Below the pieces are notes generated by a model. The model ran no database searches, had not been told where the DNA came from, and saw nothing but the letters and a program-made list of their open reading frames with translations. From the NCBI RefSeq assembly GCF_000189555.1, contig NC_017276.1: a stretch of DNA of 64,000 nucleotides, one strand, 5' to 3'. This DNA is from Saccharolobus islandicus REY15A. Its GTDB lineage: Archaea > Thermoproteota > Thermoprotei_A > Sulfolobales > Sulfolobaceae. Positions 1 to 64,000 of this stretch are shown piece after piece. The translations under genes and the position numbers were made by a program. Positions within the stretch are counted from its first letter, which is position 1. Each line of letters starts with the position of its first letter.

Positions 1-1413
1 GTTTTTCTTAGCTGAAAATTGTTCATAGAACACATTAGACCACATGTGAGCGGACATACAAACAAGGTTACAATAAACACCCCTGCCAAATAATGTTGAA
101 AATAATGCAATAACGACTAGGGAAATTACGAAAGGTGCTAAAGTCACGGGAAATATCATACCACTCATTCCGAAAATGTAATAGTTTGTATAGTAAGGGA
201 TCAAAACTACGAATATTGGTATCCCTGCTAGAATACCTAAAGTCCACGCCTTTAAATATCTTGTCTTAACCTTCTTAAACCTCTCATAAACTAAATAACT
301 CATCTCAGTGCCCATCATTATTACGTAAAATGGGGCCATGGTAGTTGTCATTATAGTCATGAATGGTACCATCACTAGTTTACCAAGTAAATTGTACTTC
401 ATTATTGTCATAGTAATCATTGTTAAAGGATTAATTGGGAATAACCACCAAAACGGATTATTGAAAGGCGATCTCATCATATGTGAACCTATCATCATCT
501 CGCAGTTCATCGTATTAACGAAGAGTGAGTTAGTCAGATTAAACCCTAATACACTCTCTCCAAAACCCATTGCCAATTCTGTTAAGTTTACTAATACAAG
601 GAAGAGGAAAGGTTTAGGTGAGATTTTCTTAGCAGGAACATTGTAAAATATCAAAAAGAAGTACCAAACCATTGACGCAATCATAGATAGGGTAAGGAAA
701 TATAAGTTGCTAAGTGAAGCAAAAAAGGTTAAACCGAGCATCATTAGGAGATTGAACAAGGATAGAGAGATCGCAACTAATTGTCCTTGAAATGTTAACA
801 TTCTCATTTCTGTTAAGTATAACAACACGATGTTTACTATCATAAAAAGTGAGGTCAAAATTGACATTATGAACTCAAGCATTCTATCCATCAAATAAAG
901 GGAGGGCATGAAAGCCATGGAAATGGCAAATGTGGTTACGGCGAACTCCATAATGCTTCTTCTCCTCAATATATAGAGGAAGAAAATCGCATCACCTAAC
1001 ATCATGGCACCATAGGCTGGATTATTAACCGCGGTAAGTAAAGGATTAGGTAAGGGACTGAAGTAATTACCATAAAGATAACCCATTGCTAACTCATCGA
1101 AAACTATAACCGATGATAATAATAACCCATATTTCCAATTTCTATTAACGTTAATACTATGGTCCTTTATTAGGAATGATATAAACAGAGGTATCAATAC
1201 TAGAAGCATTCCAGATATGAAAAGTAATACATTAAGCTGAGCTAACGCTAAACTTTCCAAACCCATTATCAATACTATCGAAAGAATTATTAACAAACCC
1301 TTAACCCTTACGTATTCTCTTCTTAAAATCAAACCAAATATCCAAAAATCAATTGTCATCATTATAATAATGTAAACAAGAGAGAACAACTTGAGTATAG
1401 TCTCATATTCCAT
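1..1413 (-). CDS. Polytopic membrane 4Fe-4S protein (NapH/CcoG/FoxG-like); 3' end runs off the window
   Basis: Not in the ORF track because there is no stop in the window. Manual translation from ATG at 1413 (MEYETILKLFSLVYIIIMM...) stays open to base 1, with many hydrophobic helices and GRGVYCNLVCMSAHM, which resembles the GRxxCxxxC motif of NapH/CcoG-type FeS membrane proteins. Confidence 0.75.
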   Translation of the reverse strand, partial: MEYETILKLFSLVYIIIMMTIDFWIFGLILRREYVRVKGLLIILSIVLIMGLESLALAQLNVLLFISGMLLVLIPLFISFLIKDHSINVNRNWKYGLLLSSVIVFDELAMGYLYGNYFSPLPNPLLTAVNNPAYGAMMLGDAIFFLYILRRRSIMEFAVTTFAISMAFMPSLYLMDRMLEFIMSILTSLFMIVNIVLLYLTEMRMLTFQGQLVAISLSLFNLLMMLGLTFFASLSNLYFLTLSMIASMVWYFFLIFYNVPAKKISPKPFLFLVLVNLTELAMGFGESVLGFNLTNSLFVNTMNCEMMIGSHMMRSPFNNPFWWLFPINPLTMITMTIMKYNLLGKLVMVPFMTIMTTTMAPFYVIMMGTEMSYLVYERFKKVKTRYLKAWTLGILAGIPIFVVLIPYYTNYYIFGMSGMIFPVTLAPFVISLVVIALFSTLFGRGVYCNLVCMSAHMWSNVFYEQFSAKKN

Positions 1414-1688
1414 ATGGTCTATTCAAGTTTCAAAAATTTAAATTTTACTTGAAATAACATTGGAAAAATAATATTATAGTACTATTTTTCACTTTTAAGC
1501 AATTTAGCATCAAAATAAATCTAATGTATGAATTAAATTTCCTACATTAATGACGTCTGATCAATTTAATCTTTTATGTGAAATTTAATTTATATGGATA
1601 ATTCAATTTTTTAAGAATTTTCGATCTAATGGTCTTATTTAATTATTGTAATTATCGTTTTTCTCATTTTTTCTAAGAATTTTTAAGT

Positions 1689-4600
1689 ATGAACTACGAT
1701 AGTAACATAATGGTAGAAAATAAAGGTCTTAGACTGAATAGAAGGGACTTCTTGAAAGCTTCTGCTGCAGCCGGTCTTGTCATGGGGCTTGGTTATTTTG
1801 CATCAAAATATAATTTTAACATATTCGTCACACGGGATGCCGTAAATGATGAAGAGTTACAACCGGGTTGGCAGTATTCCTATGTACCCAGTATATGCGC
1901 GTTTTGTTCGTCAACTTGTGACATTTTAGTGGAAACTGAATATAAAAATGGTTATATGAGAGCTCTCGAAATCGATGGTAATCCCCTTTCACCTCTAAAT
2001 GAGGGTAAAGTTTGCCCTAGAGGAAGAGCTGGGATTTTCAGAACTTACAATGTAGATAGGCTTAAGACACCACTAATTAGAACTGGTCCAAAAGGTACTT
2101 GGAGTTTTAGAGAGGCCACTTGGGAGGAGGCAATTAATTACATAATGCAGAACATAAAACAATTGAATCCACAACCATACGAATTCCTTTTAATTGGTGG
2201 TGGAATACCATGTGCAAATTATAAGCCCTATTTCATTCCGTTTACTCTAGGTACACAAATACCTAATATAAATGGTACTCCGATGCAAACGTGCCTATTT
2301 AGTGATCAAGTGCCAATAGGTTTCGTAATAGGTGGATTCGATCTACATGCCACTGATATGATGGATGATATGACGTATTCCTCTTTAATAGTTGCGTGGG
2401 GTACCAGTGGAATCCCTGCAGGAATATTCGTAAATAGGGCAATAAGGTATGCAAAAGGTATAGAAAACGGTGCCTATGTTATAGCAATCGATCCCAGGAT
2501 GTCTGAAGCCGCATCTAAGGCTAATCTATGGATTCCAGCAAAACCTGGTTCTGATCTTTATATTGCCATGGCTATTATTAACTACTTAATCCAAAATAAC
2601 TATTATGATGACGAATTTGTAAGGTATTACACTAATGCTCCCTTCTTAGCCTATAAAGAAAACGATGTTGTTAAATTACTAGAGGAAGATTATGATGATG
2701 GTACTGTAAAGGCATATTACGTTTACGATGAGATAAGTGGGCAAATTGTAGAGGTACCACCGTTTACAAATACTAATAAATACGACGTTAATGGTAATTT
2801 TATCAAACCAGCATTAAACGCTCCTCAAGGTTTAACTTATAATGGTAAACAAGTACAAACAGTATTCCAATTCCTAGCACAAAAAGTTAGTAATTATACG
2901 CTCGAATACGCGGCTCAAGTTGCAGACGTTCCCCTATCACAACTTCAAGAGTTAGCATTTAGAATTGCAACAATGAAACCAATGACGATAATTACCGGGT
3001 TAAAAGGTTTCTTCAACGATCAAGCTGTACAATTTAGAAAAGCTTACGCAACTATAATGGCGTTAACTGGTAACATAGACATTAGAGGAGGTTGGGTATA
3101 CTCTGCAGTTTATAGAGAAGGTATTAAGAAAGTGGTAAATGCTTATAATAACATGGTCAGTAGTGGGAAGACGAAGCCTGGTATATTATTACAAAGGCCT
3201 GAGGTATTGGAACAACTACCAGTCAATGAATTACCAGGAGCTTTCTTCGCCATGTTTCCTATCATATATGTTTATAACAACCCTTCATTCTGGATAACTG
3301 GTGTTCCAGCACTTAGCTATGCCTATAATCAAGTTCTAAAGCAACAAGGGAAGAAACCAGCTGGAGCTTATACGTTATTTGAAGAATCGGGATCATATGC
3401 CGCAATTAAGGGACAAGTTACTTGGAATGGCCAACCCTATAAACCTAAAGTTGCAATGTCCTATGGAGGTTCACCATTTAACTTCAAATGGGATGAGTAT
3501 AAACAAGTGTTGGAGACCACATTCTACATTATGATAGATATACTACCGACAGAGGCTAGTTTATATGCAGATGTGATTTTACCGGATGTAACTTATCTAG
3601 AAAGAGATGAATTCTTCTGGGATGATGGCCCAGCCATGGATAGGGCAATTAGGGGCAGATGGCAAACAATACCAGTGTTATGGCCTAATACCGCAAATGG
3701 TTTGGATTTATTCATAATGTTTGCGTACATGTTAAATCCACAAGCTGGAGACGCCTATATACAATGGATGGCTAGGTTCGCTGGGGTACCTTTAGATATA
3801 TTAAAGTCAGTTATACAACAAGAGATGCCCAATTATCAACAATATTTAATGAAGAATAACGGTTATCCACCATGGGGTAGTTTCACAGCTAAAGCGTGGA
3901 GAGAGGCTCAACTTAGCGTATTGTCAGAGGAACTAAACATGCCTAAAGAGCAAATATTGCAAACCTTAAGAAATAATGGTGTGATTGTAATTAAGATTGT
4001 TGATGATTATTTTGCAAACCATGAAAGAATACCATGGGACTTACCAGCTGCAACTCCAACTGGTAGAATTGAGATATATTCAACTATATTATACTATTAC
4101 GTTATACAGAATTATGGATATGACCCAGTATGGGATCCAATAATAGCTGAAATACCACCAAATTGGAATGGAGGTTATGCAGTTGAAGATGGCGTTTATC
4201 ACTCACCACCAACGCCATATAACGATCCAACGTTTAAACCAACACTACCAGAACTCTTCTTCATAGAGTATAAGATCCCACAATTCGCTTACACGTCTAG
4301 CGCTGACAATCCGCTGTTGATGGCTATTACTTCTAATAGTTATCATAAAGATATCTTAATGAGGGCTTGGATAAATCCAACTACTGCAGCACAATTAGGA
4401 ATTAACGAAGGAGATTGGATCGCTATCGAAAGATGGAAATTACCAAACCCAGATGGTAGCATACCTAAACTAATTGTTAGGGCCCATTTGACTCAGTGGA
4501 TAAGACCAGATACAATAGGAGTACCAGAGCCTTTTGGTCAAAGGAACCCAGCATTAACTACTGCAACCAAAGCTGTAAACGAGTTTGGCAATCAGCCAGT

Positions 4601-4841
4601 ATCAGTAATGTGGGCACCAGGTAGAAATCCTTTAGGTGGTTATCACATGAATGAACAATTCACTGTTAGGGTTAGAAAAGCGACGTCTGATGAGATTCAA
4701 GCTGCAACACAATTGGCAAGTGTGCAAACTCCAGACACATTACCTTCACAGCAAGCTAAAGTTACCACTCCTAACAATTCCGCTTCTCAAAATGATTGGC
4801 AACAATACGTCTCATACGGTAATGTTTCCACATTAGGGTGA
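1689..4841 (+). CDS. sreA: Molybdopterin oxidoreductase catalytic subunit, sulfur/polysulfide reductase SreA-like
   Basis: Twin-arginine signal RRDFLK; N-terminal FeS motif CAFCSSTC...KVCPRG; bis-MGD family segments ([44 protein letters not shown]); gene order matches sreABCDE. Confidence 0.85.
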
Positions 4842-4847
4842 TCCCTC

Positions 4848-5534
4848 ATGTCCACACAAGTTTCAAACCCATATATGCAATTTGGGAATACTCAACCTTG
4901 TAAACACTGGGGATTCGTGGTTAAGGTAGACCAATGTCTAGGCTGTGATGCTTGTGTTGCTGCGTGTACAATAGAGAATCAAACGCCATTCTGGCGAGGT
5001 CTATTTAGAACTCATGTTGAAGATCTAGAATTAGGAGAATATCCCAACACTCAGAGAGTCTTCGTACCTAGATTGTGTATGCAATGTGAAAACCCACCAT
5101 GTTATTATGTATGTCCAACTGGCGCTACCCAAATTGTTGCTGGAGGTATTGTAGTGGTTGACGAGTATAAATGTATGGGATGTCTTTACTGTGTTGAGGC
5201 ATGTCCATATGGTGCTAGATACTTCTACACTTACGAGGATATTGAGAAGTCCAAGGAGTATTTTGGATTGAATTCAATTCACGTGGTTCCTCACGTAGAT
5301 AAATGTACTTTCTGCTACGGTACAGCCCCAGAAGGCACTTATACTCCTGCATGTGTAAGAACTTGTCCGGGTCATGCCAGAGTATTTGGGTGTCTTGATG
5401 ATCCTAATAGTGAGGTTAGTATATTAGTTAATACTGGGCAAGCAGTAGTGTTGAATCCGGAATTAAACGTTCAACCTAAAGTTTTTTACGTGTTTAATAG
5501 GCAGTTGGGTAGGGGAGGAGGTGGTAACTCATGA
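4848..5534 (+). CDS. sreB: 4Fe-4S electron-transfer subunit (SreB/DmsB-like)
   Basis: [42 protein letters not shown]...PACVRTCP motifs. Confidence 0.9.
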
Positions 5535-6826
5535 ATAAATTCCTATTAGCTTGGACTATAATATTCATAATAATTGGAGGAGGGATATTACTTTACGGTA
5601 TGAGCTTTAATCCCATATCATGGGCTAATGGCCTAGTGACATTTACTGAGCCTAATGACGAGCCAATACCTTGGGGACTTTTAGTAATTGGCTATATGTT
5701 TTTCGGAGTTATAGGTACTGGCGTTAGCACTTACAATTCACTATATGAACTGTTTAATAAGAATCATCCAGAAAAGAATCCGTTTAAGAATATCTCATTA
5801 AGAAACGAGTGGATAGCACTAGCTGTACTAATACCGGGCTGGATTATGGTCTTTGCATCAACTTATAAGCCTGGAGAAGCTGTCTATATTTACACGAGCT
5901 TTAGAGATACCTCAAGAATAGCTTGGAACGGTTTATTGTACGCACTTGTGGGTATTGGTATAATTCTAGAAATACTAGCATTAATAGGGGAGAAGAGAAG
6001 GGAATATAAGGACCCTATTAGTAGACTCTTGGCTTGGCTATCATCTAAATCAGTATTGATATTAATAGTTGGCTATGCAATACTAATGGAGTTAATACTG
6101 GATGCGAACTTAGGCTCAGTATTCGGTTACTTATCAACATGGGTCTACGAGTTCGGTCCATTCATGTCAATGTTATTCGTCATATTATCATTCTATTCCG
6201 GTATTGCGATGCTATCATTTATGACTCCGTTATATAATAGATTTAGAAAAGTTAAGGAAGATCCAAATAGTTTGAGTATACATGAAATGTATAAAATACT
6301 AGGAAGAGACGGTGTATTAGCTACGATAGCAGTAGGTTTTTCACTACTGTGGTGGTTATGGTTAACAGCAACGAATCAGCAAACTTCAGCTTGGGCAGAG
6401 CTTATGATTTCTGGGCCATATAGTGTAGTCTTTCTAATAGGTGGAGTACTAGTTGGTGTGATAATTCCAATAATCCTTTACGGGCTTGTATATAAGAGGG
6501 GAAGTAGCCATATGTTAGTAACATCTTCGATATTCACATTACTTGGAATGTTCTCGATAATTACGATTGCTGATATCATACCTCAATCAATAACGTGGTA
6601 TTATTCAGTCTCACCAATATCTCCATCAAATTCCAACTGGGTTTACGAATTGCGCAGTATTTTCAATAACGGTCCATCGTGGACATACCTGCCATTTAAT
6701 ATATCGTTCTACGATATAGTGTTCTTCATTGGCTCAGTACTACTATTACTTGGGATTTACACATTGGGCGTAATACTATTACCATTAGAAGAAGATGAAA
6801 AGCCAAGACACCTTATATTCAAGTGA
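5531..6826 (+). CDS. sreC: NrfD/PsrC-type membrane anchor (SreC-like)
   Basis: Multiple TM helices, [12 protein letters not shown] segment, 4-bp overlap with the sreB stop. Confidence 0.8.
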
Positions 6827-6832
6827 AGTCAT

Positions 6833-8200
6833 ATGACATCCCTTTTTTATTCACCCCTTATTAAATACCGAGTAGATGTTTTGCCCTCATCTGAGTTGAA
6901 AAAGGAAAACATTAATACCAAAGCCTTAGTCGTTATAGGAGATGGAATTGATAGGGAAAAAATTTCAGAAGATCTAGAGTTAAACCCCTTGCTGGTAAGA
7001 ATAGTTGACAAGGATAGTAGTAAGGAAGAGGTAGAATACAACAAAGTAGTTCTAGAAAATGCCTGGCTAGCAGATTTAGCTCCAGTTGAAGAGATAAAGT
7101 CCATTGATAGACGAAGTCTTTTACGCGGAGAAGTAAAAAGGGCTAAAAAGGTTGACAAGCCAATTTACCTTAGCGAATATTGTAATGGCTTATATAAGGC
7201 ATGTAATGTATGTGAGTTTTCATGTCCTTACAACGCTATTAAAGTTGATAAGAAAACTGGAGTAAATATTGATTACATAAAATGTACATCTTGTGGTCTA
7301 TGCGTAGCTTCATGCCCAGTTAGTGCTATACAATTTCCATCACTTTCCCAAAATTCGATTTTTGAATTAGCAAAGGTAAAAGGGGAAAAGAGGATTACAT
7401 GCTATAAAAATACTAAAAATAGAGGAGTCAAGATACCTTGTTTAGCAATGCTATCGGAGGTAGATATAGTATTATTGAAAAGCAGTGGGAATTTAACCTT
7501 TGAATGTCCAGGGTGTGAATTTCAAGATAATCTAAAGCATTTCATTGAAGTGATCAAGGAATATAACGAGAGAATAGGAGGAATCAGCTTTTATTCCCCA
7601 TATGAAAAAATTGAGGCAAAAGAGACAAAGGAACTAAATACTACTCCACAGTCATTTTACAATAGGGCTGAGGCTAGAAGGAACATAAGTGATGAATTGC
7701 CATACATATTATTTGAGGTGAGTATTGATAATAACAGATGTACTTTATGTGAAAGCTGCGTTAATTGGTGCCCCACATCAGCACTAAAGCTCAGAAGGGA
7801 TAGTGGAGTGGAAGAAATAGACTTTGATCCCAAAAGATGTATAGGCTGTAATTTGTGTGTCAATGTTTGCCCAGAATCGTGCAAATTAGAAGAAGGTAAA
7901 ACAAGTGAGATTCCTCCAAATATAGCATCTCTTACTAAGGTTATTAAGGTGGAAAAGAGTAAAAGCGTTAACAAAGAGGTAAGGAAATTAGTGGGCGATG
8001 AATTAGTGAGATGCAGAGTTTGTGGAGCACCAATAGGTTCGAGGAAAAGTCTTAATCATGTTAAGAAAATAATGATTGAAAAGGGGGCTTCGTGTGAAGA
8101 TGAGTGGTTGGAGAGATGCCCTAAGCATAGGGTAGAGTACGCGTTTCAGAAACAATTTTCATTTAATGCAAGATTTAAACCTAGAGGTGATCTAAGATGA
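6833..8200 (+). CDS. sreD: Polyferredoxin (SreD-like)
   Basis: Several CxxCxxCxxxCP motifs ([36 protein letters not shown]). Confidence 0.8.
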
Positions 8201-8739
8201 AGTCTCTCTCTACGGATTTCAAGATCTTTTCCTTTTTATTTCTGAGCCCGAGATATATTAAAGACGTTAAAGGGCTTATGGAGGAGATAAAGGATAAGCC
8301 ATATTACAATACATTAAAGCAAATAATCCAATTTACAGAAACTAACTATGATAAGGTAGCTACGGAATTCACTTCATGTTTTATAAATGATTACAAACAC
8401 GTTAACTGCCCACCTTACGAATCGTGGTATAGGGAGAGAACTGTGTATGGCATTTCAGCACAAAGAGTATTAGAAGAGTACATCAAATATGGTATTTATC
8501 CAAAGAAACAACTAGCTGATCACATATCTACGGAATTGGAATTCGTATCATTCCTCTTGTTCGTAGAACAAGAAGACGAAGCTAAAAAGTTTATAAAAGA
8601 ACATATAGTAAGCTGGGTTCCCAAATTAATTGAGGATATTCTAGCAAACAGTAAAGGGGAGTATACAAAACTGTTAGGTTTAGCGCTTAAGCAATTCTTA
8701 GATTATGCAATACAAACTATCTTTGTAGTCAATAGATAG
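8197..8739 (+). CDS. sreE: TorD/DmsD-family molybdoenzyme chaperone (SreE-like)
   Basis: PPYESWY and [11 protein letters not shown] signature motifs. Confidence 0.85.
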
Positions 8740-8912
8740 TTCTATTTTCTTTTAAATGTATAATAAATTTTTAACTTTGATTATTTACCTTTTTACAAGA
8801 TTTAAAAAATCCTATTTAAACGATATTACACTTTATTTCTTAATATGTCTAAGCTATTAGGGGTTAAGGATATATCAAGAAATTTCCTTTTATTATCTTT
8901 GAGGAGTAAAAT

Positions 8913-11033
8913 ATGGCCAAAAGAATTTGGGGTGACGTTTGGTCAAACTTAGTATTAGTCGCGACAGTCCTTGTATACGTAGTTTACATTGCGTTAGCTG
9001 GTTATACGTTAACGCATTTACCTCCAGTTCCATCAGTAGTTGAGACCGAAAACGGTACTGTATTATTTACGGGAGGTGAAGTTATAAGCGGAAAGGTATT
9101 AATGCAGAAATATGGATTATTCGATTACGGTAGCTTTTGGGGATTCGGAGGTTATTACGGAACTGATTTTACTGCTCTAGCCTTAAAAGTTATAAATCAA
9201 ACTGCAGATCCACCTACGATAAAGGTAGATGGTCTAGCTTACTCCTCCATAACTGATTCAGAGACAAGTAAATGGATAGTGACCAACGATTACGTAAAAG
9301 CTTACAACACGCTTTACAATGAGCTTTACAATATTTTGTACAACAATTCCTCCAACTATGGACTTAAGCCTAACTTTGTGAGTCCAAACGATTTGAGAAA
9401 TATAACGGCATTTATTTTATGGGGTGCTATGATTTCTTTCCTAGGCTATACTAATGGTTTCCCTTACATGCCTCAACAAACTCAACCATCCGTAAACGTT
9501 AGCCTATCAACGTGGATAATGGTAATCATCCTTTTAGCGGTCTTAGTTTCAATGGTGAGCTACGTTAGTCTAAAAATACTTGACCATTGGAGAGATCCTA
9601 GAATATCTGTCCCCCTTCCTCCACCATCTGCATCACAAAGGATAGGCTTGATAGGAGTATTCTTCGCCTCAGTCCTCGCGGGTGTACAAGGTTTGTTAGG
9701 ATATTTGGCTATGCATTATTACGTAGACCCAGAGGGAATATTAGGTTTAATAAACTTCCTATCTTTTAACGTTACTAGGGCCTTGCACTTAAATATGGCA
9801 GTAGTGTGGATAGCACTTACATGGATTGCCTTTTCAATCTTTGCGTTACCATATCTGGGTGTTCCCTTATCCAGAAAGCTTTCATTTGCAATTTTAGGTT
9901 TAACGCTATTTGCCGGAGTGGGTCTACTTCTAGGAATATTGTTCTCCTATAATCAGTTAATCCCATCACCCTATTGGTTTATTTTCGGTGCTCAAGGAAA
10001 GCCAAATGACGTTGATCAAGGTACCTTCTGGTTGCTCCTAGTTGCTCTAATATTCTTCTTAGCCTCCTCATTATTCTTCAAAGCTTCGAAGTCAACCGCG
10101 GAACCTTTAAGACCACTAACGAGGATTACTGCAATAGGTCTCTTGGGATCTGGAATAGGTGTAATCTTTGGATCATTACCAATAATTGCTCCATGGCCTA
10201 ACTTCACCGAAGACCAGTTCTTCTTATGGATTATGATACATTCGTTCGTTGAGGGATTCTGGCCCTCTATAGTAATACCAGTAATATTAATACTTTTAGT
10301 TGTCAACAATTTAGTACCACCAAGTCTAGCTACGATGGCAGCGAGTATAGATTCCGTTAGCGAAATACTCTCTGGGATGATAGGTACTGCACATCATTAT
10401 TATTTTGGAGGTGAACCGTTATTCTGGATGTACTTGGGAGCATCAGCATCCATATTAGAGGTTATCCCTATTTTCTTCTTAACTTATTACGCAATTTTGC
10501 TAGGGAGAAGAGGTGAAATTAAGACCGAATTTCAAAAGACGTTAGTAACTACCACCTTAATCTCAGCTATTGGAGGGGGATTTGTAGGAGCGATTATTGG
10601 TGGGGCTTCAATATTAAACGCTCCAATGATAAACTATTACGTCCATGGGCTACAATTTACCATGGCTCACGCGCATTTAGCATTCCCACTAGTATGGGGT
10701 TTAACTGCTATTCTAATGTGGATTGCTGCATTGTATTTGTCCGGTGGGATTAAAGAAAACGAGCTAAAGACGTTGAGAATTATGATACTGATTTACGCTA
10801 TTGGTTTCATACTGCAAGGAATAGACTTATGGACATTAGGGGCTGTTCAACTAGCTACAGTTTTAAGGACAGGTTACTGGGCGGCTAAAGGTACACTATT
10901 CTATCTACTATCTATTCCAGATTTAATAGCGTGGCTTAGAATGATTGGTGATGTAGTTGCGGGTTTCGCTGCTGCCGTAATTATAATTTACACGCTCAAG
11001 GGTGTAATTAAATCTTACAAGATCAAAATATAA
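8913..11033 (+). CDS. norB: Quinol-dependent nitric oxide reductase (qNOR, heme-copper oxidase superfamily)
   Basis: GSFWGFGGYYGTDFTA N-terminal motif; His ligand motifs RALHLN, HSFVEG, GTAHHYY, AHAHLAF; many TM helices. Confidence 0.85.
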   Translation: MAKRIWGDVWSNLVLVATVLVYVVYIALAGYTLTHLPPVPSVVETENGTVLFTGGEVISGKVLMQKYGLFDYGSFWGFGGYYGTDFTALALKVINQTADPPTIKVDGLAYSSITDSETSKWIVTNDYVKAYNTLYNELYNILYNNSSNYGLKPNFVSPNDLRNITAFILWGAMISFLGYTNGFPYMPQQTQPSVNVSLSTWIMVIILLAVLVSMVSYVSLKILDHWRDPRISVPLPPPSASQRIGLIGVFFASVLAGVQGLLGYLAMHYYVDPEGILGLINFLSFNVTRALHLNMAVVWIALTWIAFSIFALPYLGVPLSRKLSFAILGLTLFAGVGLLLGILFSYNQLIPSPYWFIFGAQGKPNDVDQGTFWLLLVALIFFLASSLFFKASKSTAEPLRPLTRITAIGLLGSGIGVIFGSLPIIAPWPNFTEDQFFLWIMIHSFVEGFWPSIVIPVILILLVVNNLVPPSLATMAASIDSVSEILSGMIGTAHHYYFGGEPLFWMYLGASASILEVIPIFFLTYYAILLGRRGEIKTEFQKTLVTTTLISAIGGGFVGAIIGGASILNAPMINYYVHGLQFTMAHAHLAFPLVWGLTAILMWIAALYLSGGIKENELKTLRIMILIYAIGFILQGIDLWTLGAVQLATVLRTGYWAAKGTLFYLLSIPDLIAWLRMIGDVVAGFAAAVIIIYTLKGVIKSYKIKI

Positions 11034-11346
11034 AAGGTAAATTACTTTTTTTAAAAAAAACTCTTTTAGTTCATATTTTGAGTTATCACCTTTCATAAGG
11101 TCGCTTTTCCCAGTTAAATCTCTAAGATATACGTTTTTCCAATGAATATCGTCAAATGCGGTTTATCTATTATTTGTTTTTGAAAAAGCTTCTACTATTA
11201 GCTGCTCTGAGAAGTTCATTAATGATGTTAAGTAGTCAGACATTCTTTCCACCTTAGGTTGTAAAGGAATTTATGTTAACTGAAAGGTTTTAGAAGGAAG
11301 AAGGGATAAAACTTGATAAAGACGTGCTTTGACTCAAATTAACTCT

Positions 11347-11733
11347 CTACTTCTTATTGCAATCCTCGTTTAACGTGATTATGCTCATATCATCTGGATA
11401 ATCAATTATACAGAAGAACTCCAATTGATCACTCTCATTAATAATTGCGTGTTTCACGTTAGAGTTTATAAAAATGTAGTCACCCTCCTTTAACTCATAA
11501 ACTTTATCGCTCACACAAACCTTACATTTCCCCTTAGTTACAACAACAGTCTCCTGGTACTTGTGGATATGCATTGGTATAATTCCATCCCTCAATAGGG
11601 TGAATTTTCTTACAGCGTAGTTAGAATCATTTTCTTTAGTAACTAACCATTGAATGAACGCGTTTTTAGAACCATTGACTAGCACCCTATCCATTTTTAC
11701 TTCCTTGATATTCGAAACAAAATAATCAACCAT
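11347..11733 (-). CDS. Cupin-domain protein
   Basis: [16 protein letters not shown] and [11 protein letters not shown] cupin motifs. Confidence 0.8.
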
Positions 11734-11763
11734 AGGTAAAAATAAAGATTGTAATTAAAAAAT

Positions 11764-12156
11764 CTAACGATATCTCATAAAACAATATAAGTAACCTACA
11801 AGCATTGAGGTTAAAGCTAAGGAAAACTCAAACCCGTAAAGCATTACTTTTGTGAGCCACTCGTAGTCTGTTAACAAGTAACTCAAACCACCAAATCCAG
11901 CTATTCCAATGGATACCAAATTGCCTAAACCAATGAATTTGGGGAATAATAAACCAGTCTTGTTAGCTAACATATAAAGGTAAATTCCAAAACCTCCAGT
12001 GATTCCAGCAAAGATAATGTGAAGTATCAAGATACTAGTTGACAAAGTGTCTTGAACAGTATCATACATTGCCCTAACTAGCCCAAATGAGAATGCCAAA
12101 AACATTATGATGATACTAAAAATTGAATATTTATAGATCTCTCGCATATTCGCCAA
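11764..12156 (-). CDS. Small membrane protein, unknown function
   Basis: About four hydrophobic segments; overlaps the upstream gene, operon-like. Confidence 0.6.
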   Translation of the reverse strand: MANMREIYKYSIFSIIIMFLAFSFGLVRAMYDTVQDTLSTSILILHIIFAGITGGFGIYLYMLANKTGLLFPKFIGLGNLVSIGIAGFGGLSYLLTDYEWLTKVMLYGFEFSLALTSMLVGYLYCFMRYR

Positions 12157-12688
12157 CTTTAATCACCTCAGACGACTTTCCAATTCCAGTCGTCTTTACT
12201 CTTAAAAATATAGAGGACTCGAGAAGATAGTATTGAATGTCCTCTAACAACTCATACCAAGCGATGTTGGGAATATCACTCCTTATTTTAATGTCTAACT
12301 CATGAGCAATTTTCTTCAATGATGGGACACATGAAAAAGTTGTAATAGAACACCTATCACACTGATATGTAGCATCGTAATAGTTGAAATATATCAAATG
12401 TCTATCATTAGTGATATACATTATCCCCTCCTTCAAATTTATCCCTTTATTATTTACCGTAAAGGGAAGTACTGCCTTAAAACCAATTGCATTGTCAATT
12501 AGTAACCCCATTCTCCTTAGCCTATCTACGATAAAGTAAAAATAACTCTTACTGATCTCCCCATCCCTCCTATCACTGCTTAAAACCCTTAAGTAATCTT
12601 TTACCTTGCTGAAACTGTCATCCCTAAGTAATATAACGTCATCTGAAATTATTGGCCTTGCAACATTGTTGATCACAAGGAGACACAT
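12131..12688 (-). CDS. Hypothetical protein with Cys cluster (CDRC...C)
   Basis: 185-aa ORF with typical codon usage, first of three co-oriented genes. Confidence 0.6.
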   Translation of the reverse strand: MCLLVINNVARPIISDDVILLRDDSFSKVKDYLRVLSSDRRDGEISKSYFYFIVDRLRRMGLLIDNAIGFKAVLPFTVNNKGINLKEGIMYITNDRHLIYFNYYDATYQCDRCSITTFSCVPSLKKIAHELDIKIRSDIPNIAWYELLEDIQYYLLESSIFLRVKTTGIGKSSEVIKVGEYARDL

Positions 12689-13109
12689 ATACGATACTAT
12701 TCTTCTTTTTACGATAAAAATTTAACCATATTAACTTTCTCAAAACGTTAATTAACACTGTTAAAGAAAGTCGTTTTTGCCCAATTTTAATTAGATAAAA
12801 AAGTTAAAATTTTCTTAATTCCAATATGTATTTATGAACTAAACGTTAAAGGCAAGGGTAAACTTTCAGTTGTAAATTATTTTTCTCGAAACTCATAAAC
12901 TATATCATAAATCAAGGATTAAATTTCTAGTGAAAAGTATAAAGATTAATTAATTATTTTGAATAATGCATAGCATCAAGGATAAACCTAGGATAACCCA
13001 GCATATAAATGAGAAATTGGCTATTCAAGAATCCTATAAACAAAATTGTGCTAATCTTCTTTTTCTTACTATTATTACTACTATAGAATAGCAACGGGAA
13101 AAATATATA

Positions 13110-13796
13110 TTATAAATTCTTAATTGTGATATCCCCGTGATATGGTATCAATACAGTATAGGGAAGGGATACTAAATAATTAAACGAGTTCACGGCAAAG
13201 TCGTAATTCCAAGAGAATATTCTAAGGGGTGGTGATAACGTATTTCTAACATTCCTAATAGCATCACCAACTATCAAATACTTACCATCAAATAAGGCAA
13301 TATGCCCCTTTGTATGCCCCGGTACATGTATAACCTTAAACCCTCCCAACTCCTCACCGCCTTTTAATGCAACATCAACCTTAACTGATTCATAATGCAA
13401 ATTGTTAATCCTCTCCATGGTCTTCTTAAAGATTGAAAACGAAACGCCCAACTCATCACTATAAATTATGTTATATTTTGGAGGATTTTCCAAATTTTCT
13501 AACTCATCCACATGGGCATATATTTTAGCATCACTTATTCTCTTTATTGTCATAGCGTTGCCGGCATGATCGTGATGCCAATGTGTTATTACGATATCCG
13601 AAATATCTTCTAGCGAATATCCCCATGTCTTAAGATAGGACTCAATCTGATCAAGGTATCCCGGTAAACCAGTATCAACAATCATTAACCCCCCACAAGG
13701 ACCATTCTCTATAACGGATATATTGTGATTAAGTATCGTATCGAAAAATTCAGGCTCTAACAACTCCATTATCCTAACCTTACCGATTTTAACCAT
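13110..13796 (-). CDS. Metallo-beta-lactamase-fold hydrolase/oxygenase
   Basis: IVDTG, THWHHDHAG (HxHxDH), PGHTKGH, GDA and PYHG motifs; start overlaps the rSAM stop. Confidence 0.9.
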   Translation of the reverse strand: MVKIGKVRIMELLEPEFFDTILNHNISVIENGPCGGLMIVDTGLPGYLDQIESYLKTWGYSLEDISDIVITHWHHDHAGNAMTIKRISDAKIYAHVDELENLENPPKYNIIYSDELGVSFSIFKKTMERINNLHYESVKVDVALKGGEELGGFKVIHVPGHTKGHIALFDGKYLIVGDAIRNVRNTLSPPLRIFSWNYDFAVNSFNYLVSLPYTVLIPYHGDITIKNL

Positions 13797-14980
13797 TAAT
13801 CCATCACCAAACGTATTAATCTAACAACCTTTTCGTACGCTTCCCTCTTACAATCGTCCCCATTAATGCTACTCAAAAATTTACAACCACCCATACACAA
13901 AGGTAGATATGGACACGATTTACACTTATCCTCAATTTTAACCTTCCACCATAACGACTTGTTCGTTACTTTAACACTCCCATCCTCTTCCAATTTACCC
14001 TTAACGTAAAGCGGATTACCGGTGAAAGCCCAACAAGGGTAAATATTTCCCTCTGGATCAACTACAATATCTTCATTTGAATAGGCAACACAAAAACCTA
14101 GTCTAAATACGTCATGAGGAACTTCAAATCCATATTTTCTCGCAGTCTCCCAGAATTTCACTAAAACATCTCCTTCAGCCTTGCTGGATATTGTGAAATC
14201 CCACCACTCATTTCTGAACATGTTTGAATGAACCAAATGAGGGTCTAATCTCACTTTATTTATCCCTTCCCTCTTCAACTCGTCCAATAGCTCCTCTATT
14301 TCGGTCAAGTTCTTTACATCAATGTTTATCCTCAATACTACTTTTATCAAATCTTGTACCTCCTTTAGATTCTTCACTATTACATCGAATGAACCCTTAC
14401 CTCTAACAAAGAACCTCCTCTCATCGTGAACTTCTTTTGGTCCGTCTAACGTTATTTGTGCATAAGTCAACCCTAGTGGAATTAGTCTTTCAGCTATTTT
14501 TCTAGTTAAAAGAGAACCGTTAGTCACTACACTGAACGAGTATTTTAAGTCAGATAATTCTCTCGATATCTCCTCTATTTTCCTAAGCTGTAAGAGTGGT
14601 TCTCCACCAAAGTAGGTTATCCTTACCTTCCTACCTCTCTCGTTTTTCCTAATATAGTTTACGAAACCTCTTATAACCTTATCTGATACTGAAACGTTTT
14701 TCCTAAACCCTTTCTGGAAACAGTAAATACAATCGAAGTTGCAGTTATAAGTTAACACAAGAGTGGGTTCTAGAACGGGTTTTCTTAAAAATTTATCAAT
14801 TTCCTCATCTAAATCCTCATCTGCAGCTGAAAAGCCTTCCTCTATTATATCCTTTAAATGTTCTGGTACAATCCCTTTCCTTAACTTTTCAATTTCCCAT
14901 AAATTGAGCTTAATTGCGTATCCAGTGAGGGTATTGAAGAGGACATCTTCAATAAAAAGATTAAACTTGGAGAGGGCCAT
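13796..14980 (-). CDS. Radical SAM/SPASM peptide maturase candidate
   Basis: [23 protein letters not shown]; SPASM cysteines CVA...GNIYPCW...[14 protein letters not shown]...C; short N-terminal segment (VLFNTLTG) resembling an RRE. Confidence 0.9.
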
Positions 14981-14992
14981 GACTATTTGCCC

Positions 14993-15079
14993 TCAGTCTC
15001 CCCAGCTTGGAGAGTAACCACATCTACCATATTTCCTCTCTATTACAACTACCTTTTTTGCTTGAAGAGTTGCCTCCAT
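14993..15079 (-). CDS. Putative RiPP precursor peptide, 28 aa (MEATLQAKKVVVIERKYGRCGYSPSWGD)
   Basis: Manual translation: ATG at 15079, TGA at 14993-14995, 12 bp before the rSAM start; preceded by GGGTGG SD-like sequence and a TTTAAA TATA-like box; below the ORF-track size cutoff. Confidence 0.75.
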   Translation of the reverse strand: MEATLQAKKVVVIERKYGRCGYSPSWGD

Positions 15080-15213
15080 TTTTCCACCCGTAAGGCTACA
15101 TATGATTAATTACATTTAAACTTAATATTTGAAAGAGGGCCATTTGCGCAATTAACAGTATTTAGGCGGTATTATGAAGAACCATTTAAAAATCTAGAAT
15201 ATTCGACAATAAT

Positions 15214-15770
15214 ATGGGAAAAGGGCTTTTAAAAATAAAGGAATTGGAAGGAGAGGCGCTGTTCTTTCTAGACGAGAGTAGGATAGTCATTAGCACGTCA
15301 ATTAGGAAGGTTTTGGCCAAGATTGGTAGTAAGCCCGTGACGCACGTTAATATAGGTTTTTCTTCACTTCACGTTTTTCTCACTATAAACGCGTGGACTG
15401 GTGAAGTGGTTGTTGGTATTCTTAGGAGGACCAATTCTGAGTCTTTGAAGTAATTCTTGAGGTACTTTAAGAGGCGTATAGGTAATGGAAGGGTTTACAT
15501 GGTTATGGATAATTATTCTCCTCATAAAACCAAGGGTACGCTTGAGGTTTGTAGTAGGAAGGGTATTTATCCCATATTTACTCCTCCTTATTCGCCCGAG
15601 CTTAACATGGCCGAGGCAATCTTCAAGCCCTTCAAGGTATACATGAGTAATAAAGTTTCGCTCGATAGATGAGGTTGTAAATTGTATTGAACAGTTCTTT
15701 GAGGAAAATAAGTATAGGTTTAATCTTAATGCAATAACGTACTTAGGATTAGATAAAATTGAGGTCTAAG
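15214..15770 (+). mobile_element. IS630-family transposase remnant
   Basis: LDES...MDNYSPHK...PPYSPELNMAE DDE motifs; in-frame stop after 15450; N-terminal HTH missing; boundaries approximate. Confidence 0.8.
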
Positions 15771-15780
15771 AACTTTCCGA

Positions 15781-16130
15781 ATTTTTACCTGTTATGTGCA
15801 CACGAAGTTGGGAGTTTACCTCATTTACTCTGTGGGGGATAGGAATGAGAGTACTTTTCGCGAGGTCAAAAAGTATTTGTTGGATGAGGGTAGATGGGTG
15901 AGCGATGATTATAACTTGTACTTCTGGTTGAAAGGTTACACGGTTGTCTCACCGGTTAACCCTAACGAGTCACTGTACTCTTCATCGAGGGATAGGCTAA
16001 TTAGATTCAAGAGGGCTACTAAGGCAGTAAATAGGAGCATTAGTACCATGATGTACTCCATAGCCCTAGTCTTATGGAAAAAGAGGTTAATCCCAGAATT
16101 TGTTGCTTAATGATGACATTATCTCCACAC
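15781..16130 (+). mobile_element. 3' half of an IS1-family element (ISC796-like)
   Basis: FTCYVHTKLGVYLIYSVGDRNEST...WVSDDY...RDRLIRFKRATKAVNRS is InsB-like; ends in TATCTCCACAC (16120-16130). Confidence 0.7.
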
Positions 16131-16410
16131 TCGTCCAGTCTATTGAAACGTTTATTTCCTTCTCTCCTTCAGCGTCTTCGAGGATATTTTCCTCACTTGT
16201 TCCAAGAGTTTCTCAAGTGGTGTTAGGTTTTACGGCATTGAATTAGAGGACATAAGGAAGGCAATTGAGAGGGCTACTGTTAAAGAGTAAAACATTTGAT
16301 TTTCCTTAAATCTTGTTTTTTCTGCCAACTTTTCCGGAAAAGCTGACAGCATATTAGCAAAATTTATTTAAATCTTGACACCAACTATTATTGTGTCATA
16401 CATTTCACAG

Positions 16411-17694
16411 ATGAGCTTTCAAAACCCTTGGTGGGTTGATAAGAATAGGATACTTGAAGATGAACACGTGAAAAGGGCTAAGGTTATAGTACCACCAATC
16501 GATGAGAGTGCTTTGATATTAGGACCTAGGCAGGTGGGAAAAACGACTTTCCTAAAAACTACCATAAAGACCTTGCTTGAGAGAGAAGACCCTAGGTCAA
16601 TTCTCTTCTTCTCTTGTGACGCGTTTTCCAAGAAGGAGGAGTTAATAAGTTTAGTTAACGAGTACAGAACGTTAGTCAATAGGGAGAAAAGTGCGTACAT
16701 ATTTTTAGATGAAATAACTTCAGTGAGCGATTGGAATACAGCTTTGCTACACTTGTTCAATGCTGGTTACTTTAATGACTCATTGATTTACGTCACTGGT
16801 TCTTCCTCTATAAATTTGAGGAAAGAGATGCTACCGGGGAGACCCATAAAGAAGTACGTGTTTTACCCCTTGAATTTTAGAGTTTATTTCAACACTTTTT
16901 ATAAAAAATTAATACAAGATCACGTGAAAGTTGACGAGAAGGATGAACTTTACGAAAACGCTTTGAAGCTCTTACCATATATTTCAGAGTTAAACAAGGC
17001 TTTATTGGAATACATTAGGCGAGGGGGTTTCTTCGCAACTTCATTTTCCGAAAACCCATTATCGCTTTACGAGGCTTATAAGGACGCAATACTTTCAGAG
17101 TTTTTAAAGACTGAGAGAAAGGAGAGCATGTTTAAGGTAATTATTAGGAAAATAATTGAGAGCTATGGTAGTAGGATTTCTGAAAACACTATTGCCAAAG
17201 ACGTTAACGTTTCTCACACTACTATTGGCGATTACTTAGACGTTTTAGAAAAGTTGTTCATTATAAGGACTTTTAGGAAGATAGAGGGAGGGGGAAAGAC
17301 TAATTATAGGAGTTTGAAGAAGGTGTATTTTATTGACCCCTTCTTCTTTAGGGTAATGAAGATTTATAGTGTTGGCAAAGACATTGATGATATCGAGATA
17401 CCTTTGATCGTTGAGGGAATTGTCGGCGAGCATTTGGCAAGGGAATACAAAGAGGTTGGTTATTTACATTTTAAGAGCGGTAAGGAGGTTGACTTCTCTG
17501 TAGGTAATGTAAAAGTTGAGGTTAAGTGGAGGAGAGAGAAAGAAAAGAAGAGATATAATAACGTTGATTACGTTTTAACTATTGATGAGTTTAAGAAAAG
17601 TGATGAGCAATTAACTTTGCCAGTCTCAATTTTCCTCTATTTAATCTCCTCTGATAAGTTCTTTTATGAGTTGACTAGTATTTCCCACTTGTAA
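16411..17694 (+). CDS. AAA+ ATPase with DUF4143-like C-terminal domain
   Basis: GPRQVGKTT Walker A, IFLDEI Walker B, TGSS, KKVYFIDP, EVDF...VEVK. The ATG at 16411 (MSFQNPWW) is preferred over the TTG at 16375. Confidence 0.85.
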   Translation: MSFQNPWWVDKNRILEDEHVKRAKVIVPPIDESALILGPRQVGKTTFLKTTIKTLLEREDPRSILFFSCDAFSKKEELISLVNEYRTLVNREKSAYIFLDEITSVSDWNTALLHLFNAGYFNDSLIYVTGSSSINLRKEMLPGRPIKKYVFYPLNFRVYFNTFYKKLIQDHVKVDEKDELYENALKLLPYISELNKALLEYIRRGGFFATSFSENPLSLYEAYKDAILSEFLKTERKESMFKVIIRKIIESYGSRISENTIAKDVNVSHTTIGDYLDVLEKLFIIRTFRKIEGGGKTNYRSLKKVYFIDPFFFRVMKIYSVGKDIDDIEIPLIVEGIVGEHLAREYKEVGYLHFKSGKEVDFSVGNVKVEVKWRREKEKKRYNNVDYVLTIDEFKKSDEQLTLPVSIFLYLISSDKFFYELTSISHL

Positions 17695-18116
17695 AAAACC
17701 CTAGTATTCTTGTACAGATAAGTCCACATCTCATCCACAACCTTAGTAACAACACTACCCTTAACTAAGCCTTTAGTCTTCCCCCACAACTTAACAGGCT
17801 TCTCGTACTTCTGCCCACTATAACGCTTAATCCAAGTGAACACAGTACCTAGAGGTACATTAAGCACCTTGGATATGGCCCTCATACCATTAACATCTTT
17901 AAAGCCTCCTCCCTCAACTTCTTAGAATGGTAAGTAGCATCACCCAAGAAGTACCTACCACAATCCCTACACAAATACCTCTGCCTACTACACTTAACTA
18001 CATGATGAGAACCACAAGAGGGGCAAGAAACGTCTTGCCTAACTACAGCCTTCCTACCCATAAGTAATACTTGTTATACAAATATAAATAGCTTAATGGC
18101 TACACTATCTCCACAC
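17685..18116 (-). mobile_element. 5' half of an IS1-family element (ISC796-like), frameshifted
   Basis: Zn-ribbon remnants, MRAISKVLNVPLGTVFTWIKRY HTH, VVDEMWTYLY; terminal repeat TATCTCCACAC at 18106-18116. Confidence 0.75.
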
Positions 18117-18217
18117 CGAATTATTCAGATTTAGGTTTAAACATTTCATGTCTAATATAAACATTGAGCCATAAGATTTAAAAATTAGAAATACAATTTA
18201 TATATTAGTGGTGTTAT

Positions 18218-18424
18218 ATGAGCTTAACACTTAAGCAAAAGGAAGACCTTCAGAATGTTAAGAAGAAGCTAGAGGAGATCTTCGACCCTCCAATATATGA
18301 GATACCGATAGAGAGACTACCGGAGGATCTAAGATATTGTCTTGAATACCCTAACGAATGGAAATATGTACAAAGAATAGGTTTATTCTTTAAAAAAGTA
18401 GTTTATCTTATGATAAAAAGTTAA
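18218..18424 (+). CDS. Small hypothetical protein, possibly truncated
   Basis: 68-aa ORF directly after a TTTATA TATA-like box. Confidence 0.4.
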   Translation: MSLTLKQKEDLQNVKKKLEEIFDPPIYEIPIERLPEDLRYCLEYPNEWKYVQRIGLFFKKVVYLMIKS

Positions 18425-18786
18425 ATGAAATCTTCATCTCTTTTCTACATATAAGTTGATTAATCTCTTATACTTCGGAATTCAGACAAGCAATTTTCTT
18501 AATTTGGAATTTAGCTAAAATTTACTTAAAATCTTTTCTTTTAAACTCTCTGAGTAACAATAAAATTTTTATATTGGGTTAAACTTACAATACTGTCACT
18601 TTATTAATAGATAAATCTTACGATAATTAAAAGCTTTAACCCCATCTCAGAGAGGCGAAGGCTTGTCGTTCTTTTTGTTAACCATAACATAATCAAGAGT
18701 AATGCATACTTGATTACCGTACCTAGAAGAGTTGGAAAGTCCATTTAAGCATCAAGATTTATATACTATGACTATAAAGGGAGATC

Positions 18787-19485
18787 ATGCCTCAGTATGA
18801 AATTCTTGGAAAAGATTTACAGTACTTAAAAGTAATGCTAGGTGAAGGAGAAGCAATTTACGCTGATGCAGGGCATATGGTTGCAAAACAAAGTTCAGTG
18901 ATAATGAAGACGACAATGAGGGGTGGATTTTTTGGTGCTTTAAAAAGGGAGATAACTGGCGGATCATTTTTCGTAACTGAATTTTTAGGTCCAGGGGAAG
19001 TATACTTATCTGGAGTCTTTCCAGGTCCGATAGTTCAAATACAACTACAAGGCAATGGAATTCTAGCAGAGTCCCATTCTTTCTTATGTGCAGAAAACAA
19101 TGTGAATTACGATGCTACTTTAAATAAACTAGGTGTAGGATGGTTAGGTGGAGAAGGTATATTTTTAGCAAGGTTTAGGGGTGATGGTAACGTATTCTTG
19201 CACGCTTACGGAGGTTTAATTGAGAAATACCTTAATCCTGGAGAGAGTTTGCAAGTTGAAGCGTCTCATTTAATGGCATTTGAAGAAGGTATGAGATATG
19301 GTATTCAACCCGTAGGAGGAATACGATCACTGTTATTCTCTGGAGAGGGTCTATTCTTTGTAAATATTGAAGGTCCAGGAAAAATATGGCTACATACATT
19401 GACTGTTGAACAATTAGTAGCCTCATTAAGACCATATTTACCTCAAGGTCAGCAAGGTGGTCCAGGCTTTAATATTAGGATATAA
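18787..19485 (+). CDS. TIGR00266/AIM24-family protein
   Basis: Repeated beta-rich units; GGSFFVTEFLGPG, GGEGIFLARFRGDGNVFLHAYGG, GEGLFFVNIEGPGKIWL. Confidence 0.85.
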   Translation: MPQYEILGKDLQYLKVMLGEGEAIYADAGHMVAKQSSVIMKTTMRGGFFGALKREITGGSFFVTEFLGPGEVYLSGVFPGPIVQIQLQGNGILAESHSFLCAENNVNYDATLNKLGVGWLGGEGIFLARFRGDGNVFLHAYGGLIEKYLNPGESLQVEASHLMAFEEGMRYGIQPVGGIRSLLFSGEGLFFVNIEGPGKIWLHTLTVEQLVASLRPYLPQGQQGGPGFNIRI

Positions 19486-19821
19486 TCCCCATTAGTTTTA
19501 TTCTTTTTGTGTTAAAATGCTACTAACTCTATTCTGTACATTGATGATTTCAAAGAGTTGGCTAGAAAGAAACTCGGTTTTCAGATAATATATGATTATC
19601 AAAAGCATGTTAGTGTTAAGATAAGGGAGAGGGTCATTCACGCATCCTTTGCGAATTCAGTTTATTTAAAGAATCGTAATGAATTTAATCAAATACCACC
19701 ACACTGACTAGGTGGAGATCCACGCTCAGTAGTTTACTTTATTATGCCAATCCTATTCACAAATTACAATTCGCAAAAGAGACCTGAATCGCCCTAAGGG
19801 AAACGAGTGTTAACAACAATT

Positions 19822-20545
19822 TCATTCATTTGAAATATTTACATTTATTATCACCTCCTTGTCTAATAAACATGTCGGGGTGCAAAGCGTGTTGAATATT
19901 AGAAAGAATGTTGATAACCACCTCGTTATTGTTAACTTGTTGGAGTTCCAAGGGAAGTGGAAGTCCATCGATGCCAGCTTGTGTTTCAAGCTTCTGAACC
20001 CTTGTTCCGCATATTCCCTCTCGTTGAACGTTACCCTTTTGTGTTCTACGTTAAACCATGAGAAGGCGTTGTATGCCGTTGCTCCGTCATGCAGATAAAC
20101 TACCTTATCTACCCTCGTCCTAAACACCCTCCTTGTGATTTCCTCAACCCTACACATGTTCACCAAAACTACCAAAATATGTACTCCACTCCTAACACCC
20201 GTTAACATGAAGAAAGGTATAGCCTTGGTTTTAACGTCCCTGACGATCCACACGTAATAGTACTTGTCCTTGACCAGCCTCACCTTAGTCTCATCAATCG
20301 CATAAACCCCGCTCAATGGTACAGCGTACTTAACATAACTCAACCTCCTATGGTAGTAGAGCAAGGTAGAGTGGGGTAACACTGCCCCCAAGAGGATAAT
20401 CCGGAAATGTAGTCAGCCAAGGCATAGGCTAAGGTATCCTTAGAGTAAAACCTTTGCTTAAGATTAATATACTCCACTAGTATTAGTAGTAATTGGATGA
20501 GCACGGGAACTTTCCACATAGTTCCCGTAATCTCACCTCCAAGTA
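19822..20545 (-). mobile_element. IS6-like DDE transposase pseudogene
   Basis: AIDETK, YLHDG...Y, AEQGFRSLKHK motifs; ATG at 20519 behind a GGAGGTGA SD, followed by a frameshift/stop; ends approximate. Confidence 0.7.
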
Positions 20546-20658
20546 ATACTACCCCTGCTCACCCAAAAAAGTATTACACAAATTGTTCTCTCTAAAAAGA
20601 ATAGACAATTCATATAATTTATTTGGAATTAGCAAAATTGTTGTCCATACTGGAAACT

Positions 20659-20979
20659 GTGAACTACCCTGCCCTTACGGACAGGGCATCTCCACCTCAC
20701 GATGGGGATTTCCTGCTTCTCAGAGCAACCTCGATCCCCCTTCACCCACAGCGGAGGTTCCATCGAACGGAACCGTTCTGTAATGCCCCGTGTGGAAGAG
20801 GGGTTACGGAGGGTTGCTCTCCACAGGCGTAAGTTCCCCCAGTCCCAAGGGTACGGCCCAGCTCTTACAGCCGAGGCCTAAGAATTATCTATTTTTTGCA
20901 ATAAAAAGGTTTCTATAAGGGGGCTATTCATCCCCTACCTTACGGAAGGGGACTTTCGCCCCCTTAACCCCTAATTAAG
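20659..20979 (-). mobile_element. SMN1-type MITE (IS200/IS605-derived), copy 1, 321 bp
   Basis: Reverse complement of 45772-46092; preceded by TTTAA on its own strand; left-end GGGGCGAAAGTCCCC hairpin, right end GGTAGTTCAC; no TIR or TSD. Confidence 0.9.
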
Positions 20980-21059
20980 TTAAAAGAAAATTTTATTTAG
21001 CTTTTGGATTTGTTATTATATTGAAAGACCTAAATGTATTTTTAATAGGGAAATCAACT

Positions 21060-22670
21060 TCAGCAGTGACTAGTAATAAACTCCACAGTCTCTTTTATCG
21101 AGTCAACATAATTTTCTATTTTTGCAAATCCATGTCCTTCATCTTTGTATATTTTATATTTAACTTCTCTACCTAACTTTTTAAGTTCTTCAACTACTTG
21201 CAAAGTTTCCTCAGCAGGACATCTTGGGTCATTTTCACCAGCTAAGAGAAGCAATGGGGCTTTAATCCTATCAACAAAGAATATAGGTGATCTATCTCTC
21301 AATAAGTTTTCGTCACTACCAACCTTTATTTCGTCATATTGTTGAAGTATTTCCCTCTCAAGCTTCTTTTCGGTAAACCAATTAACAAAAGGTACTACAG
21401 CTACAGCAGAGCACCAAAGATCTGGGAACTTAGTAATAGCCATCATAGTCAAATAACCACCATAACTTGCACCAGTTATTGCAATCTTTTTAACTCCTAA
21501 GACCTTCACTGAATTTATAACATCTAACAACTCACCTCCGCCTGGGTCTTTATCGTTCAAATGGTTAAACCTCCTTCCATAACCTATAGATCCTCTGTAA
21601 TTGGGACAAATAACCTTAAACCCTCTCTCCATAAAGAATTGAATTTCCGGGTTAAATGAGTTTACGCATTCCCAATCTGGGCCACCGTGAATATAAACTA
21701 TACCCTTATCCTCATCACCTTTTTCATAGAGTAAGGCGTAAATTCTAAGTCCATTAGAGTCATAAGAGACAACTTTAGGTTTTATAAAATCCCCTTTAAC
21801 ATAGTTCATTGAGTCAGTTAACCTCTCTACCTCTTTCCCATATCTGTATAGGTCTGCTGATCTATCATGTTTAGAGTTTACGTAATAAATATAATCTCCA
21901 TCAACCTTTAAGGAGTGTGTAAAGCCTTCATTAACTACTTCTTTTTCGTGAATTAAGACGAAGTTGCCGTGCCTATCCTCGACATAAGCGATAGAACCCT
22001 TATATGGAATAGCCTCGAATATTTCATAATCGCTTTCCCTTATTTTTCTGATCTCTTCCTTTAAAATATCAAACTCATAAACCTTAGATAAATCCTCGTG
22101 ATTTGAGAGGAAGATGAAGGATGAAGGAGAAGTAAAACAGTTCTCATTTGCAAGCTCTTGCTCTGAGTTTGGAATATTAATTACATGAATTTCATTACCA
22201 CTGAGATCTATCACGTGAATATTATTATCATAAATCCCAGTAGAGTAAACTATGTATTTGCCATTAAAACAGTAATTGTTTACTGGCCCTTCACCCTTAC
22301 TTAGCTTAATATATTTTCCTTCATTGTGAAGGTAAAGATGTAATGTCTTTTTATCATAGTTTGAGATTACTAGAATCCCTTCATTTGTCTCGCGAGGAGA
22401 GAAATTATCAAACTCATTATCAATAATTTTCTCTATCTTTCCGTGATCATAAAGGTAAATCTTCCTAATTTCACTACCGTTAGGGTCTACTGTGATAAAC
22501 ATTTTATTTCTATTTATCCAGTCTATTTTTTTGGCATATCCTTCTAGCTGGACTTTTTCCTTGTTGACGTAAAGGACGGGTTTTTCATCTCTTATAATTG
22601 TTGCTATTTTTCCGTTATATACATCATAATCGAGTACAGGTTTTATCTTAAATAAATCTTCATATTTCAT
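21060..22670 (-). CDS. S9-family serine peptidase (acylaminoacyl-peptidase-like)
   Basis: HGGP, PNYRGSIGYG, GASYGG nucleophile, GENDPRC Asp, DEGHGF His. Confidence 0.9.
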   Translation of the reverse strand: MKYEDLFKIKPVLDYDVYNGKIATIIRDEKPVLYVNKEKVQLEGYAKKIDWINRNKMFITVDPNGSEIRKIYLYDHGKIEKIIDNEFDNFSPRETNEGILVISNYDKKTLHLYLHNEGKYIKLSKGEGPVNNYCFNGKYIVYSTGIYDNNIHVIDLSGNEIHVINIPNSEQELANENCFTSPSSFIFLSNHEDLSKVYEFDILKEEIRKIRESDYEIFEAIPYKGSIAYVEDRHGNFVLIHEKEVVNEGFTHSLKVDGDYIYYVNSKHDRSADLYRYGKEVERLTDSMNYVKGDFIKPKVVSYDSNGLRIYALLYEKGDEDKGIVYIHGGPDWECVNSFNPEIQFFMERGFKVICPNYRGSIGYGRRFNHLNDKDPGGGELLDVINSVKVLGVKKIAITGASYGGYLTMMAITKFPDLWCSAVAVVPFVNWFTEKKLEREILQQYDEIKVGSDENLLRDRSPIFFVDRIKAPLLLLAGENDPRCPAEETLQVVEELKKLGREVKYKIYKDEGHGFAKIENYVDSIKETVEFITSHC

Positions 22671-22876
22671 AAATAATAAAAGAAGAGTGAAAATAAAAAG
22701 TTATTCAGATAGCTGGCTTTATATCACCAATCGTTCTCATTCAAGTTCATTATCAGAATATGATATAAACTCTCCCATATTAAATCATTATTATTTAGCC
22801 AATTATGGTTCAATACCCTTCCTTCCTATTGCATGCATACGGGATTTTGGTATAACAAGTTGATATTACTTATCAA

Positions 22877-24187
22877 GTGAACTACCACGCCCTAACGGAC
22901 GTGGCTTCCTGCTTCACAGCCGAGGCTTGCCAAAGGTAGAGGTCTCAGCTCCACAGGCACTAAGGGTCGTTCCGACCCCGATCTACTCAGAATATTAAGA
23001 GAAGCATTATAATCACGATCTACAGTCCAACCGCAGGAAGGACATACAAAAATACGATCAGCCAAAGTCAAGTCCTTCTTAACGTAACCGCACCTAGCAC
23101 AAATCATTGAAGTAAAAGCAGGATTAACAAAACGAATCTCCTTACCATACTTCCCAACTTGATACTCCATGATACTCCTAAGCTCATGAAAAGCAACATC
23201 GTGCAACCTCATCCTCAGCCTTCTGAGAGACTTACCAACAATTTGCTTAACATGAATATCCTCCATTACGAGAACATCATAATGCTCAGCAAAATACTTC
23301 CCCAGTTTCATGTACATATCCATCCTCAAGTTCTTCAAGTGCTCATAAGCCCTTGCAAGCTTAATCTTCGCCTTAAACCAGTTGTGTGACAAGAACTTCT
23401 TCCTTGAAAGAGCTTTATGAAGCCTCTTCATCTTGTTGAGTGCCTTCTCGTAAGGCCTCATGTTTGGCACGTATTCCCCATCAGAGGTAGTGAGAAGTTT
23501 CTCTACACCAACGTCCACAGCAACAACTTTGTTTGTCTTGGGGAGTTGAGGATACTCTTGATCCACAACGAAAGTGATGTACAATCTGCCTGAAGGTGCC
23601 AGCTTGACTACTACCCTCTCCACTTTTTCCAGTTGGAAATCCCTATGAACAACGACGTTGAAGATACCTAGGTTTGAAAGCTGAAGCGTCATTACCTTCT
23701 TCTTGCTTTTCGTCCTTATTTCTCTCACCTTCATGACTTTCCAACCTGACTGAGGGTAGACTAGTGAGTACCACTTGTGTGCTTTCTTTTCCTTGGGGAA
23801 GTGTGCTAACCCTTCGAAGAACCTCTGTCTAGCGTCGTAGAATCTGTCTGCGATCTGTTGTAGTGTTTGGGAATATAGATGTTGATATTGTTTATCCTGT
23901 TTTCTTAGATCGAGAGCTAGTTGTCTCAACTCCGTCTTAGTGAGTCCTTTTCCGTCTCTCTCATGAAAATAGATGTCTGCCCAACGTAGGGTGTTGTACA
24001 CTTCACACGCTAACCTCAATTGGGCTTTTAACGCCCTCAATGTTTGTTCGTCAGCGTAAGCTCTAAAGCGTAACCCTACGTCAGACATTAATAGAATATT
24101 TGAAAAAGAATTATTTAAATATAAGGGGGCTATCCATCCACTCCCTCACGGAAGGGGTCTTTCGCCCCCTTTGAACCCCTTGTTAAG
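22877..24187 (-). mobile_element. IS200/IS605-family element (ISC1316-like, tnpB only)
   Basis: Same end structures as the SMN1 copies (left GGGGCGAAAGACCCC hairpin, right GGTAGTTCAC); preceded by TTTAT; no tnpA. Confidence 0.85.
22892..24088 (-). CDS. tnpB: RNA-guided endonuclease TnpB
   Basis: RuvC residues AVDVG, VMED, DRDYNA; zinc finger CARC...CPSC; open frame. Confidence 0.95.
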
Positions 24188-24519
24188 ATAAATCTTGCCC
24201 TTTGAGGTCTGACAGAGCATATACTACTTACTAATGATTTTTAGAGTCAAGGGTAACTATCATAATATGAATTGGAAGTAAATATTTATCCTAAGTTTAT
24301 ACTTTTTTATAGCTTAAAGGACGACAATATCTTCGAGAGAGTGTCCCAAGCGCAAATAATTCAATAAATATAGTATGATAGAAAAACAATCTTATAATTA
24401 ATTAAGAATAAAATACAATTATATTTTTCAACATAACGTAAGATTAAGTTTATATTGTAATGGAAAATAATCAAGTATAGAGAAAAACAGAATTTCCAAT
24501 ATAGTCCACACTCCCTCGA

Positions 24520-25180
24520 TCAACTCACGCGTTACCAATTTAGTGGGCGAGTTGACTCTAGGGAACCCGCGAGAGCACTGAGATGGAGGAGTTATAGATC
24601 AATGCAACAACATAAACGAAAAGCTCCACCATATCCTTTTCAGTAGCGTAAGGCCTCGTGGCTACCAGTTATAGTTGTGGTAGTTAAAGGTGAAAAATAA
24701 TGGGAAAAAGTAAAAATAACCTCGGAAGGGGTAATACTATAAGGGAGAGTAATACCATGAAGGTAATGGAGGAAATAAGAGAGAAGGTAAGGAAGGCTAT
24801 ATTGTCCCTCAGCCAACTCGTCCAACCCTTCCCTCCCGAGCCAAGAGGCTTCTTGACGCTGCTGACAAGTATTGTTCCTTTCTCAACTTCCCTAGGGAGG
24901 TTAGACACTACCTCTATACCAACAATACGTCGGAGAGCTTCAACTCGATCCTAGCTAGGTTCGAGGAAGAGCTCGGAGGTTGCTTTCCCTCTCTTCGCTC
25001 CTTGGAGGTCTAACTCTACGTCACGATCCAGGAGAGCAACTCCCGATTGGAGTTCAAGCCGATATCGATGATAAGGCACCACTCATATTACCTCAAACAA
25101 CTCCACGCCTTGAGGTTTCAAGTGAACCTTGATGAAGACTTTTAACCTTCTGCTTACATACTTTCTTACACAACTATACC
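24520..25180 (+). mobile_element. IS256-family (mutator) transposase remnant
   Basis: Frameshifted pieces including FLNFPREVRHYLYTNNTSESFNS; boundaries approximate. Confidence 0.65.
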
Positions 25181-25184
25181 CGGT

Positions 25185-25292
25185 AGCTCAGTGTTTAGTT
25201 TAGGTTATGGAGTTTGTCAAGATTACATCCACGTTACTTTGGGATTACTCAGAGCATTAAGTATTCCAGCCAGATATGTCATGGGGGTGAGA
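25185..25292 (+). pseudogene. Transglutaminase-like domain fragment
   Basis: Manual translation [33 protein letters not shown], resembling the GVCQD...LLRALGIPARYV core. Confidence 0.7.
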
Positions 25293-25352
25293 TGAGGATA
25301 AGAGCTCAGCAAGAAAAACCGGAATAAGGGGCAGTAGGAAAAAGAAGATAGT

Positions 25353-27098
25353 TTAGATCTTATTCTTGGACTTTCGCATAATATTTCTCAAGTTAGATGT
25401 TTTCTCGTAGTTAACTTTGTTGTTTTCAATTACTACACCATAAACTTTTTGTGCTATCTCAGATGTGATATATTCATTTCTTACGTCTTGTAGAACTAGT
25501 TCTGGGTCTCTATCTAAAGGATCTCCCCAACCTCCTCCTCCAGCACTATGTAGACTTACCTTATCTCCATACTCTAATTTTATCGCTGCTACCTTTCTGA
25601 TAACTCTGGGTTTTTCTCCTTTCTTATAAACTATTGCATAGTTTGGAGGACCATTAAATCCTCCATTAATTCCCCAAGGTGGAAATTTAGATCTTCCTAT
25701 TGAGACTGTAAAGTATGCTTCTTTAGATAACACTACATAATCCTTAATAATTCCCAGGCCTCCTCTGTATTTTCCGTGACCTGGACCGTCTTCTGAATTT
25801 AGACTTTCTCTTTCAACTAAAATGGGCATTTTTCTTTCATAAACTTCTGCAGACGCTATATATGTTTCTCCATCACCGCTAGCTACTAGGGCGCTTTCCC
25901 CATCTTGATCATTACATCCTCCCCAACCACCTGGTTGAGGTTCCACGATTGCAAAGGGTTCACCAGTTTTTTCATCATATCCTCCTAAGATTGTAGCTAA
26001 TATTGATAAAAAGTGTCCCGCAGACAATTTATCCGGTACGTAGGGAGCTAATGCTTTCCATACTAAATCTGTTGCGTATGACATCGACTCCCAGTATGTT
26101 GATGTGGGAGCTGGTTTTCTGGGATTGAATATACTTCCCTCAAGTGCTATCACTTTTAGAGGTGAGAAAAATCCTGCATTAGGCAAAGCACGGGGATCCG
26201 TTATAGCCATGTACGTCTCTCTGACTGCAGAAACAGTCGCTGGTAAAGGTGAATTTATAGGCCCATTAACTTGATTAGAACTTCCAGTGAAGTCAACAAT
26301 GAATTCATCATCAGTTATGGTCACCTTTACCTTGACATAAACAGGATTATCCGAAATTCCATCATCATCAATATAATCTTCCGCTTCAAATTTACCTTTA
26401 GGTAATTTGGCTAGTTTTAACTTGCTTAATTTAACCCCATCTTCTATAAGCTTATCCATAGCCTCAAGTACGTTATCTAAACCATATTTTTCAATAAGCG
26501 TATTTATTCTTCTTGCTGCAATCTTCATGGAGGCAATCTGAGCTTCCATGTCCCCTAATGTAGCGTTAGGCATTCTAGAATTGGCAGATATTATATCAAC
26601 TACATCTCTATTGGGTTTTCCTCCAATGTATAATTTAATGTTTGGTAGTTGAAGTCCCTCTTGGAATATCTCCGTGGCATCTGAACTCCAACTGCCAAAA
26701 TGCATTCCCCCAATTTCGCTCCAATGTCCTTTATTTACTATGAATCCGACTAACGTATCCTTCGCAAACATAGGCATAATTAATGCAACATCATTGAGAT
26801 GCGTACCACCAGAGTATGGAATATTAGTAGCAATCACATCCCCTGGATTTATATCACTTTTCCATTTTTCTAGCACCTCTCTTATCGTAAAGTCTAAAAC
26901 CCCTGAAAACCCCGGAACTCCTGGAGCTTGTGCTACCAAGCCTCTCCCCTTAGCATCAGTTATTCCAACAGCGTAATCTAGTACCTCATATATAACTGGA
27001 CTTTTAGCAGTCCTTCCGAAGGCGTAGAACATCTCCTCAGACGCCACTACAAGACCATTTTTTATAATTTCTAATGTAAATGGATCCACCATGGTCAA
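25353..27098 (-). CDS. hyuB: Hydantoinase B / 5-oxoprolinase subunit
   Basis: DPFTLEII, NIPYSGGTHLND, NKGHWSEIGG, GKYRGGLG, SAGGGGWGDP. Confidence 0.9.
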   Translation of the reverse strand: MTMVDPFTLEIIKNGLVVASEEMFYAFGRTAKSPVIYEVLDYAVGITDAKGRGLVAQAPGVPGFSGVLDFTIREVLEKWKSDINPGDVIATNIPYSGGTHLNDVALIMPMFAKDTLVGFIVNKGHWSEIGGMHFGSWSSDATEIFQEGLQLPNIKLYIGGKPNRDVVDIISANSRMPNATLGDMEAQIASMKIAARRINTLIEKYGLDNVLEAMDKLIEDGVKLSKLKLAKLPKGKFEAEDYIDDDGISDNPVYVKVKVTITDDEFIVDFTGSSNQVNGPINSPLPATVSAVRETYMAITDPRALPNAGFFSPLKVIALEGSIFNPRKPAPTSTYWESMSYATDLVWKALAPYVPDKLSAGHFLSILATILGGYDEKTGEPFAIVEPQPGGWGGCNDQDGESALVASGDGETYIASAEVYERKMPILVERESLNSEDGPGHGKYRGGLGIIKDYVVLSKEAYFTVSIGRSKFPPWGINGGFNGPPNYAIVYKKGEKPRVIRKVAAIKLEYGDKVSLHSAGGGGWGDPLDRDPELVLQDVRNEYITSEIAQKVYGVVIENNKVNYEKTSNLRNIMRKSKNKI

Positions 27099-29146
27099 TC
27101 CCTCTCAATAATTAGATTGCCATAGCTATCTAGCATTCCCATTTGTCCCTCTAGTATTAACGATGTAGAAGTTGGATCTTCTATGATTGCTGGACCATCT
27201 ATTTGATAATTAATGGGCAAAAATTCTTTATTATATACGTTCCACTCCTCGTATTTCCCTTCATAGAATACTTTTCTTTTTCCGATTAACGCTTTGCTAA
27301 TATCTGAATTATTCCTTTCTATCTTCATTAATGGAATACTCTCAGCCTTAACTACACCACTCACGTGGAAGTTTACTATTTCAATTGGACTATCTAAAGT
27401 AAATGCGTAAGCGATTTCATGAGCCTCATGAAACCTTCTTTTTATCTCCTCAATTTCACCAGTTCCAATCTTTCCCGGCATTATATTCACTTTTACAGTG
27501 TGTTCTTGGCCGTAATATCTCATTTCGGCGTATCTTAGCATTACGATATCCTCCTCTTCGAATCCTTCCGATATTAATATAGATCTTATTTTGCTTTCTA
27601 ATTCATTAAATTTTTCATTTATCAGATCTATACTATTCTCCTTTTCAATCCTCAAAGGATAAGACAAGACAAGATCGTGTCTGATATCTGAAACAAGCAT
27701 ACCCCATGCAGAGAACACTCCTGCAGGGAGAAATGGTACTATTATCTTCTTTATATCTAATTCTTCTGCAACAAATGGGGCGAACATTGGACCAGAGCCA
27801 CCGTATGCTACTAACGTAAATTCCCTTGGATCGTATCCTCTTTGAACAGATATTAATCTAACTGCATTTACTGCATTATTATTAGCAATTTTAACTATAC
27901 CGTAGGAAACTTCTTCAATAGACATGTTGTAATATTTCGCAATATTTGAAATAGCTTCCTCGGCAAGTCTTTTATTAACCTTTATTTTCCCACCAAGTAG
28001 TTCCTCTTGATTTAGAAATCCGCAGACTATGTAAGCATCAGTCACGGTAATATCTTTACCTCCTTTTCCATAAGCCACTGGTCCCGGATAAGCACCAGCG
28101 GCTTTAGGTCCTACTTTTAAATTGTTTGTTTCATCAATCCAAGCAATGCTTGTTCCACCATTACCTATTTCAACTATATCCAATGTTGGGACTTTTACTG
28201 GATACCCTGGGTTGTACTTATCTCTTCCAATATAGTAATCAGTGTTTATATTAGGTTCTAGGTTTCTCACTAAACTTGCTTTGGTTGTAGTGCTTCCACC
28301 ATCCATTGCTATAATATCTTTCTCTCCTAATGCGTCACTTATCTTAATAGCTCCCATAACTCCTGCTACCGGACCGGATTCTAAGGTATATATTGGAAAT
28401 CTTTTAGCGTATTCAAATGTGGCCATACCTCCATTGGAAAGCATAGCAAAATAATTTCCTTTAAAACCTCTCCTTTTAAATTCGCTTTCCAACTTGCTCA
28501 AGTATCTATTCATTTTTGGCATGACGTATGCATTAAGTACGGCGGTACTAGTTCTCTCGTATTCTCTCCACTCTCTAGTGACCTCATGGGATAGTGTTAC
28601 CATAATACTAGAATCAATTCTCTTAATAATCTCTCCTGCCTTAAGTTCATGTATAGGATTAACGTAAGAATTAATAAAACCTACAGCAATAGCTTCTACG
28701 TTTTCCTCTTTTAGTTTTTTAATTGCCTCAACAACCTCGTTTTCGTTTATAGGCAGTAAAATATCACCATTGCTCTTTATCCTTTCACCAACCTCTAGCC
28801 TCAAATACCTTGGAACAAAGGGAATTGGCTTCTTATATCTGAAATTGTACATATCTCTTCTATTAGCCCTTTGGATTTCTAGAATATCTCTAAAACCCTT
28901 TGTTGTGATTAGACCTACCTTTGCTCCTTTCCTTTCTACTATTGTATTTATGGCTAGTGTCTGACCATGAATTATAGTATTTATATAGCCTAAATTTATT
29001 TTGGTCTCGTCTATCGCCTCAAGTACACCATTTGAAGGATCATCTGGCGTAGTCTCTACCTTTACCCAGCTTATTTCTCCATTTTCTTCGTTATAGACCA
29101 CTACGTCAGTAAAAGCACCTCCAATATCAATCCCCACTCTTGTCAT
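27095..29146 (-). CDS. hyuA: Hydantoinase A / 5-oxoprolinase subunit (ATP-binding)
   Basis: GIDIGGAFTD, REYERTSTAVLNAYV, ESGPVAG, MDGGSTT, GPKAAGAYPGP. Confidence 0.9.
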   Translation of the reverse strand: MTRVGIDIGGAFTDVVVYNEENGEISWVKVETTPDDPSNGVLEAIDETKINLGYINTIIHGQTLAINTIVERKGAKVGLITTKGFRDILEIQRANRRDMYNFRYKKPIPFVPRYLRLEVGERIKSNGDILLPINENEVVEAIKKLKEENVEAIAVGFINSYVNPIHELKAGEIIKRIDSSIMVTLSHEVTREWREYERTSTAVLNAYVMPKMNRYLSKLESEFKRRGFKGNYFAMLSNGGMATFEYAKRFPIYTLESGPVAGVMGAIKISDALGEKDIIAMDGGSTTTKASLVRNLEPNINTDYYIGRDKYNPGYPVKVPTLDIVEIGNGGTSIAWIDETNNLKVGPKAAGAYPGPVAYGKGGKDITVTDAYIVCGFLNQEELLGGKIKVNKRLAEEAISNIAKYYNMSIEEVSYGIVKIANNNAVNAVRLISVQRGYDPREFTLVAYGGSGPMFAPFVAEELDIKKIIVPFLPAGVFSAWGMLVSDIRHDLVLSYPLRIEKENSIDLINEKFNELESKIRSILISEGFEEEDIVMLRYAEMRYYGQEHTVKVNIMPGKIGTGEIEEIKRRFHEAHEIAYAFTLDSPIEIVNFHVSGVVKAESIPLMKIERNNSDISKALIGKRKVFYEGKYEEWNVYNKEFLPINYQIDGPAIIEDPTSTSLILEGQMGMLDSYGNLIIERD

Positions 29147-29341
29147 TGATTAAGTTGTATTGTTTTGAAAATATTAAGCAGTCTAATAATCCTCTGTGTC
29201 AACCGAATATTTTAAAAAGACTAGACAACACATAGTGATATCTTCTTAAATTACCATATATATTTATTATTAGACAATGATAGATCAGTCAAAAGAAAAT
29301 TATAAATAAGAGCTATTTTTATAAGTTTATTAAGTTAGGAA

Positions 29342-29821
29342 ATGTCTTGGGAAGAAGTATTTCGAAATTATCTTGATGATAAAGATATAAAGATTTTGAA
29401 ACTTTTAAATCAAGACGCAAATATCTCTGATGCTAAGCTTGCAAAATTAGTCGGTCTATCAAAGACCGCTGTGAGATTAAGAAGAGTAAAGATGCAAAAT
29501 TCTGGAATCTTAAAAATAGTTGGTGTAGTTGTGTTGCAAAACTTAGGTGTTCCGTATGCTGACCTTTTAGTAAAGTTAAAGAATGATATAATACTAAGAG
29601 AGCAGTTTATAAACAAACTCATTGCTGATGATCTAGTATATGAAGTAACGGAATATATGGGAGATTGGGATTTACTTATAAGATTATTTCATAACAATAT
29701 CACTAAGTTAAAGGATGAATCATTAAAAATTATCAGTGATAAAGCTGTTCAGGATTACAGAATTAGTTATGTAGTAAAAACTTATAAGGCATGGGGAAAA
29801 TCGATTCTTTCAAGTATATAA
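29342..29821 (+). CDS. Lrp/AsnC-family transcriptional regulator
   Basis: LDDKDIKILKLL...LAKLVGLSKTAVRLR HTH plus RAM-like C-terminus (GDWDLLIR). Confidence 0.85.
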   Translation: MSWEEVFRNYLDDKDIKILKLLNQDANISDAKLAKLVGLSKTAVRLRRVKMQNSGILKIVGVVVLQNLGVPYADLLVKLKNDIILREQFINKLIADDLVYEVTEYMGDWDLLIRLFHNNITKLKDESLKIISDKAVQDYRISYVVKTYKAWGKSILSSI

Positions 29822-29990
29822 ACCTTACTTGAAAACTCATAGTCTAATAGACTATCCTATTTTAGTTTTTTAAAATAGAGATAAAGGAATAGTCGACTGA
29901 ATAACAGCGTTAGTAATTGTTATTTTCTATTGAAACGATTTCTTCTAAACTATCATAATGTTTTTATTCTATATTTAAACATTAGAAAAT

Positions 29991-31352
29991 ATGACTGGAA
30001 AGGAAGAAATTAGCTCAAAATACGATGACTATTCACTAAAGGAAGTTCCGAAAGATTCCAGATACGGCTTCTTTAACGTTTTTCTAGTATTTTCATCTGT
30101 TTATGGTGCAATAGCTGTAATATGGGCTGGAGGAGCACTAGGTTACGGTCTCACATTTTCTCAAGCTATAATAGCAGTGTTGTCGGGGACAGTAGTATTA
30201 GGTATCTTAGGTTCATTGACTGCTGCTGTGGGAGCTTATAGTGGTCTTTCAACTTATGTTATGTGGAGACACCCCTTAGGAAGATGGGGAGGTAAAGTTG
30301 CTGGATTATTGCTGATAACTATAACTACGGGAATAGGATGGTATGCAGTCGAAACGTGGCTATTTGGTATAGTAATGAGTGAGATATTCCCAAATAATCC
30401 TTTCTTTTCTGTTGGAGTAGCTGCCATTTGGGGAGGAATTTTAATGACAATAATGACATATGTAGGCTATAGGATGCTGTCTTTCCTAAGCTACTTTACA
30501 ATTCCATTTCATATATGGCTGATAGCAATAGGAATAGCAATAGTGTTAGCACTTAAAGGTGGATTTCACACAGTTATGGCAGCAGTTCCAACAAGTCATA
30601 TGAGCTTACTTGATGGTATATCCGCTACCATAGGATTATATAGCGCTGGGACTATAATTTCTCCCGATATCTCCAGATTTGCCAAATCAGCGAAAGATGC
30701 TGGCTATGCATGGTTTGCTCATATAATTTTCCTATATCCATTCTTAATATTGGGAGGAGTAGCAATAGTGTTAGCAACTGGTTCCTATTTAATAACTAAC
30801 GCGATGCTAGAGTTAGGTATGGGAGTTGGTGTTTTATTAATTATAGTTTTCGGTCAATTTATAATAAATACTGACAATCTATATAGTGGTTCCTTATCAT
30901 TAGTTAACCTAATTCCAATGAGACGTGAAATCGCCTCCATAATTAACGGTGTCATAGGTACTGCAATTGCAGCATATGTTGGATTCTCTGCAGGTTCGTC
31001 GATAACTCCCTTTGAGAACTTTATCTCTTTGTTAGGAGACTTCTTACCTGCAATGGGAGGAATTGTACTAGCTGACTTTTACATTGTCAAGAAATACATT
31101 AATAAGATCCAAGATCCTCATAAACGGTATCAGTTCGTACCAAATAATAAGTATTATAATATAAATATTGCAGGAATATTAGCCTTAGCATTAGGTTCAA
31201 TAGTAGGTTACTTCGTAAATGCCGGTATACCAGCAATAAACTCCTTAGTTACCGGCTTCTTATCCTACATTATAATATATTACATTATCAACGCATTAGG
31301 TAAGAGTCCAGAAATACTGCCTTTCAATTACGAAGGAGGGATATTAAGATGA
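29991..31352 (+). CDS. NCS1-family purine/cytosine/hydantoin permease
   Basis: About 12 TM helices; DDYSLKEVP, PDISRFAK, NTDNLYSGSL. Confidence 0.85.
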   Translation: MTGKEEISSKYDDYSLKEVPKDSRYGFFNVFLVFSSVYGAIAVIWAGGALGYGLTFSQAIIAVLSGTVVLGILGSLTAAVGAYSGLSTYVMWRHPLGRWGGKVAGLLLITITTGIGWYAVETWLFGIVMSEIFPNNPFFSVGVAAIWGGILMTIMTYVGYRMLSFLSYFTIPFHIWLIAIGIAIVLALKGGFHTVMAAVPTSHMSLLDGISATIGLYSAGTIISPDISRFAKSAKDAGYAWFAHIIFLYPFLILGGVAIVLATGSYLITNAMLELGMGVGVLLIIVFGQFIINTDNLYSGSLSLVNLIPMRREIASIINGVIGTAIAAYVGFSAGSSITPFENFISLLGDFLPAMGGIVLADFYIVKKYINKIQDPHKRYQFVPNNKYYNINIAGILALALGSIVGYFVNAGIPAINSLVTGFLSYIIIYYIINALGKSPEILPFNYEGGILR

Positions 31353-31735
31353 ACTTATTTGATAACTATAAAATATTTACTATATCCAACGTTATAATGG
31401 GATTAGTGTTTAGTGCACTGTATTTCATTACAACTGGGTTTATACAATACTATAACTTAGTTTATGGTATCCTTACGTTAGGAATAGCCATATGGGGAAT
31501 TGGAAGATATTATTTCAAAAAGATAGAAGATGATAAAATAAGAGTAGGAGTTCAGACATCATGGCTAATAGTCTCTTTCGCTTTAGGTTACATATCAATA
31601 ATTTATGCCCCCGTTCTGTTCACTAGGTTAGAAATAATAATAATTGAATCCATTCTATCAATAATACAAATTTTGTGGGGTTCAGTCTTATTAGCAATTT
31701 CATATAGGAAAGGATATTCAGTCATAAAGGTGTAA
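31349..31735 (+). CDS. Small membrane protein
   Basis: Four hydrophobic helices; ATGA overlap with the permease. Confidence 0.65.
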   Translation: MNLFDNYKIFTISNVIMGLVFSALYFITTGFIQYYNLVYGILTLGIAIWGIGRYYFKKIEDDKIRVGVQTSWLIVSFALGYISIIYAPVLFTRLEIIIIESILSIIQILWGSVLLAISYRKGYSVIKV

Positions 31736-31739
31736 CTAA

Positions 31740-32822
31740 ATGGAAACGTATTTCATTCAAGAGAAAGATTTACAAAACTTAGTTACTGGAGCGTCTTTTT
31801 TAGGTACCGGAGGCGGAGGAGATCCATATATAGGAGGGCTTATGTTAAAAAGGGAATTAGAGCTTGTAAAAAAGATAGAAGTAATAACTGGAGTGAAGTA
31901 CTCAAATAGCAAATCCTTCGTTTTAGGTAGTGCAATGATGGGGGCTCCTATAGTGATGATAGAAAAAATACCCAGTAGCTCTGAAGCTAAAAAGGCTCTT
32001 GAAGTTTATTCCAAATTTACCGGTAATGAGGTTGAATATATCACACCATTGGAAATGGGTGGAGTTAATTCAACGATCCCATTAATAACATCAGCTAAGA
32101 CTGGTATTCCAGTAATTGATGGAGATGGTATGGGAAGGGCATTTCCAGAATTACAAATGACTACCTTTTACTTTTATGGCGTTCAACCTTCTCCAATCGT
32201 AATATTCGATGAAAGAGGCAATGTAAGCATAGTACAAGGTATAGATGGCTATTGGTCTGAGAAAATAGCAAGAGTTATTACTGTAAGATACGGAGGAAGT
32301 GCATACATCGCTCTATATGGTACGTCATTATCAACTTACTCAAATACTGCTGTGCTGGGCACACTGAGTTTAGCCTTAGAAATAGGTGAGCTATTAAATC
32401 AAATGCGTCTTGATGATGTCTTAGACCTTTTAAAGGCAATGATAGTGTTTAAAGGTAAGGTAGTAGATGTGCAAAGAAGAGTAGAGAAGGGATTCTCTAA
32501 AGGAAATGTAATTATAGATGACATAGAAAACATCGGTGAACAAACTATGAAGATTGATTTTCAAAACGAATTCTTAGTAGCGAGGATTAATAATAACATA
32601 GTAACTACTGTACCAGATCTCATAACAGTTTTAGATTTATTCACGTTAAAACCCATTACGACAGACAGAATAAAATATGGTCAAAAAGTCATGGTTATCG
32701 GTATACCTTCAAGTGTTAGACTGAGGAGTAAGGAAGCGTTAAGGTATATAGGACCCAGAGCCTTTGGATATGATGTGGATTTCATACCACTCGAGGAAAG
32801 GTGGAAGAAGGTTGAGAATTAG
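31740..32822 (+). CDS. DUF917 protein
   Basis: FLGTGGGGDP, EMGGVNS, DGDGMGRAFPELQM, QNEFL, VPDLI. Confidence 0.9.
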   Translation: METYFIQEKDLQNLVTGASFLGTGGGGDPYIGGLMLKRELELVKKIEVITGVKYSNSKSFVLGSAMMGAPIVMIEKIPSSSEAKKALEVYSKFTGNEVEYITPLEMGGVNSTIPLITSAKTGIPVIDGDGMGRAFPELQMTTFYFYGVQPSPIVIFDERGNVSIVQGIDGYWSEKIARVITVRYGGSAYIALYGTSLSTYSNTAVLGTLSLALEIGELLNQMRLDDVLDLLKAMIVFKGKVVDVQRRVEKGFSKGNVIIDDIENIGEQTMKIDFQNEFLVARINNNIVTTVPDLITVLDLFTLKPITTDRIKYGQKVMVIGIPSSVRLRSKEALRYIGPRAFGYDVDFIPLEERWKKVEN

Positions 32823-34353
32823 AATAGGTATTGATATTGGTAGTACTCATACGGATGCAGTAGCATTAGAAGGTAAAGAACTAATAGTAGCGGATAAAGT
32901 AATGACTACGCCAGACTTAACCACTGGACTTTTAAATGCTATAAGTAAAGTAATGGAAAAACTTGGAGAGAGAAAAAACGAAGTAGATACACTGATGATA
33001 GGAACTACTCATGGTCTAAACGCTTTACATCAAGGTAAAGGCTTAAATAGAGTAGCAATCATTAGAATTGGCTTACCGGCTGGGGAAGGAGTTCCTCCAG
33101 TATTTGACTGGCCCGAGCAACTAGCAAGCTTTGTTACTTATAAATATATGGTAAGAGGAGGGCATGAATATACCGGGGAAGAAATAGTAGAGATGGATGA
33201 GGACAAAATAAGGAAGATCGCTGAGGATATAAGCGGTAAAGTCGATGCCATAGCCATTAGTTCAATATTTTCAGTGGTAAATTCATCACATGAGATTAGA
33301 GCAAAGGAAATTTTAAGAGAGAAAGGAATTAATGTCCCCATAGTTCTTTCTCATGAAATCGGTGGAATAGGACTGCTAGAGAGGGAGAATTCAGCAATCT
33401 TAAATGCGTTGATACTTAAAATCTTTGAGAACTTAATAAACAAAATCAAACAGTTACTATCTTCTTTGGGCATAGAAAATGTGAAACTATTCTTTGCACA
33501 GAATGATGGAACTGTAGCTTCTGAAGATTTTATCAAAAACTATCCAATATTCACTGTAGCAGGGCCAGTTTCAAATAGTATTAGAGGAGCTCACTTACTG
33601 ACTGGAATAAAAGATGCCATAGTGATGGACGTAGGAGGTACTACGACAAATGTGGGTGTTCTCCATGAGGGATATCCCAGAGAATCCTCATCTGTTGTAG
33701 AGATAGCTAAAATAAGGACTAATTTCAGAATGCCTGACATATACACGATGGCATTGGGAGGAGGCACGATAGTTAATAAAGAGAAAATAGGACCAGAGAG
33801 TGTAGGTTATGCATTAATAAATAAAGGAATAGCGTGGGGAGGCGATACTTTAACTGCAACAGATGTAGCTATGATAGTAAAAGGAATAACAATAGACGGT
33901 ACAAATCCGCAGTTAATAATTAACAAATTCCCTCCAGAGTACTTGCTTAGTATATACACTAAAATGGTAGGAATGTGGGAAGACGCTATAGACTTAATGA
34001 AAACTTCAAAGGATGATGTAACGGTAATTGTTGTGGGTGGTGGAAGTATAATGGTTCCAGAGAAATTAAAAGGGGCAATGGAAGTTATAAGACCACAAAA
34101 TGCACAATACGCTAATGCGATAGGTGCAACATTAACCAAAGTTGGCGCTATAATGGAAAGGACGTTCTCTTATGATCAAATAACTAGAGAAAATGCTATA
34201 AAGAGTTTAATTGGTGAGGCTAAAAGTCTAGCCATAAAAGCTGGAGCCTTACATACAACAATAGAAGTTAGAGAAATAGAAGAAATGCAAATTCCTTATC
34301 TACCTGGAAATTCAGTGAAAGTTAAAGTTAAGGTAGTTGGTGAATTTTCTTAA
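32812..34353 (+). CDS. Hydantoinase/oxoprolinase-family protein (short A-type)
   Basis: RIGIDIGSTHTDA, GLLERENSAILNA, DVGGTTT, ANAIGA. The TTG start at 32812 has a GGTGGA SD and overlaps the DUF917 stop. Confidence 0.85.
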   Translation: MRIRIGIDIGSTHTDAVALEGKELIVADKVMTTPDLTTGLLNAISKVMEKLGERKNEVDTLMIGTTHGLNALHQGKGLNRVAIIRIGLPAGEGVPPVFDWPEQLASFVTYKYMVRGGHEYTGEEIVEMDEDKIRKIAEDISGKVDAIAISSIFSVVNSSHEIRAKEILREKGINVPIVLSHEIGGIGLLERENSAILNALILKIFENLINKIKQLLSSLGIENVKLFFAQNDGTVASEDFIKNYPIFTVAGPVSNSIRGAHLLTGIKDAIVMDVGGTTTNVGVLHEGYPRESSSVVEIAKIRTNFRMPDIYTMALGGGTIVNKEKIGPESVGYALINKGIAWGGDTLTATDVAMIVKGITIDGTNPQLIINKFPPEYLLSIYTKMVGMWEDAIDLMKTSKDDVTVIVVGGGSIMVPEKLKGAMEVIRPQNAQYANAIGATLTKVGAIMERTFSYDQITRENAIKSLIGEAKSLAIKAGALHTTIEVREIEEMQIPYLPGNSVKVKVKVVGEFS

Positions 34354-35374
34354 TTTCTTCAAATATCATTTCCTTAATTTTATGGTATCCACCAACTTCT
34401 TTCCACTTATTACTTACAGGGATTTCTAATACTCTCACCTTTATTCCGTACCTAAGGGAGTCAGAAGTAACTACATTATTATTATAATCAATTAAATTGA
34501 TAATTTCAGGTGATATTGATAGAATTTTTTCTTCTTTAAGGAAGCTTAAATACTCATTTTTAAATACTACTTCGGCATTTTCACCCCTATATTCTTCAAG
34601 GCCGTCAATTTTAGCTATACCAATTGCAAATCCTCCTAAGTTAAATCTCTTTACATCAACTATTTTACCTTCGAAAATTATCTTACCTCTTGCCAAGCTA
34701 ATCATTTCATCCAATCCTTCTTCAGTTAATGTTTTACCTAACTCGAAAGCTAGGCTTACTGTACCCAAGATAGCTCCGTTAATATACTCCCTACCAGATG
34801 CTGGGTAAAGCGAGATATATCCTCTTCCACCAAATCTTACAGTTATACTCCTTGCAATGCTCTCTGCCTTGAAGTTATCAACAGCGTCTATAATAACGCA
34901 ATTTTCACGCTCATCGCAAATACTCAAAGGTGTTGCCTTATATCCTGCAAAATGCATAGTAGTCATATATAATTCTGGAAAAGCTCTACCCTCATAATCT
35001 CCATCTACTAATGGTTTCTTACTCATTAACGATGCCATAAATGGGACAACTGAGTTTATACCACCTATTTCAATAGAAGTTATTTTAGTAACGTCTTTTC
35101 TCAAAAATTTAGTTAAGGTCATAAGAGATTTATAATATTCATGGCCTGCGGGAATCTTCTCTATACCTATCAATGGCGACCCCATACCGCCTACTCCTAT
35201 TATGAAATCTCTATCTTCATCAATTTCGTCAGTATATTCAACATAATCAATATTCATTTGAAGCATTTTTGCTTTAACAATTTTATATCCTAAAAACGGA
35301 TTTCCACCACCACCAGAACCTAATATTGAACTCCCTATTGCGAGATTGTATAGATCACTAACAGAAATTTTCAT
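34328..35374 (-). CDS. DUF917 protein, second paralog
   Basis: LGSGGGGNP, EIGGINS, DGDYEGRAFPELYM, KNEYL. Confidence 0.85.
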   Translation of the reverse strand: MKISVSDLYNLAIGSSILGSGGGGNPFLGYKIVKAKMLQMNIDYVEYTDEIDEDRDFIIGVGGMGSPLIGIEKIPAGHEYYKSLMTLTKFLRKDVTKITSIEIGGINSVVPFMASLMSKKPLVDGDYEGRAFPELYMTTMHFAGYKATPLSICDERENCVIIDAVDNFKAESIARSITVRFGGRGYISLYPASGREYINGAILGTVSLAFELGKTLTEEGLDEMISLARGKIIFEGKIVDVKRFNLGGFAIGIAKIDGLEEYRGENAEVVFKNEYLSFLKEEKILSISPEIINLIDYNNNVVTSDSLRYGIKVRVLEIPVSNKWKEVGGYHKIKEMIFEEIKKIHQLP

Positions 35375-35916
35375 GTTTTCTTATAAACCCCATTAATAAT
35401 ATAAAGTTTAAAGTTTTACTCGCTATCGTTTAGTGTATAGTCTTTCTTAGTAAACGTGAAGGGAAGATAACACCTTTCAATACAAAACATATCCGTTTAT
35501 TTCCTTTAGGCTCATCATCCCCCAATATCCCTTAGATTAAACTTAGCCCTTTTGCTCTTTTACAACTATTGTGAAAGAGACTATAATAATACCTTATTTA
35601 ATGCACATACTCTCTATAAAGACATAGTTGTTTAACAAATTTGTATCCTAATAATGACACCATGCCATACTCATGGTTAATAGTAATAATTCTCTTTCTA
35701 TAAGATTTTCATTATGTTGAAGGAAAAGATATCAACTTCTTTTGCGTGTATAAAGTTTTTATAATGTTCATTATATTAGGTAAAAATATATACTAAATAA
35801 ATGGAATTTACATTACAATCATTTGATCACTTATGGTAAGTTATCAATAATTGTACTCAAGTCTAACGGAATCAACACTCTAAACTATTATATATTTTAA
35901 ATAATATACTTTAATC

Positions 35917-36621
35917 GTGTCACCATTTAACTTATCACTAGTAATTTTTGAAATAGATCATGAGGATTGTTGGAGTAAGCTTACGTCAAGTTACCCTGTA
36001 CTAGTAAAGACCATTTTTGCGAAGCCGAATAAGGGAAAAGATTATATTTTAGGAATGGACGAAGTTAAAACATATAACAGAAGAACTTTTAAGGACTTTT
36101 TAAAGTCGTTCAAGAGAGATAAGAGTATTTACGAGATTATACAAATCTTAGAGTTGGACAATAGGAGGGGAATTTATAGGATATTATTTAAAGAAAGGTA
36201 CGAGAACATGATCATGAGTATCATAGGAAATTATATGACGTTCTATATAAAAGACTTGATAAAAGAAGGTAATGAAAGATTATTACTAATTATGCCTTCA
36301 AGTGACGTTACAATGCTTAAGAGGGATTTGGAATCCATAGGGAAGATCCATTACTTTAATTCTAAACTTGTAAACTTTAATGACTTCGTACCTACATTCT
36401 TTGATCTTTCTGAGCAAGAAAGGAATGCTGTGCTTCAGGCCATAAGACTAGGATATTATGAATATCCTAGAAGAATAAACCTAGAGGAATTAGGGAAGAT
36501 TATGGGAATATCAAAACCCACATTGGAGGAATATTTAAGGAAAGCCGAAAAGAAGATTATGTCTAAAATATTTAGGGAGTTTTACCAACAAGATCTACTC
36601 TTTCACTCTCCAGATTATTAA
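35917..36621 (+). CDS. Bacterio-opsin-activator-type HTH (HTH_10) transcription regulator
   Basis: LSEQERNAVLQAIRLGYYEYPRRINLEELGKIMGISKPTLEEYLRKAE; N-terminal HEDCWS. Confidence 0.85.
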   Translation: MSPFNLSLVIFEIDHEDCWSKLTSSYPVLVKTIFAKPNKGKDYILGMDEVKTYNRRTFKDFLKSFKRDKSIYEIIQILELDNRRGIYRILFKERYENMIMSIIGNYMTFYIKDLIKEGNERLLLIMPSSDVTMLKRDLESIGKIHYFNSKLVNFNDFVPTFFDLSEQERNAVLQAIRLGYYEYPRRINLEELGKIMGISKPTLEEYLRKAEKKIMSKIFREFYQQDLLFHSPDY

Positions 36622-36723
36622 GCTCTAAGCATATTATGTTTTTAAAATTTACCGGACAGAATACATATCTCCATATAAGTATGGACCCTTACTTATAAAC
36701 TATATATAACATAAATACCAATA

Positions 36724-38115
36724 ATGAGTGAACCTTCAGATCCTCTAAAAGCACTTGATGAGGCTAAACTATCATCTACGCACTATAGGTGGACAATCCT
36801 ATCTGCTTTAGCAGATTTTCTTGATGCAGGAGCAATAGTTGCGGGTGCCGCATCAGTAAGTATATGGGTTTCCCTCTTCCATCTTAATTCCCTTCTCTTA
36901 GGTATAATAGCTGCGTTAAGTCCAAATGCCTTTGCCGCTGGTATAGGAGCTTGGATAGCTGGACCACTAGGTGACAGATATGGAAGGAAGGCTATATATA
37001 CATATGATCTAATCGTATATGCAATAGGTGCAATAATTATATTATCAGCAATAAATTACTACATGGTTATTATAGGGTATACTATAGTAGGGTTGGCAGT
37101 GGGAGTTGACGTACCAACAAGTTGGTCACTAATAGCTGAGCTAGCTCCTAAGAGGAATCGCGGAAGATTAATGTCATTTACTAACTTATTCTGGTATATT
37201 GGACCCATAATAATATTGCTTCTAGGTATAGGCACGGTTCCGTTGGGTGTTAACTCCTTTAGAGTCCTATTCGGGTTTTTGACAATAGTTGCGATAGTAA
37301 CATGGGTCCTAAGAAGAGGAATTGCTGAATCCGCTAGATGGGGACTAGTGAAGGGAAAAGAAGAAGTGGTTAAACAAGCATTAGCGCAATTAGGACAAAG
37401 CGTAAGTGTAATACCTAAGGCTGAGACCAAAGGTAAGTGGAGTGATATGTTCAAATATTGGAAAGGATTAGCCTTCATGATCCCAATCTATATTTTCTGG
37501 GGAGTACCAGCTGGAACCTTTGGATTCTTCTTACCTTTCCTCATAGAAGATTTGTCTATCAAAAGTTCTGTAGTAGGTGATCTAGTTCAAATCGCGTGGT
37601 TCGTGACTGCAATAATTGGAGTTGTTGGAGTATACATGCAGCTATCAGACAAAGTGAATAGGAAGCTATTATATGCAGTAAGTTCTCTTATTTGCGCAAT
37701 TGGTTTCGCATTACCTATAGGTTTACCATTCAAGATACTTTGGGTAGCATTATTCAATGTATTCTTATTTGGATTCGGTCATGGAATGGCGTTATGGCCT
37801 CAAACTAGAGTCTGGTCAACGGAGCTTTTCCCAACGGAAATAAGAAACACGGCTCAAGGTTTTGTATGGGGCTGGATGAGGATAGCATTGGGAATATGGA
37901 GTATCTTCGTACCTTCAATAATTACTGTAATAGGTTATTCAGCAATAGCTGCAGTAGCTACTTCATTCTTTATACTAAATATTATTTTGGGATTATTAGT
38001 GGGACCAGATACACATGGAAAATCCTTAGAGGTGGTAATAAAGGACTTTTATGGAGGTAAAGTTCCAGTATCTAAACTAGTAGAAGTGAATACAAGACCT
38101 CTTGGCAACAAGTGA
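36724..38115 (+). CDS. MFS sugar transporter
   Basis: GDRYGRK, GVDVPTSWSLIAELAPKRNRG, ELFPTEIR. Confidence 0.9.
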   Translation: MSEPSDPLKALDEAKLSSTHYRWTILSALADFLDAGAIVAGAASVSIWVSLFHLNSLLLGIIAALSPNAFAAGIGAWIAGPLGDRYGRKAIYTYDLIVYAIGAIIILSAINYYMVIIGYTIVGLAVGVDVPTSWSLIAELAPKRNRGRLMSFTNLFWYIGPIIILLLGIGTVPLGVNSFRVLFGFLTIVAIVTWVLRRGIAESARWGLVKGKEEVVKQALAQLGQSVSVIPKAETKGKWSDMFKYWKGLAFMIPIYIFWGVPAGTFGFFLPFLIEDLSIKSSVVGDLVQIAWFVTAIIGVVGVYMQLSDKVNRKLLYAVSSLICAIGFALPIGLPFKILWVALFNVFLFGFGHGMALWPQTRVWSTELFPTEIRNTAQGFVWGWMRIALGIWSIFVPSIITVIGYSAIAAVATSFFILNIILGLLVGPDTHGKSLEVVIKDFYGGKVPVSKLVEVNTRPLGNK

Positions 38116-38119
38116 ACTA

Positions 38120-39238
38120 TTAAAGGTCATACTTTAAGCCAAAACCTTTTTCTTCTCCCAATTCGAAATATCCCTTTATTGGCTTAGGAGGATTTATCAC
38201 TCTATCCTCTAGCCATTTATATTTGGTTAAGTACTCAGCCATTGGCGAAACACTTTCTGGTTCTGATATTATAAAGTGCAAATTGTATATGTTAGAAGTA
38301 TGAGGGATTACAACACCACCATAAGCTTCAGCCAATCCAGTAATTCTCTTCATTGGAGTTATCCCTCCAACCCATACGGCATCGGGCTGTAATATTCTCA
38401 CTCCGGAATCCAAAAGCCTCTTGAAATCGTAAACGTGATAGTGATGTTCACCAGCAGATATTGGAATATCTGTTCTTTTACTTAAGTAACTATAAGACTC
38501 GAAATCATCCGGTAAGAGGGGTTCCTCAATCCAACACAACTCATATTTCTCCAATCTCCTAGCCATCTTTAATGCGAAATTCAAATTCCAAGACATCCAC
38601 GCGTCTCCAGCTAAATCCACAGAATAACCAACACTGTCCCTTATAACTTTTACCAATTCGGCATTATTGTCAACGCCTAAAGGATCAGAGGGACCACAGC
38701 AGAATCTCATCTTCATCGCAGTATATCCCTCTTCCACATAACTCCTAGCCTCCTTTTCCAACTCCTCCTTACTTGTGGGATGTAAGTGACTTGCGTAAGC
38801 CCTTATCTTATCCCTTGTTTTTCCTCCTAACAGTTCGTAAACTGGAACTCCTAGTAACTTTGCATACGCGTCGTACATTAAAAGATTAACAACACTTATG
38901 GCGTGAATTGCTATCCCACTCCTACCAATTGGCAGGGTGTATCTATATAACAAATCCCACGCCATACTTATCCTAGAGATTGGTAGATCCTTAACAAGGT
39001 TAGCTAAATTAGACATTATGAAATTACATACTGATTCAGAGGTTTCAAGAATGGAATAAGTAGCGTTATCGTCTAGATCCATTCTTATAAAACAAATCTT
39101 ATCCATGAACGCTGATTGAAATGGTGATAAAGATCCCAAATACTCTCTGTAATAATCAGTTGGCTTAGCGTAAGGAAAGTTCTGTCTTGAAATACTCTCT
39201 GTACTAATTACATATATCTTATCAATTTTTACCGTCAT
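38120..39238 (-). CDS. Enolase/mandelate-racemase superfamily sugar-acid dehydratase (L-rhamnonate dehydratase-like)
   Basis: LGGKTRDKIRAYAS, KMR, GDAWMSW, WIEEP, SAGEH, QPD. Confidence 0.85.
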   Translation of the reverse strand: MTVKIDKIYVISTESISRQNFPYAKPTDYYREYLGSLSPFQSAFMDKICFIRMDLDDNATYSILETSESVCNFIMSNLANLVKDLPISRISMAWDLLYRYTLPIGRSGIAIHAISVVNLLMYDAYAKLLGVPVYELLGGKTRDKIRAYASHLHPTSKEELEKEARSYVEEGYTAMKMRFCCGPSDPLGVDNNAELVKVIRDSVGYSVDLAGDAWMSWNLNFALKMARRLEKYELCWIEEPLLPDDFESYSYLSKRTDIPISAGEHHYHVYDFKRLLDSGVRILQPDAVWVGGITPMKRITGLAEAYGGVVIPHTSNIYNLHFIISEPESVSPMAEYLTKYKWLEDRVINPPKPIKGYFELGEEKGFGLKYDL

Positions 39239-39362
39239 GCTATAACATTTATCTGCTAAACTTTTATCTATTAACCCTAACTTGTGGGGATAAGAATGAT
39301 AGTCTTATACAGAATATACTCAACTAATCTTAACATCTATCTAAAAATTAATACCAAACCCT

Positions 39363-39370
39363 AACATGTT
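39363..39370 (+). promoter_or_regulatory. ARA box (arabinose-responsive activating element)
   Basis: AACATGTT lies 10 bp upstream of a TTTTAT TATA-like box and 40 bp before the AraDH ATG, matching the described Sulfolobus ARA box. Confidence 0.8.
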
Positions 39371-39410
39371 TGGAATCACCTTTTATTCGGCGATGAGGAA
39401 AAACATAAGT

Positions 39411-40445
39411 ATGGTTAAATCAAAAGCAGCCCTTCTGAAGAAGTTCTCAGAACCATTATCGATAGAAGACGTTGAAATTCCTGAACCAAAGGGGGAAGAG
39501 GTTTTAGTAAGAATAGGAGGAGCTGGAGTCTGCAGAACCGATTTGAGAGTATGGAAAGGAGTTGAAGCGAAACAAGGTTTCAGATTACCAATAATATTGG
39601 GCCATGAAAATGCCGGGACAGTAGTAGAAGTTGGGGAATTGGCAAAGGCAAAGAAGGGAGATAACGTTGTGGTTTACGCAACCTGGGGTGACATGACTTG
39701 CAGATATTGCAGAGAGGGGAAGTTTAACATTTGCAAAAATCAAGTGATCCCTGGGCAAACAACAAATGGCGGTTTCTCAGAGTACATGTTAGTTAAAAGC
39801 TATAGATGGTTAGTGAAATTAGACAGCCTAAGCCCAGTTGATGCATCACCATTAGCAGATGCTGGTACTACTTCTATGGGAGCTATAAGGCAAGCCTTAC
39901 CGTTTATGAACAAATTCGCAGAACCAGTTGTGATAGTTAACGGTATTGGAGGGTTAGCCGTTTACACGATCCAAATATTAAAGGCGCTAATGAAGAATAT
40001 AGTTATAGTTGGAATTTCTAGGAGTAGAAAGCATAGGGATTTGGCGTTAGAGTTGGGAGCGGATTACGCGGTTGAAATGAAAGAAGCTGAAAGTTTAATA
40101 AGCAAACTCACAGATGGCTTAGGTGCCAGTGTTGCAATAGATTTAGTGGGAACAGAGGAAACTTCTTATAATTTAGGAAAGTTGTTAGCACAAGAGGGTG
40201 CAATAATACTAGTGGGTATGGAGGGGAAGAGGGTTAGTTTAGAGGCCTTTGATACTGCGGTATGGAATAAGAAGCTTCTGGGTTCCAATTACGGTTCACT
40301 AAACGATTTAGAAGACGTTGTAAGACTTAGCGAAAGTGGGAAAATTAAGCCATATGTTGTTAAAATACCTTTAGATGAAATAAACAAGGCCTTTAAGGAT
40401 TTAGATGAGGGAAGAGTAGAGGGAAGACAAGTAATAACACCTTAG
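39411..40445 (+). CDS. araDH: D-arabinose 1-dehydrogenase (Zn-dependent MDR family)
   Basis: From MVKSKAALLKKFSEPLSIED it closely matches my recollection of S. solfataricus SSO1300; CRTD, GHE, CRYC...C motifs. Confidence 0.85.
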   Translation: MVKSKAALLKKFSEPLSIEDVEIPEPKGEEVLVRIGGAGVCRTDLRVWKGVEAKQGFRLPIILGHENAGTVVEVGELAKAKKGDNVVVYATWGDMTCRYCREGKFNICKNQVIPGQTTNGGFSEYMLVKSYRWLVKLDSLSPVDASPLADAGTTSMGAIRQALPFMNKFAEPVVIVNGIGGLAVYTIQILKALMKNIVIVGISRSRKHRDLALELGADYAVEMKEAESLISKLTDGLGASVAIDLVGTEETSYNLGKLLAQEGAIILVGMEGKRVSLEAFDTAVWNKKLLGSNYGSLNDLEDVVRLSESGKIKPYVVKIPLDEINKAFKDLDEGRVEGRQVITP

Positions 40446-41314
40446 CTCAAGTTAAGGCTTAAATGGTAACTTTTATCTCATTGGATGAAACTATCCTAAA
40501 CCACGTTATTAGCCTTTCAATAATATTACTCCAAGCTTTAACTTTACGTTATCGCTAACCTCCTTGTTAATATTAGCTTTTAACCGTAGTTCAGCATCTC
40601 CGTTAAGTGAAGGATTAATCTATTTGCACAAGGAGTGTAGTACCACCTACCCCCCTTCCCTTGAACTACCCTTAGTCATAGGGCAGACTCTTCTTTATCG
40701 TAGTGTAATCCACGTTTAGACTTCTATCAATTTGCATTACGAATCCTTCTCTCTTTAAACCCCATAGGATCAATCCACTCAGTGAACAATAGCCAATGTT
40801 TATCTCTTTTAACGTCGTAGATAGTGTATGGTGTACCAACTCCTCCTTAATTTCATTTACAGGTAACTTTTGAGGAAGAATTACGGGTTGAATAAAGTAT
40901 TGCTTTCTTATTAATAATATTATGATATATAGTCTTTTTCATAATAGTTGCAAAGGAGTAAAAGGGCTCGTTTTAACTTAAGATGTTAAAATGAGTGAGT
41001 TAATGGAAGCAACAAGATATATTTCGTATTAGCAAATGTCATTTCCCATTCGCATTTACTAAGAAAAAGACTATAGCAGTTTATAAGTAAGTCTGCACAC
41101 CGATATGGATTTTCTATTGTATATCAAAAATTTACTAAACGATCATATGTAGCTGATAATCTAAAGATCGAGGTACTAGAACTAAATATTTTTGAATCTG
41201 TGAGACCATTATCTTGGAATATCGAAAATTAGAAGAATTCTCATGAACACCTTCTGAAGATGGTAAAAGCTTAAACAAAAAGTTTATATATTATAGTCTT
41301 ATGAGACTATTCCC

Positions 41315-42463
41315 GTGAGACTACATCTCAGAAGACGAGAAGAGAAGAAGATTGCCAGCATAAAGAACTGGACGCTAATTTATGGTAATTTGAGCCAATA
41401 GCTACCAATATACCAGAAGGCGCCCAACTGGCAATTAGAGACCAATATATCTCTGGCAATCTTTGGAATTCGTCAATTACCGCTATTCCTCCATTCTTTA
41501 GAGTTCTCTTCACCTCTTCCAATGCCTTTTCAATTCTTACTATTTCATCGCTTTGAGTTATTGCGTTATTTACGTCTCCTATTATAATATAAGTGTCGTA
41601 TTTCAATGCACTCTTAACTAATGTAGTTTTTCCTGTTTTTCTCCTACGGGATTGTCAATAAGGTTTTTGATAGAAATAGCCCCTTGTTAGGGATTTTCAC
41701 ACCTTTAGAAATAGGTCTAATCTCATATGAAGACGTGCTGTCACAACTTAACGACCCAGTCTTATCGGTACTTTACAGAGACCCTTGGATAATTCCCTTC
41801 ATAGAAAGTTATGATGAGTTAAAGAAGAGAATAAAGGAGTTTTCACTAGTTGCAAAGGGTTTAATAGGAGAGGTTTTCAAAGAGGAGGAAAGACAACTCA
41901 CAGATCTATATTACAAAATATTGTTAACCTTAGGGGAAGGTGTATGGAGGAGTAAGGAAATCGCTGGAATAGTACAAAGGGAAGAACCAACAATCACCTC
42001 AATGATAAATAAATTGGCTAAAATGGGGTTGGTAAGTAAGATTCTCACATTAGGAAAAGAGAACTATTATAAACTATCTTCCCCTCCACTTTCCTTAATC
42101 TTGTATGCTGAAAGTAAGTATATGGTAAGCGAAAGGGATGCGTTGATAGAGGAACTACCCATTGGGAGGGAAGTCCAGTTTTCAATAGGAGAAATGTTAG
42201 CTAAGTACTTTGGAGGCCAACTCTACTATTCTCCTAAAGAGGACATAGATGTTGTAATAGTTAAGAAAAAGAAGCCTATATGGGCTTTTGGAATTAAGAT
42301 GGGAGAAATTACTAAAAGTGAAGCATTAAATAGTATAAAGAGGATGAGTAAGGTAAGCGAAAGGGTTGGTTTTGTCAGTTTAAAGGAGAAACCAAACGAT
42401 TATGGTGACTTAAATTTAGGTCCTAAGGAGTTAATGCAAATCGCAAAGGAGTTATCTAGTTAA
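41315..42463 (+). pseudogene. Archaeal ATPase (P-loop/wHTH) gene disrupted by an internal inversion at 41385-41647
   Basis: N-terminus on + (GTG 41315), Walker A/B segment on - (RRKTGKTT...IDEFQ), C-terminus on +; re-inversion gives a continuous 382-codon frame. Confidence 0.85.
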
Positions 42464-42504
42464 GAGAAGAAGAAATATTACTTCCAACTACCACACTCTA
42501 TATA

Positions 42505-43689
42505 ATGGAATGGAAGATAAGGATTAAGGAGGTAATCGAAAAGATCGCTACGGTAAAGAAGAGGATGCCAGAGGTTAGGGTAGATAACGATGGAAACCCA
42601 GAACATGAAATTGAGGAGAGAATAATGACGATAGAGCTACTTAGTGAAAAGGTAAAGCCAGAAGTCTACCCCTTGGACTACTTTAAGTACGATAGTAATA
42701 AGAGAATTGCCTCCTTAGATTCCTCCTCTAGGTATTTAAGGGACCACTCCGTCAACACTTGTCTTGTAGGATTGTCAATTTACAGTAATAAAAAGGGGTT
42801 CATGGACGGTCCATATACAATAAATACTCCCTACATGGGGATAAGTAGCTATGAGGACATCTTAAAGGCAATTAACATCAATGACAATTACATCAGGACT
42901 AAGAACGTCATAGGCTACTATTACGTGAATGAACCCAGAAACGAGTACAAAATAGACGACATAGCTGATGAGATCAGAACTGAGGCAGAAAATATAGGTT
43001 TGAAAGAGGTAATTGACGATCATGATATAGTAATAGTTGACGGCCCCATTTATCCAACACCGCTAGAGTTAACTGAGGAATTGGAAGTCATAACTGAGGC
43101 TAGAAGGAAGCACAAAATCGCGTATGCGAAGCTTGTGAACGATAGGATAAAAGCTCTAAACGACAAAGTCATTGGAGTAGTTAAGAGGTTGGAGAACTCC
43201 AAGAAGCTCGTAAATGAGAAGAAGATCACCGAATTGTTGGGAATAGAGAACAGAAACATTAAGGATAATACTGTATTGGAATTAATAGATGAAAAAGTGT
43301 GTAGAAAGAGTAATTACCCATATATTTGCATTATAGGCCCCTTCAAGATAGAATACGCAATACAAGTTGAGGAGGAGAACGGAAGTAAGGTTATTGAAAA
43401 GGTTCCACCTAAATACGCCTATTACGTTATAATGAGAAGACCCTATTTTCCTCCTAGCTTTTTGAGGATAGAAAGTATAAGTGATAAAATGGACTTATCC
43501 CCAGTTCTCTCAAGAATAACTGAGAACAACCTATTACCAACTTACATTGAGATCGTGGATAAAAGGAGTAAGAGGATATCAGCTTCCCTCTTCACTTACG
43601 CTTATGAAATCGCGTCAAATAACTTGAATATAATTCACGACGATAAGATGACCTACGCTAACGTTTTCCAGCAATTCCTAACTAGTTAA
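42505..43689 (+). CDS. NurA-domain nuclease (accessory paralog 1)
   Basis: IASLDSSS and IVIVDGPIYP acidic motifs, IGVVKRL. Confidence 0.8.
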   Translation: MEWKIRIKEVIEKIATVKKRMPEVRVDNDGNPEHEIEERIMTIELLSEKVKPEVYPLDYFKYDSNKRIASLDSSSRYLRDHSVNTCLVGLSIYSNKKGFMDGPYTINTPYMGISSYEDILKAININDNYIRTKNVIGYYYVNEPRNEYKIDDIADEIRTEAENIGLKEVIDDHDIVIVDGPIYPTPLELTEELEVITEARRKHKIAYAKLVNDRIKALNDKVIGVVKRLENSKKLVNEKKITELLGIENRNIKDNTVLELIDEKVCRKSNYPYICIIGPFKIEYAIQVEEENGSKVIEKVPPKYAYYVIMRRPYFPPSFLRIESISDKMDLSPVLSRITENNLLPTYIEIVDKRSKRISASLFTYAYEIASNNLNIIHDDKMTYANVFQQFLTS

Positions 43690-43731
43690 AAGTTGCAGTA
43701 AGAGTTTTAGCTTTCACCTTCTATACAACCC

Positions 43732-45537
43732 TTAACTAGTCAAAATGGTCTTTATCGGTATTTCGCTGAAGTTAATTGAATACACAATACCTAACCCTGG
43801 AATTGCGTGTTTTAGGAAATCCTCGTACTCCTCTAATCCTATTCTCCTCAACACGTGACTTTCATTCCTCATCACCACTTTAGTATTGGCTAACTGTAAA
43901 ACTAGTGGATTCAGATCCTCTGGAACGTGGGTAGCTAACACAACACCCATATTCCTTACTCTACCTAACCTCATTACCTTATTTATCAACCCCTCAACTA
44001 TATCCTTTGACACGTTCTCAGAGTCAGTCTGCGGAAAATACTCGTGAGCTTCATCCATAATTATTAACGATAGTTTAGTGTCTTGCTTTTTCTTATACAG
44101 TTCATCTTTCCAAGCGAAGAAGTCTTCCAATACCTTATAAGCAATAGTTGCGACGGCCTCGATTGAAGCTGATCTCTCCATAACCCAGCTCAAGTCCACA
44201 ACCACGTCGTCATTTGGTATCTTATCAAGTCTGAAATCAACTGTCCCTGGGACTGTGAATATCCCATAACTATCGTATGCCTTCAATGTCCTAACTATAA
44301 CGTCTTGCGTTGAATAGGCCAACTCAAGTTCCTTCATTACACTACGTAACATCTTACCCATGTGGAAAGTTAACGTCCTAGTCTTGGGATCATAGGCAAC
44401 TTCATCCTTGCTAAAATTTGAACTAATGCTAATGCCACTTAAAGTAACGCTTATATTACCTATAAGTTTCCCCGGAGTTAGATTATCCCTTAATATGGAT
44501 GCGATCTCGTAATCTGTCAATCCCCTATTGATCTTATCCTTTAATGAGTACCTAATCTTATCTAGCAATTCGTCAATAATGGCCTCCCAGTACATGGAAG
44601 CTCTAGCAGTAAAGTAAGGGGTTATCTTATTGAAGTTCCTTAGATTATCGTAAAAGTTTATGGAATAGGGAACTACGAAAACGTCGTGATTGTTACACCT
44701 AACAAATGCCCCGTAACCGTTTACTACGTTAATGGTGTTAGGGTCGCATCCATACCAGTTGGCGAAATCCTCAACGTGGTCTTGAATTGAAACCTTACTA
44801 TTGGGTTCTTCAACGACTGGCATTAAAACGGAGAAGTCTTTCCTATCCTTTAAGAAATTAACGAAGTCCCCTTGCCTATCGAATATCAAAGTACTCTTTT
44901 CAATGTCTTGGCTGGAAATTATCGTCTTAAGTAAAGTGGTCTTACCGGATCCAGTTGTGCCTAAAATTAAGGTGTGATGCCTTAAGGCGTATTGGTCAAG
45001 TTTAACCTCAGCCTCAATCTCCTCTCCCCCAGAAAATATTTTCCCAATCACGATACCCTTTTCTGGAATCCTCAAAATTCTCTTGATTAAATTAGGGTTT
45101 GGGATGAACACTGGACTTTGAGGGTCGATGGGTGAAACAGCTGGCCTAATCTTATCTCCTTCCATTTCCGCAATTGGTCTCAAGGCTATGTAAGTGGTTG
45201 TAATAATGGTAGAGGGATCCCTAGGGTAAGTTAATTCTCTTATTCCCAGTCTAGATAAGGCGTCAGCTCTACTAATGGAGTAAACTTGCCCAAGCATTAT
45301 GATTGGTTTTATGATACTCCTTATAGCTAGGTATTGACCCCTCTTTATATCGCTGTTCTGATAATTATCGAAAAGTACGTCAACTCCTACTAACTCGTTC
45401 TCGTTAACGGTAACTGTCTCATACCTAGTCACCCTTCCGATTATTGTTCCGTATTTACTTGCCTCATTCTCGGCATCATCGAGCTTTTTCCTTAGTTCAT
45501 CAATAACGTTTTCTAAATTCCTTTCCTCTGATGACAT
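43732..45537 (-). CDS. HerA/FtsK-like ATPase (accessory paralog 1)
   Basis: N-terminal barrel, [38 protein letters not shown]. Confidence 0.85.
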
Positions 45538-45771
45538 AAATATAAGGTTGAAAAATAGAAATTAAAATTTTACTCGAGTTGAAAACGCTTTACCTTCTCG
45601 TCGCTGGTGTATCAAAGTAGGAACCATACCTTACTAGAAGGTATTTGAAAATCTCATAATAGTCCTTTCTAATCCAATACCTAAAGAAGTTCATAACGTT
45701 ATCCTCAATCTCAACTTCAACGTTATTCCTCAAAACGTAAATGTCAAAAATTGATAGGCTAACACTTTTAA

Positions 45772-46092
45772 CTTAATTAGGGGTTAAGGGGGCGAAAGTC
45801 CCCTTCCGTAAGGTAGGGGATGAATAGCCCCCTTATAGAAACCTTTTTATTGCAAAAAATAGATAATTCTTAGGCCTCGGCTGTAAGAGCTGGGCCGTAC
45901 CCTTGGGACTGGGGGAACTTACGCCTGTGGAGAGCAACCCTCCGTAACCCCTCTTCCACACGGGGCATTACAGAACGGTTCCGTTCGATGGAACCTCCGC
46001 TGTGGGTGAAGGGGGATCGAGGTTGCTCTGAGAAGCAGGAAATCCCCATCGTGAGGTGGAGATGCCCTGTCCGTAAGGGCAGGGTAGTTCAC
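45772..46092 (+). mobile_element. SMN1-type MITE, copy 2, 321 bp
   Basis: Appears identical to copy 1; preceded by TTTAA (45767-45771). Confidence 0.9.
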
Positions 46093-46380
46093 TAATACAC
46101 AGTTTAGTGATAGTGACTAAAAATAAAAGGTTAAAGTGTATTTTAGAAATAAAATGGATTTTCTTTAGAACTATAAGATCTTTACAGAATGATATAATAT
46201 TGGGGTTATTATACACTATAGTCCTACAACTTAAAGCCTCGCACTTTACGGAGTTGAGGTTCCAATTCCCGTAATATGAGCAATGTGGAGCCTAGTTTTG
46301 CTGATAATAGCATATAAGGCGGGATACAACGTTCTTGAAGTATTAAAAAGGATACCTGCGCCACCACCAATACCTCCTCC

Positions 46381-47592
46381 CTAACTTCCTTTAGCCACCT
46401 CCAATAGTACTCTTCCCAACGCTTTTATTGAATCCAATAAATCTTTAACGTAAACGAACTCATCTGTAGAATGTGCTAACTCAATCCTACCCGGACCGTA
46501 ATTAATACTCTTTATCCCCTCACTTACGGTAAACCTAATATCGAAAGTCCCTGCAGATAAAACAACATTGGGATCAACTCCCCTAACCTCCCTTATAGCC
46601 TTTCTCAGAGCATCTATTAGTCTCCCATCCTCACTTACTACAGTATCGACAGCGTAAAACTCATCGTAATCAAACTTAACGCCAGTCTCACTACTCACAT
46701 CCCTTAACAACCGTAAAATGCTCTCCCTAACCTCATCAATCCTCTCCTCTGGGATTAATCTCCTAACTATACTGAACTCACAGTAGTCTGCTACAGTGTT
46801 AACCCACGTACCACACTTAACAGTACCAACTAATATTGACGGTTTCTTACCAGCCTCTGGTACAATGTTGTACTTTGAGGTAATGTTGGATAAAGACGAG
46901 TAAAGTCTTTCAATCATAATCGCTACAGCCTTAACTGCGTCAATTCCTAATTGAGGAAAACCTCCATGACTTTTCTTCCCATATATTTTAACCACAGCCC
47001 AGATTGCACCCCTATGACCATTGCAAATGTTATCTGGTCCAGTAGGTTCTGTGAATATTACGTAATCGGCGTTCTTCTTGTAAATTTCCCTTAAACAATA
47101 AGTACCAGCATTTTTATTGCCTACAGTCTCCTCATCTGGGACAATGGTCTGGATGATTTTCACGTTAGAGGGGAGTAGTTTAGCTCTCTTCAACATTTCA
47201 ACAGCGTAAATTTGTGCAACTATTCCAGACTTCATGTCAGAAGCTCCTCTTCCGTAAACCTTGCCATCTTTTTCAATCCCCTCATAAGGGTTAATACTCC
47301 ATCCCTCACCGGCGGGAACAACATCGTAATGTCCATTAAACGCAATCCTTACGTTGCCATTACCCAAATAACCTACTAGATTTGGTCTATTGCCATTTCC
47401 GAACCTGACAAACTCTTTATTACCCTCAATAATTTCCGTTTTATACCCAAACTCTTCTAATTTATCCCTCAACACGCTAATTATCTTATCGTAATTTAAG
47501 CCGGGAGGATTCTCAGTTGGGATCCTTATTAACTGCTTTAAGAACTCCACAATTTCATCCTTAGAGGCTTCAACGATCTCATCTAATATCAT
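46381..47592 (-). CDS. M20-family metallopeptidase/amidohydrolase (ArgE/DapE-like)
   Basis: FNGHYDVVP, GRGASDMK, DEET, NYGPG...AH. Confidence 0.9.
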   Translation of the reverse strand: MILDEIVEASKDEIVEFLKQLIRIPTENPPGLNYDKIISVLRDKLEEFGYKTEIIEGNKEFVRFGNGNRPNLVGYLGNGNVRIAFNGHYDVVPAGEGWSINPYEGIEKDGKVYGRGASDMKSGIVAQIYAVEMLKRAKLLPSNVKIIQTIVPDEETVGNKNAGTYCLREIYKKNADYVIFTEPTGPDNICNGHRGAIWAVVKIYGKKSHGGFPQLGIDAVKAVAIMIERLYSSLSNITSKYNIVPEAGKKPSILVGTVKCGTWVNTVADYCEFSIVRRLIPEERIDEVRESILRLLRDVSSETGVKFDYDEFYAVDTVVSEDGRLIDALRKAIREVRGVDPNVVLSAGTFDIRFTVSEGIKSINYGPGRIELAHSTDEFVYVKDLLDSIKALGRVLLEVAKGS

Positions 47593-47779
47593 ATGTTTAT
47601 ATAAAAGGCAAGGATGTATTTAAACTATGTTAAGTGCTTTCTCCTATTCACTTCGCAGTGTACGAGATGAGGGATAAAATAGAGATATTCCTTCATAAGT
47701 TATAGAAAGTGTTTCCTTCTGGATATAGGAAATTCGACTACCCTATAAGTTAAATATAAGTTAAGCAATAAAATTATTA

Positions 47780-49072
47780 ATGGTTTATGGCTTAAATAAA
47801 CAACAATGGTTGGCAATATTCTCTACTTGGCTAGGATGGTTAATGGACGGATACACTAGTATAGCCTACGCATTAGTTGGAGTTATAATATCAAAAATAT
47901 TTTTCCCCTCCTCAATTGGAATTTTAGGTCTCATAGCTACTTTTGGAGGATTCGCAGTTGGTGCATTAGCAAGGCCAATAGGATCTCTAGTGTTTGGAAA
48001 CTATATAGGGGATAAGATGGGTAGAAGAAATATGCTAGTTATAACTATCTTAGGATTTTCGTTGTTGGCTTCTTCAAAATCGCTCTTACCGTCATATGAG
48101 GCTGTAGGTATTTTAGCGCCGATACTCCTATACGTCATATTATTTGCAGAGGGAATGTTTGCCGGGGCCGAATATGGAGGTGGAACAACACTGGCTCTAG
48201 AGTCTGTTCCAGCAGAGAGGAGAGCATTCATAGGCTCATTTGTGCAAAGTGGTTTCGGAACGGGATATTTCATCATCTCTCTAGTTTATTCTTTGTTATA
48301 TAGCATTTATGGGAGTAGCGGTTTCCAGCAAATAGGTTGGAGAGTACTCTTTGCTACTTGTATAATTCCAGGGTTAATAACATTAATTATTAGGAGGATA
48401 ACTGACGAAAGTCCAATATTTAAGGAAATGGAAAGTAAAAGAGAAGTAGTAAAAATACCGATTAAGAACCTCTTTGCGTCATCCTACTCATCAGTGCTAA
48501 TCGGACTAATGATAACCAGCGGGTTATTGTACATTAATACTGCTACATTCTCTTTCTATCCCTCAGTTCTAACACTCGAAAATATCCCAGGATCGTTAGT
48601 GGGTATAAGCGTTGCTATAATCAACCTAATATCGTTATTTGGAGTGTGGATAGGTGGGTTTATAGCGGATAAGATTAAGAGGGGAAGAAAGTTCCCAATG
48701 CTATTGTATTCAATAATCTTCGTAGCCCTAATATATCCAATACTTTATCTAGGACTCTCAAAAAGCTTCTCTTTGGCAACATCAGTGTTCAGTATACAAG
48801 CCTTCTTGGAAGCGATGATATTCTCAACACTACCAGCGTTTCTTGCAGAACAATTCAGTAAAAAGTACAGGACTACTGGAGTGGGTTTTACGTATAATGG
48901 AGGAGCCATAGCCGGGGGATTTGCAATTTCAGCAATATTTGCTTTATCAACATCCCTAGGATTACTTTACGCTTGGTTCCTTAACATGATCATAGCAGGG
49001 ATAATAATGATAATTGGCATAGTCCTTGCGAAAGAGACTTATAGTGGAAAACAAGACCCTATAATTGAGTGA
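47780..49072 (+). CDS. MFS transporter (metabolite:H+ symporter type)
   Basis: ARPIGSLVFGNYIGDKMGRR, GAEYGGG. Confidence 0.9.
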   Translation: MVYGLNKQQWLAIFSTWLGWLMDGYTSIAYALVGVIISKIFFPSSIGILGLIATFGGFAVGALARPIGSLVFGNYIGDKMGRRNMLVITILGFSLLASSKSLLPSYEAVGILAPILLYVILFAEGMFAGAEYGGGTTLALESVPAERRAFIGSFVQSGFGTGYFIISLVYSLLYSIYGSSGFQQIGWRVLFATCIIPGLITLIIRRITDESPIFKEMESKREVVKIPIKNLFASSYSSVLIGLMITSGLLYINTATFSFYPSVLTLENIPGSLVGISVAIINLISLFGVWIGGFIADKIKRGRKFPMLLYSIIFVALIYPILYLGLSKSFSLATSVFSIQAFLEAMIFSTLPAFLAEQFSKKYRTTGVGFTYNGGAIAGGFAISAIFALSTSLGLLYAWFLNMIIAGIIMIIGIVLAKETYSGKQDPIIE

Positions 49073-49938
49073 GGTGTTTTATTGAAATGAGAATAGGAAT
49101 AGAGGGAATTAAGGTTGGAGGGTACACAGACGAAAAGGCAAAATCTGGAGCGACGGTAATATTAGTTGAAGAACAAAACAATACTGTAGGGATTTCACAG
49201 AGGGGAGGATCACCAGCAACAATAGGGACCGACTTGTTAAGGCCTAGACATAGGGGAAATCAAACAGTTAACGCCATAGTATTAACCGGAAGGAGTGTCT
49301 TTGGACTTAGAGTAGTAGATGCGGTAATTACTAAGTTATTTGAATTGAAAATAGGATATAAAATAGGAGAGGATCTGAGAATACCAATCGTTGCCTCGGC
49401 TTCAATATTCGACTTTTACGACAACACAATATTACCAACATCAGAATGGGGATATAGGGCTATGGAAAACCTCTCAAAGGAGATACCAATAGGGAAGTAT
49501 TGGGCAGGGAGGGGTGCAACGGTAGGGAAATTGAAAGGGATTAAGTACGCTAAACCATCTGGTCAAGGCTATTACGAAATAGAAAATGATAATCTGAGCG
49601 TGGGAGTAATTTCAGTAGTAAATAGTATAGGCAATATATACGACGAAAGTGGAAGACTAGTAGCGGGAGAGGAAAGTGAGGAGTTTATCGTAAACAATGT
49701 ATTGGGAACTACATTGGGAGTTGTAATAACTAACGCTAAGTTAACAAATTCAGACGCTTGCAGGGTTGCTAGTAGTGCAGAAAACGGTTTTGCCTCTGTA
49801 ATTAGGCCTTATAATTTATCCTTAGATGGGGATACTGTATTCACTATTTCCACTAACCAAATTGAAACGTCAGTAGATAAAGTAATCTTTTTAGCCTACG
49901 AAGCTTCTAGAAAATCTGTGCTTTCAATATTTAGGTGA
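49069..49938 (+). CDS. P1/DmpA-like (S58) aminopeptidase
   Basis: RGGSPAT, AIVLTGRSVFGL, GRGATV, TTLGVVITNA, DGDTVF. Confidence 0.8.
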   Translation: MRCFIEMRIGIEGIKVGGYTDEKAKSGATVILVEEQNNTVGISQRGGSPATIGTDLLRPRHRGNQTVNAIVLTGRSVFGLRVVDAVITKLFELKIGYKIGEDLRIPIVASASIFDFYDNTILPTSEWGYRAMENLSKEIPIGKYWAGRGATVGKLKGIKYAKPSGQGYYEIENDNLSVGVISVVNSIGNIYDESGRLVAGEESEEFIVNNVLGTTLGVVITNAKLTNSDACRVASSAENGFASVIRPYNLSLDGDTVFTISTNQIETSVDKVIFLAYEASRKSVLSIFR

Positions 49939-49944
49939 GGAAAA

Positions 49945-50703
49945 ATGAGCTCAGAACTCTTTTCAGTAAAAGGAAAAGGTGCAGTTGTAATAGGAGCTGG
50001 GAGTGGAATAGGAAAGGCAATAGCGGAACTATTCAACAACTTAGGAGGAAAGGTTATGGCAAGTGATATGAAAGGATTAGAGGAATTAAGTAAGATAGTG
50101 AATACGTTTAGGGCGGATATAACTAACGTTAATGAGGTAAGAGATCTTGTTAAGTTTAGCCTGGAAAAATTAGGTGAAATAAACGCTCTATACGTAACTC
50201 CATCAATTAACGTTAGGAAAAGGATAGAGAATTACACCTATGAGGAATTCGATAAGGTTGTAAACTTGAACCTTAAGGGCACATTCATAGTGTTAAAGGA
50301 ATTCCTTCCGGTAATGAAGAAGATTGGAGGTAGCGTTGTCTTATTCTCGTCAATAAGAGGTAAAGTTACAGAGCCCGGCCAATCTGCATATGCCGCAACT
50401 AAGGCTGCTATAGAACAGTTAGCTAAAACTGCAGCTGCTGAGTATGGAAAATACGGTATAAGGGTTAATGTAATTGCTCCGGGTATTGTTGATACTCCAT
50501 TTACTCAACAAATAAAGAACGATCCAGAATGGTATAGGGCTTACACGGAAAAGACGATATTAAAGAGATGGGCCACGCCAATGGAGATTGCCAGTGTCGC
50601 AGTATTTTTAGCTATGCCCGCTTCATCTTACATCACTGGTACGGTAATCTACGTAGATGGGGGATGGACTGCAATAGATGGGAGATATGAACCAAATGTC
50701 TGA
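49945..50703 (+). CDS. Short-chain dehydrogenase/reductase
   Basis: GAGSGIG, YAATK, IRVNVIAPG. Confidence 0.9.
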   Translation: MSSELFSVKGKGAVVIGAGSGIGKAIAELFNNLGGKVMASDMKGLEELSKIVNTFRADITNVNEVRDLVKFSLEKLGEINALYVTPSINVRKRIENYTYEEFDKVVNLNLKGTFIVLKEFLPVMKKIGGSVVLFSSIRGKVTEPGQSAYAATKAAIEQLAKTAAAEYGKYGIRVNVIAPGIVDTPFTQQIKNDPEWYRAYTEKTILKRWATPMEIASVAVFLAMPASSYITGTVIYVDGGWTAIDGRYEPNV

Positions 50704-50812
50704 ACTTTATGCATGCTTTCCTTCTCTCCCATTTATTTTAGAGCATATAGTAATTATATAGAAATAAAGGATAAAAGGGAAATGATATAATAGTAACTAA
50801 AGGAGATTTTAA

Positions 50813-50853
50813 CTTTACGGGGGTTAAGGGGGCGAAAGACCCCTTCCGTGAGC
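50813..50853 (+). mobile_element. Isolated left end of an IS200/IS605-family element
   Basis: TTTAA followed by CTTTACGGGGGTTAAGGGGGCGAAAGACCCCTTCCGTGAG, then cut by the next IS. Confidence 0.75.
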
Positions 50854-52029
50854 GGTAGACCCAAAATCACCTCCTCAAAAATAAATCTATAGTGTAAATA
50901 AGCGTTTCAATTACATTAAATGTAAAATTCTCTGGATTGAATAAATCAGGAAATAAAAGAATTAATAATAATCTAAACTCCTCTCTCCCCACCTCCCCCT
51001 TGAATATGGTATATAAGGAGTAGAGTACAAGGGCCAGCACGAAGATCAACGTGCGGAAAACAAACTTAGTAGAACTAGTAAATGGAAGAAAAGCCTTAAT
51101 GTTCCTATAAGAGGTCTCTATGGGACCTCTTACCTTATTGTACAAATCCAACACTTCCCTCTTGGATAGGTCTAGGTTAGTAGCCCTAGCGAAGTAAACA
51201 AGACTCTTCTTCTTTCTCCCCACTTTTTCCTTGCTGTACACGAGAAGCCTGAACTTGACCTGCTCATCCCTCCTATGCCTCTTACTATTAGTTGTGTAAT
51301 CCCCGTCAAACTCCTCGTACACCTTCACGTCCCCAACCGGAACAGCAATTATGTATTTAAACTGTGAAATGAAGTTGAGCACGTCAACAGTATAGAAACC
51401 AGCGTCAAGAGTTATCAACCTTATCTTGAATCCCATTGCCATTACTTGTTCAACAAGAGCCTTCACTATCTCGTCCTTAGTCATACCGTTCACTTGCGGC
51501 AAGTAAAAGCACTTTCCCCTTATACTTGGTTGTTGCAGTTGCGTAGTTCCACGAGTTTCCTTTTTCAGAGCTCCCGAGCCCTTTCACTGGTTTCCCGTAC
51601 CATGTCTTGGTTGTCCAGTCTATTGAGAGATCTATCTCATTCACTCCCTTTAATATCTCCAAGGATATTTTCCTAGCTCTTTCCAATAGCTTTTCAGTCA
51701 CTTCCATCCCTTGTTTCTCTACGTAATTCCTCACGGTCTGTGGGGATACGTCATACGCTCTGGACTTGTTCTCTACTGAATCGTTCCACAAACACGCGGA
51801 GATGAGAGTTTTCGCTACCTCCTCTACCTTTTCCCCTTGGAAGTTCAACATGGAAAGTAATTTATATCCTATTTGTTGAATATTATTTTGGTGAGGGAGA
51901 CCTGGTGTTACCATCTTCCTATGTCACGTGGTAATACGCCATCTCCCTCACCTTAAACCCTTTCTTCAATTGAATTCTTTATACTCTTATAAATTTCTTT
52001 ATCTTTTATAAATTCGATATTATCCTACC
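50854..52029 (-). mobile_element. ISH3-family element (ISC1200/ISC1225 type) with frameshifted transposase
   Basis: ORFs 51477-51914 (IDWTTK) and 50867-51502 (LDAGFY, RGPIETSYR) are two halves of one DDE transposase; short GGTAG inverted termini. Confidence 0.8.
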
Positions 52030-52059
52030 AGAAATATTTTTTCTAATATGATTTTGGGT

Positions 52060-52257
52060 CTACCGTATAAAGGAAGGTTCTACAACAAATTCTCCTTCGA
52101 ACGAAAATAGTAAAAACCTCGTGAATTTTAACTTTACTACGTTATTTTTGATACCTACTACATTAGGTAAGACTGAAATAATATTTGAGGGGTTTTTTGC
52201 CCATGCTATGATTGCATTAGACCTCTTATCTTCAATATCCATAGTTTCAATTTTCAT
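52060..52257 (-). pseudogene. Truncated SRPBCC/CoxG-like gene
   Basis: WAKNPSNIISVLPNVVG resembles the CoxG/START N-terminus; ends next to the IS. Confidence 0.45.
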
Positions 52258-52809
52258 AAAAAACTATATTCTCAATCTCCTATAAAAACTATAATTATAA
52301 AAATCGTGTAGAAGTTCTATTAACAATGTTAATCTTAGTTTTAAAACTCTAGATAGATAATGATGATAGAAAAATCTACATTTAAATATAATTTTTTCAA
52401 TTACTACAGTGCTTTATGGTTTACTTCAAACTTTTATCAAAGCTAATGTTGAAAGCCCACTTTTAATCTAACGCTTAATTTTGAATTTAAGAAAATTTAT
52501 TCAATGAATTTAACATCAATTAAGAAAAATGAAGAGTCTCACAAAGCACAATCATAGAGCTTAAAATAATGTGTAGAGTATAATATGTTTGCCCTCTTAA
52601 ACTTAGCCTAATATACCCTTTAGTTCGTTATAAAAACTGTAATTATAAAGATAATAAGAATTATTTATGAAATTTGAATATAATAATCTATAACTATTTA
52701 ACTATAAAATCAATATTATGAAAAATATTAAGCTAAAATAATTAACGCTTCGCAGATATCAAAGTAAAAAATAATAATTGTTGTAATGAGCAATATAATT
52801 AAATGAAAA

Positions 52810-53619
52810 TTATTTTAACTCCTTGGGAGCTTTAGGATATTTATCCCATAATTTAGGATCGTGAGTTATTATAACGTTAGTTCTCGGTAACTTCATTAGG
52901 GCTTTAAGTAACCTTATTCTAGTATAATATTCTTCCGCGTTTCCTAAAAGCCATCCCTTACTTTCGAAATCCAATTCGTCAGGAAGATGTATGAAGTCTC
53001 CCGTAAATATGTAATTATTATCATTTTGAGTTCTGACCTTTAAGATGATGGATCCAGGGGTATGTCCACCGAACAAGTATAATTCGACTCCCGGTAATAA
53101 CTCTAGATAATCAGTTGACATTGGGACTACATTCATCTCCCTTAATATTTCTAGGTCCTTAAGTAAATATGGGACTGGCTTATTTAACCATACGTTTAAT
53201 AACGAGTATTTCAATTCCTTTTCATGGACTATTACCGCTGGTTTCGCACTTCTGAAAAGGTCTAAATTTCCAGTGTGATCTAAATGTAAATGAGAAAATA
53301 CTATAAAGTGAATATCCTCTGGTTTAAGTCCTATTTGTCTCAACTGGTTTTCCATTCTATTTTCATCAGAAAATTTCGTGACCGGGAAGACACTGAGAGC
53401 TATTTGTGGCCATTTCTCTCTTACCTTCTCTGATATGCCAGTATCAAAAAGTATTATTCCATCTTTATGTTCTATAACAGCACTCATAACGCTGACATCT
53501 GTCCAATTCCTCGGCTTAGGGTTTTTCATTTCCTCTTCAGTCATGGGCGTTGGTAAAAACCACGCTAAATCTGCACTTATTTTACCATGGTCGAGAAGGT
53601 AGATTTTATTTACGCTCAT
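52810..53619 (-). CDS. N-acyl-homoserine-lactonase-family metallo-beta-lactamase
   Basis: ILFDTG, SHLHLDHTG, GGHTPG, TGD, THD; ATG at 53619 (MSVNKIYLLDHG) preferred. Confidence 0.85.
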   Translation of the reverse strand: MSVNKIYLLDHGKISADLAWFLPTPMTEEEMKNPKPRNWTDVSVMSAVIEHKDGIILFDTGISEKVREKWPQIALSVFPVTKFSDENRMENQLRQIGLKPEDIHFIVFSHLHLDHTGNLDLFRSAKPAVIVHEKELKYSLLNVWLNKPVPYLLKDLEILREMNVVPMSTDYLELLPGVELYLFGGHTPGSIILKVRTQNDNNYIFTGDFIHLPDELDFESKGWLLGNAEEYYTRIRLLKALMKLPRTNVIITHDPKLWDKYPKAPKELK

Positions 53620-53654
53620 ATTTCTTTTATTATTTTTGTGGTTTAAATTTGTTT

Positions 53655-54302
53655 TCATAATAAGCTATAATACTCATCTAATAAAATTTCCAATAATAGC
53701 TTTTCAGCTTTCCTTATGTGATATAAAAGAGTATTTGGCTTAATCCCTGTTTCATTACTTATCGAAGTTAACTTACACTGCCTAGGGTAATCAAATAACC
53801 CCCTTTCATATGCTATCTTAAGTATTTCCATGTTTCTATCAGTTAATTTGTTCATTAACTTCCGTAACTCACTTAATTTAATTTCTTTAAAATTTATTAA
53901 AGTTGAAGCCTTTTTTAAGCTTTCTAAAATCTTAGGTATAGAGTAAATGCTTACCACGATATTCCACTTTTCAGTACCATCTATGATCCTATGGGATATC
54001 ACAATAGAGTTTATTTCGTGAAGTAAGTTGGAAATTGCGTTCCTTTTAGGGTAAATAAAGTCTACTAAGAAGGCTCCTCTATCCATAGAGTATACCTTAA
54101 TTACCTTAACGTTTTTCGAATTCCTCATCTCATTAATTAACTTCTTAGAATCCCTACCTAATATTAGAACCCTTGACGAAAAGAAATCACTGTCACTGAA
54201 GTTTTGGGATATGAGTTTAACGTTAACCTCGTATTTATCCGTTATAGAAGTCCAACAGTCTGGATGAAAAAGGTCAATTGACAATACTGAAAATTTTTCC
54301 AT
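53655..54302 (-). CDS. HTH_10 (bacterio-opsin activator type) regulator
   Basis: HPDCWTS N-terminus; LTDRNMEILKIAYERGLFDYPRQCKLTSISNETGIKPNTLLYHIRKAE. Confidence 0.85.
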   Translation of the reverse strand: MEKFSVLSIDLFHPDCWTSITDKYEVNVKLISQNFSDSDFFSSRVLILGRDSKKLINEMRNSKNVKVIKVYSMDRGAFLVDFIYPKRNAISNLLHEINSIVISHRIIDGTEKWNIVVSIYSIPKILESLKKASTLINFKEIKLSELRKLMNKLTDRNMEILKIAYERGLFDYPRQCKLTSISNETGIKPNTLLYHIRKAEKLLLEILLDEYYSLL

Positions 54303-54334
54303 AATTCAGTTTAATAAATATAAGTATAAAAGAT

Positions 54335-55489
54335 TTATGGGATATACCATGACAAGGGATATGAAGGATCATCCACCTCTTTAGCGTAATTCGTTAATTT
54401 AACTCTCCTCTGAGTTTCCACCATTACTGCAACTTCATCGTTATAACTTCCCCTTTTACTTAAACTCGACTCAACAGCTCCAGGTTGAGGACCGTGAACA
54501 TGCCCACCCCTATGTAGAGTTATATCTCCTTTTGAAATTCCCCTCCTACTCATGAACTGTCCAGAAGAGTAAAATAGTACCTCGTCTGCGTCCACGTTAT
54601 CGTGATAATAAGATATTGGGACAGAATTAGGATGGTAATCAAATAGTCTAGGAACAAAAGTACATATTACGAAATTATTAGCCGTGAAAGTAGTATATAC
54701 TGTTGGAGGCTGGTGTAACTTACCAGTAATTGGCTCTAAATCGTAAACGTTTAACGCAAATGGATAAAGATATCCATCCCATCCTATAACATCAAAGGGA
54801 TGATAGTCTAAAGTAATGGATTGGAAACCTTCAGAAGTTTTTACAACTAAGTTATAATCCCCTTTCTCATTAAACGTCTTTAAATTGGGTAATTTAATAT
54901 CCCTATTATAATAGAACGAACCCTCAATTAATTGTCCGTAATCATTTCTGTACTGTCTAGGTATTTCAACTTGCTTGCCCTCTATTACGAGTAATTCAGA
55001 ATATCTCTTAAAATTAAACGTATAAGTAGTCCCCCTGGGAATAACTAAATAATCTCCCTGCACTAATTCTATGCTTCCGAAAACACTCCTAAATTCAGCT
55101 TCTCCCTCTTGAATGTAATAAACTTCATCGAAATCAGCATTCCTATAAAATAATTTACTCTCCCCCTCATCCACCTTCGCGTAAGATATGATAACGTCCT
55201 CATTAAAAATTAGTGGAATCCTATCTAAAAATACATCATTAGACTTCCTCAATTTACTCGTGGAAAGCTTATGATGTCTATATCCAGCGTTATTCCATTC
55301 CTCAATTAAATTATTTCTCCATTCTCCAACCTTAGCTATTCTAGTTGGAGGGTTTAAGTGATAAAGGAGGGAATATCTACCACTAAATCCATTTAAACCA
55401 AACACTTCCTCCCTTAACAACAAATTATCCTTCATGAAAATCGTATGCCTCTTCTTTGGAACTTCACCTTGCCTATAATAGAATGCCAT
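54335..55489 (-). CDS. hmgA: Homogentisate 1,2-dioxygenase family
   Basis: FYRNADFDE, HPFDVIGWDG, HQPPTVY, YYHDNVDADE and HGP iron-ligand motifs. Confidence 0.85.
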   Translation of the reverse strand: MAFYYRQGEVPKKRHTIFMKDNLLLREEVFGLNGFSGRYSLLYHLNPPTRIAKVGEWRNNLIEEWNNAGYRHHKLSTSKLRKSNDVFLDRIPLIFNEDVIISYAKVDEGESKLFYRNADFDEVYYIQEGEAEFRSVFGSIELVQGDYLVIPRGTTYTFNFKRYSELLVIEGKQVEIPRQYRNDYGQLIEGSFYYNRDIKLPNLKTFNEKGDYNLVVKTSEGFQSITLDYHPFDVIGWDGYLYPFALNVYDLEPITGKLHQPPTVYTTFTANNFVICTFVPRLFDYHPNSVPISYYHDNVDADEVLFYSSGQFMSRRGISKGDITLHRGGHVHGPQPGAVESSLSKRGSYNDEVAVMVETQRRVKLTNYAKEVDDPSYPLSWYIP

Positions 55490-55552
55490 AATATAATCTT
55501 TTAACCTAAGTATTTAAGTATATAATCGAAACCTTTCTATGAAACATTTATT

Positions 55553-56602
55553 TTGATATACTTAAAAATAAATGTGATGGATAAAATAAAACCAGAGTTA
55601 TTTTGGGTTGTAGATCATTACCCAGATTCGGGTATTTCAAAGGGAGAATATTACGAACAAATAGCTAGGGAAGTGGAGTATGCTGAAAAATTAGGATACA
55701 GAGGAGTCTGGATAGCAGAACATCACTTCATAGATTACGGAATAGTCCCATCAGCCCCAATATACTTAACATATTTAGCGAGTAGAACTAGCAGAATAAG
55801 ATTAGGACCGGCAGTCTCTACAATAGTGTTCAGAAATCCCATACAAGTAGCTGAAGAATATTCGTTATTAGACACTCTCTCTAAGGGAAGATTAAATTTA
55901 GCAGTAGGTAGCGGGTATTTAAAACATGAATTCGAAGGTTTTAACGTCCCTCTTGAGGCTAAAAGGGAAATATTCGATGAAGCCCTAGACATAATCATTA
56001 AACTAATGAGAGGTGAGAAGATTACTGTTAACGGGAAGTATTTTAAATACGAAAATATAGGAATAAACGTATTACCAATGCAAAAACCTCATCCCCCCAT
56101 ATGGATAGCAGTACTTAGAGCTGAGGCTGCCTACCATGTAGGAAAGAGGGGATTTAACCTAATGATGATACCATATGCCACAGTAGATAAGATCGATGAT
56201 ATAATGCCAGTTGTAAATTCCTTTAGAGAAGGTCTTAAAGAGAGTAGAAACGAAGAAAAAGAGGTATCCCTTTCTTTCCACACACATGTAGCTAACTCAT
56301 TCCATGATGCAGTTGAGACTTCTAAAGAGTACATAAATAGATACGTATTCTCAAGACTTTACGCTAAGAGAAGAACACTTGATGAATTATATGGTAGCGG
56401 ACTATTACTATTCGGTAGTCCAGAGGATGTTGCAAATCAGATCTATAAGATATATAAGCTGGCGAGACCTAGTAGGCTCATGTTTTTAGTAGATTACGGA
56501 ATGAAACCATACGATATGGTCATTGACATTTTAACTAAAATAAGGGAGAAGGTAGCTAAACATCTAGAAGATAAAGGAATTTCATTGGATTTTGCAGATT
56601 AA
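55553..56602 (+). CDS. Luciferase-like (LLM) flavin-dependent monooxygenase
   Basis: GVWIAEHHF, RIRLGPAV, SKGRLNLAVGSG, PHPPIWIA. Confidence 0.85.
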   Translation: MIYLKINVMDKIKPELFWVVDHYPDSGISKGEYYEQIAREVEYAEKLGYRGVWIAEHHFIDYGIVPSAPIYLTYLASRTSRIRLGPAVSTIVFRNPIQVAEEYSLLDTLSKGRLNLAVGSGYLKHEFEGFNVPLEAKREIFDEALDIIIKLMRGEKITVNGKYFKYENIGINVLPMQKPHPPIWIAVLRAEAAYHVGKRGFNLMMIPYATVDKIDDIMPVVNSFREGLKESRNEEKEVSLSFHTHVANSFHDAVETSKEYINRYVFSRLYAKRRTLDELYGSGLLLFGSPEDVANQIYKIYKLARPSRLMFLVDYGMKPYDMVIDILTKIREKVAKHLEDKGISLDFAD

Positions 56603-56645
56603 TAATATTAAAATTTTTTATAATAAGTTTTAATTCTCAAAAAAA

Positions 56646-57500
56646 TTAAAGTAAGGCTATGGGATTTAACGGAGATGCAGTAGCTCCACTTAATCTAAGC
56701 GGTAATACTATTAACACGAACTCCTGCCTATCCCCTAGTAACTTAACCAGCGCCTCTAAATACATATTATCTATCATAGGTATTCCGTTCTCAGCAATCA
56801 AATATCTATGAACCGGTAAGTAACTTTTACTCCCCTTTCTTACGTATTCAGTCCTTGGCGAATCACTCCCCACCAATCCAAAACCCTTACTAACTAACCA
56901 TTTAGCTGCATCTAAACCTATCCCGGGCTCTTCTTCTGCCCCATCTTTACTAAAACCAGTATATATGATAGCTGCATCCCCCTTCTCCACGTTAACCTTT
57001 AACCTCTTTTGTAAGTCTTCACTTGTAACCTCCCTTTCTAAGCCTATATCAGAAACATCGAAGAAGATAGCCCTTGTAATTATTGGCGGTATTGTGGTAA
57101 TATCCAAATCCTTATACCCATCCACATCAGCCCTCATGGTCTTTATATCAATTCCTCCGAATAGTTTACCCTTTTCAGATACGTGATTTAAGGCATCTAT
57201 ATGAGTACCAGAATGATCACACATACTTAACCTAACATTAGCAAAACCAGTTCCCTCTGGTATATCCAAATCCCTATATCTTCTTTTAGCATCATCATAA
57301 TGCAATTGCTTACTTATGTAAACTGGACCGTGAGCGAAATAATATAGACCGTTCTTTACTGTCTTTCCAAGTTCTATTATCTCGCCTTTCTGTATTAGCT
57401 TCAAAATATCTTGAATCCTCTTAACCTTATATGAACCTTCCCCTATTACCTCGTATTGAAAGAGGTTAAGAAAGTGGGTTATTACGGATTCCATTTTCAA
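56646..57500 (-). CDS. Cyclase / kynurenine formamidase family metal hydrolase
   Basis: HSGTHIDA, GDAAIIYTG, VHRYL, LPLRLSGATASP. Confidence 0.85.
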   Translation of the reverse strand: MKMESVITHFLNLFQYEVIGEGSYKVKRIQDILKLIQKGEIIELGKTVKNGLYYFAHGPVYISKQLHYDDAKRRYRDLDIPEGTGFANVRLSMCDHSGTHIDALNHVSEKGKLFGGIDIKTMRADVDGYKDLDITTIPPIITRAIFFDVSDIGLEREVTSEDLQKRLKVNVEKGDAAIIYTGFSKDGAEEEPGIGLDAAKWLVSKGFGLVGSDSPRTEYVRKGSKSYLPVHRYLIAENGIPMIDNMYLEALVKLLGDRQEFVLIVLPLRLSGATASPLNPIALL

Positions 57501-57911
57501 TCAAAGTTAAGATTGTTCACACATAATTAAAATCTTTTTTCAATATAAGTATTTATATTAAAATAAAAAATTTATCACTTTATTAATTTTATGCTTGATG
57601 ATCATTTATACTTATGCTTAGTATATCATACATGATTATGTAAAAGCACTAATATTAAGGTATAAATTTCATTATTAGTTTATAAAATATAAAGAAATCC
57701 TATTTTAAATTTCTATTATATTATTTTACTAATAAATATCGAATAAGATGAGTGCACGAGAACACGCTCTTTATACTATATATAAAAAATGATTTTATAT
57801 AAGACATATTAAAATATCAAATATAAGTTTATATTAATAATATATTTTTTAAACTTTATATAATTATTTATCTGTACTTTATTTCTAAATTTCTAAGTAT
57901 TTAATCATATA

Positions 57912-59103
57912 ATAGCAGTTGTTCTACTTTAACGCAGCTTAAAGATTTTCATCAAACCCAGAGCACCCTCTAAACGTATTTCAACGAACCGGAGAAGTTC
58001 CTCCACGCTCTTCAAGTTAAGGGACGTGACCAAGTCTCTGGCCGCGTTGACCACCATCACAAAGAGGAGCAGATAACCTTGAAGCCTCTTCCTCTTGAGG
58101 AAAGAGGAATCTTGCATACCCAAGGTCTTGACGTCCCTGTGTAACTTCTCTATCTCCCACCTAATCTTCCAAGTTGCATCTATCTCCTCATCGCTCAAGT
58201 TAAGGTCAGTGGCGTACAAGTTGAGCCTGTTATCTTTATATACCAGTATTAACAGCTTTATAGTAATAACTTGGTCTCCTAGGGTCAACTCAGCCAAGTA
58301 AGACCCTGGAGGGAGATCTCTAACGTGGGGTGCCCCTCCACCCCCAACGTCTTCCCTCCCTCCAAAGGCCTAACCCTTAGGAGCCTCCTATTAGACTTCA
58401 ATTCCGAAACTACACTACCCTTCACCAGCTTCTCCGACCAATACCAGGAGTCAAACACTACCCTCGCCACATGGAACCGCTCTTTGAGAACCTCCATAAT
58501 TTCCGCAGCCATCTCGATCTTGGTCTTGAACTCACTTACCATCCCGCTTTCCCACATCTTTCTCGTGGCGTAGGGGAAAGCTCCTATCAAATAGCTTTTC
58601 CCTGTAGATAAGTCGTATAAGGCTATTGTGAGGACTTGTATGCCAGGCTCGAGTGCGTGGAGCACCACGCGAAGTAGTTCCCGTACTTGCTTGCTCTACT
58701 CTGGAATAGAGTTTGTGGTCGAAGGTGTAGTCAATTATCACTACTACCGGTCCAATTATCACTTTGCTTAACGCTTCAAGGTAGTCTCTCCATGTGTTCT
58801 CTAAGTTCTCTAGTGCTTTTAACAAGTTGGCGTAGTTTAACCCGAACGTGATTGATGTGTTTCTAATGCTGGCCCTCTCTCCTAGCAAGGTCATGAGTGC
58901 TAAGTCTACTGCGACCTTTCTGCTTAACCCGTTCATTCTCAGTATTCCAACCAGGTAATTGAAGGACTTAATGAACTCGCTCCTTGCAATGTCTAGCTCT
59001 TTCTCGGACTTCACAGTTTTCAATCAACCAAACGTAAATCTAAAAACTTTATCGATAGTACCGTGAACTTTGTATTACCAAGGAAAAGTAGAACAACTGC
59101 TAT
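57912..59103 (-). mobile_element. ISC1217-like element, multiply frameshifted
   Basis: 18-bp inverted repeat ATAGCAGTTGTTCTACTT (57912-57929 / 59086-59103); transposase pieces 58532-59023, 58285-58668 (FDSWY) and 57929-58297 (WEIEKLHRDVK). Confidence 0.75.
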
Positions 59104-59325
59104 ACCTAATTGATAATTGTAATGATTTGGTGGAGGATTGGTTAAATCTTCACTCCTGTGAGGAATTAAGAGAATCGTGCCATTTTAATATTGAAGGGAA
59201 GAAAAGCTCCTTTATTCCAATAGATGATAAGGAGTTAATACGTTACATAGCTAAAGGGTGTGGAATCTTTTGGATAGTATGAAAAATGTTGAAACGTATA
59301 ACATATGAGATTATTGAGTACCCTC

Positions 59326-60978
59326 TTAGTATTTTTCACTCCTAAAAGCTAAGTTGTTTACTTTTATCGTGTACGAAGAGATTATTCCGAATCCCGGCGG
59401 GGAAACGCTTAGAACTTTTGAGTACTTTTCCATGCCTATCCTCTTTAATGCGTCCTCGTCTGCCCTCATTGCGACCTTTGTGTTAGTTAAAGTAAGGATT
59501 AGGTCGTTTAAATCCGTTGGCCTATGCGTTGCTAGAATTGTGCCTATTCCCCTAACCCTTCCAAGCCTCATAATCTTATTAATTAACCTCTCTAGGGGTT
59601 CCTTGTTTTCTTCCCTCTTACCTTGAGGGAAATATTCGTGAGCCTCGTCGAAGATCATTAAATACTCTGTTTCCTTACCTTCCTTCTTATAACGGTCATC
59701 TATTATCTTGAATATTTTATTAATGATGAGGAAGGAGGCAATAGTTGCCGAATCTACTCCCCTCTCTAAAGCCCACCTTAAATCAACTACCGCCTTGCTC
59801 TTCATTATTTCCTCGTAGTTAGGCTCTTGGTAATAGCCTTTGCCAAAGGATACGTCAATTATCCCGCTCTGAGAAAGTAAGTAAACAGACCTAATTATGT
59901 TGTTCTGAGTTTCCCTGTGTATCTTCATTTTCTCCATAACTTCCCTGCAGTTATCTTCCCAATCGTCAATAACGTTGTTCTTACCTACGCAATTTTCTGA
60001 AACTATCTTAAAGAACTCGCCTCCTTGAGGGCTGAAGTAAGGAGAAACGTCGGGCAACAGTTTATAATTTTCCGGCAATCTAAAGCCTAATAAGTAGAGG
60101 TTAAATGACGATTTTCCGTTACTCAGGATCAGTCTGTCACCTTCAACCTTACTTATTTTATATCCCGACAAGTTGCTCCTCTTTAGGAAGACGTCTACAA
60201 AGTCAGTAATTCCCATCTCGTAGTCCCTAGTTACTGGAACTACTATTGAGCCTCCCATTTCTACTGCAGGCTTTATGTAATCTCCTTGGATGTCGAATAC
60301 AATTAGCGGAGTATCGGAGTTCTTCATTATCACCTTCAGTAAGTTTGTTTTGCCTGCTCCCGTTGTTCCAACAACTAGGACGTGGTGTTTTAACGCTTCT
60401 TTACTCAGTTTTACGTCAACTTCGATTTCCCTATAGCCTTCAACAACTTTTCCTATCCTCACTCCTTCTTCAGGAATTCCCAACATTCCTTTAATGAAGT
60501 CCAGTGAAGGTAAGAAAACTGGGCTTTGCGGGTCGATAGGAGAGGAAGGAGGTACAACTTCTCCTTCAACCTCTTCTGAGAGCAGTTCTACTGTAATTAC
60601 GAGGGGAGTCATTAGACCGCTTACGTTCTCTTGAGGGAACAATGAAGGTACTTTTGATATTGAAAGTATGTCCTGCCTAGTAACTGCCTTAATCCTGGAT
60701 AGCATTAAAGTCCTTGAGACCGGTAAAGATATGCCTAAGTAAGAGCCTATGAGTATTCTACTGCTCAAGTAAGTGTCAAAAGATACCTCAATTTTAACTT
60801 CTCTTTCATCCTCTCCATATTCTGCAGGGTAAACTCTAGATACCATGCCTATTATTTTCCCTTTTGCCCTCTTCCTAGCTTCTTCTATTAGCTGAGATAA
60901 GGGAGCTGGCGTTTGAATTTCCTCTTCTCTTCTTTCCGCTTGTTCTCCTCTTTCCTCCATTTTACTCACTTGCATCAA
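59326..60978 (-). CDS. HerA/FtsK-like ATPase (accessory paralog 2)
   Basis: HVLVVGTTGAGKT, IFDEAHEYF, RLGRVRGIGTILATH. Confidence 0.85.
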   Translation of the reverse strand: MMQVSKMEERGEQAERREEEIQTPAPLSQLIEEARKRAKGKIIGMVSRVYPAEYGEDEREVKIEVSFDTYLSSRILIGSYLGISLPVSRTLMLSRIKAVTRQDILSISKVPSLFPQENVSGLMTPLVITVELLSEEVEGEVVPPSSPIDPQSPVFLPSLDFIKGMLGIPEEGVRIGKVVEGYREIEVDVKLSKEALKHHVLVVGTTGAGKTNLLKVIMKNSDTPLIVFDIQGDYIKPAVEMGGSIVVPVTRDYEMGITDFVDVFLKRSNLSGYKISKVEGDRLILSNGKSSFNLYLLGFRLPENYKLLPDVSPYFSPQGGEFFKIVSENCVGKNNVIDDWEDNCREVMEKMKIHRETQNNIIRSVYLLSQSGIIDVSFGKGYYQEPNYEEIMKSKAVVDLRWALERGVDSATIASFLIINKIFKIIDDRYKKEGKETEYLMIFDEAHEYFPQGKREENKEPLERLINKIMRLGRVRGIGTILATHRPTDLNDLILTLTNTKVAMRADEDALKRIGMEKYSKVLSVSPPGFGIISSYTIKVNNLAFRSEKY

Positions 60979-61975
60979 GTTCTGCAGTTCTCAAGCTTTC
61001 CCAATCTTCGTAATTTACTCCAGTAGTAACTCTGGCTATGTTGAAGGCGAAAATAAAAGCTGAGGCGCTTAGTCTCTTTGATATCCTATCGGCAACTTCT
61101 ATGAATTCTGGTATACCGCGGTAGGACGAGTATTCTCTTGCGGTGTAAACTCCTTTGCAAAGTAAATCCTTGGATAGGCTTTCAACTCTGAATACTCCTT
61201 CCCTTACTTTAACGTAAACCATGTACCTAGTGTAATTCTTTCCTCCAATGTCAACTTCTTCCCTGAACACTGGAGTAGTGTAGAAATCTTTCCCTCTTCC
61301 TAAGTATTCAACTATTACGTCGTCTGTGGCGTTCATTAACTTGGGGTCTTTTACTAACTCTGACCTCCTTAATTTTCTACTGTAATTTAACCTCTTTACT
61401 ATTCCTATTAACTTGTCCTTCTTGCGTTGGTTTGCCAACGAGATAAAAGCAGATCTGTAAGGTTCTCCTACCATTTGTATGTAAGGCCCGGGGATTATTG
61501 GGCCGTCAACTATCGTCACGAAGTTTGATTTACTTATTGCGTAATTTTCCAGTGAGATCCTCAGCTCATCTAATATGTTATCGTCTTTATAATCCGGCGA
61601 GTAAGGTTCTCCGTTGACGTTGTTTATTGCGACTATCTTGGAAAGGGTTTGGTCTCCTTCAATTAATTTCCTAACTTCTTCTGAGGCTTTTATCGCCATG
61701 AAAGGAACTTCTACCATGAGGGGGATCATTAAATTTTCAGTAACTAAATTTGCGTAAAGCGATGCGAAATAAATGTTAGCCCCTTTAACGTTAATCATCC
61801 TGGAGGAGGAGTCTAGGAATGAGAAAGTAGTCAAGCTCTCGCATTCTCCTAATTCGTCTTCTACTTCAACTGGCGTTGAATCTTCTATGCTTGATGCAGG
61901 AGTGACCCCTAAATAAGGTTGATCGAGTGAGGTGAGTAAGCTGAAGAGTGACTTTATTGCTTCTCCGAATTCCAT
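60962..61975 (-). CDS. NurA-domain nuclease (accessory paralog 2)
   Basis: FSFLDSSS, TIVDGPIIP, IGIVKRL; overlaps the herA start. Confidence 0.8.
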   Translation of the reverse strand: MEFGEAIKSLFSLLTSLDQPYLGVTPASSIEDSTPVEVEDELGECESLTTFSFLDSSSRMINVKGANIYFASLYANLVTENLMIPLMVEVPFMAIKASEEVRKLIEGDQTLSKIVAINNVNGEPYSPDYKDDNILDELRISLENYAISKSNFVTIVDGPIIPGPYIQMVGEPYRSAFISLANQRKKDKLIGIVKRLNYSRKLRRSELVKDPKLMNATDDVIVEYLGRGKDFYTTPVFREEVDIGGKNYTRYMVYVKVREGVFRVESLSKDLLCKGVYTAREYSSYRGIPEFIEVADRISKRLSASAFIFAFNIARVTTGVNYEDWESLRTAELDASE

Positions 61976-61997
61976 AATTCTTAAGATGATTTGTATA

Positions 61998-62279
61998 TTA
62001 TATGTATTGCGGTGAGTTAAATTCCTCTCCTTTTATTTCAATTCTCGCCTTCCATCTTTCCGTTAACACTGAAGGATATTCCCTTATAACGTCTGCTTTC
62101 TTAATTGCGAGCTCCTTGGTCGGCTTTACGATCTTTACTCTAGAAAGTAATCTTATCATTTCCTTTTGATATTTTACTTCCTCATCAATTACCTTAATTG
62201 TATATTCTCCCGGTGAAAGTGGGAAATCAAGAGTAATAGAAAAAAGGGGTGACGTATCTAGTGGTGGCTTTATTCGCAT
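61998..62279 (-). CDS. Small hypothetical protein upstream of nurA
   Basis: 93-aa ORF, co-oriented, 22 bp from nurA. Confidence 0.55.
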   Translation of the reverse strand: MRIKPPLDTSPLFSITLDFPLSPGEYTIKVIDEEVKYQKEMIRLLSRVKIVKPTKELAIKKADVIREYPSVLTERWKARIEIKGEEFNSPQYI

Positions 62280-62626
62280 TTAGTCTAACCTCGTCTCGAA
62301 TACTTCCCTCATTTCTAGGTTAGTCTTTTTGTTCCTCAATTTCTCGTCTAGTCTTTGGAGGACTTGTGTTTCTTGCGTAAATGGTAATAGCAGTTGTAAA
62401 TTATAAGCTTTAAAGCTATTTAGGGCATACTGGTAGATTCGTTGATTTTCTTAGCACACCTCGTCTTCTAAATCGCAGTGAATTAGAAGAAGTAAGTAGT
62501 ATCTTAGAGAAATTGAACATCATGCCAAAAGCAACTAGTAAAAAAAGCCTTTATAAAACAGTAGATCTTTGACGCTTATCTATCAGTTCATTATCAAATG
62601 AATTCACTTCTACTACATTATATCTT

Positions 62627-62986
62627 TTATAATGTCACTTCTGAGCTTTTCTTTGCTCCTTTGTTTATTAAATCTTTATCGTCACTGACCAGTGTGACGT
62701 TGTATTTCCTACTTAAGAATAAATATGTAGCGTCGTAATATGTTAATTTTTCTTTTATCGCTATTGCGAGCACTTCTTCATTTAGGTTTACGCTCTCTAC
62801 ATGAATGAACTTTAGAACGTTTAGGAAGTCTTTAATTAGATCTTCCCTCCCCATCTTCCAAAGGAAATTTCCTATTTTATAATACGCAAGGTTTGAAGTT
62901 AAGCTTTCCTTAAATAAATCAATCGACTTATTTCCTAGTATAGAGATTAAATTAATGATTGCCGACGAGTCGAGTACGTATTTCAT
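62627..62986 (-). CDS. vapC: VapC/PIN-domain toxin
   Basis: YVLDSSAII, TYYDATY, VSDD; ATGA overlap with the antitoxin. Confidence 0.85.
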   Translation of the reverse strand: MKYVLDSSAIINLISILGNKSIDLFKESLTSNLAYYKIGNFLWKMGREDLIKDFLNVLKFIHVESVNLNEEVLAIAIKEKLTYYDATYLFLSRKYNVTLVSDDKDLINKGAKKSSEVTL

Positions 62987-63222
62987 CTCTTCCTATCCTC
63001 TTCGATTAGCCTTGCTACTTCCTCTTCCGAGAATTTTAATTCCTTAGCTATTTTTTCAGCTGATTTTCTTGCCTCTTCTTCTTCCCTTTTTCTAACTTCT
63101 TCCTCTAACGCTTTTCTCAGTACCTCGGAGACGTTAATATTGTATTCCTTTGCTTTTTCTAAGAGTTCTCTCCTAACTTTGGTGGATATTGTAACCCATT
63201 CCATAACTTTACTACTATTCAT
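62983..63222 (-). CDS. vapB: VapB-type (RHH/CcdA-like) antitoxin
   Basis: VTISTKVRRELLEKAKEYNINVSEVLRKALEEEV ribbon-helix-helix; true start may be MEWV. Confidence 0.8.
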   Translation of the reverse strand: MNSSKVMEWVTISTKVRRELLEKAKEYNINVSEVLRKALEEEVRKREEEEARKSAEKIAKELKFSEEEVARLIEEDRKR

Positions 63223-63438
63223 GTAGTAATAAATTTTACTACTTATACCTTCTTTTGATGAGGTAATACTTATTGAATTCCTTGTCGAAAATTATTGAAT
63301 GTTCTTTAGAGAGGAAATCCTACGCTACATGGGAGTTGCTTACTGTAAGATAAAGGCTTTTCCGCAATAGGCGGAAAGAAATTCGTTGACCTTCTACCGT
63401 AACTTTGTAGTAAAAACGTTAGCTTTTGCCAATTCGTA

Positions 63439-63594
63439 ATGTACCCTCATCAAGAAGAAGGAGTTGAAAAGCTAATGCAGGGGAAGAATTTGATAATCAA
63501 CTCTGAAACAGGTAGCGGAAAGACGGAAATTTGGGTTTCCTATGCTTTGCAAATGATGCTCAAGGACGAGAATTTTAGTACTTTAGCAATTTAG
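63439..63594 (+). pseudogene. DEAD/DEAH-box helicase N-terminal remnant
   Basis: Manual translation MYPHQEEGVEKLMQGKNLIINSETGSGKTE: Q motif plus Walker A, then a stop. Confidence 0.7.
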
Positions 63595-64000
63595 TATTGC
63601 TTGAATCACTGTGAGGAGAAGCACCTATTATGCTCGTTCCTATTAACGCGCTCCTATAGGATGAAAGGGAGTAGTCATTCCAAATTACGTATTCTCCTTG
63701 TTGTAGTTGCTCCATGATTTAAAATAATGAAGGAAAATATTTACTCTCTTTATTTTCATTCATTGTAAAAGGTCTTTTTTCTATACCACACAATTTGTTT
63801 TCTTAAGATAAGGAGGGTCTTTATGCTATTACTAAGAAAATGTAACAGTTAATGATTTTCAGTCATTACGAAACACGCTAATTATATATAATGGAGACTA
63901 ATAGAAAAAAATTTATTAGTTAGAATTAATAAAAAAATTTATAATAATTATAAAATATTTCTTTTCTACTCTACATGTCCCTCTTTTTTACTATAACGTA

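Follow-up and report, generated by a model that had tools for sequence, protein, structure and literature searches.

Our analysis of a 64,000-nt stretch of the Saccharolobus islandicus REY15A genome (NC_017276.1; the window hereafter, meaning the whole stretch analysed) points to an undescribed enzyme-modified small peptide of archaea. We propose, with a probability of roughly 0.7, that a 28-aa open reading frame (ORF) in the window encodes a translated precursor peptide and that the radical SAM/SPASM enzyme (rSAM) encoded beside it is its dedicated maturase, probably working by a thioether-forming mechanism. The peptide is conserved nearly letter for letter across two archaeal phyla, and for that reason it is very probably the precursor of a modified peptide that has not been described before. 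The initial annotation had suggested such a precursor-maturase pair, and the suggestion is now supported by the conservation of the peptide, by translational coupling, by family and structure matches of the maturase type, and by linkage to a gene for an MBL-fold hydrolase. The features on which the argument draws are the following:

15115..15120, minus strand: TTTAAA, a TATA-like box some 40 nt before the peptide ATG; putative promoter element
15084..15089, minus strand: Shine-Dalgarno (SD)-like GGGTGG, 4 nt before ATG 15079; putative ribosome-binding signal
14993..15079, minus strand: predicted precursor peptide gene, 28 aa plus stop TGA; ORF read directly: MEATLQAKKVVVIERKYGRCGYSPSWGD
13796..14980, minus strand: predicted radical SAM/SPASM peptide maturase, 394 aa; Pfam Radical_SAM E = 3.9e-23
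14777..14980, minus strand: N-terminal domain of rSAM, about 68 aa, RRE-like by topology in an AF2 model with pLDDT of only 36-70
14720..14743, minus strand: C80-x3-C84-x2-C87, motif of the radical SAM [4Fe-4S] cluster, the same in all 21 orthologues
13850..14092, minus strand: SPASM region with seven Cys (C297, C316, C353, C356, C362, C366, C377), invariant in 21 orthologues
13110..13796, minus strand: MBL-fold metallo-hydrolase, 228 aa, its start overlapping the rSAM stop (ATGA); Pfam Lactamase_B E = 1.3e-29
12131..12688, minus strand: 185-aa Cys-rich protein of a Sulfolobaceae-only family

The sequence elements first described for this locus, namely the TTTAAA box, the GGGTGG site, ATG 15079, the 28-aa ORF, the 12-nt gap behind it, the Cys sets of the radical SAM and SPASM regions and the MBL gene, were all found again on re-reading. 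The box lies in a segment, AAGTTTAAATGTAATTAATCATA, that is also present in S. solfataricus, where the site equivalent to GGGTGG reads GGGTGA. Twelve nucleotides separate the peptide stop from the rSAM start codon (ATG 14980), and the junction between the two genes carries a GGTG-type SD-like site past the peptide stop in Sulfolobaceae and takes the form of a TAATG overlap in Thermoplasmata. Comparison of these loci shows that the two genes are conserved together and co-oriented and, as read from their junctions, translationally coupled. We propose a layout in which the leader spans roughly M1-R19 and the core C20-D28; the proposed leader is basic and contains a beta-prone stretch of the form K-(VIL)-(VIL)-(KR)-(ILV)-x-R-(KR).

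A homologous ORF of 23-28 aa was found directly upstream of every orthologous rSAM gene with readable upstream DNA, as the initial annotation would have it for a genuine precursor. The orthologous peptides, from Sulfolobaceae, Acidiplasma and other Thermoplasmata, comprise 15 distinct variants, all of which end in R-C-(G/N)-Y-S-P-S-W-G-(D/E/N/Q)-stop. Nine residues are invariant among the 15 (R15, R19, C20, Y22, S23, P24, S25, W26 and G27), and the final residue, whose C-terminal position is fixed, is always D, E, N or Q. Pairwise comparison of codons over the core (R19 to G27) gave 393 synonymous versus 40 non-synonymous differences, and Ser25 is written with both AGY and TCN codons among the orthologues; the pattern supports protein-level (purifying) selection on the peptide across Sulfolobaceae and Thermoplasmata. 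The presence of a homologous ORF at every readable locus, the nine invariant residues and the 393 versus 40 codon differences together put the 28-aa ORF far beyond what chance would be expected to produce. rSAM itself diverges to about 50% identity across the two phyla while the core of the peptide stays invariant. For a small ORF, the conservation of this one, common to Sulfolobaceae and Thermoplasmata, is about as strong as could be wished.

The precursors contain one or two Cys and no Thr in the core. Among the core residues first singled out as likely targets of the enzyme, Cys20, Tyr22 and Trp26 are indeed invariant and position 28 is D, E, N or Q, while Tyr17 is variable, other variants having A, I, L, M or T at this position. 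Tyramine splicing at K-Y-G, which had been raised as an option, is therefore rejected, and by the same replacements the peptide falls outside the spliceotides, which have a conserved X-Y-G in the core. Co-variation between G21/N21 and D,E,N/Q28 is seemingly confined to one group of related loci and gives a faint hint of a ring joining positions 20 and 28.

The enzyme encoded downstream scores 82.9 bits against Pfam PF04055 (cut-off 29.5), which places it in the radical SAM superfamily. Its C-terminal part follows the SPASM pattern C297-x13-G311-x4-C316 ... C353-x2-C356-x5-C362-x3-C366 ... C377, with exactly seven invariant Cys and no eighth in the 21 orthologues. The match to the Pfam SPASM HMM does not reach E <= 0.01, and we assign SPASM membership on the basis of the Cys motif and of full-length matches to SPASM maturase models. 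The best NCBIfam models are all peptide (RiPP) maturases acting on Cys peptides, and all matches lie below the cut-off: the geopeptide maturase TIGR04280 gives 241.8 bits (cut-off 400), the CefB Cys-every-fifth maturase NF038107 222.1 bits (cut-off 600) and the PapB model NF047865 152 bits (cut-off 340; E = 2.3e-44). Models of cyclophane- or ether-forming maturases match weakly (YhhB, 68 bits, cut-off 445; DynA, 108 bits), and neither PqqE nor MftC is among the best 25 families. Since rSAM reaches no cut-off of a curated NCBIfam family, and thus stays below that of every named maturase family, its chemistry is not transferable by homology. The closest solved structure is that of CteB (profile E = 5.5e-27, fold E = 1.6e-16, about 20% identity). 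Orthologues of rSAM form a clade of at least 50% identity, followed by a gap before the next matches at 39% or less; the names given to the protein in databases, 'heme biosynthesis related' and 'arylsulfatase regulator', are automatic transfers. Judged by these profile and motif matches, rSAM is shown to belong to the peptide-maturase branch of the SPASM enzymes, its closest relatives by the same measure being the thioether-forming maturases CteB and PapB.

In the AF2 model, the rSAM N-terminus (pLDDT 36-70) has strands at residues 7-10, 13-16 and 22-24, followed by helices at 27-34, 40-46 and 57-65. Profile positions 26-68 align partially to the N-terminal domain of CteB, and the geopeptide and CefB maturase models match rSAM from residue 1-13 onward; the Pfam PqqD/RRE models gave no match in rSAM. 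Together these observations are consistent with, but not conclusive for, an RRE-like domain that would bind the leader. When the regions upstream of about 150 distant rSAM homologues were mined for a shared core, the result was mostly noise from GC-rich genomes, but two other families of tiny Cys peptides emerged, so that distant homologues, too, adjoin tiny peptides with a single conserved Cys.

The third gene of the cluster encodes a protein whose metal-ligand residues (H72-x-H74-x-D76-H77, H161, D178 and H220) are invariant in 31 homologues. With HxHxDH plus His/Asp/His ligands and an alpha-beta/beta-alpha fold in an AF2 model of pLDDT 95.5, it is predicted to be a binuclear metallo-hydrolase. 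Its fold neighbours (Foldseek, E about 1e-12) are TTHA1429, TTHA1623, YcbL, GloB and B3 lactamases, and by family and fold matches it is a generic hydrolase of the glyoxalase-II/YcbL type. The idea of a PqqB-like protein did not survive this comparison: B3 lactamases and glyoxalase II match best, and PqqB is outside the best 25 families. MBL genes adjoin the peptide-rSAM pair in three different arrangements: in one operon with rSAM in S. islandicus and S. solfataricus, as a U32-MBL pair divergent from peptide-rSAM in Metallosphaera and Thermoplasmata, and co-directional with peptide-rSAM in L170. Orthologues stand beside the pair in Metallosphaera, in M. yellowstonensis-type contigs and in Thermoplasmata, which supports the MBL enzyme as a partner of the precursor-maturase pair. 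At the same time, S. ohwakuensis has both the peptide-rSAM and the MBL/U32 units, unlinked, and the MBL/U32 unit also occurs away from peptide genes.

As these arrangements indicate, in other genomes the MBL gene next to the peptide-rSAM pair is itself paired with a gene for a U32 "peptidase", a protein with invariant Cys clusters; the U32 family includes the O2-independent hydroxylases UbiU/V, TrhP and RlhA. A tblastn search of the 64-kb window found no U32 homologue or remnant. From gene linkage we infer a role of the MBL and U32 proteins in maturation. The system reaches beyond positions 13110-15120, to which the initial annotation had confined it, and takes in the U32 gene in other genomes and the Cys-rich protein of about 180 aa at 12131..12688. 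Family members of the latter share an invariant N-terminal Met-Cys, a C110-x2-C113-x6-C120 motif and a wHTH-like SKSY(Y/F)Y..L...GL segment, and the gene adjoins rSAM in the window, in S. solfataricus, Metallosphaera, A. hospitalis and Aramenus, and in L170, where two copies flank the cluster. Pfam gives sub-threshold wHTH/WhiB hints for this family and PDB no match; with low confidence, we suggest that the protein may be a metal- or redox-sensing regulator.

Several other candidates around the pair were considered. We do not count the extra rSAM genes of Metallosphaera clusters among the core parts: they resemble AhbD and AhbC/NirJ, and neither the window nor the Thermoplasmata loci that were examined contain them. 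Genes neighbouring the pair often encode respiratory or redox enzymes, which differ between genera. A search of positions 12600..16400 against Rfam gave nothing meaningful, so that a structured-RNA explanation is not supported.

On the preferred reading, maturation might proceed as follows. The basic, beta-strand-prone leader (K-V-V-x-I-E-R-K) would dock on the short N-terminal RRE-like domain of rSAM, and the core, C20-G-Y-S-P-S-W-G-D28, would enter the barrel, where the Cys20 thiolate would bind the open iron of auxiliary cluster 1. Precedent for this step comes from CteB, PapB and Tte1186, in which auxiliary cluster 1 is held by three Cys and auxiliary cluster 2 by four, and from the binding of a substrate Cys or SeCys to auxiliary cluster 1 in PapB and Tte1186; Asp, moreover, is a documented acceptor of the Cys thioether for PapB (PMC10177961). 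A 5'-deoxyadenosyl radical would then abstract a hydrogen atom from a core residue and a thioether ring would form, with a mass change of -2 Da; as acceptor we prefer the C-terminal D/E/N/Q, at its beta or gamma carbon, which would give a nine-residue macrocycle. Glu and Asn are also Cys-thioether acceptors (PapB, QhpD, NxxcB). Finally, the MBL hydrolase would process the peptide, jointly with U32 in genomes that have it, and this step may include cleaving off the leader behind the invariant Arg19. Our best guess at the product's structure is a Cys20 thioether ring, which may be closed onto the final D/E/N/Q. As to its nature, a physiological small molecule (a cofactor, metal ligand or signal) is more likely than a fast-evolving antimicrobial, because the core has stayed essentially unchanged in two phyla and the identified genes adjoining the pair in the window include no transporter or immunity gene. 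A physiological molecule, not a bacteriocin, is likewise hinted at by the invariance of the core and by its unusual partners, a U32/MBL pair and a Cys-rich putative regulator.

Similar Cys patterns are found in SPASM enzymes that form C-C, C-O and other bonds, and the core also holds Tyr-x-x and Trp-x-x, motifs such as cyclophane-forming enzymes use. The pair could be a precursor and its maturase and yet have another chemistry: rSAM would link Tyr22 or Trp26 through an aromatic C-C (cyclophane-type) bond or an ether, for instance within W26-G27-(D/E/N/Q)28 or Y22-S23-P24, leaving Cys20 for metal binding, a disulfide or a later step. We consider this unlikely, while granting it an appreciable chance. 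Y22 and W26 are invariant and both stand in aromatic-X-X triplets, the third residue of W-G-X is D, E, N or Q, residues of a type that serve as acceptors in triceptides, and the YhhB and DynA models do match weakly; but the Cys-thioether maturases score much higher (242, 222 and 152 bits against 68 and 108), the nearest structure is that of CteB, a 3-Cys auxiliary cluster 1 is known to bind substrate Cys, and the tiny peptides beside distant homologues have a single conserved Cys as well. Less probable still, in our estimation, is that thermoacidophilic archaea make from this peptide a hitherto unknown redox cofactor (or metal-binding prosthetic molecule), on the logic of PQQ, mycofactocin or CTQ but with unrelated sequences. 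Here rSAM would cross-link the core, U32 would hydroxylate a Tyr or Trp ring, and MBL and proteolysis would trim the peptide, freeing a small quinone-like molecule that respiratory or redox enzymes would use. As for PqqA and MftA, the core stays invariant between two phyla against about 50% identity of the enzyme, and the position of its C-terminus is fixed, but the peptide has neither an E-x3-Y motif nor a C-terminal G-V-Y. The parts list (peptide, rSAM-SPASM, putative RRE, MBL-fold protein, peptidase-family protein) resembles that of PQQ, and yet the MBL protein is not specifically PqqB-like, PqqE and MftC are outside the best 25 families for rSAM, and no PqqC-like or MftD-like oxidase was seen. 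Hydroxylation could be ascribed to the U32 proteins with their invariant Cys clusters, but the S. islandicus window has no U32 gene; respiratory or redox enzymes are often neighbours, but vary by genus. That no transporter is among the identified genes adjoining the pair in the window also fits a cofactor.

It is very improbable, we think, that the short ORF is instead a regulatory uORF, a leader or arrest peptide that tunes rSAM-MBL translation, with a protein, heme or lipid as the enzyme's substrate. The ORF is certainly very short and tightly coupled to the gene downstream, and it has conserved Trp and Pro residues, which also occur in some bacterial arrest peptides. On the other hand, the whole C-terminal nonapeptide is conserved and was kept, along with the enzyme, after transfer between phyla, and the layout of leader plus Cys core is the one typical of RiPP precursors. 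The database names ('heme biosynthesis related', 'arylsulfatase regulator') would suit a different substrate, but the best matches of rSAM are RRE-bearing peptide maturases and not AhbC/D or anSME, and its modelled N-terminal domain appears to have the topology of a leader-binding domain.

Radical SAM RiPPs are a known kind of system; the peptide itself is undescribed, and unnamed in the protein sources searched. No NCBIfam model matches it. An exhaustive phmmer protein search returned as its sole credible match a 28-aa JGI/IMG entry that has no name and is the same sequence as the window peptide, two further matches being apparently spurious (one without an aligned stretch, one weak at 35% identity), and a tandem query of two variants against an index of 5.8 billion proteins found no word-sharing candidate. 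Literature searches on archaeal and Sulfolobales RiPPs, ranthipeptides, SPASM in Sulfolobus, U32 with RiPP and the core motif gave no description of the peptide and, in agreement with the initial annotation, no characterised Sulfolobales example. To our knowledge, no radical-SAM-modified ribosomal peptide has been characterised in any Thermoproteota, and archaeal RiPP chemistry is almost unexplored. Prodigal, a common gene caller, has a minimum gene length of 90 nt, and the precursors, at 72-87 nt, are for that reason invisible to standard annotation. S. islandicus and S. solfataricus are model organisms with gene deletion, expression vectors and omics data, so that product and role are directly testable. 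If confirmed, the system would add a new small-molecule player to the biology of thermoacidophiles and explain what the archaeal U32-MBL gene pair, so far uncharacterised, does.

In comparison with known systems, the likeness to PQQ (PqqA, PqqE, PqqD, PqqB, PqqF) is one of parts list only: a tiny precursor with a frozen core, an rSAM-SPASM enzyme with an RRE (putative here), a protein of the MBL fold and one of a peptidase family. E-x3-Y is absent from the peptide, PqqE and PqqB are outside the best 25 families, the fold neighbours of the MBL protein are generic hydrolases and no PqqC was seen, and we do not assign the locus to the PQQ pathway. Nor does it belong with mycofactocin, as the C-terminus is S-W-G-(D/E/N/Q) and not G-V-Y, and MftC is outside the best 25 families. 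Triceptides (YhhB, XyeB) share the aromatic-X-X triplets, here Y-S-P and W-G-(D/E/N/Q), and a SPASM rSAM enzyme, but the YhhB match is far below its cut-off (68 versus 445), and both the invariant Cys and the likeness of the cluster scheme to that of CteB point in another direction. TIGR04280 (geopeptide) and NF038107 (CefB) are the best-scoring models and match over nearly the full length, N-terminal domain included, but rSAM is below both cut-offs; as far as we know, the two families are defined by computation only, without known chemistry. With PapB/PapA (freyrasin; Cys-to-Asp thioethers in CX3D motifs) the system shares the auxiliary-cluster ligand scheme and an acidic or amide residue C-terminal to the Cys as candidate acceptor, but the spacing would be C-x7-(D/E/N/Q) and not C-x3-D, there is a single motif instead of six repeats, and with 152 bits the match stays below the cut-off of 340. 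By the standards of ranthipeptides, then, the enzyme has the 3+4 Cys scheme of the auxiliary clusters and falls short of the PapB family cut-off. Set against CteB/CteA (thermocellin), the enzymes share only about 20% identity, the precursors of 23-28 aa have one or two Cys and no core Thr, the partner genes differ (MBL, U32 and the Cys-rich protein, about 180 aa long), thermoacidophilic archaea are the hosts, and the rSAM N-terminal domain (about 68 aa) is presumably shorter than that of CteB. At the same time, rSAM appears to have the same build as CteB and as Tte1186 (the SCIFF maturase; Cys-to-Thr thioether, ranthipeptide), namely an N-terminal leader-binding domain (RRE-like here), an rSAM core and a SPASM domain, with seven SPASM Cys, of which, from the alignment, three would hold auxiliary cluster 1 and four auxiliary cluster 2, and, as for CteB and CteA, a Cys-containing core is encoded directly upstream.

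We have high confidence that the 28-aa peptide and the radical SAM/SPASM protein encoded behind it (rSAM, the proposed maturase) form a real pair. Re-reading of the sequence together with Pfam matches placed the peptide ORF, the rSAM gene and the gene for the MBL-fold metallo-hydrolase (MBL) exactly where the initial annotation had put them. The peptide stop lies 12 nt from the rSAM ATG, and the MBL start overlaps the rSAM stop.

Features of the locus and its surroundings (window coordinates)
15120..15115, minus strand: TTTAAA upstream of the peptide ATG, read from the sequence
15089..15084, minus strand: GGGTGG upstream of the peptide ATG, read from the sequence
ATG 15079, TGA 14995..14993, minus strand: peptide ORF of 28 codons, encoding MEATLQAKKVVVIERKYGRCGYSPSWGD, read from the sequence
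13796..14980 (ATG 14980), minus strand: rSAM gene, 394 aa; Pfam Radical_SAM E = 3.9e-23
13110..13796, minus strand: MBL gene, 228 aa; Pfam Lactamase_B E = 1.3e-29
12131..12688, minus strand: ~180-aa protein (here 185 aa), Sulfolobaceae-specific, adjoining the peptide-rSAM pair
11764..12156, minus strand: predicted membrane protein, 130 aa, overlapping the end of the 185-aa gene
11347..11733, minus strand: cupin, 128 aa, downstream of the 185-aa gene and after the membrane protein gene
16375..17694, plus strand: AAA_14 / DUF4143 ATPase gene between IS debris, found in all S. islandicus strains examined
within 1689..11033, plus strand: molybdopterin oxidoreductase, 1050 aa, first of a gene block

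The MBL protein is identical in several S. islandicus genomes (M.14.25, M.16.27, LAL14/1 and REY15A), which share the order rSAM, MBL, 185-aa gene, 127-130-aa gene and cupin. S. solfataricus has the operon as in the window, with the peptide MEAILQTKKIVVIERKYGRCGYSPSWGD. The succession of 185-aa gene, membrane protein and cupin was seen only in these two species and was absent from the examined loci of other genera. Upstream of the peptide gene lies mobile-element debris (15214..16110, 17664..18061 and 19822..20391), with an IS630-type transposase (DDE_3) remnant at 15457..15672; we also read as IS remnants the short ORFs at 17664..18061, of which one weakly matches an HTH. This region varies among S. 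islandicus strains, for example by IS110 insertions. The plus-strand block at 1689..11033 continues after the oxidoreductase with a 4Fe-4S subunit, an NrfD-type membrane subunit, a poly-ferredoxin, a Nitrate_red_del chaperone and a 706-aa qNOR-like NorB/COX1 protein; some strains carry a truncated NorB or have the oxidoreductase-NorB block replaced.

The orthologues of rSAM form a sharply bounded clade (50-100% identity, next matches <=39%) that includes Saccharolobus islandicus, S. solfataricus, S. shibatae and S. caldissimus; Metallosphaera javensis, M. tengchongensis, M. yellowstonensis and M. hakonensis; Acidianus hospitalis, A. copahuensis, A. sulfidivorans, A. manzaensis and A. brierleyi; Sulfurisphaera ohwakuensis, S. 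javensis, Stygiolobus azoricus, Sulfuracidifex metallicus and Candidatus Aramenus; and Acidiplasma with other Thermoplasmata. The initial annotation had proposed looking upstream of such genes for a conserved short ORF and core, and both are there: every clade locus whose upstream sequence could be read has an ORF of 23-28 aa, which stops 1-25 nt short of the rSAM start or overlaps it. Fifteen distinct peptides align over their C-terminal 20 positions without internal gaps, with R15, R19, C20, Y22, S23, P24, S25, W26 and G27 invariant (15/15), G or N at position 21, and a last residue that is always D, E, N or Q directly before the stop, giving the core R-C-[G/N]-Y-S-P-S-W-G-[D/E/N/Q]. At one locus, from Stygiolobus sp. 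CP850M (L010), rSAM is only a 135-aa fragment (residues about 160-329), no peptide ORF could be found, and the copy has probably decayed; in Stygiolobus azoricus the gene is full-length.

Each invariant residue is encoded by 2-5 different codons, Ser25 by both AGY and TCN, and pairwise codon differences across R19..G27 are synonymous in 393 cases versus non-synonymous in 40, with position 21 accounting for 40/40 of the latter. Judged by codon usage, this is what a translated peptide under strong constraint shows, and neither a chance ORF nor an RNA element; an Rfam search of the peptide-gene region gave no match. A GGTG-type SD follows the peptide stop in Sulfolobaceae loci and the stop overlaps the rSAM start (TAATG) in Thermoplasmata loci, which indicates co-transcription and coupled translation. 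In five loci from Acidianus, Aramenus and Sulfurisphaera (L002, L003, L169, L168 and L082), an element TTTAACA(A/G)(A/G)GTT is conserved ~60-75 nt upstream of the peptide ATG and could act as a promoter or bind a regulator.

The gene is absent from genome annotations because its 72-87 nt fall below the 90-nt minimum gene length of Prodigal. No NCBIfam model and no entry in a word-indexed search of 5.8 billion proteins matched the peptide, and no description of the precursor was found in family models (NCBIfam) or in the literature searched. An exhaustive search of 1.84 billion representatives returned one JGI/IMG gene call of 28 aa, without a name, which matches the window peptide exactly and occurs on 34 metagenome contigs.

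The CxxxCxxC motif of rSAM (C80-x3-C84-x2-C87) and its full SPASM cysteine set, both noted from the sequence at the outset, are invariant across orthologues, with exactly seven SPASM cysteines in the family. The best curated families are all peptide maturases, with scores below cut-off (geopeptide maturase 242/400, CefB 222/600, TIGR04463 167/525, Clo7bot 156/600, PapB 152/340), and rSAM lies below the membership threshold of every named family. CteB, the Cys-Thr thioether synthase of thermocellin, is the nearest solved structure both by sequence (phmmer E = 2.9e-18, profile E = 5.5e-27) and by fold (Foldseek E = 1.6e-16), followed among solved-structure matches by anSME, ChlB, SuiB and SkfB. 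Moderate overall (mean pLDDT 71), the AF2 model shows three short strands and then three helices over the first 65 residues, the topology of a RiPP recognition element, though with low confidence in this part. The seven SPASM cysteines match the CteB/PapB/Tte1186 scheme, with three protein Cys ligating auxiliary cluster 1, which keeps an open iron, and four ligating auxiliary cluster 2 (PMC10177961); in PapB and Tte1186 the substrate Cys (as SeCys) was shown bound to Fe of auxiliary cluster 1 (PMC10177961). Together with the conserved ORF, the codon constraint and the coupling, these maturase affinities support the initial precursor-maturase interpretation, with corrections.

One correction concerns tyramine splicing at K-Y-G, which had been among the suggested reactions and is refuted, since Tyr17 is not conserved among the 15 distinct peptides. 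The most likely modification is a Cys20-derived thioether, favoured because a single invariant Cys directly follows the invariant Arg19, because the cluster scheme of rSAM is CteB/PapB-like, because of its family affinities, and because distant rSAM homologues (25-29% identity) also adjoin tiny single-Cys ORFs upstream. These include an 18-aa MKI[IV]xKKK[VI]VKxxCVSFK in two bacterial MAGs (L016:5663-5719, assigned to Victivallales, and L017:5651-5707) and ..DVAISATC[LT]xxGH ORFs in several loci of Vicinamibacterales (acidobacterial MAGs; e.g. L018, L021, L042, L093, L099, L143), and may represent further unannotated precursor families. A serious rival is a cyclophane based on Tyr or Trp, at Y-S-P or W-G-X in the core; our confidence in the exact chemistry is low to moderate. 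For the thioether, we prefer the hypothesis that the acceptor would be the last residue, restricted as it is to D/E/N/Q, closing a ring of nine residues. Glu and Asn also serve as thioether acceptors (PapB, QhpD, NxxcB). The PapB acceptor residue is Asp (PMC10177961).

All ligands of a binuclear hydrolase are present in MBL (H72, H74, D76, H77, H161, D178, H220), and its model is confident (pLDDT 95.5). Its nearest matches are generic small MBL hydrolases (TTHA1429, TTHA1623, YcbL, GloB, B3 lactamases); it is not specifically PqqB-like. The MBL orthologues normally come second in an overlapping gene pair whose first member encodes a U32 'peptidase' family protein, a two-gene unit conserved in Sulfolobaceae and Thermoplasmata (L081:3982-5791, L170:3750-5559, L084:5981-7811, L180:8878-10699). 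In Metallosphaera (L001, L081), as in Acidiplasma and other Thermoplasmata (L006-L009, L084), this unit diverges from peptide-rSAM; it is co-directional in the M. yellowstonensis-type contig L170, in the order p185, U32, MBL, AhbD-like rSAM, AhbC/NirJ1-like rSAM, peptide, rSAM, p179 (p185 and p179 being ~180-aa proteins). It lies about 8 kb off, with only the U32 start visible, in an A. hospitalis-type metagenome contig (L086), and both units are present but unlinked in S. ohwakuensis. In S. islandicus and S. solfataricus, MBL has been relocated to the rSAM operon; no U32 gene occurs within the 64-kb window. Adjacency kept in three arrangements and two phyla argues for a functional link of U32 and MBL with peptide-rSAM, perhaps in leader removal, trimming or ring hydroxylation. 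Invariant cysteines in the U32 proteins form the patterns CX3C..C and, at the C terminus, CX4CX2CX2C; the sole curated match of these proteins, a weak one, is to the tRNA hydroxylase TrhP.

Most Sulfolobaceae loci have the ~180-aa protein alongside the pair, sometimes in two copies. The protein begins with an invariant Met-Cys and also contains a CxxCx6C motif and a wHTH-like segment; it had no significant match in Pfam or PDB and might tentatively be a metal- or redox-sensing regulator. Metallosphaera-type clusters have two extra rSAM/SPASM genes between MBL and peptide (L081:1854-3988, L170:5553-7705), one AhbD/TIGR04053-like (354 bits, cut-off 395) and the other AhbC/NirJ1-like, which may belong either to housekeeping heme synthesis or to the peptide pathway. 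Several Sulfolobaceae have a second, different MBL protein near the cluster (252 aa; Lactamase_B and ODP matches) with an adjoining ~232-246-aa protein (L170:10719-12172, L001:8967-10405, L169:1-870, L086:9855-10511), the latter, in L169, with a weak STK_08120-like match; in A. hospitalis-type loci a separate STK_08120-like protein of 218 aa is found instead.

Of the identified genes flanking the pair in the window, none is a transporter, immunity gene or dedicated RiPP protease. The peptide core is frozen while rSAM diverges to about 50% identity, a pattern that by analogy is less like that of bacteriocins than like that of cofactor precursors (PqqA, MftA) or conserved physiological peptides (SCIFF). 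Respiratory or redox enzymes are frequent among the neighbours: cbsAB-soxN-type genes in A. hospitalis, 2-oxoacid:ferredoxin oxidoreductase and Ahb-like rSAMs in Metallosphaera, a PQQ-repeat propeller protein in S. javensis, a Mo-hydroxylase in Aramenus, and qNOR and Mo-oxidoreductase in Saccharolobus. They differ between genera, however, and are therefore weak evidence. There is a small, though not negligible, probability that the system makes a new cofactor derived from the peptide, and only then would it be a conceptual surprise; the pair itself is a solid, readily testable lead in a model organism.

In mechanism, the system is a member of the broad rSAM/SPASM RiPP class, nearest to ranthipeptide maturases. 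It differs from known systems of this class in its extremely short precursor, in an invariant nonapeptide core with a fixed C terminus, in its U32/MBL partners and Cys-rich accessory protein, and in its occurrence in thermoacidophilic archaea of two phyla.

Follow-up and report, generated by a model that had tools for sequence, protein, structure and literature searches.

We asked what two NurA-like nucleases and two HerA-like ATPases do in the chromosome of Saccharolobus islandicus REY15A, where they are encoded as two pairs lying 14 kb apart, both inside 20 kb of the 64,000-nucleotide stretch analyzed here (CP002425, 496001–560000; hereafter, the window), and whether they form one system or two. 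An earlier note, made from the sequence alone, had recognized the four genes and proposed a stand-alone, duplicated, possibly heteromeric antiviral module. All four open reading frames are intact and have Pfam matches. Pair 1 consists of nurA1 (42505 to 43689, plus strand), encoding a 394-aa NurA-family nuclease (Pfam NurA, PF09376, E = 4e-28), and herA1 (43732 to 45537, minus strand), encoding a 601-aa HerA-like ATPase of the hexameric-translocase type (DUF87/HerA central domain, E = 4e-12). Pair 2 lies entirely on the minus strand and consists of nurA2 (60962 to 61975; 337 aa; Pfam NurA, E = 1.3e-17) and herA2 (59326 to 60978; 550 aa, with a TTG start; DUF87, E = 1.5e-12; HerA_C, E = 1e-8).

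The motifs quoted in the note are present as well. Both NurAs carry LDSSS and (I/T)IVDGP and keep the family-invariant residues D55, E143, D157-G-P, and D296 (NurA2 numbering). Both HerAs carry DEAHEYF, RLGRVR, and a Walker A motif of the form GTTGxGKT (GTTGSGKT or GTTGAGKT), with Walker A, the DEAH of Walker B, and RLGR falling at residues 193 (GTTGSGKT), 495, and 523 of HerA1 and at residues 204, 444, and 471 of HerA2. The pairs do resemble each other, at 33 to 41% identity between the HerAs (E = 6e-44 and 7e-40) and 30% between the NurAs (E = 1e-21). The AF2 model of HerA2 (pLDDT 86) combines a P-loop core with an N-terminal domain rich in beta structure, and Foldseek matched it to every solved HerA structure. 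For the NurA2 model (pLDDT 88), all 12 Foldseek matches at E ≤ 0.001 were NurA or NurA-like structures, including Sso 2ygk, TM1739, and the NurAs of Deinococcus radiodurans, Thermococcus kodakarensis, and Pyrococcus furiosus. No CARF or other sensor domain was found in the HerA and NurA proteins of the window.

Neither pair belongs to the core repair machinery. The core herA-mre11-rad50-nurA operon of REY15A is SiRe_0061-0064, and the corresponding complex of T. kodakarensis is represented by structures 9X1L to 9X1P (PMC12977600). Against the core HerA equivalog models of NCBIfam, the window pairs score 34 to 61 bits, compared to cutoffs of 800 to 970, and no mre11 or rad50 gene, cas gene, CRISPR array, or tRNA was found within the window. 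Both pairs are thus non-core, as the note had held. They share both folds and the catalytic and ATPase motifs with core HerA-NurA (the S. solfataricus structures used for comparison were HerA 4D2I and NurA 2YGK), and presumably also a HerA ring and NurA dimer that process DNA ends at the expense of ATP. The core pair is essential and occurs throughout the thermophilic archaea, whereas the window pairs are clade restricted and have no mre11/rad50 neighbors. Sequence similarity to core enzymes is low: phmmer searches with the window HerAs gave no better than E = 1e-12 for the HerA of T. kodakarensis and 1e-6 for that of S. solfataricus, and the window NurAs had no PDB match at the sequence level. 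Since core herA and nurA are essential in REY15A despite the presence of the window paralogs (PMC4351679), these paralogs do not replace the core enzymes.

The affinities of both pairs lie instead with NurA/HerA families linked to CRISPR. The top PADLOC models for all four window proteins are PDLC01055/01056, labeled "type III coevolved." HerA1 and HerA2 score 166 and 199.5 bits against PDLC01055, compared to ~60 bits for the next distinct HerA model, while unrelated HerA-like controls score 66 to 96 bits and have other models on top. The match is a partial one, since a CARF-linked Thermoproteales HerA reaches 493 bits against the window HerAs' 166 to 200 and the corresponding NurA 201 bits against the window NurAs' 48 to 67, so that the window HerAs attain ~40%, and the window NurAs at most a third, of the score of a bona fide member. 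These families correspond to the CRISPR-associated nurA-(csm6)-herA pairs of the Thermoproteales ("Cas HerA/Cas NurA"). The nurA-csm6-herA arrangement was described in Pyrobaculum by Bernick et al. 2012 (PMC3396285), and Cas HerA/NurA were listed by Vestergaard et al. 2014 (PMC3973734) and by Shah et al. 2019 as clusters 57/58 (PMC6546367). Like the window pairs, they are two-gene NurA-plus-HerA units with parallel NurA and HerA phylogenies and several paralogous pairs per genome, and, as in the clade of the window pairs, linkage to CRISPR arrays and CARF (Csm6/Csx1) genes recurs among them. Unlike them, pair 1 is convergent rather than an operon, no CARF gene adjoins the REY15A pairs, and the Sulfolobales lineage has duplicated into two clades.

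Other HerA-containing systems are more remote. The bacterial SIR2-HerA (Nezha) and DUF4297-HerA systems likewise combine a HerA-fold hexameric ATPase with an effector enzyme in defense islands, and the HerA2 model matches their ATPases at Foldseek E values of ~1e-21 to 1e-20, as strongly as it matches core HerA. However, the partner in the window is NurA, the window HerAs score 22 to 43 bits against NF042943/NF042944 (cutoffs, 800 to 850), and the PADLOC models of these ATPases reach only ~30 to 64 bits, compared to 166 to 200 for PDLC01055. TdpAB is an ATPase-nuclease defense complex of thermophiles in which an ATPase ring and a nuclease degrade DNA. Its structures (PDB 8WFD/8WET) gave the HerA2 model its best TM-score among HerA-like structures (0.60 to 0.61; rmsd, ~7 Å), but sequence identity is only 14 to 15%, the TdpAB nuclease chain was not among the structural matches of NurA2, and no phosphorothioation genes were found near either pair. 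Within REY15A itself, SiRe_0094/0095 (nurA-herA; SiL_0094/0095), SiRe_0014 (NurA), and SiRe_1857 (HerA) are further non-core paralogs. These are separate loci, ~470 to 490 genes away by locus tag, and probably more distant relatives, since they did not appear among 134 listed HerA2 relatives. The promoter of SiRe_0094/0095 is bound by Csa3a (PMC5587795), and the pair also carries a ccr-2 box (PMC9976892).

In the HerA tree, HerA1-type and HerA2-type sequences form two clades, each with a support of 100, which are sisters at 97, with Thermoproteales sequences next. The NurA tree parallels it (support for the NurA1-type clade, 96), and this mirroring indicates cognate partners. On the strength of these trees, the two pairs are ancient sister lineages in which each NurA coevolves with its own HerA. 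At E ≤ 1e-30, a search of 1.84 billion representatives gave 63 clusters for these clade-restricted pairs. Both types occur together in at least six genomes, and some genomes appear to carry a single type: among the matches listed, there was no pair 2 type for S. solfataricus P2 and no pair 1 type for Metallosphaera.

The two lineages also differ in how they are arranged and inherited. In pair 2, the first 17 nt of herA2 lie within the end of nurA2, the leading gene of the nurA2-herA2 operon. A BLASTn alignment to Acidianus infernus shows 85% nucleotide identity over exactly 59326 to 62015 with unrelated flanks, and one to Stygiolobus shows 77% identity over 59330 to 62019, again with unrelated flanks. 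The conserved 2.69 kb comprises herA2, nurA2, and ~40 bp upstream. Between S. islandicus and A. infernus, HerA2 and NurA2 are 89% and 88% identical, compared to 56% and 53% for HerA1 and NurA1. Nucleotide and protein identities together mark pair 2 as a self-contained ~2.7-kb cassette exchanged between genera. Among the matches listed, those at ≥90% identity were confined to a few S. islandicus strains (REY15A, HVE10/4, LAL14/1, and one further record) and Acidianus. Directly upstream of nurA2 is a 93-aa ORF (61998 to 62279, minus strand) without a Pfam, PADLOC, or NCBIfam match. It was seen in S. islandicus loci alone, with no counterpart next to the cassettes of Acidianus, Stygiolobus, and Metallosphaera, and it probably stands outside the pair 2 system. 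On the other side, a degenerate ISC1217-family insertion sequence (57929 to 59023, minus strand) lies ~300 bp downstream of herA2, its transposase split over three frames such that DDE_Tnp_2 profile positions 2 to 106, 120 to 217, and 233 to 327 fall in three separate ORFs.

Conversely, nurA1 and herA1 converge tail to tail across a 42-bp spacer (43690 to 43731, read from the sequence) and do not form an operon. The same order is found in all seven genomes examined (~4 genera), amid unrelated flanks, with the 3′ ends of orthologous genes 2 bp apart or overlapping by 14 to 56 nt, and NurA1 orthologs span 373 to 412 aa across the Sulfolobaceae. Pair 1 is inherited vertically in the Sulfolobaceae, at varying chromosomal sites. 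Its loci lie mostly amid metabolic genes, and this combination of vertical descent and metabolic surroundings resembles that of housekeeping genes. The "archaeal ATPase" named in the note is real and is a truncated AAA_14-type remnant (41684 to 42463, plus strand) that ends 41 bp upstream of nurA1. It aligns at E = 1e-103 with an AAA_14 ATPase of 388 aa from Metallosphaera but lacks the P-loop part, and its other matches are weak wHTH hits. No counterpart was seen at the same position in the other pair 1 loci examined; it is context only for pair 1.

The surroundings of pair 2 make "stand-alone" a misleading description. Pair 2 adjoins a vapBC-type toxin-antitoxin pair on the same strand (62627 to 63222; PIN toxin, 62627 to 62986, E = 1.8e-6; RHH/CcdA-like antitoxin, 62983 to 63222, E = 4.9e-8), and the note's helicase remnant is a 51-aa DEAD-box fragment at ~63439 to 63594. 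Just outside the window, also on that strand, are an Hma system 7 kb away and a Cmr-beta type III-B cassette 18 kb from nurA2. The observation that CRISPR-cas genes are lacking is true within the window only, since the Cmr-beta cassette begins 16 kb beyond its right end. Pair 2 closes one end of a defense island comprising Cmr-beta, Hma, an ABC transporter, and vapBC. With 18 kb and two other systems between them, joint function of pair 2 and Cmr-beta would be guilt by association only. "Stand-alone" is misleading for relatives, too. The closest pair 2 ortholog, that of A. infernus, sits inside a CRISPR-Cas locus, with cas6 on one side and, on the other, an array of ~43 repeats together with cas1 and cas2. 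In Sulfurisphaera tokodaii, the nurA1 ortholog has Csx1 37 bp upstream, and in a Thermoproteales MAG, the gene immediately upstream of nurA-herA is a CARF gene. Among more distant loci, Cas4 was found in 3 of 13 and CARF in 2 of 13. Most loci examined had no cas gene within 6 to 10 kb, namely those of Stygiolobus, Metallosphaera, and P. ferrireducens, all pair 1 loci except that of S. tokodaii, and most Desulfurococcales/Acidilobales loci; in REY15A, the nearest cas gene is the one 18 kb away.

Altogether, we consider it somewhat better than an even bet that the window encodes two independent, cognate NurA-HerA nuclease-translocase systems that process or destroy DNA in a CRISPR-Cas or defense context. 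Both pairs belong to a small, Thermoproteota-restricted superclade that stands apart from the Mre11-Rad50-linked core pair and includes the csm6/CARF-linked pairs of the Thermoproteales. The whole pair was probably duplicated in an ancestor within the Sulfolobales, giving rise to a vertical lineage kept tail to tail (pair 1) and a cassette tending to settle in or near CRISPR-Cas or defense loci (pair 2). By analogy with the family, each HerA would be a ring ATPase that feeds double-stranded DNA to the NurA dimer bound to it, and this dimer would degrade or resect linear DNA from an end; the genomic context suggests that the output may be degradation of invader DNA or a supply of fragments. The likeliest mechanism is a machine that uses ATP to degrade DNA from its ends and is linked to CRISPR or defense. 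Such a role is moderately supported for pair 2, more strongly than for pair 1, for which it is weakly supported. The searched literature yielded no functional study of either pair or of any member of their clade.

A less likely reading, though one to be taken seriously, is that the pairs serve housekeeping or backup DNA repair, recombination, or fork processing, resecting ends under particular stresses with no part in immunity. The vertical descent of pair 1 and its mostly metabolic surroundings are in keeping with this, as are the conserved housekeeping neighborhoods of Desulfurococcales/Acidilobales relatives, the label "DNA double-strand break repair nuclease" that NCBI gives to the NurAs, and the response of other REY15A nurA/herA paralogs to regulators of DNA damage genes (PMC5587795). 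However, the core genes are essential despite these paralogs, pair 2 has a patchy distribution, has been exchanged horizontally, and recurs next to CRISPR or defense genes, CARF or Csx1 adjoins nurA in two lineages, and the best profile matches are to CRISPR-coevolved families.

We find it rather doubtful that the pairs are generators of prespacers for CRISPR adaptation, making fragments for Cas1-Cas2 in the manner of RecBCD/AddAB rather than acting in interference or as stand-alone defense effectors. The array, cas1, and cas2 adjoining the A. infernus cassette and the Cas4-like genes of the distant loci would fit such a role, which Bernick et al. proposed for nurA-csm6-herA (PMC3396285) and Liu et al. 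proposed, as spacer acquisition, for SiRe_0094/0095 of REY15A (PMC5587795). Yet, counted by locus tag, the adaptation genes of REY15A (SiRe_0760-0763) lie ~180 genes off, the Cmr-beta module close to pair 2 is an interference cassette, cas1 and cas2 are missing from the vicinity of most family members, and the Csa3a studies did not name the window genes among the activated repair genes.

The proposal of one duplicated, possibly heteromeric antiviral module, with the pairs acting together, fares worse, and we regard it as improbable. The resemblance and proximity of the pairs, and their co-occurrence in at least six genomes, speak for it. Against it stand the ancient split into sister clades, with each NurA tracking its own HerA, and the differences in arrangement, distribution, and inheritance. 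The 14 kb between the pairs is occupied by unrelated genes (peptidase, transporter, dehydrogenase, and aromatic catabolism) and by two broken insertion sequences; the pairs are ~35 genes apart (by accession number) in HVE10/4 and at unrelated loci in other genomes; and, among the matches listed, pair 2 at ≥90% identity is limited to a few S. islandicus strains and Acidianus, while some genomes appear to carry a single type. Nothing points to a joint or mixed complex. The note's interpretation holds in part: both pairs are non-core and ally with CRISPR-linked families, and pair 2 sits in a defense neighborhood.

Finally, the pairs might process DNA for a plasmid or virus integrated in the chromosome, in conjugative transfer, in the packaging of genomes, or in the import of DNA, as do CedB, VirB4, TraD, and other ATPases of the HerA/FtsK type. 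This is very improbable and largely refuted already: the mobility of pair 2, the insertion sequence remnant at its flank, and weak Pfam/NCBIfam likeness to TrwB, FtsK, CedB, and CedD ATPases are outweighed by scores of 18 to 42 bits against CedB, CedD, VirB4, and TraD models (cutoffs, 366 to 700), the constant pairing with a NurA nuclease, the lack of integrase, conjugation, and capsid genes in the surroundings of both pairs, and no close relatives in INPHARED phages, PLSDB plasmids, or IMG/VR viral contigs, the last giving only weak partial ATPase matches.

Against the two defense-linked systems that we favor stand the absence of a CARF or other sensor domain, the partial profile scores, the many loci with no cas gene nearby, and the housekeeping-like inheritance of pair 1; expression data also speak against them. 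In a csa3b-overexpression transcriptome, the cmr genes were upregulated and no SiRe_058x gene (the presumed tag range of pair 2) was differentially expressed, while SiRe_0566, which by tag count is herA1 or nurA1, was ~3-fold downregulated.

Exact protein look-ups place the window at positions 496001–560000 of CP002425.1, in genome orientation, and all four nurA and herA genes in it are intact. In pair 1, nurA1 (42505–43689, + strand; 394 aa; Pfam NurA, E = 4e-28) converges on herA1 (43732–45537, − strand; 601 aa; DUF87). Pair 2 is an operon on the − strand, in which nurA2 (60962–61975; 337 aa; Pfam NurA, E = 1e-17) overlaps the following herA2 (59326–60978; 550 aa; DUF87 and HerA_C) by 17 nt. 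Against Pfam NurA (PF09376, cut-off 21), NurA1 scored 98.9 bits and NurA2 64.6 bits; both HerAs scored 47 to 48.5 bits against DUF87 (PF01935, cut-off 23.2), and against HerA_C (PF05872, cut-off 22) HerA2 scored 34.6 and HerA1 21.8, slightly under the threshold. Walker A, Walker B (DEAH), and the arginine motif RLGR are kept in both HerAs, which share 33 to 41% identity; the two NurAs share 30%. Open reading frames, Pfam, and a motif check therefore confirm the two NurA-like and two HerA-like proteins, with their motifs and mutual resemblance, that an earlier note had recognized from the sequence alone. An alignment of 19 NurA sequences, NurA1 and NurA2 among them, shows no variation at D55, E143, D157 (of VDGP), and D296 (NurA2 numbering), and these are probably the published catalytic, acidic metal-binding residues of NurA. 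Judged from these residues and the intact HerA motifs, both pairs appear to be enzymatically competent.

Sequence searches of NurA1 and NurA2 against the PDB returned no match, and fold comparison alone, with NurA2, was successful. AlphaFold models built on family alignments reached pLDDT values of 86 for HerA2 and 88.3 for NurA2. The NurA2 model had 12 PDB matches at E ≤ 0.001, every one a NurA or NurA-like protein though with TM-scores of only ~0.4, among them the NurAs of S. solfataricus (2YGK), Deinococcus, Thermococcus, and Pyrococcus as well as TM1739 (entries include 2ygk, 1zup, 7f6d_G, 9x1l_G, and 3tai), and NurA2 is predicted to adopt the RNase H-like NurA fold. In Foldseek comparisons, the HerA2 model matched core HerA, SIR2-linked HerA, DUF4297-linked HerA, and TdpA all at E values of ~1e-21 to 1e-19; since all solved kinds of HerA match about equally, the fold confirms the superfamily and is compatible with any of its subfamilies. 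By analogy with the characterized core complex, the HerA ring would thread duplex DNA into a NurA dimer, and for both pairs we infer a mechanism in which a translocating ring delivers DNA to a dimeric nuclease. Base composition marks neither pair as foreign (GC content of 0.38 to 0.41, versus 0.377 ± 0.019 in other ORFs).

A tree of 58 HerA sequences, with Desulfurococcales/Acidilobales nurA-herA pairs as the outgroup, recovered HerA1 and HerA2 as separate clades (support of 100 each) that are sisters (97), followed by a Thermoproteales/Pyrobaculum group. NurA sequences gave a tree of matching topology (NurA1-type, 96; NurA2-type, 100; sisters at 88), and nurA and herA were adjacent at every examined locus with a full-length HerA match. 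The mirrored trees indicate that an ancestor within the Sulfolobales duplicated the entire pair and that each NurA has since co-evolved with its own HerA. Cognate pairing is thereby favored over an obligate mixed complex, and an old duplication over a recent one. At least six genomes carry both pair types, namely REY15A, Acidianus infernus, Stygiolobus, Acidianus HS-5, Saccharolobus A20, and A. sulfidivorans; among the matches listed, S. solfataricus and S. shibatae have the pair-1 type only and Metallosphaera the pair-2 type only. Pairs 1 and 2 are thus two separate, intact, cognate systems of a small Thermoproteota clade, which in an exhaustive phmmer search of 1.84 billion representative proteins comprised 63 clusters at E ≤ 1e-30 and 138 at E ≤ 1e-10.

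This clade is allied to NurA–HerA pairs already listed as CRISPR associated. In the PADLOC search proposed in the earlier note, each of the four proteins ranked a type III-coevolved model first, PDLC01055 for HerA and PDLC01056 for NurA. Both models go back to clusters 57 and 58 reported by Shah et al. (PMC6546367). They carry no curated cut-off in PADLOC, and the scores are best read against one another: 166 and 200 bits for the window HerAs and 48 and 67 bits for the NurAs, compared with 493 and 201 bits for a CARF-linked Thermoproteales pair. Pairs from P. ferrireducens, Desulfurococcales, and Acidilobales gave 138 to 200 bits with PDLC01055 and from no match to 51 bits with PDLC01056; unrelated HerA-like controls gave 66 to 96 bits with PDLC01055, which ranked 11th behind other models. 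Since the window scores lie well under those of the CARF-linked pair, we regard pairs 1 and 2 as relatives of the CRISPR-co-evolved family and not as clear members. In Pyrobaculum and its relatives, Bernick et al. described a nurA-csm6-herA arrangement, proposed a role in adaptation, and noted that single genomes carry three or more paralogous NurA–HerA pairs, whose trees run parallel (PMC3396285). A Thermoproteales MAG in which a CARF gene lies immediately upstream of nurA-herA reproduces that arrangement. Among 148 neighbors of 13 more distant loci, we found three Cas4-like and two CARF/Csm6-like genes, and effector-complex genes were absent from the frequent families.

The two pairs differ in how they have travelled. 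HerA2 and NurA2 of A. infernus are 89% and 88% identical to their REY15A counterparts, compared with 56% for HerA1 and 53% for NurA1, and in Stygiolobus HerA2 is 79% and HerA1 39% identical. At the DNA level, 85% identity with A. infernus extends over exactly 59326–62015, from the herA2 stop codon to 40 bp upstream of nurA2, and then ends; the 77% identity with Stygiolobus is likewise confined to the cassette. This cassette-bounded identity across genera indicates that pair 2 is a 2.7-kb cassette exchanged between genera. At the 90% clustering level, its named S. islandicus members are only REY15A, HVE10/4, and LAL14/1 (plus one further record). No close relatives were found in IMG/VR, where only weak partial ATPase matches were returned, and none at all in INPHARED GenBank phages or PLSDB plasmids. 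A degenerate ISC1217-family insertion sequence (57929–59023), with its transposase spread over three frames, lies immediately downstream of herA2. A 93-aa ORF upstream of nurA2 was considered as a third component and rejected, as it is specific to S. islandicus.

The earlier note's statement that CRISPR-cas genes are missing holds inside the window, which contains no cas gene, CRISPR array, or tRNA, but not beyond it, since a Cmr-β cassette 18 kb from nurA2 was hidden by the window boundary. Past the right end, genes lie on the pair-2 strand, except for a PaREP1 gene on the opposite strand between Cmr-β and an Hma-type system. The type III-B Cmr-β cassette (cmr7, cmr4, cmr5, cmr1, cmr6, cmr2/cas10, and cmr3) spans genome positions 576001–584194 (370–8563 of the fetched REY15A locus L008) on the pair-2 strand, and its tags, SiRe_0597 to SiRe_0603, agree with published ones (PMC7480081). 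The Hma-type system (genome 565396–574563; 844–10011 of the fetched REY15A locus L004), 5 to 14.6 kb past the window's end, consists of a DUF1156 methyltransferase (933 aa), a DUF499 ATPase (1,098 aa), a 131-aa ORF, and an SNF2 helicase (895 aa). From Hma toward pair 2 there follow a 423-aa protein with weak similarity to RNase J family beta-CASP nucleases, a 519-aa zinc-finger protein that matched nothing in the defense databases, an ABC ATPase and permease, a DEAD-box fragment, vapBC, the 93-aa ORF, and nurA2-herA2. The start of nurA2 is 18.0 kb from the nearest cas gene, cmr3-beta, and ~7.4 kb from the Hma helicase, with Hma, the ABC transporter, and vapBC in between.

In A. infernus the association is much closer. 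At the fetched locus L035 (6651–18424), cas6 lies upstream of the cassette and a CRISPR array of ~43 repeats (12915–15430; 24-nt repeat CTTTCAGTTCTTCCTTATTTCAAC, period of 58 to 59 nt) downstream, each at a distance of 1.3 kb; cas1 and cas2 follow the array, and a RAMP gene lies at the locus edge. No cas gene was found within 10 kb of the cassette in Stygiolobus, Metallosphaera, or P. ferrireducens. In Stygiolobus azoricus (L033, 1–8449), the cassette adjoins Fer4, NarJ-like, radical-SAM, and AAA_14-DUF4143 genes, and the same Pfam families occur at 6833–17694 of the REY15A window, ~42 kb from pair 2; this parallel may reflect an older shared location or coincidence.

Pair 1 has a different history. 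The HerA1/NurA1 clade tracks taxonomy, and the two genes stand tail to tail in all seven crown-group genomes examined, from about four genera (the window and the fetched loci L011, L013, L015, L037, L038, and L039). The converging 3′ ends are separated by 42 bp in REY15A (43690–43731) and by 2 bp in Saccharolobus A20, and they overlap by 14 nt in S. solfataricus P2 and A. brierleyi, 53 nt in S. tokodaii, and ~56 nt in A. ambivalens and A. hospitalis. In a basal Sulfolobaceae MAG, herA precedes nurA on a single strand. A convergent layout is unusual for the presumed subunits of one complex, and antisense interplay at the nurA1 and herA1 3′ ends is possible. The flanks of pair 1 are unrelated between genomes and consist mostly of metabolic genes, and hints of defense in its context are scattered. 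In Sulfurisphaera tokodaii, the nurA1-type gene is preceded, at a distance of 37 bp and in the same orientation, by csx1 (L037, 4710–5963; CARF plus HEPN, 417 aa), an arrangement found in none of the other pair-1 loci examined; the S. solfataricus neighborhood includes an AAA_5 ATPase and a Schlafen-like helicase. No cas gene, CARF gene, or CRISPR array accompanies pair 1 in the REY15A window or in the S. solfataricus, Acidianus ambivalens, A. brierleyi, and A20 loci.

Directly upstream of nurA1 lies an ORF (41684–42463, + strand) with weak Csa3/CasR HTH matches; we rejected it as a Csa3-like regulator, as it encodes a truncated AAA_14 ATPase reduced to its C-terminal two-thirds. A 92-aa ORF on the − strand (41328–41606), with a Walker-B-like VIDEFQ segment, is a second AAA_14/"archaeal ATPase" remnant, and these remnants suggest a local rearrangement directly upstream of nurA1. 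In a published csa3b-overexpression transcriptome, SiRe_0566, a "conserved hypothetical protein," was ~3-fold down (156 versus 465; log2 of −1.57), cmr-beta genes were up, and no SiRe_058x gene was among those changed. Counting ORFs between the anchors SiRe_0561 and SiRe_0571, SiRe_0566 is probably herA1 or nurA1.

Synteny thus gives a divided answer about the role of the pairs: pair 2 of A. infernus lies within a CRISPR-Cas locus and pair 1 of S. tokodaii beside csx1, but no type III cas cassette, CARF gene, or CRISPR array was found at the orthologous loci of Stygiolobus, Metallosphaera, S. solfataricus, A. ambivalens, A. brierleyi, and A20. Our sample of ~20 loci is not a census; a Walker A pattern scan of the genome collection yielded at least 17 loci, 13 of them useful. 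From this recurrent but nonobligatory context, a CRISPR or defense role may reasonably be proposed for pair 2, and the same kind of context points weakly to one for pair 1. The main rival explanation is a housekeeping role in DNA processing, above all for pair 1, with its vertical descent and mostly metabolic surroundings. A more elaborate and, in our judgment, improbable version of the defense role would make both pairs in-trans nuclease arms of type III immunity or adaptation, with pair 2 a plug-in exchanged between CRISPR loci and pair 1 chromosomally fixed and kept under antisense control until a signal arrives. The conserved 3′-overlapping, tail-to-tail layout of pair 1 would then keep the nuclease and the motor separately controlled, each by antisense to the other. 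A signal, such as cyclic oligoadenylate sensed by a near or distant CARF protein like Csx1, would unite the two, and the united enzyme would shred invader DNA or feed Cas1-Cas2.

The proposal in the earlier note of a single duplicated, possibly heteromeric HerA-NurA antivirus module is not supported and is corrected here, as the pairs form sister clades of cognate NurA and HerA with unrelated genes between them. The interval from herA1 to herA2 contains an M20 peptidase, an MFS transporter, an S58 peptidase, an SDR, a broken IS (50867–51914), an MBL hydrolase, an HTH_10 regulator, a homogentisate-dioxygenase-like protein, a luciferase-like oxidoreductase, a cyclase, and the broken ISC1217, and nothing joins the pairs as one unit.

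The noncore status assigned in the earlier note is borne out. With the core HerA models NF040819 and NF040937 (cut-offs of 970 and 800 bits), HerA1 scored 36.7 and 34.1 bits and HerA2 60.7 and 43.0 bits; the would-be core controls, HerA-like proteins of ~500 aa from the representative search, reached at most 250 bits against 800 and so none passed. A domain search of ORFs of at least 110 aa in the window and 24 kb past its right end found no Mre11 or Rad50, which upholds the earlier note's observation for the window. The core operon, SiRe_0061 to SiRe_0064, lies elsewhere in the genome, and core herA and nurA are essential in REY15A (PMC4351679). Since they are essential in a strain that has these paralogs, pairs 1 and 2 probably do not replace them. 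The window HerAs also fall far short of the other known HerA systems: they scored 22 to 43 bits against the antiphage SIR2-HerA and DUF4297-HerA models (NF042943 and NF042944; cut-offs of 800 to 850), whose partner is SIR2 or DUF4297 where here it is an adjoining NurA at every locus, and 28 to 42 bits against the Ced DNA-import ATPases CedB (NF041017) and CedD (NF053655; 600 to 700). PADLOC matches to mad8 (MADS) were rejected as generic P-loop similarity, since an ABC ATPase matches the same model.

Few strains serve as well as REY15A for genetic and biochemical work on archaeal CRISPR (type I-A, Cmr-α, and Cmr-β). With two intact sister-clade pairs in such a model, the role of NurA–HerA in defense, spacer supply, or repair is directly testable, and the strain offers a contrast between a mobile cassette by Cmr-β and Hma and a conserved chromosomal pair. 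CRISPR-associated NurA–HerA pairs have appeared in comparative-genomics surveys since 2012 (PMC3396285), and our literature search found no experimentally shown function for them. It likewise found no work on the window's pairs, including tests of protection against viruses or plasmids, and no paper that mentions the presumed locus tags SiRe_0578 to SiRe_0583. To these surveys we add a whole-pair duplication within the Sulfolobales, the intergeneric exchange of the pair-2 cassette, and the unusual convergent pair 1. Other noncore paralogs in REY15A are SiRe_0014, SiRe_0094/0095, and SiRe_1857, and the promoter of SiRe_0094/0095 is bound by Csa3a (PMC5587795).

Several further features of the window were recorded. 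The IS copy at 50867–51914 has a DDE_Tnp_1/DUF4322 transposase in two pieces, and the two degenerate IS copies bracket an aromatic-catabolism-like block (52.8 to 57.5 kb) of lower GC content (0.30 to 0.35). An IS605-type OrfB/TnpB gene on the − strand (22892–24088; 398 aa; OrfB_IS605 plus a Cas12f1-like TNB domain) encodes a transposon-associated nuclease and is not a cas gene. A molybdopterin oxidoreductase operon occupies 1689–11033 and encodes a catalytic subunit with a TAT signal, a Fer4 protein, an NrfD membrane subunit, a second Fer4 protein, and a NarJ-like chaperone, followed within the same stretch by a NorB/COX1-like oxidase.
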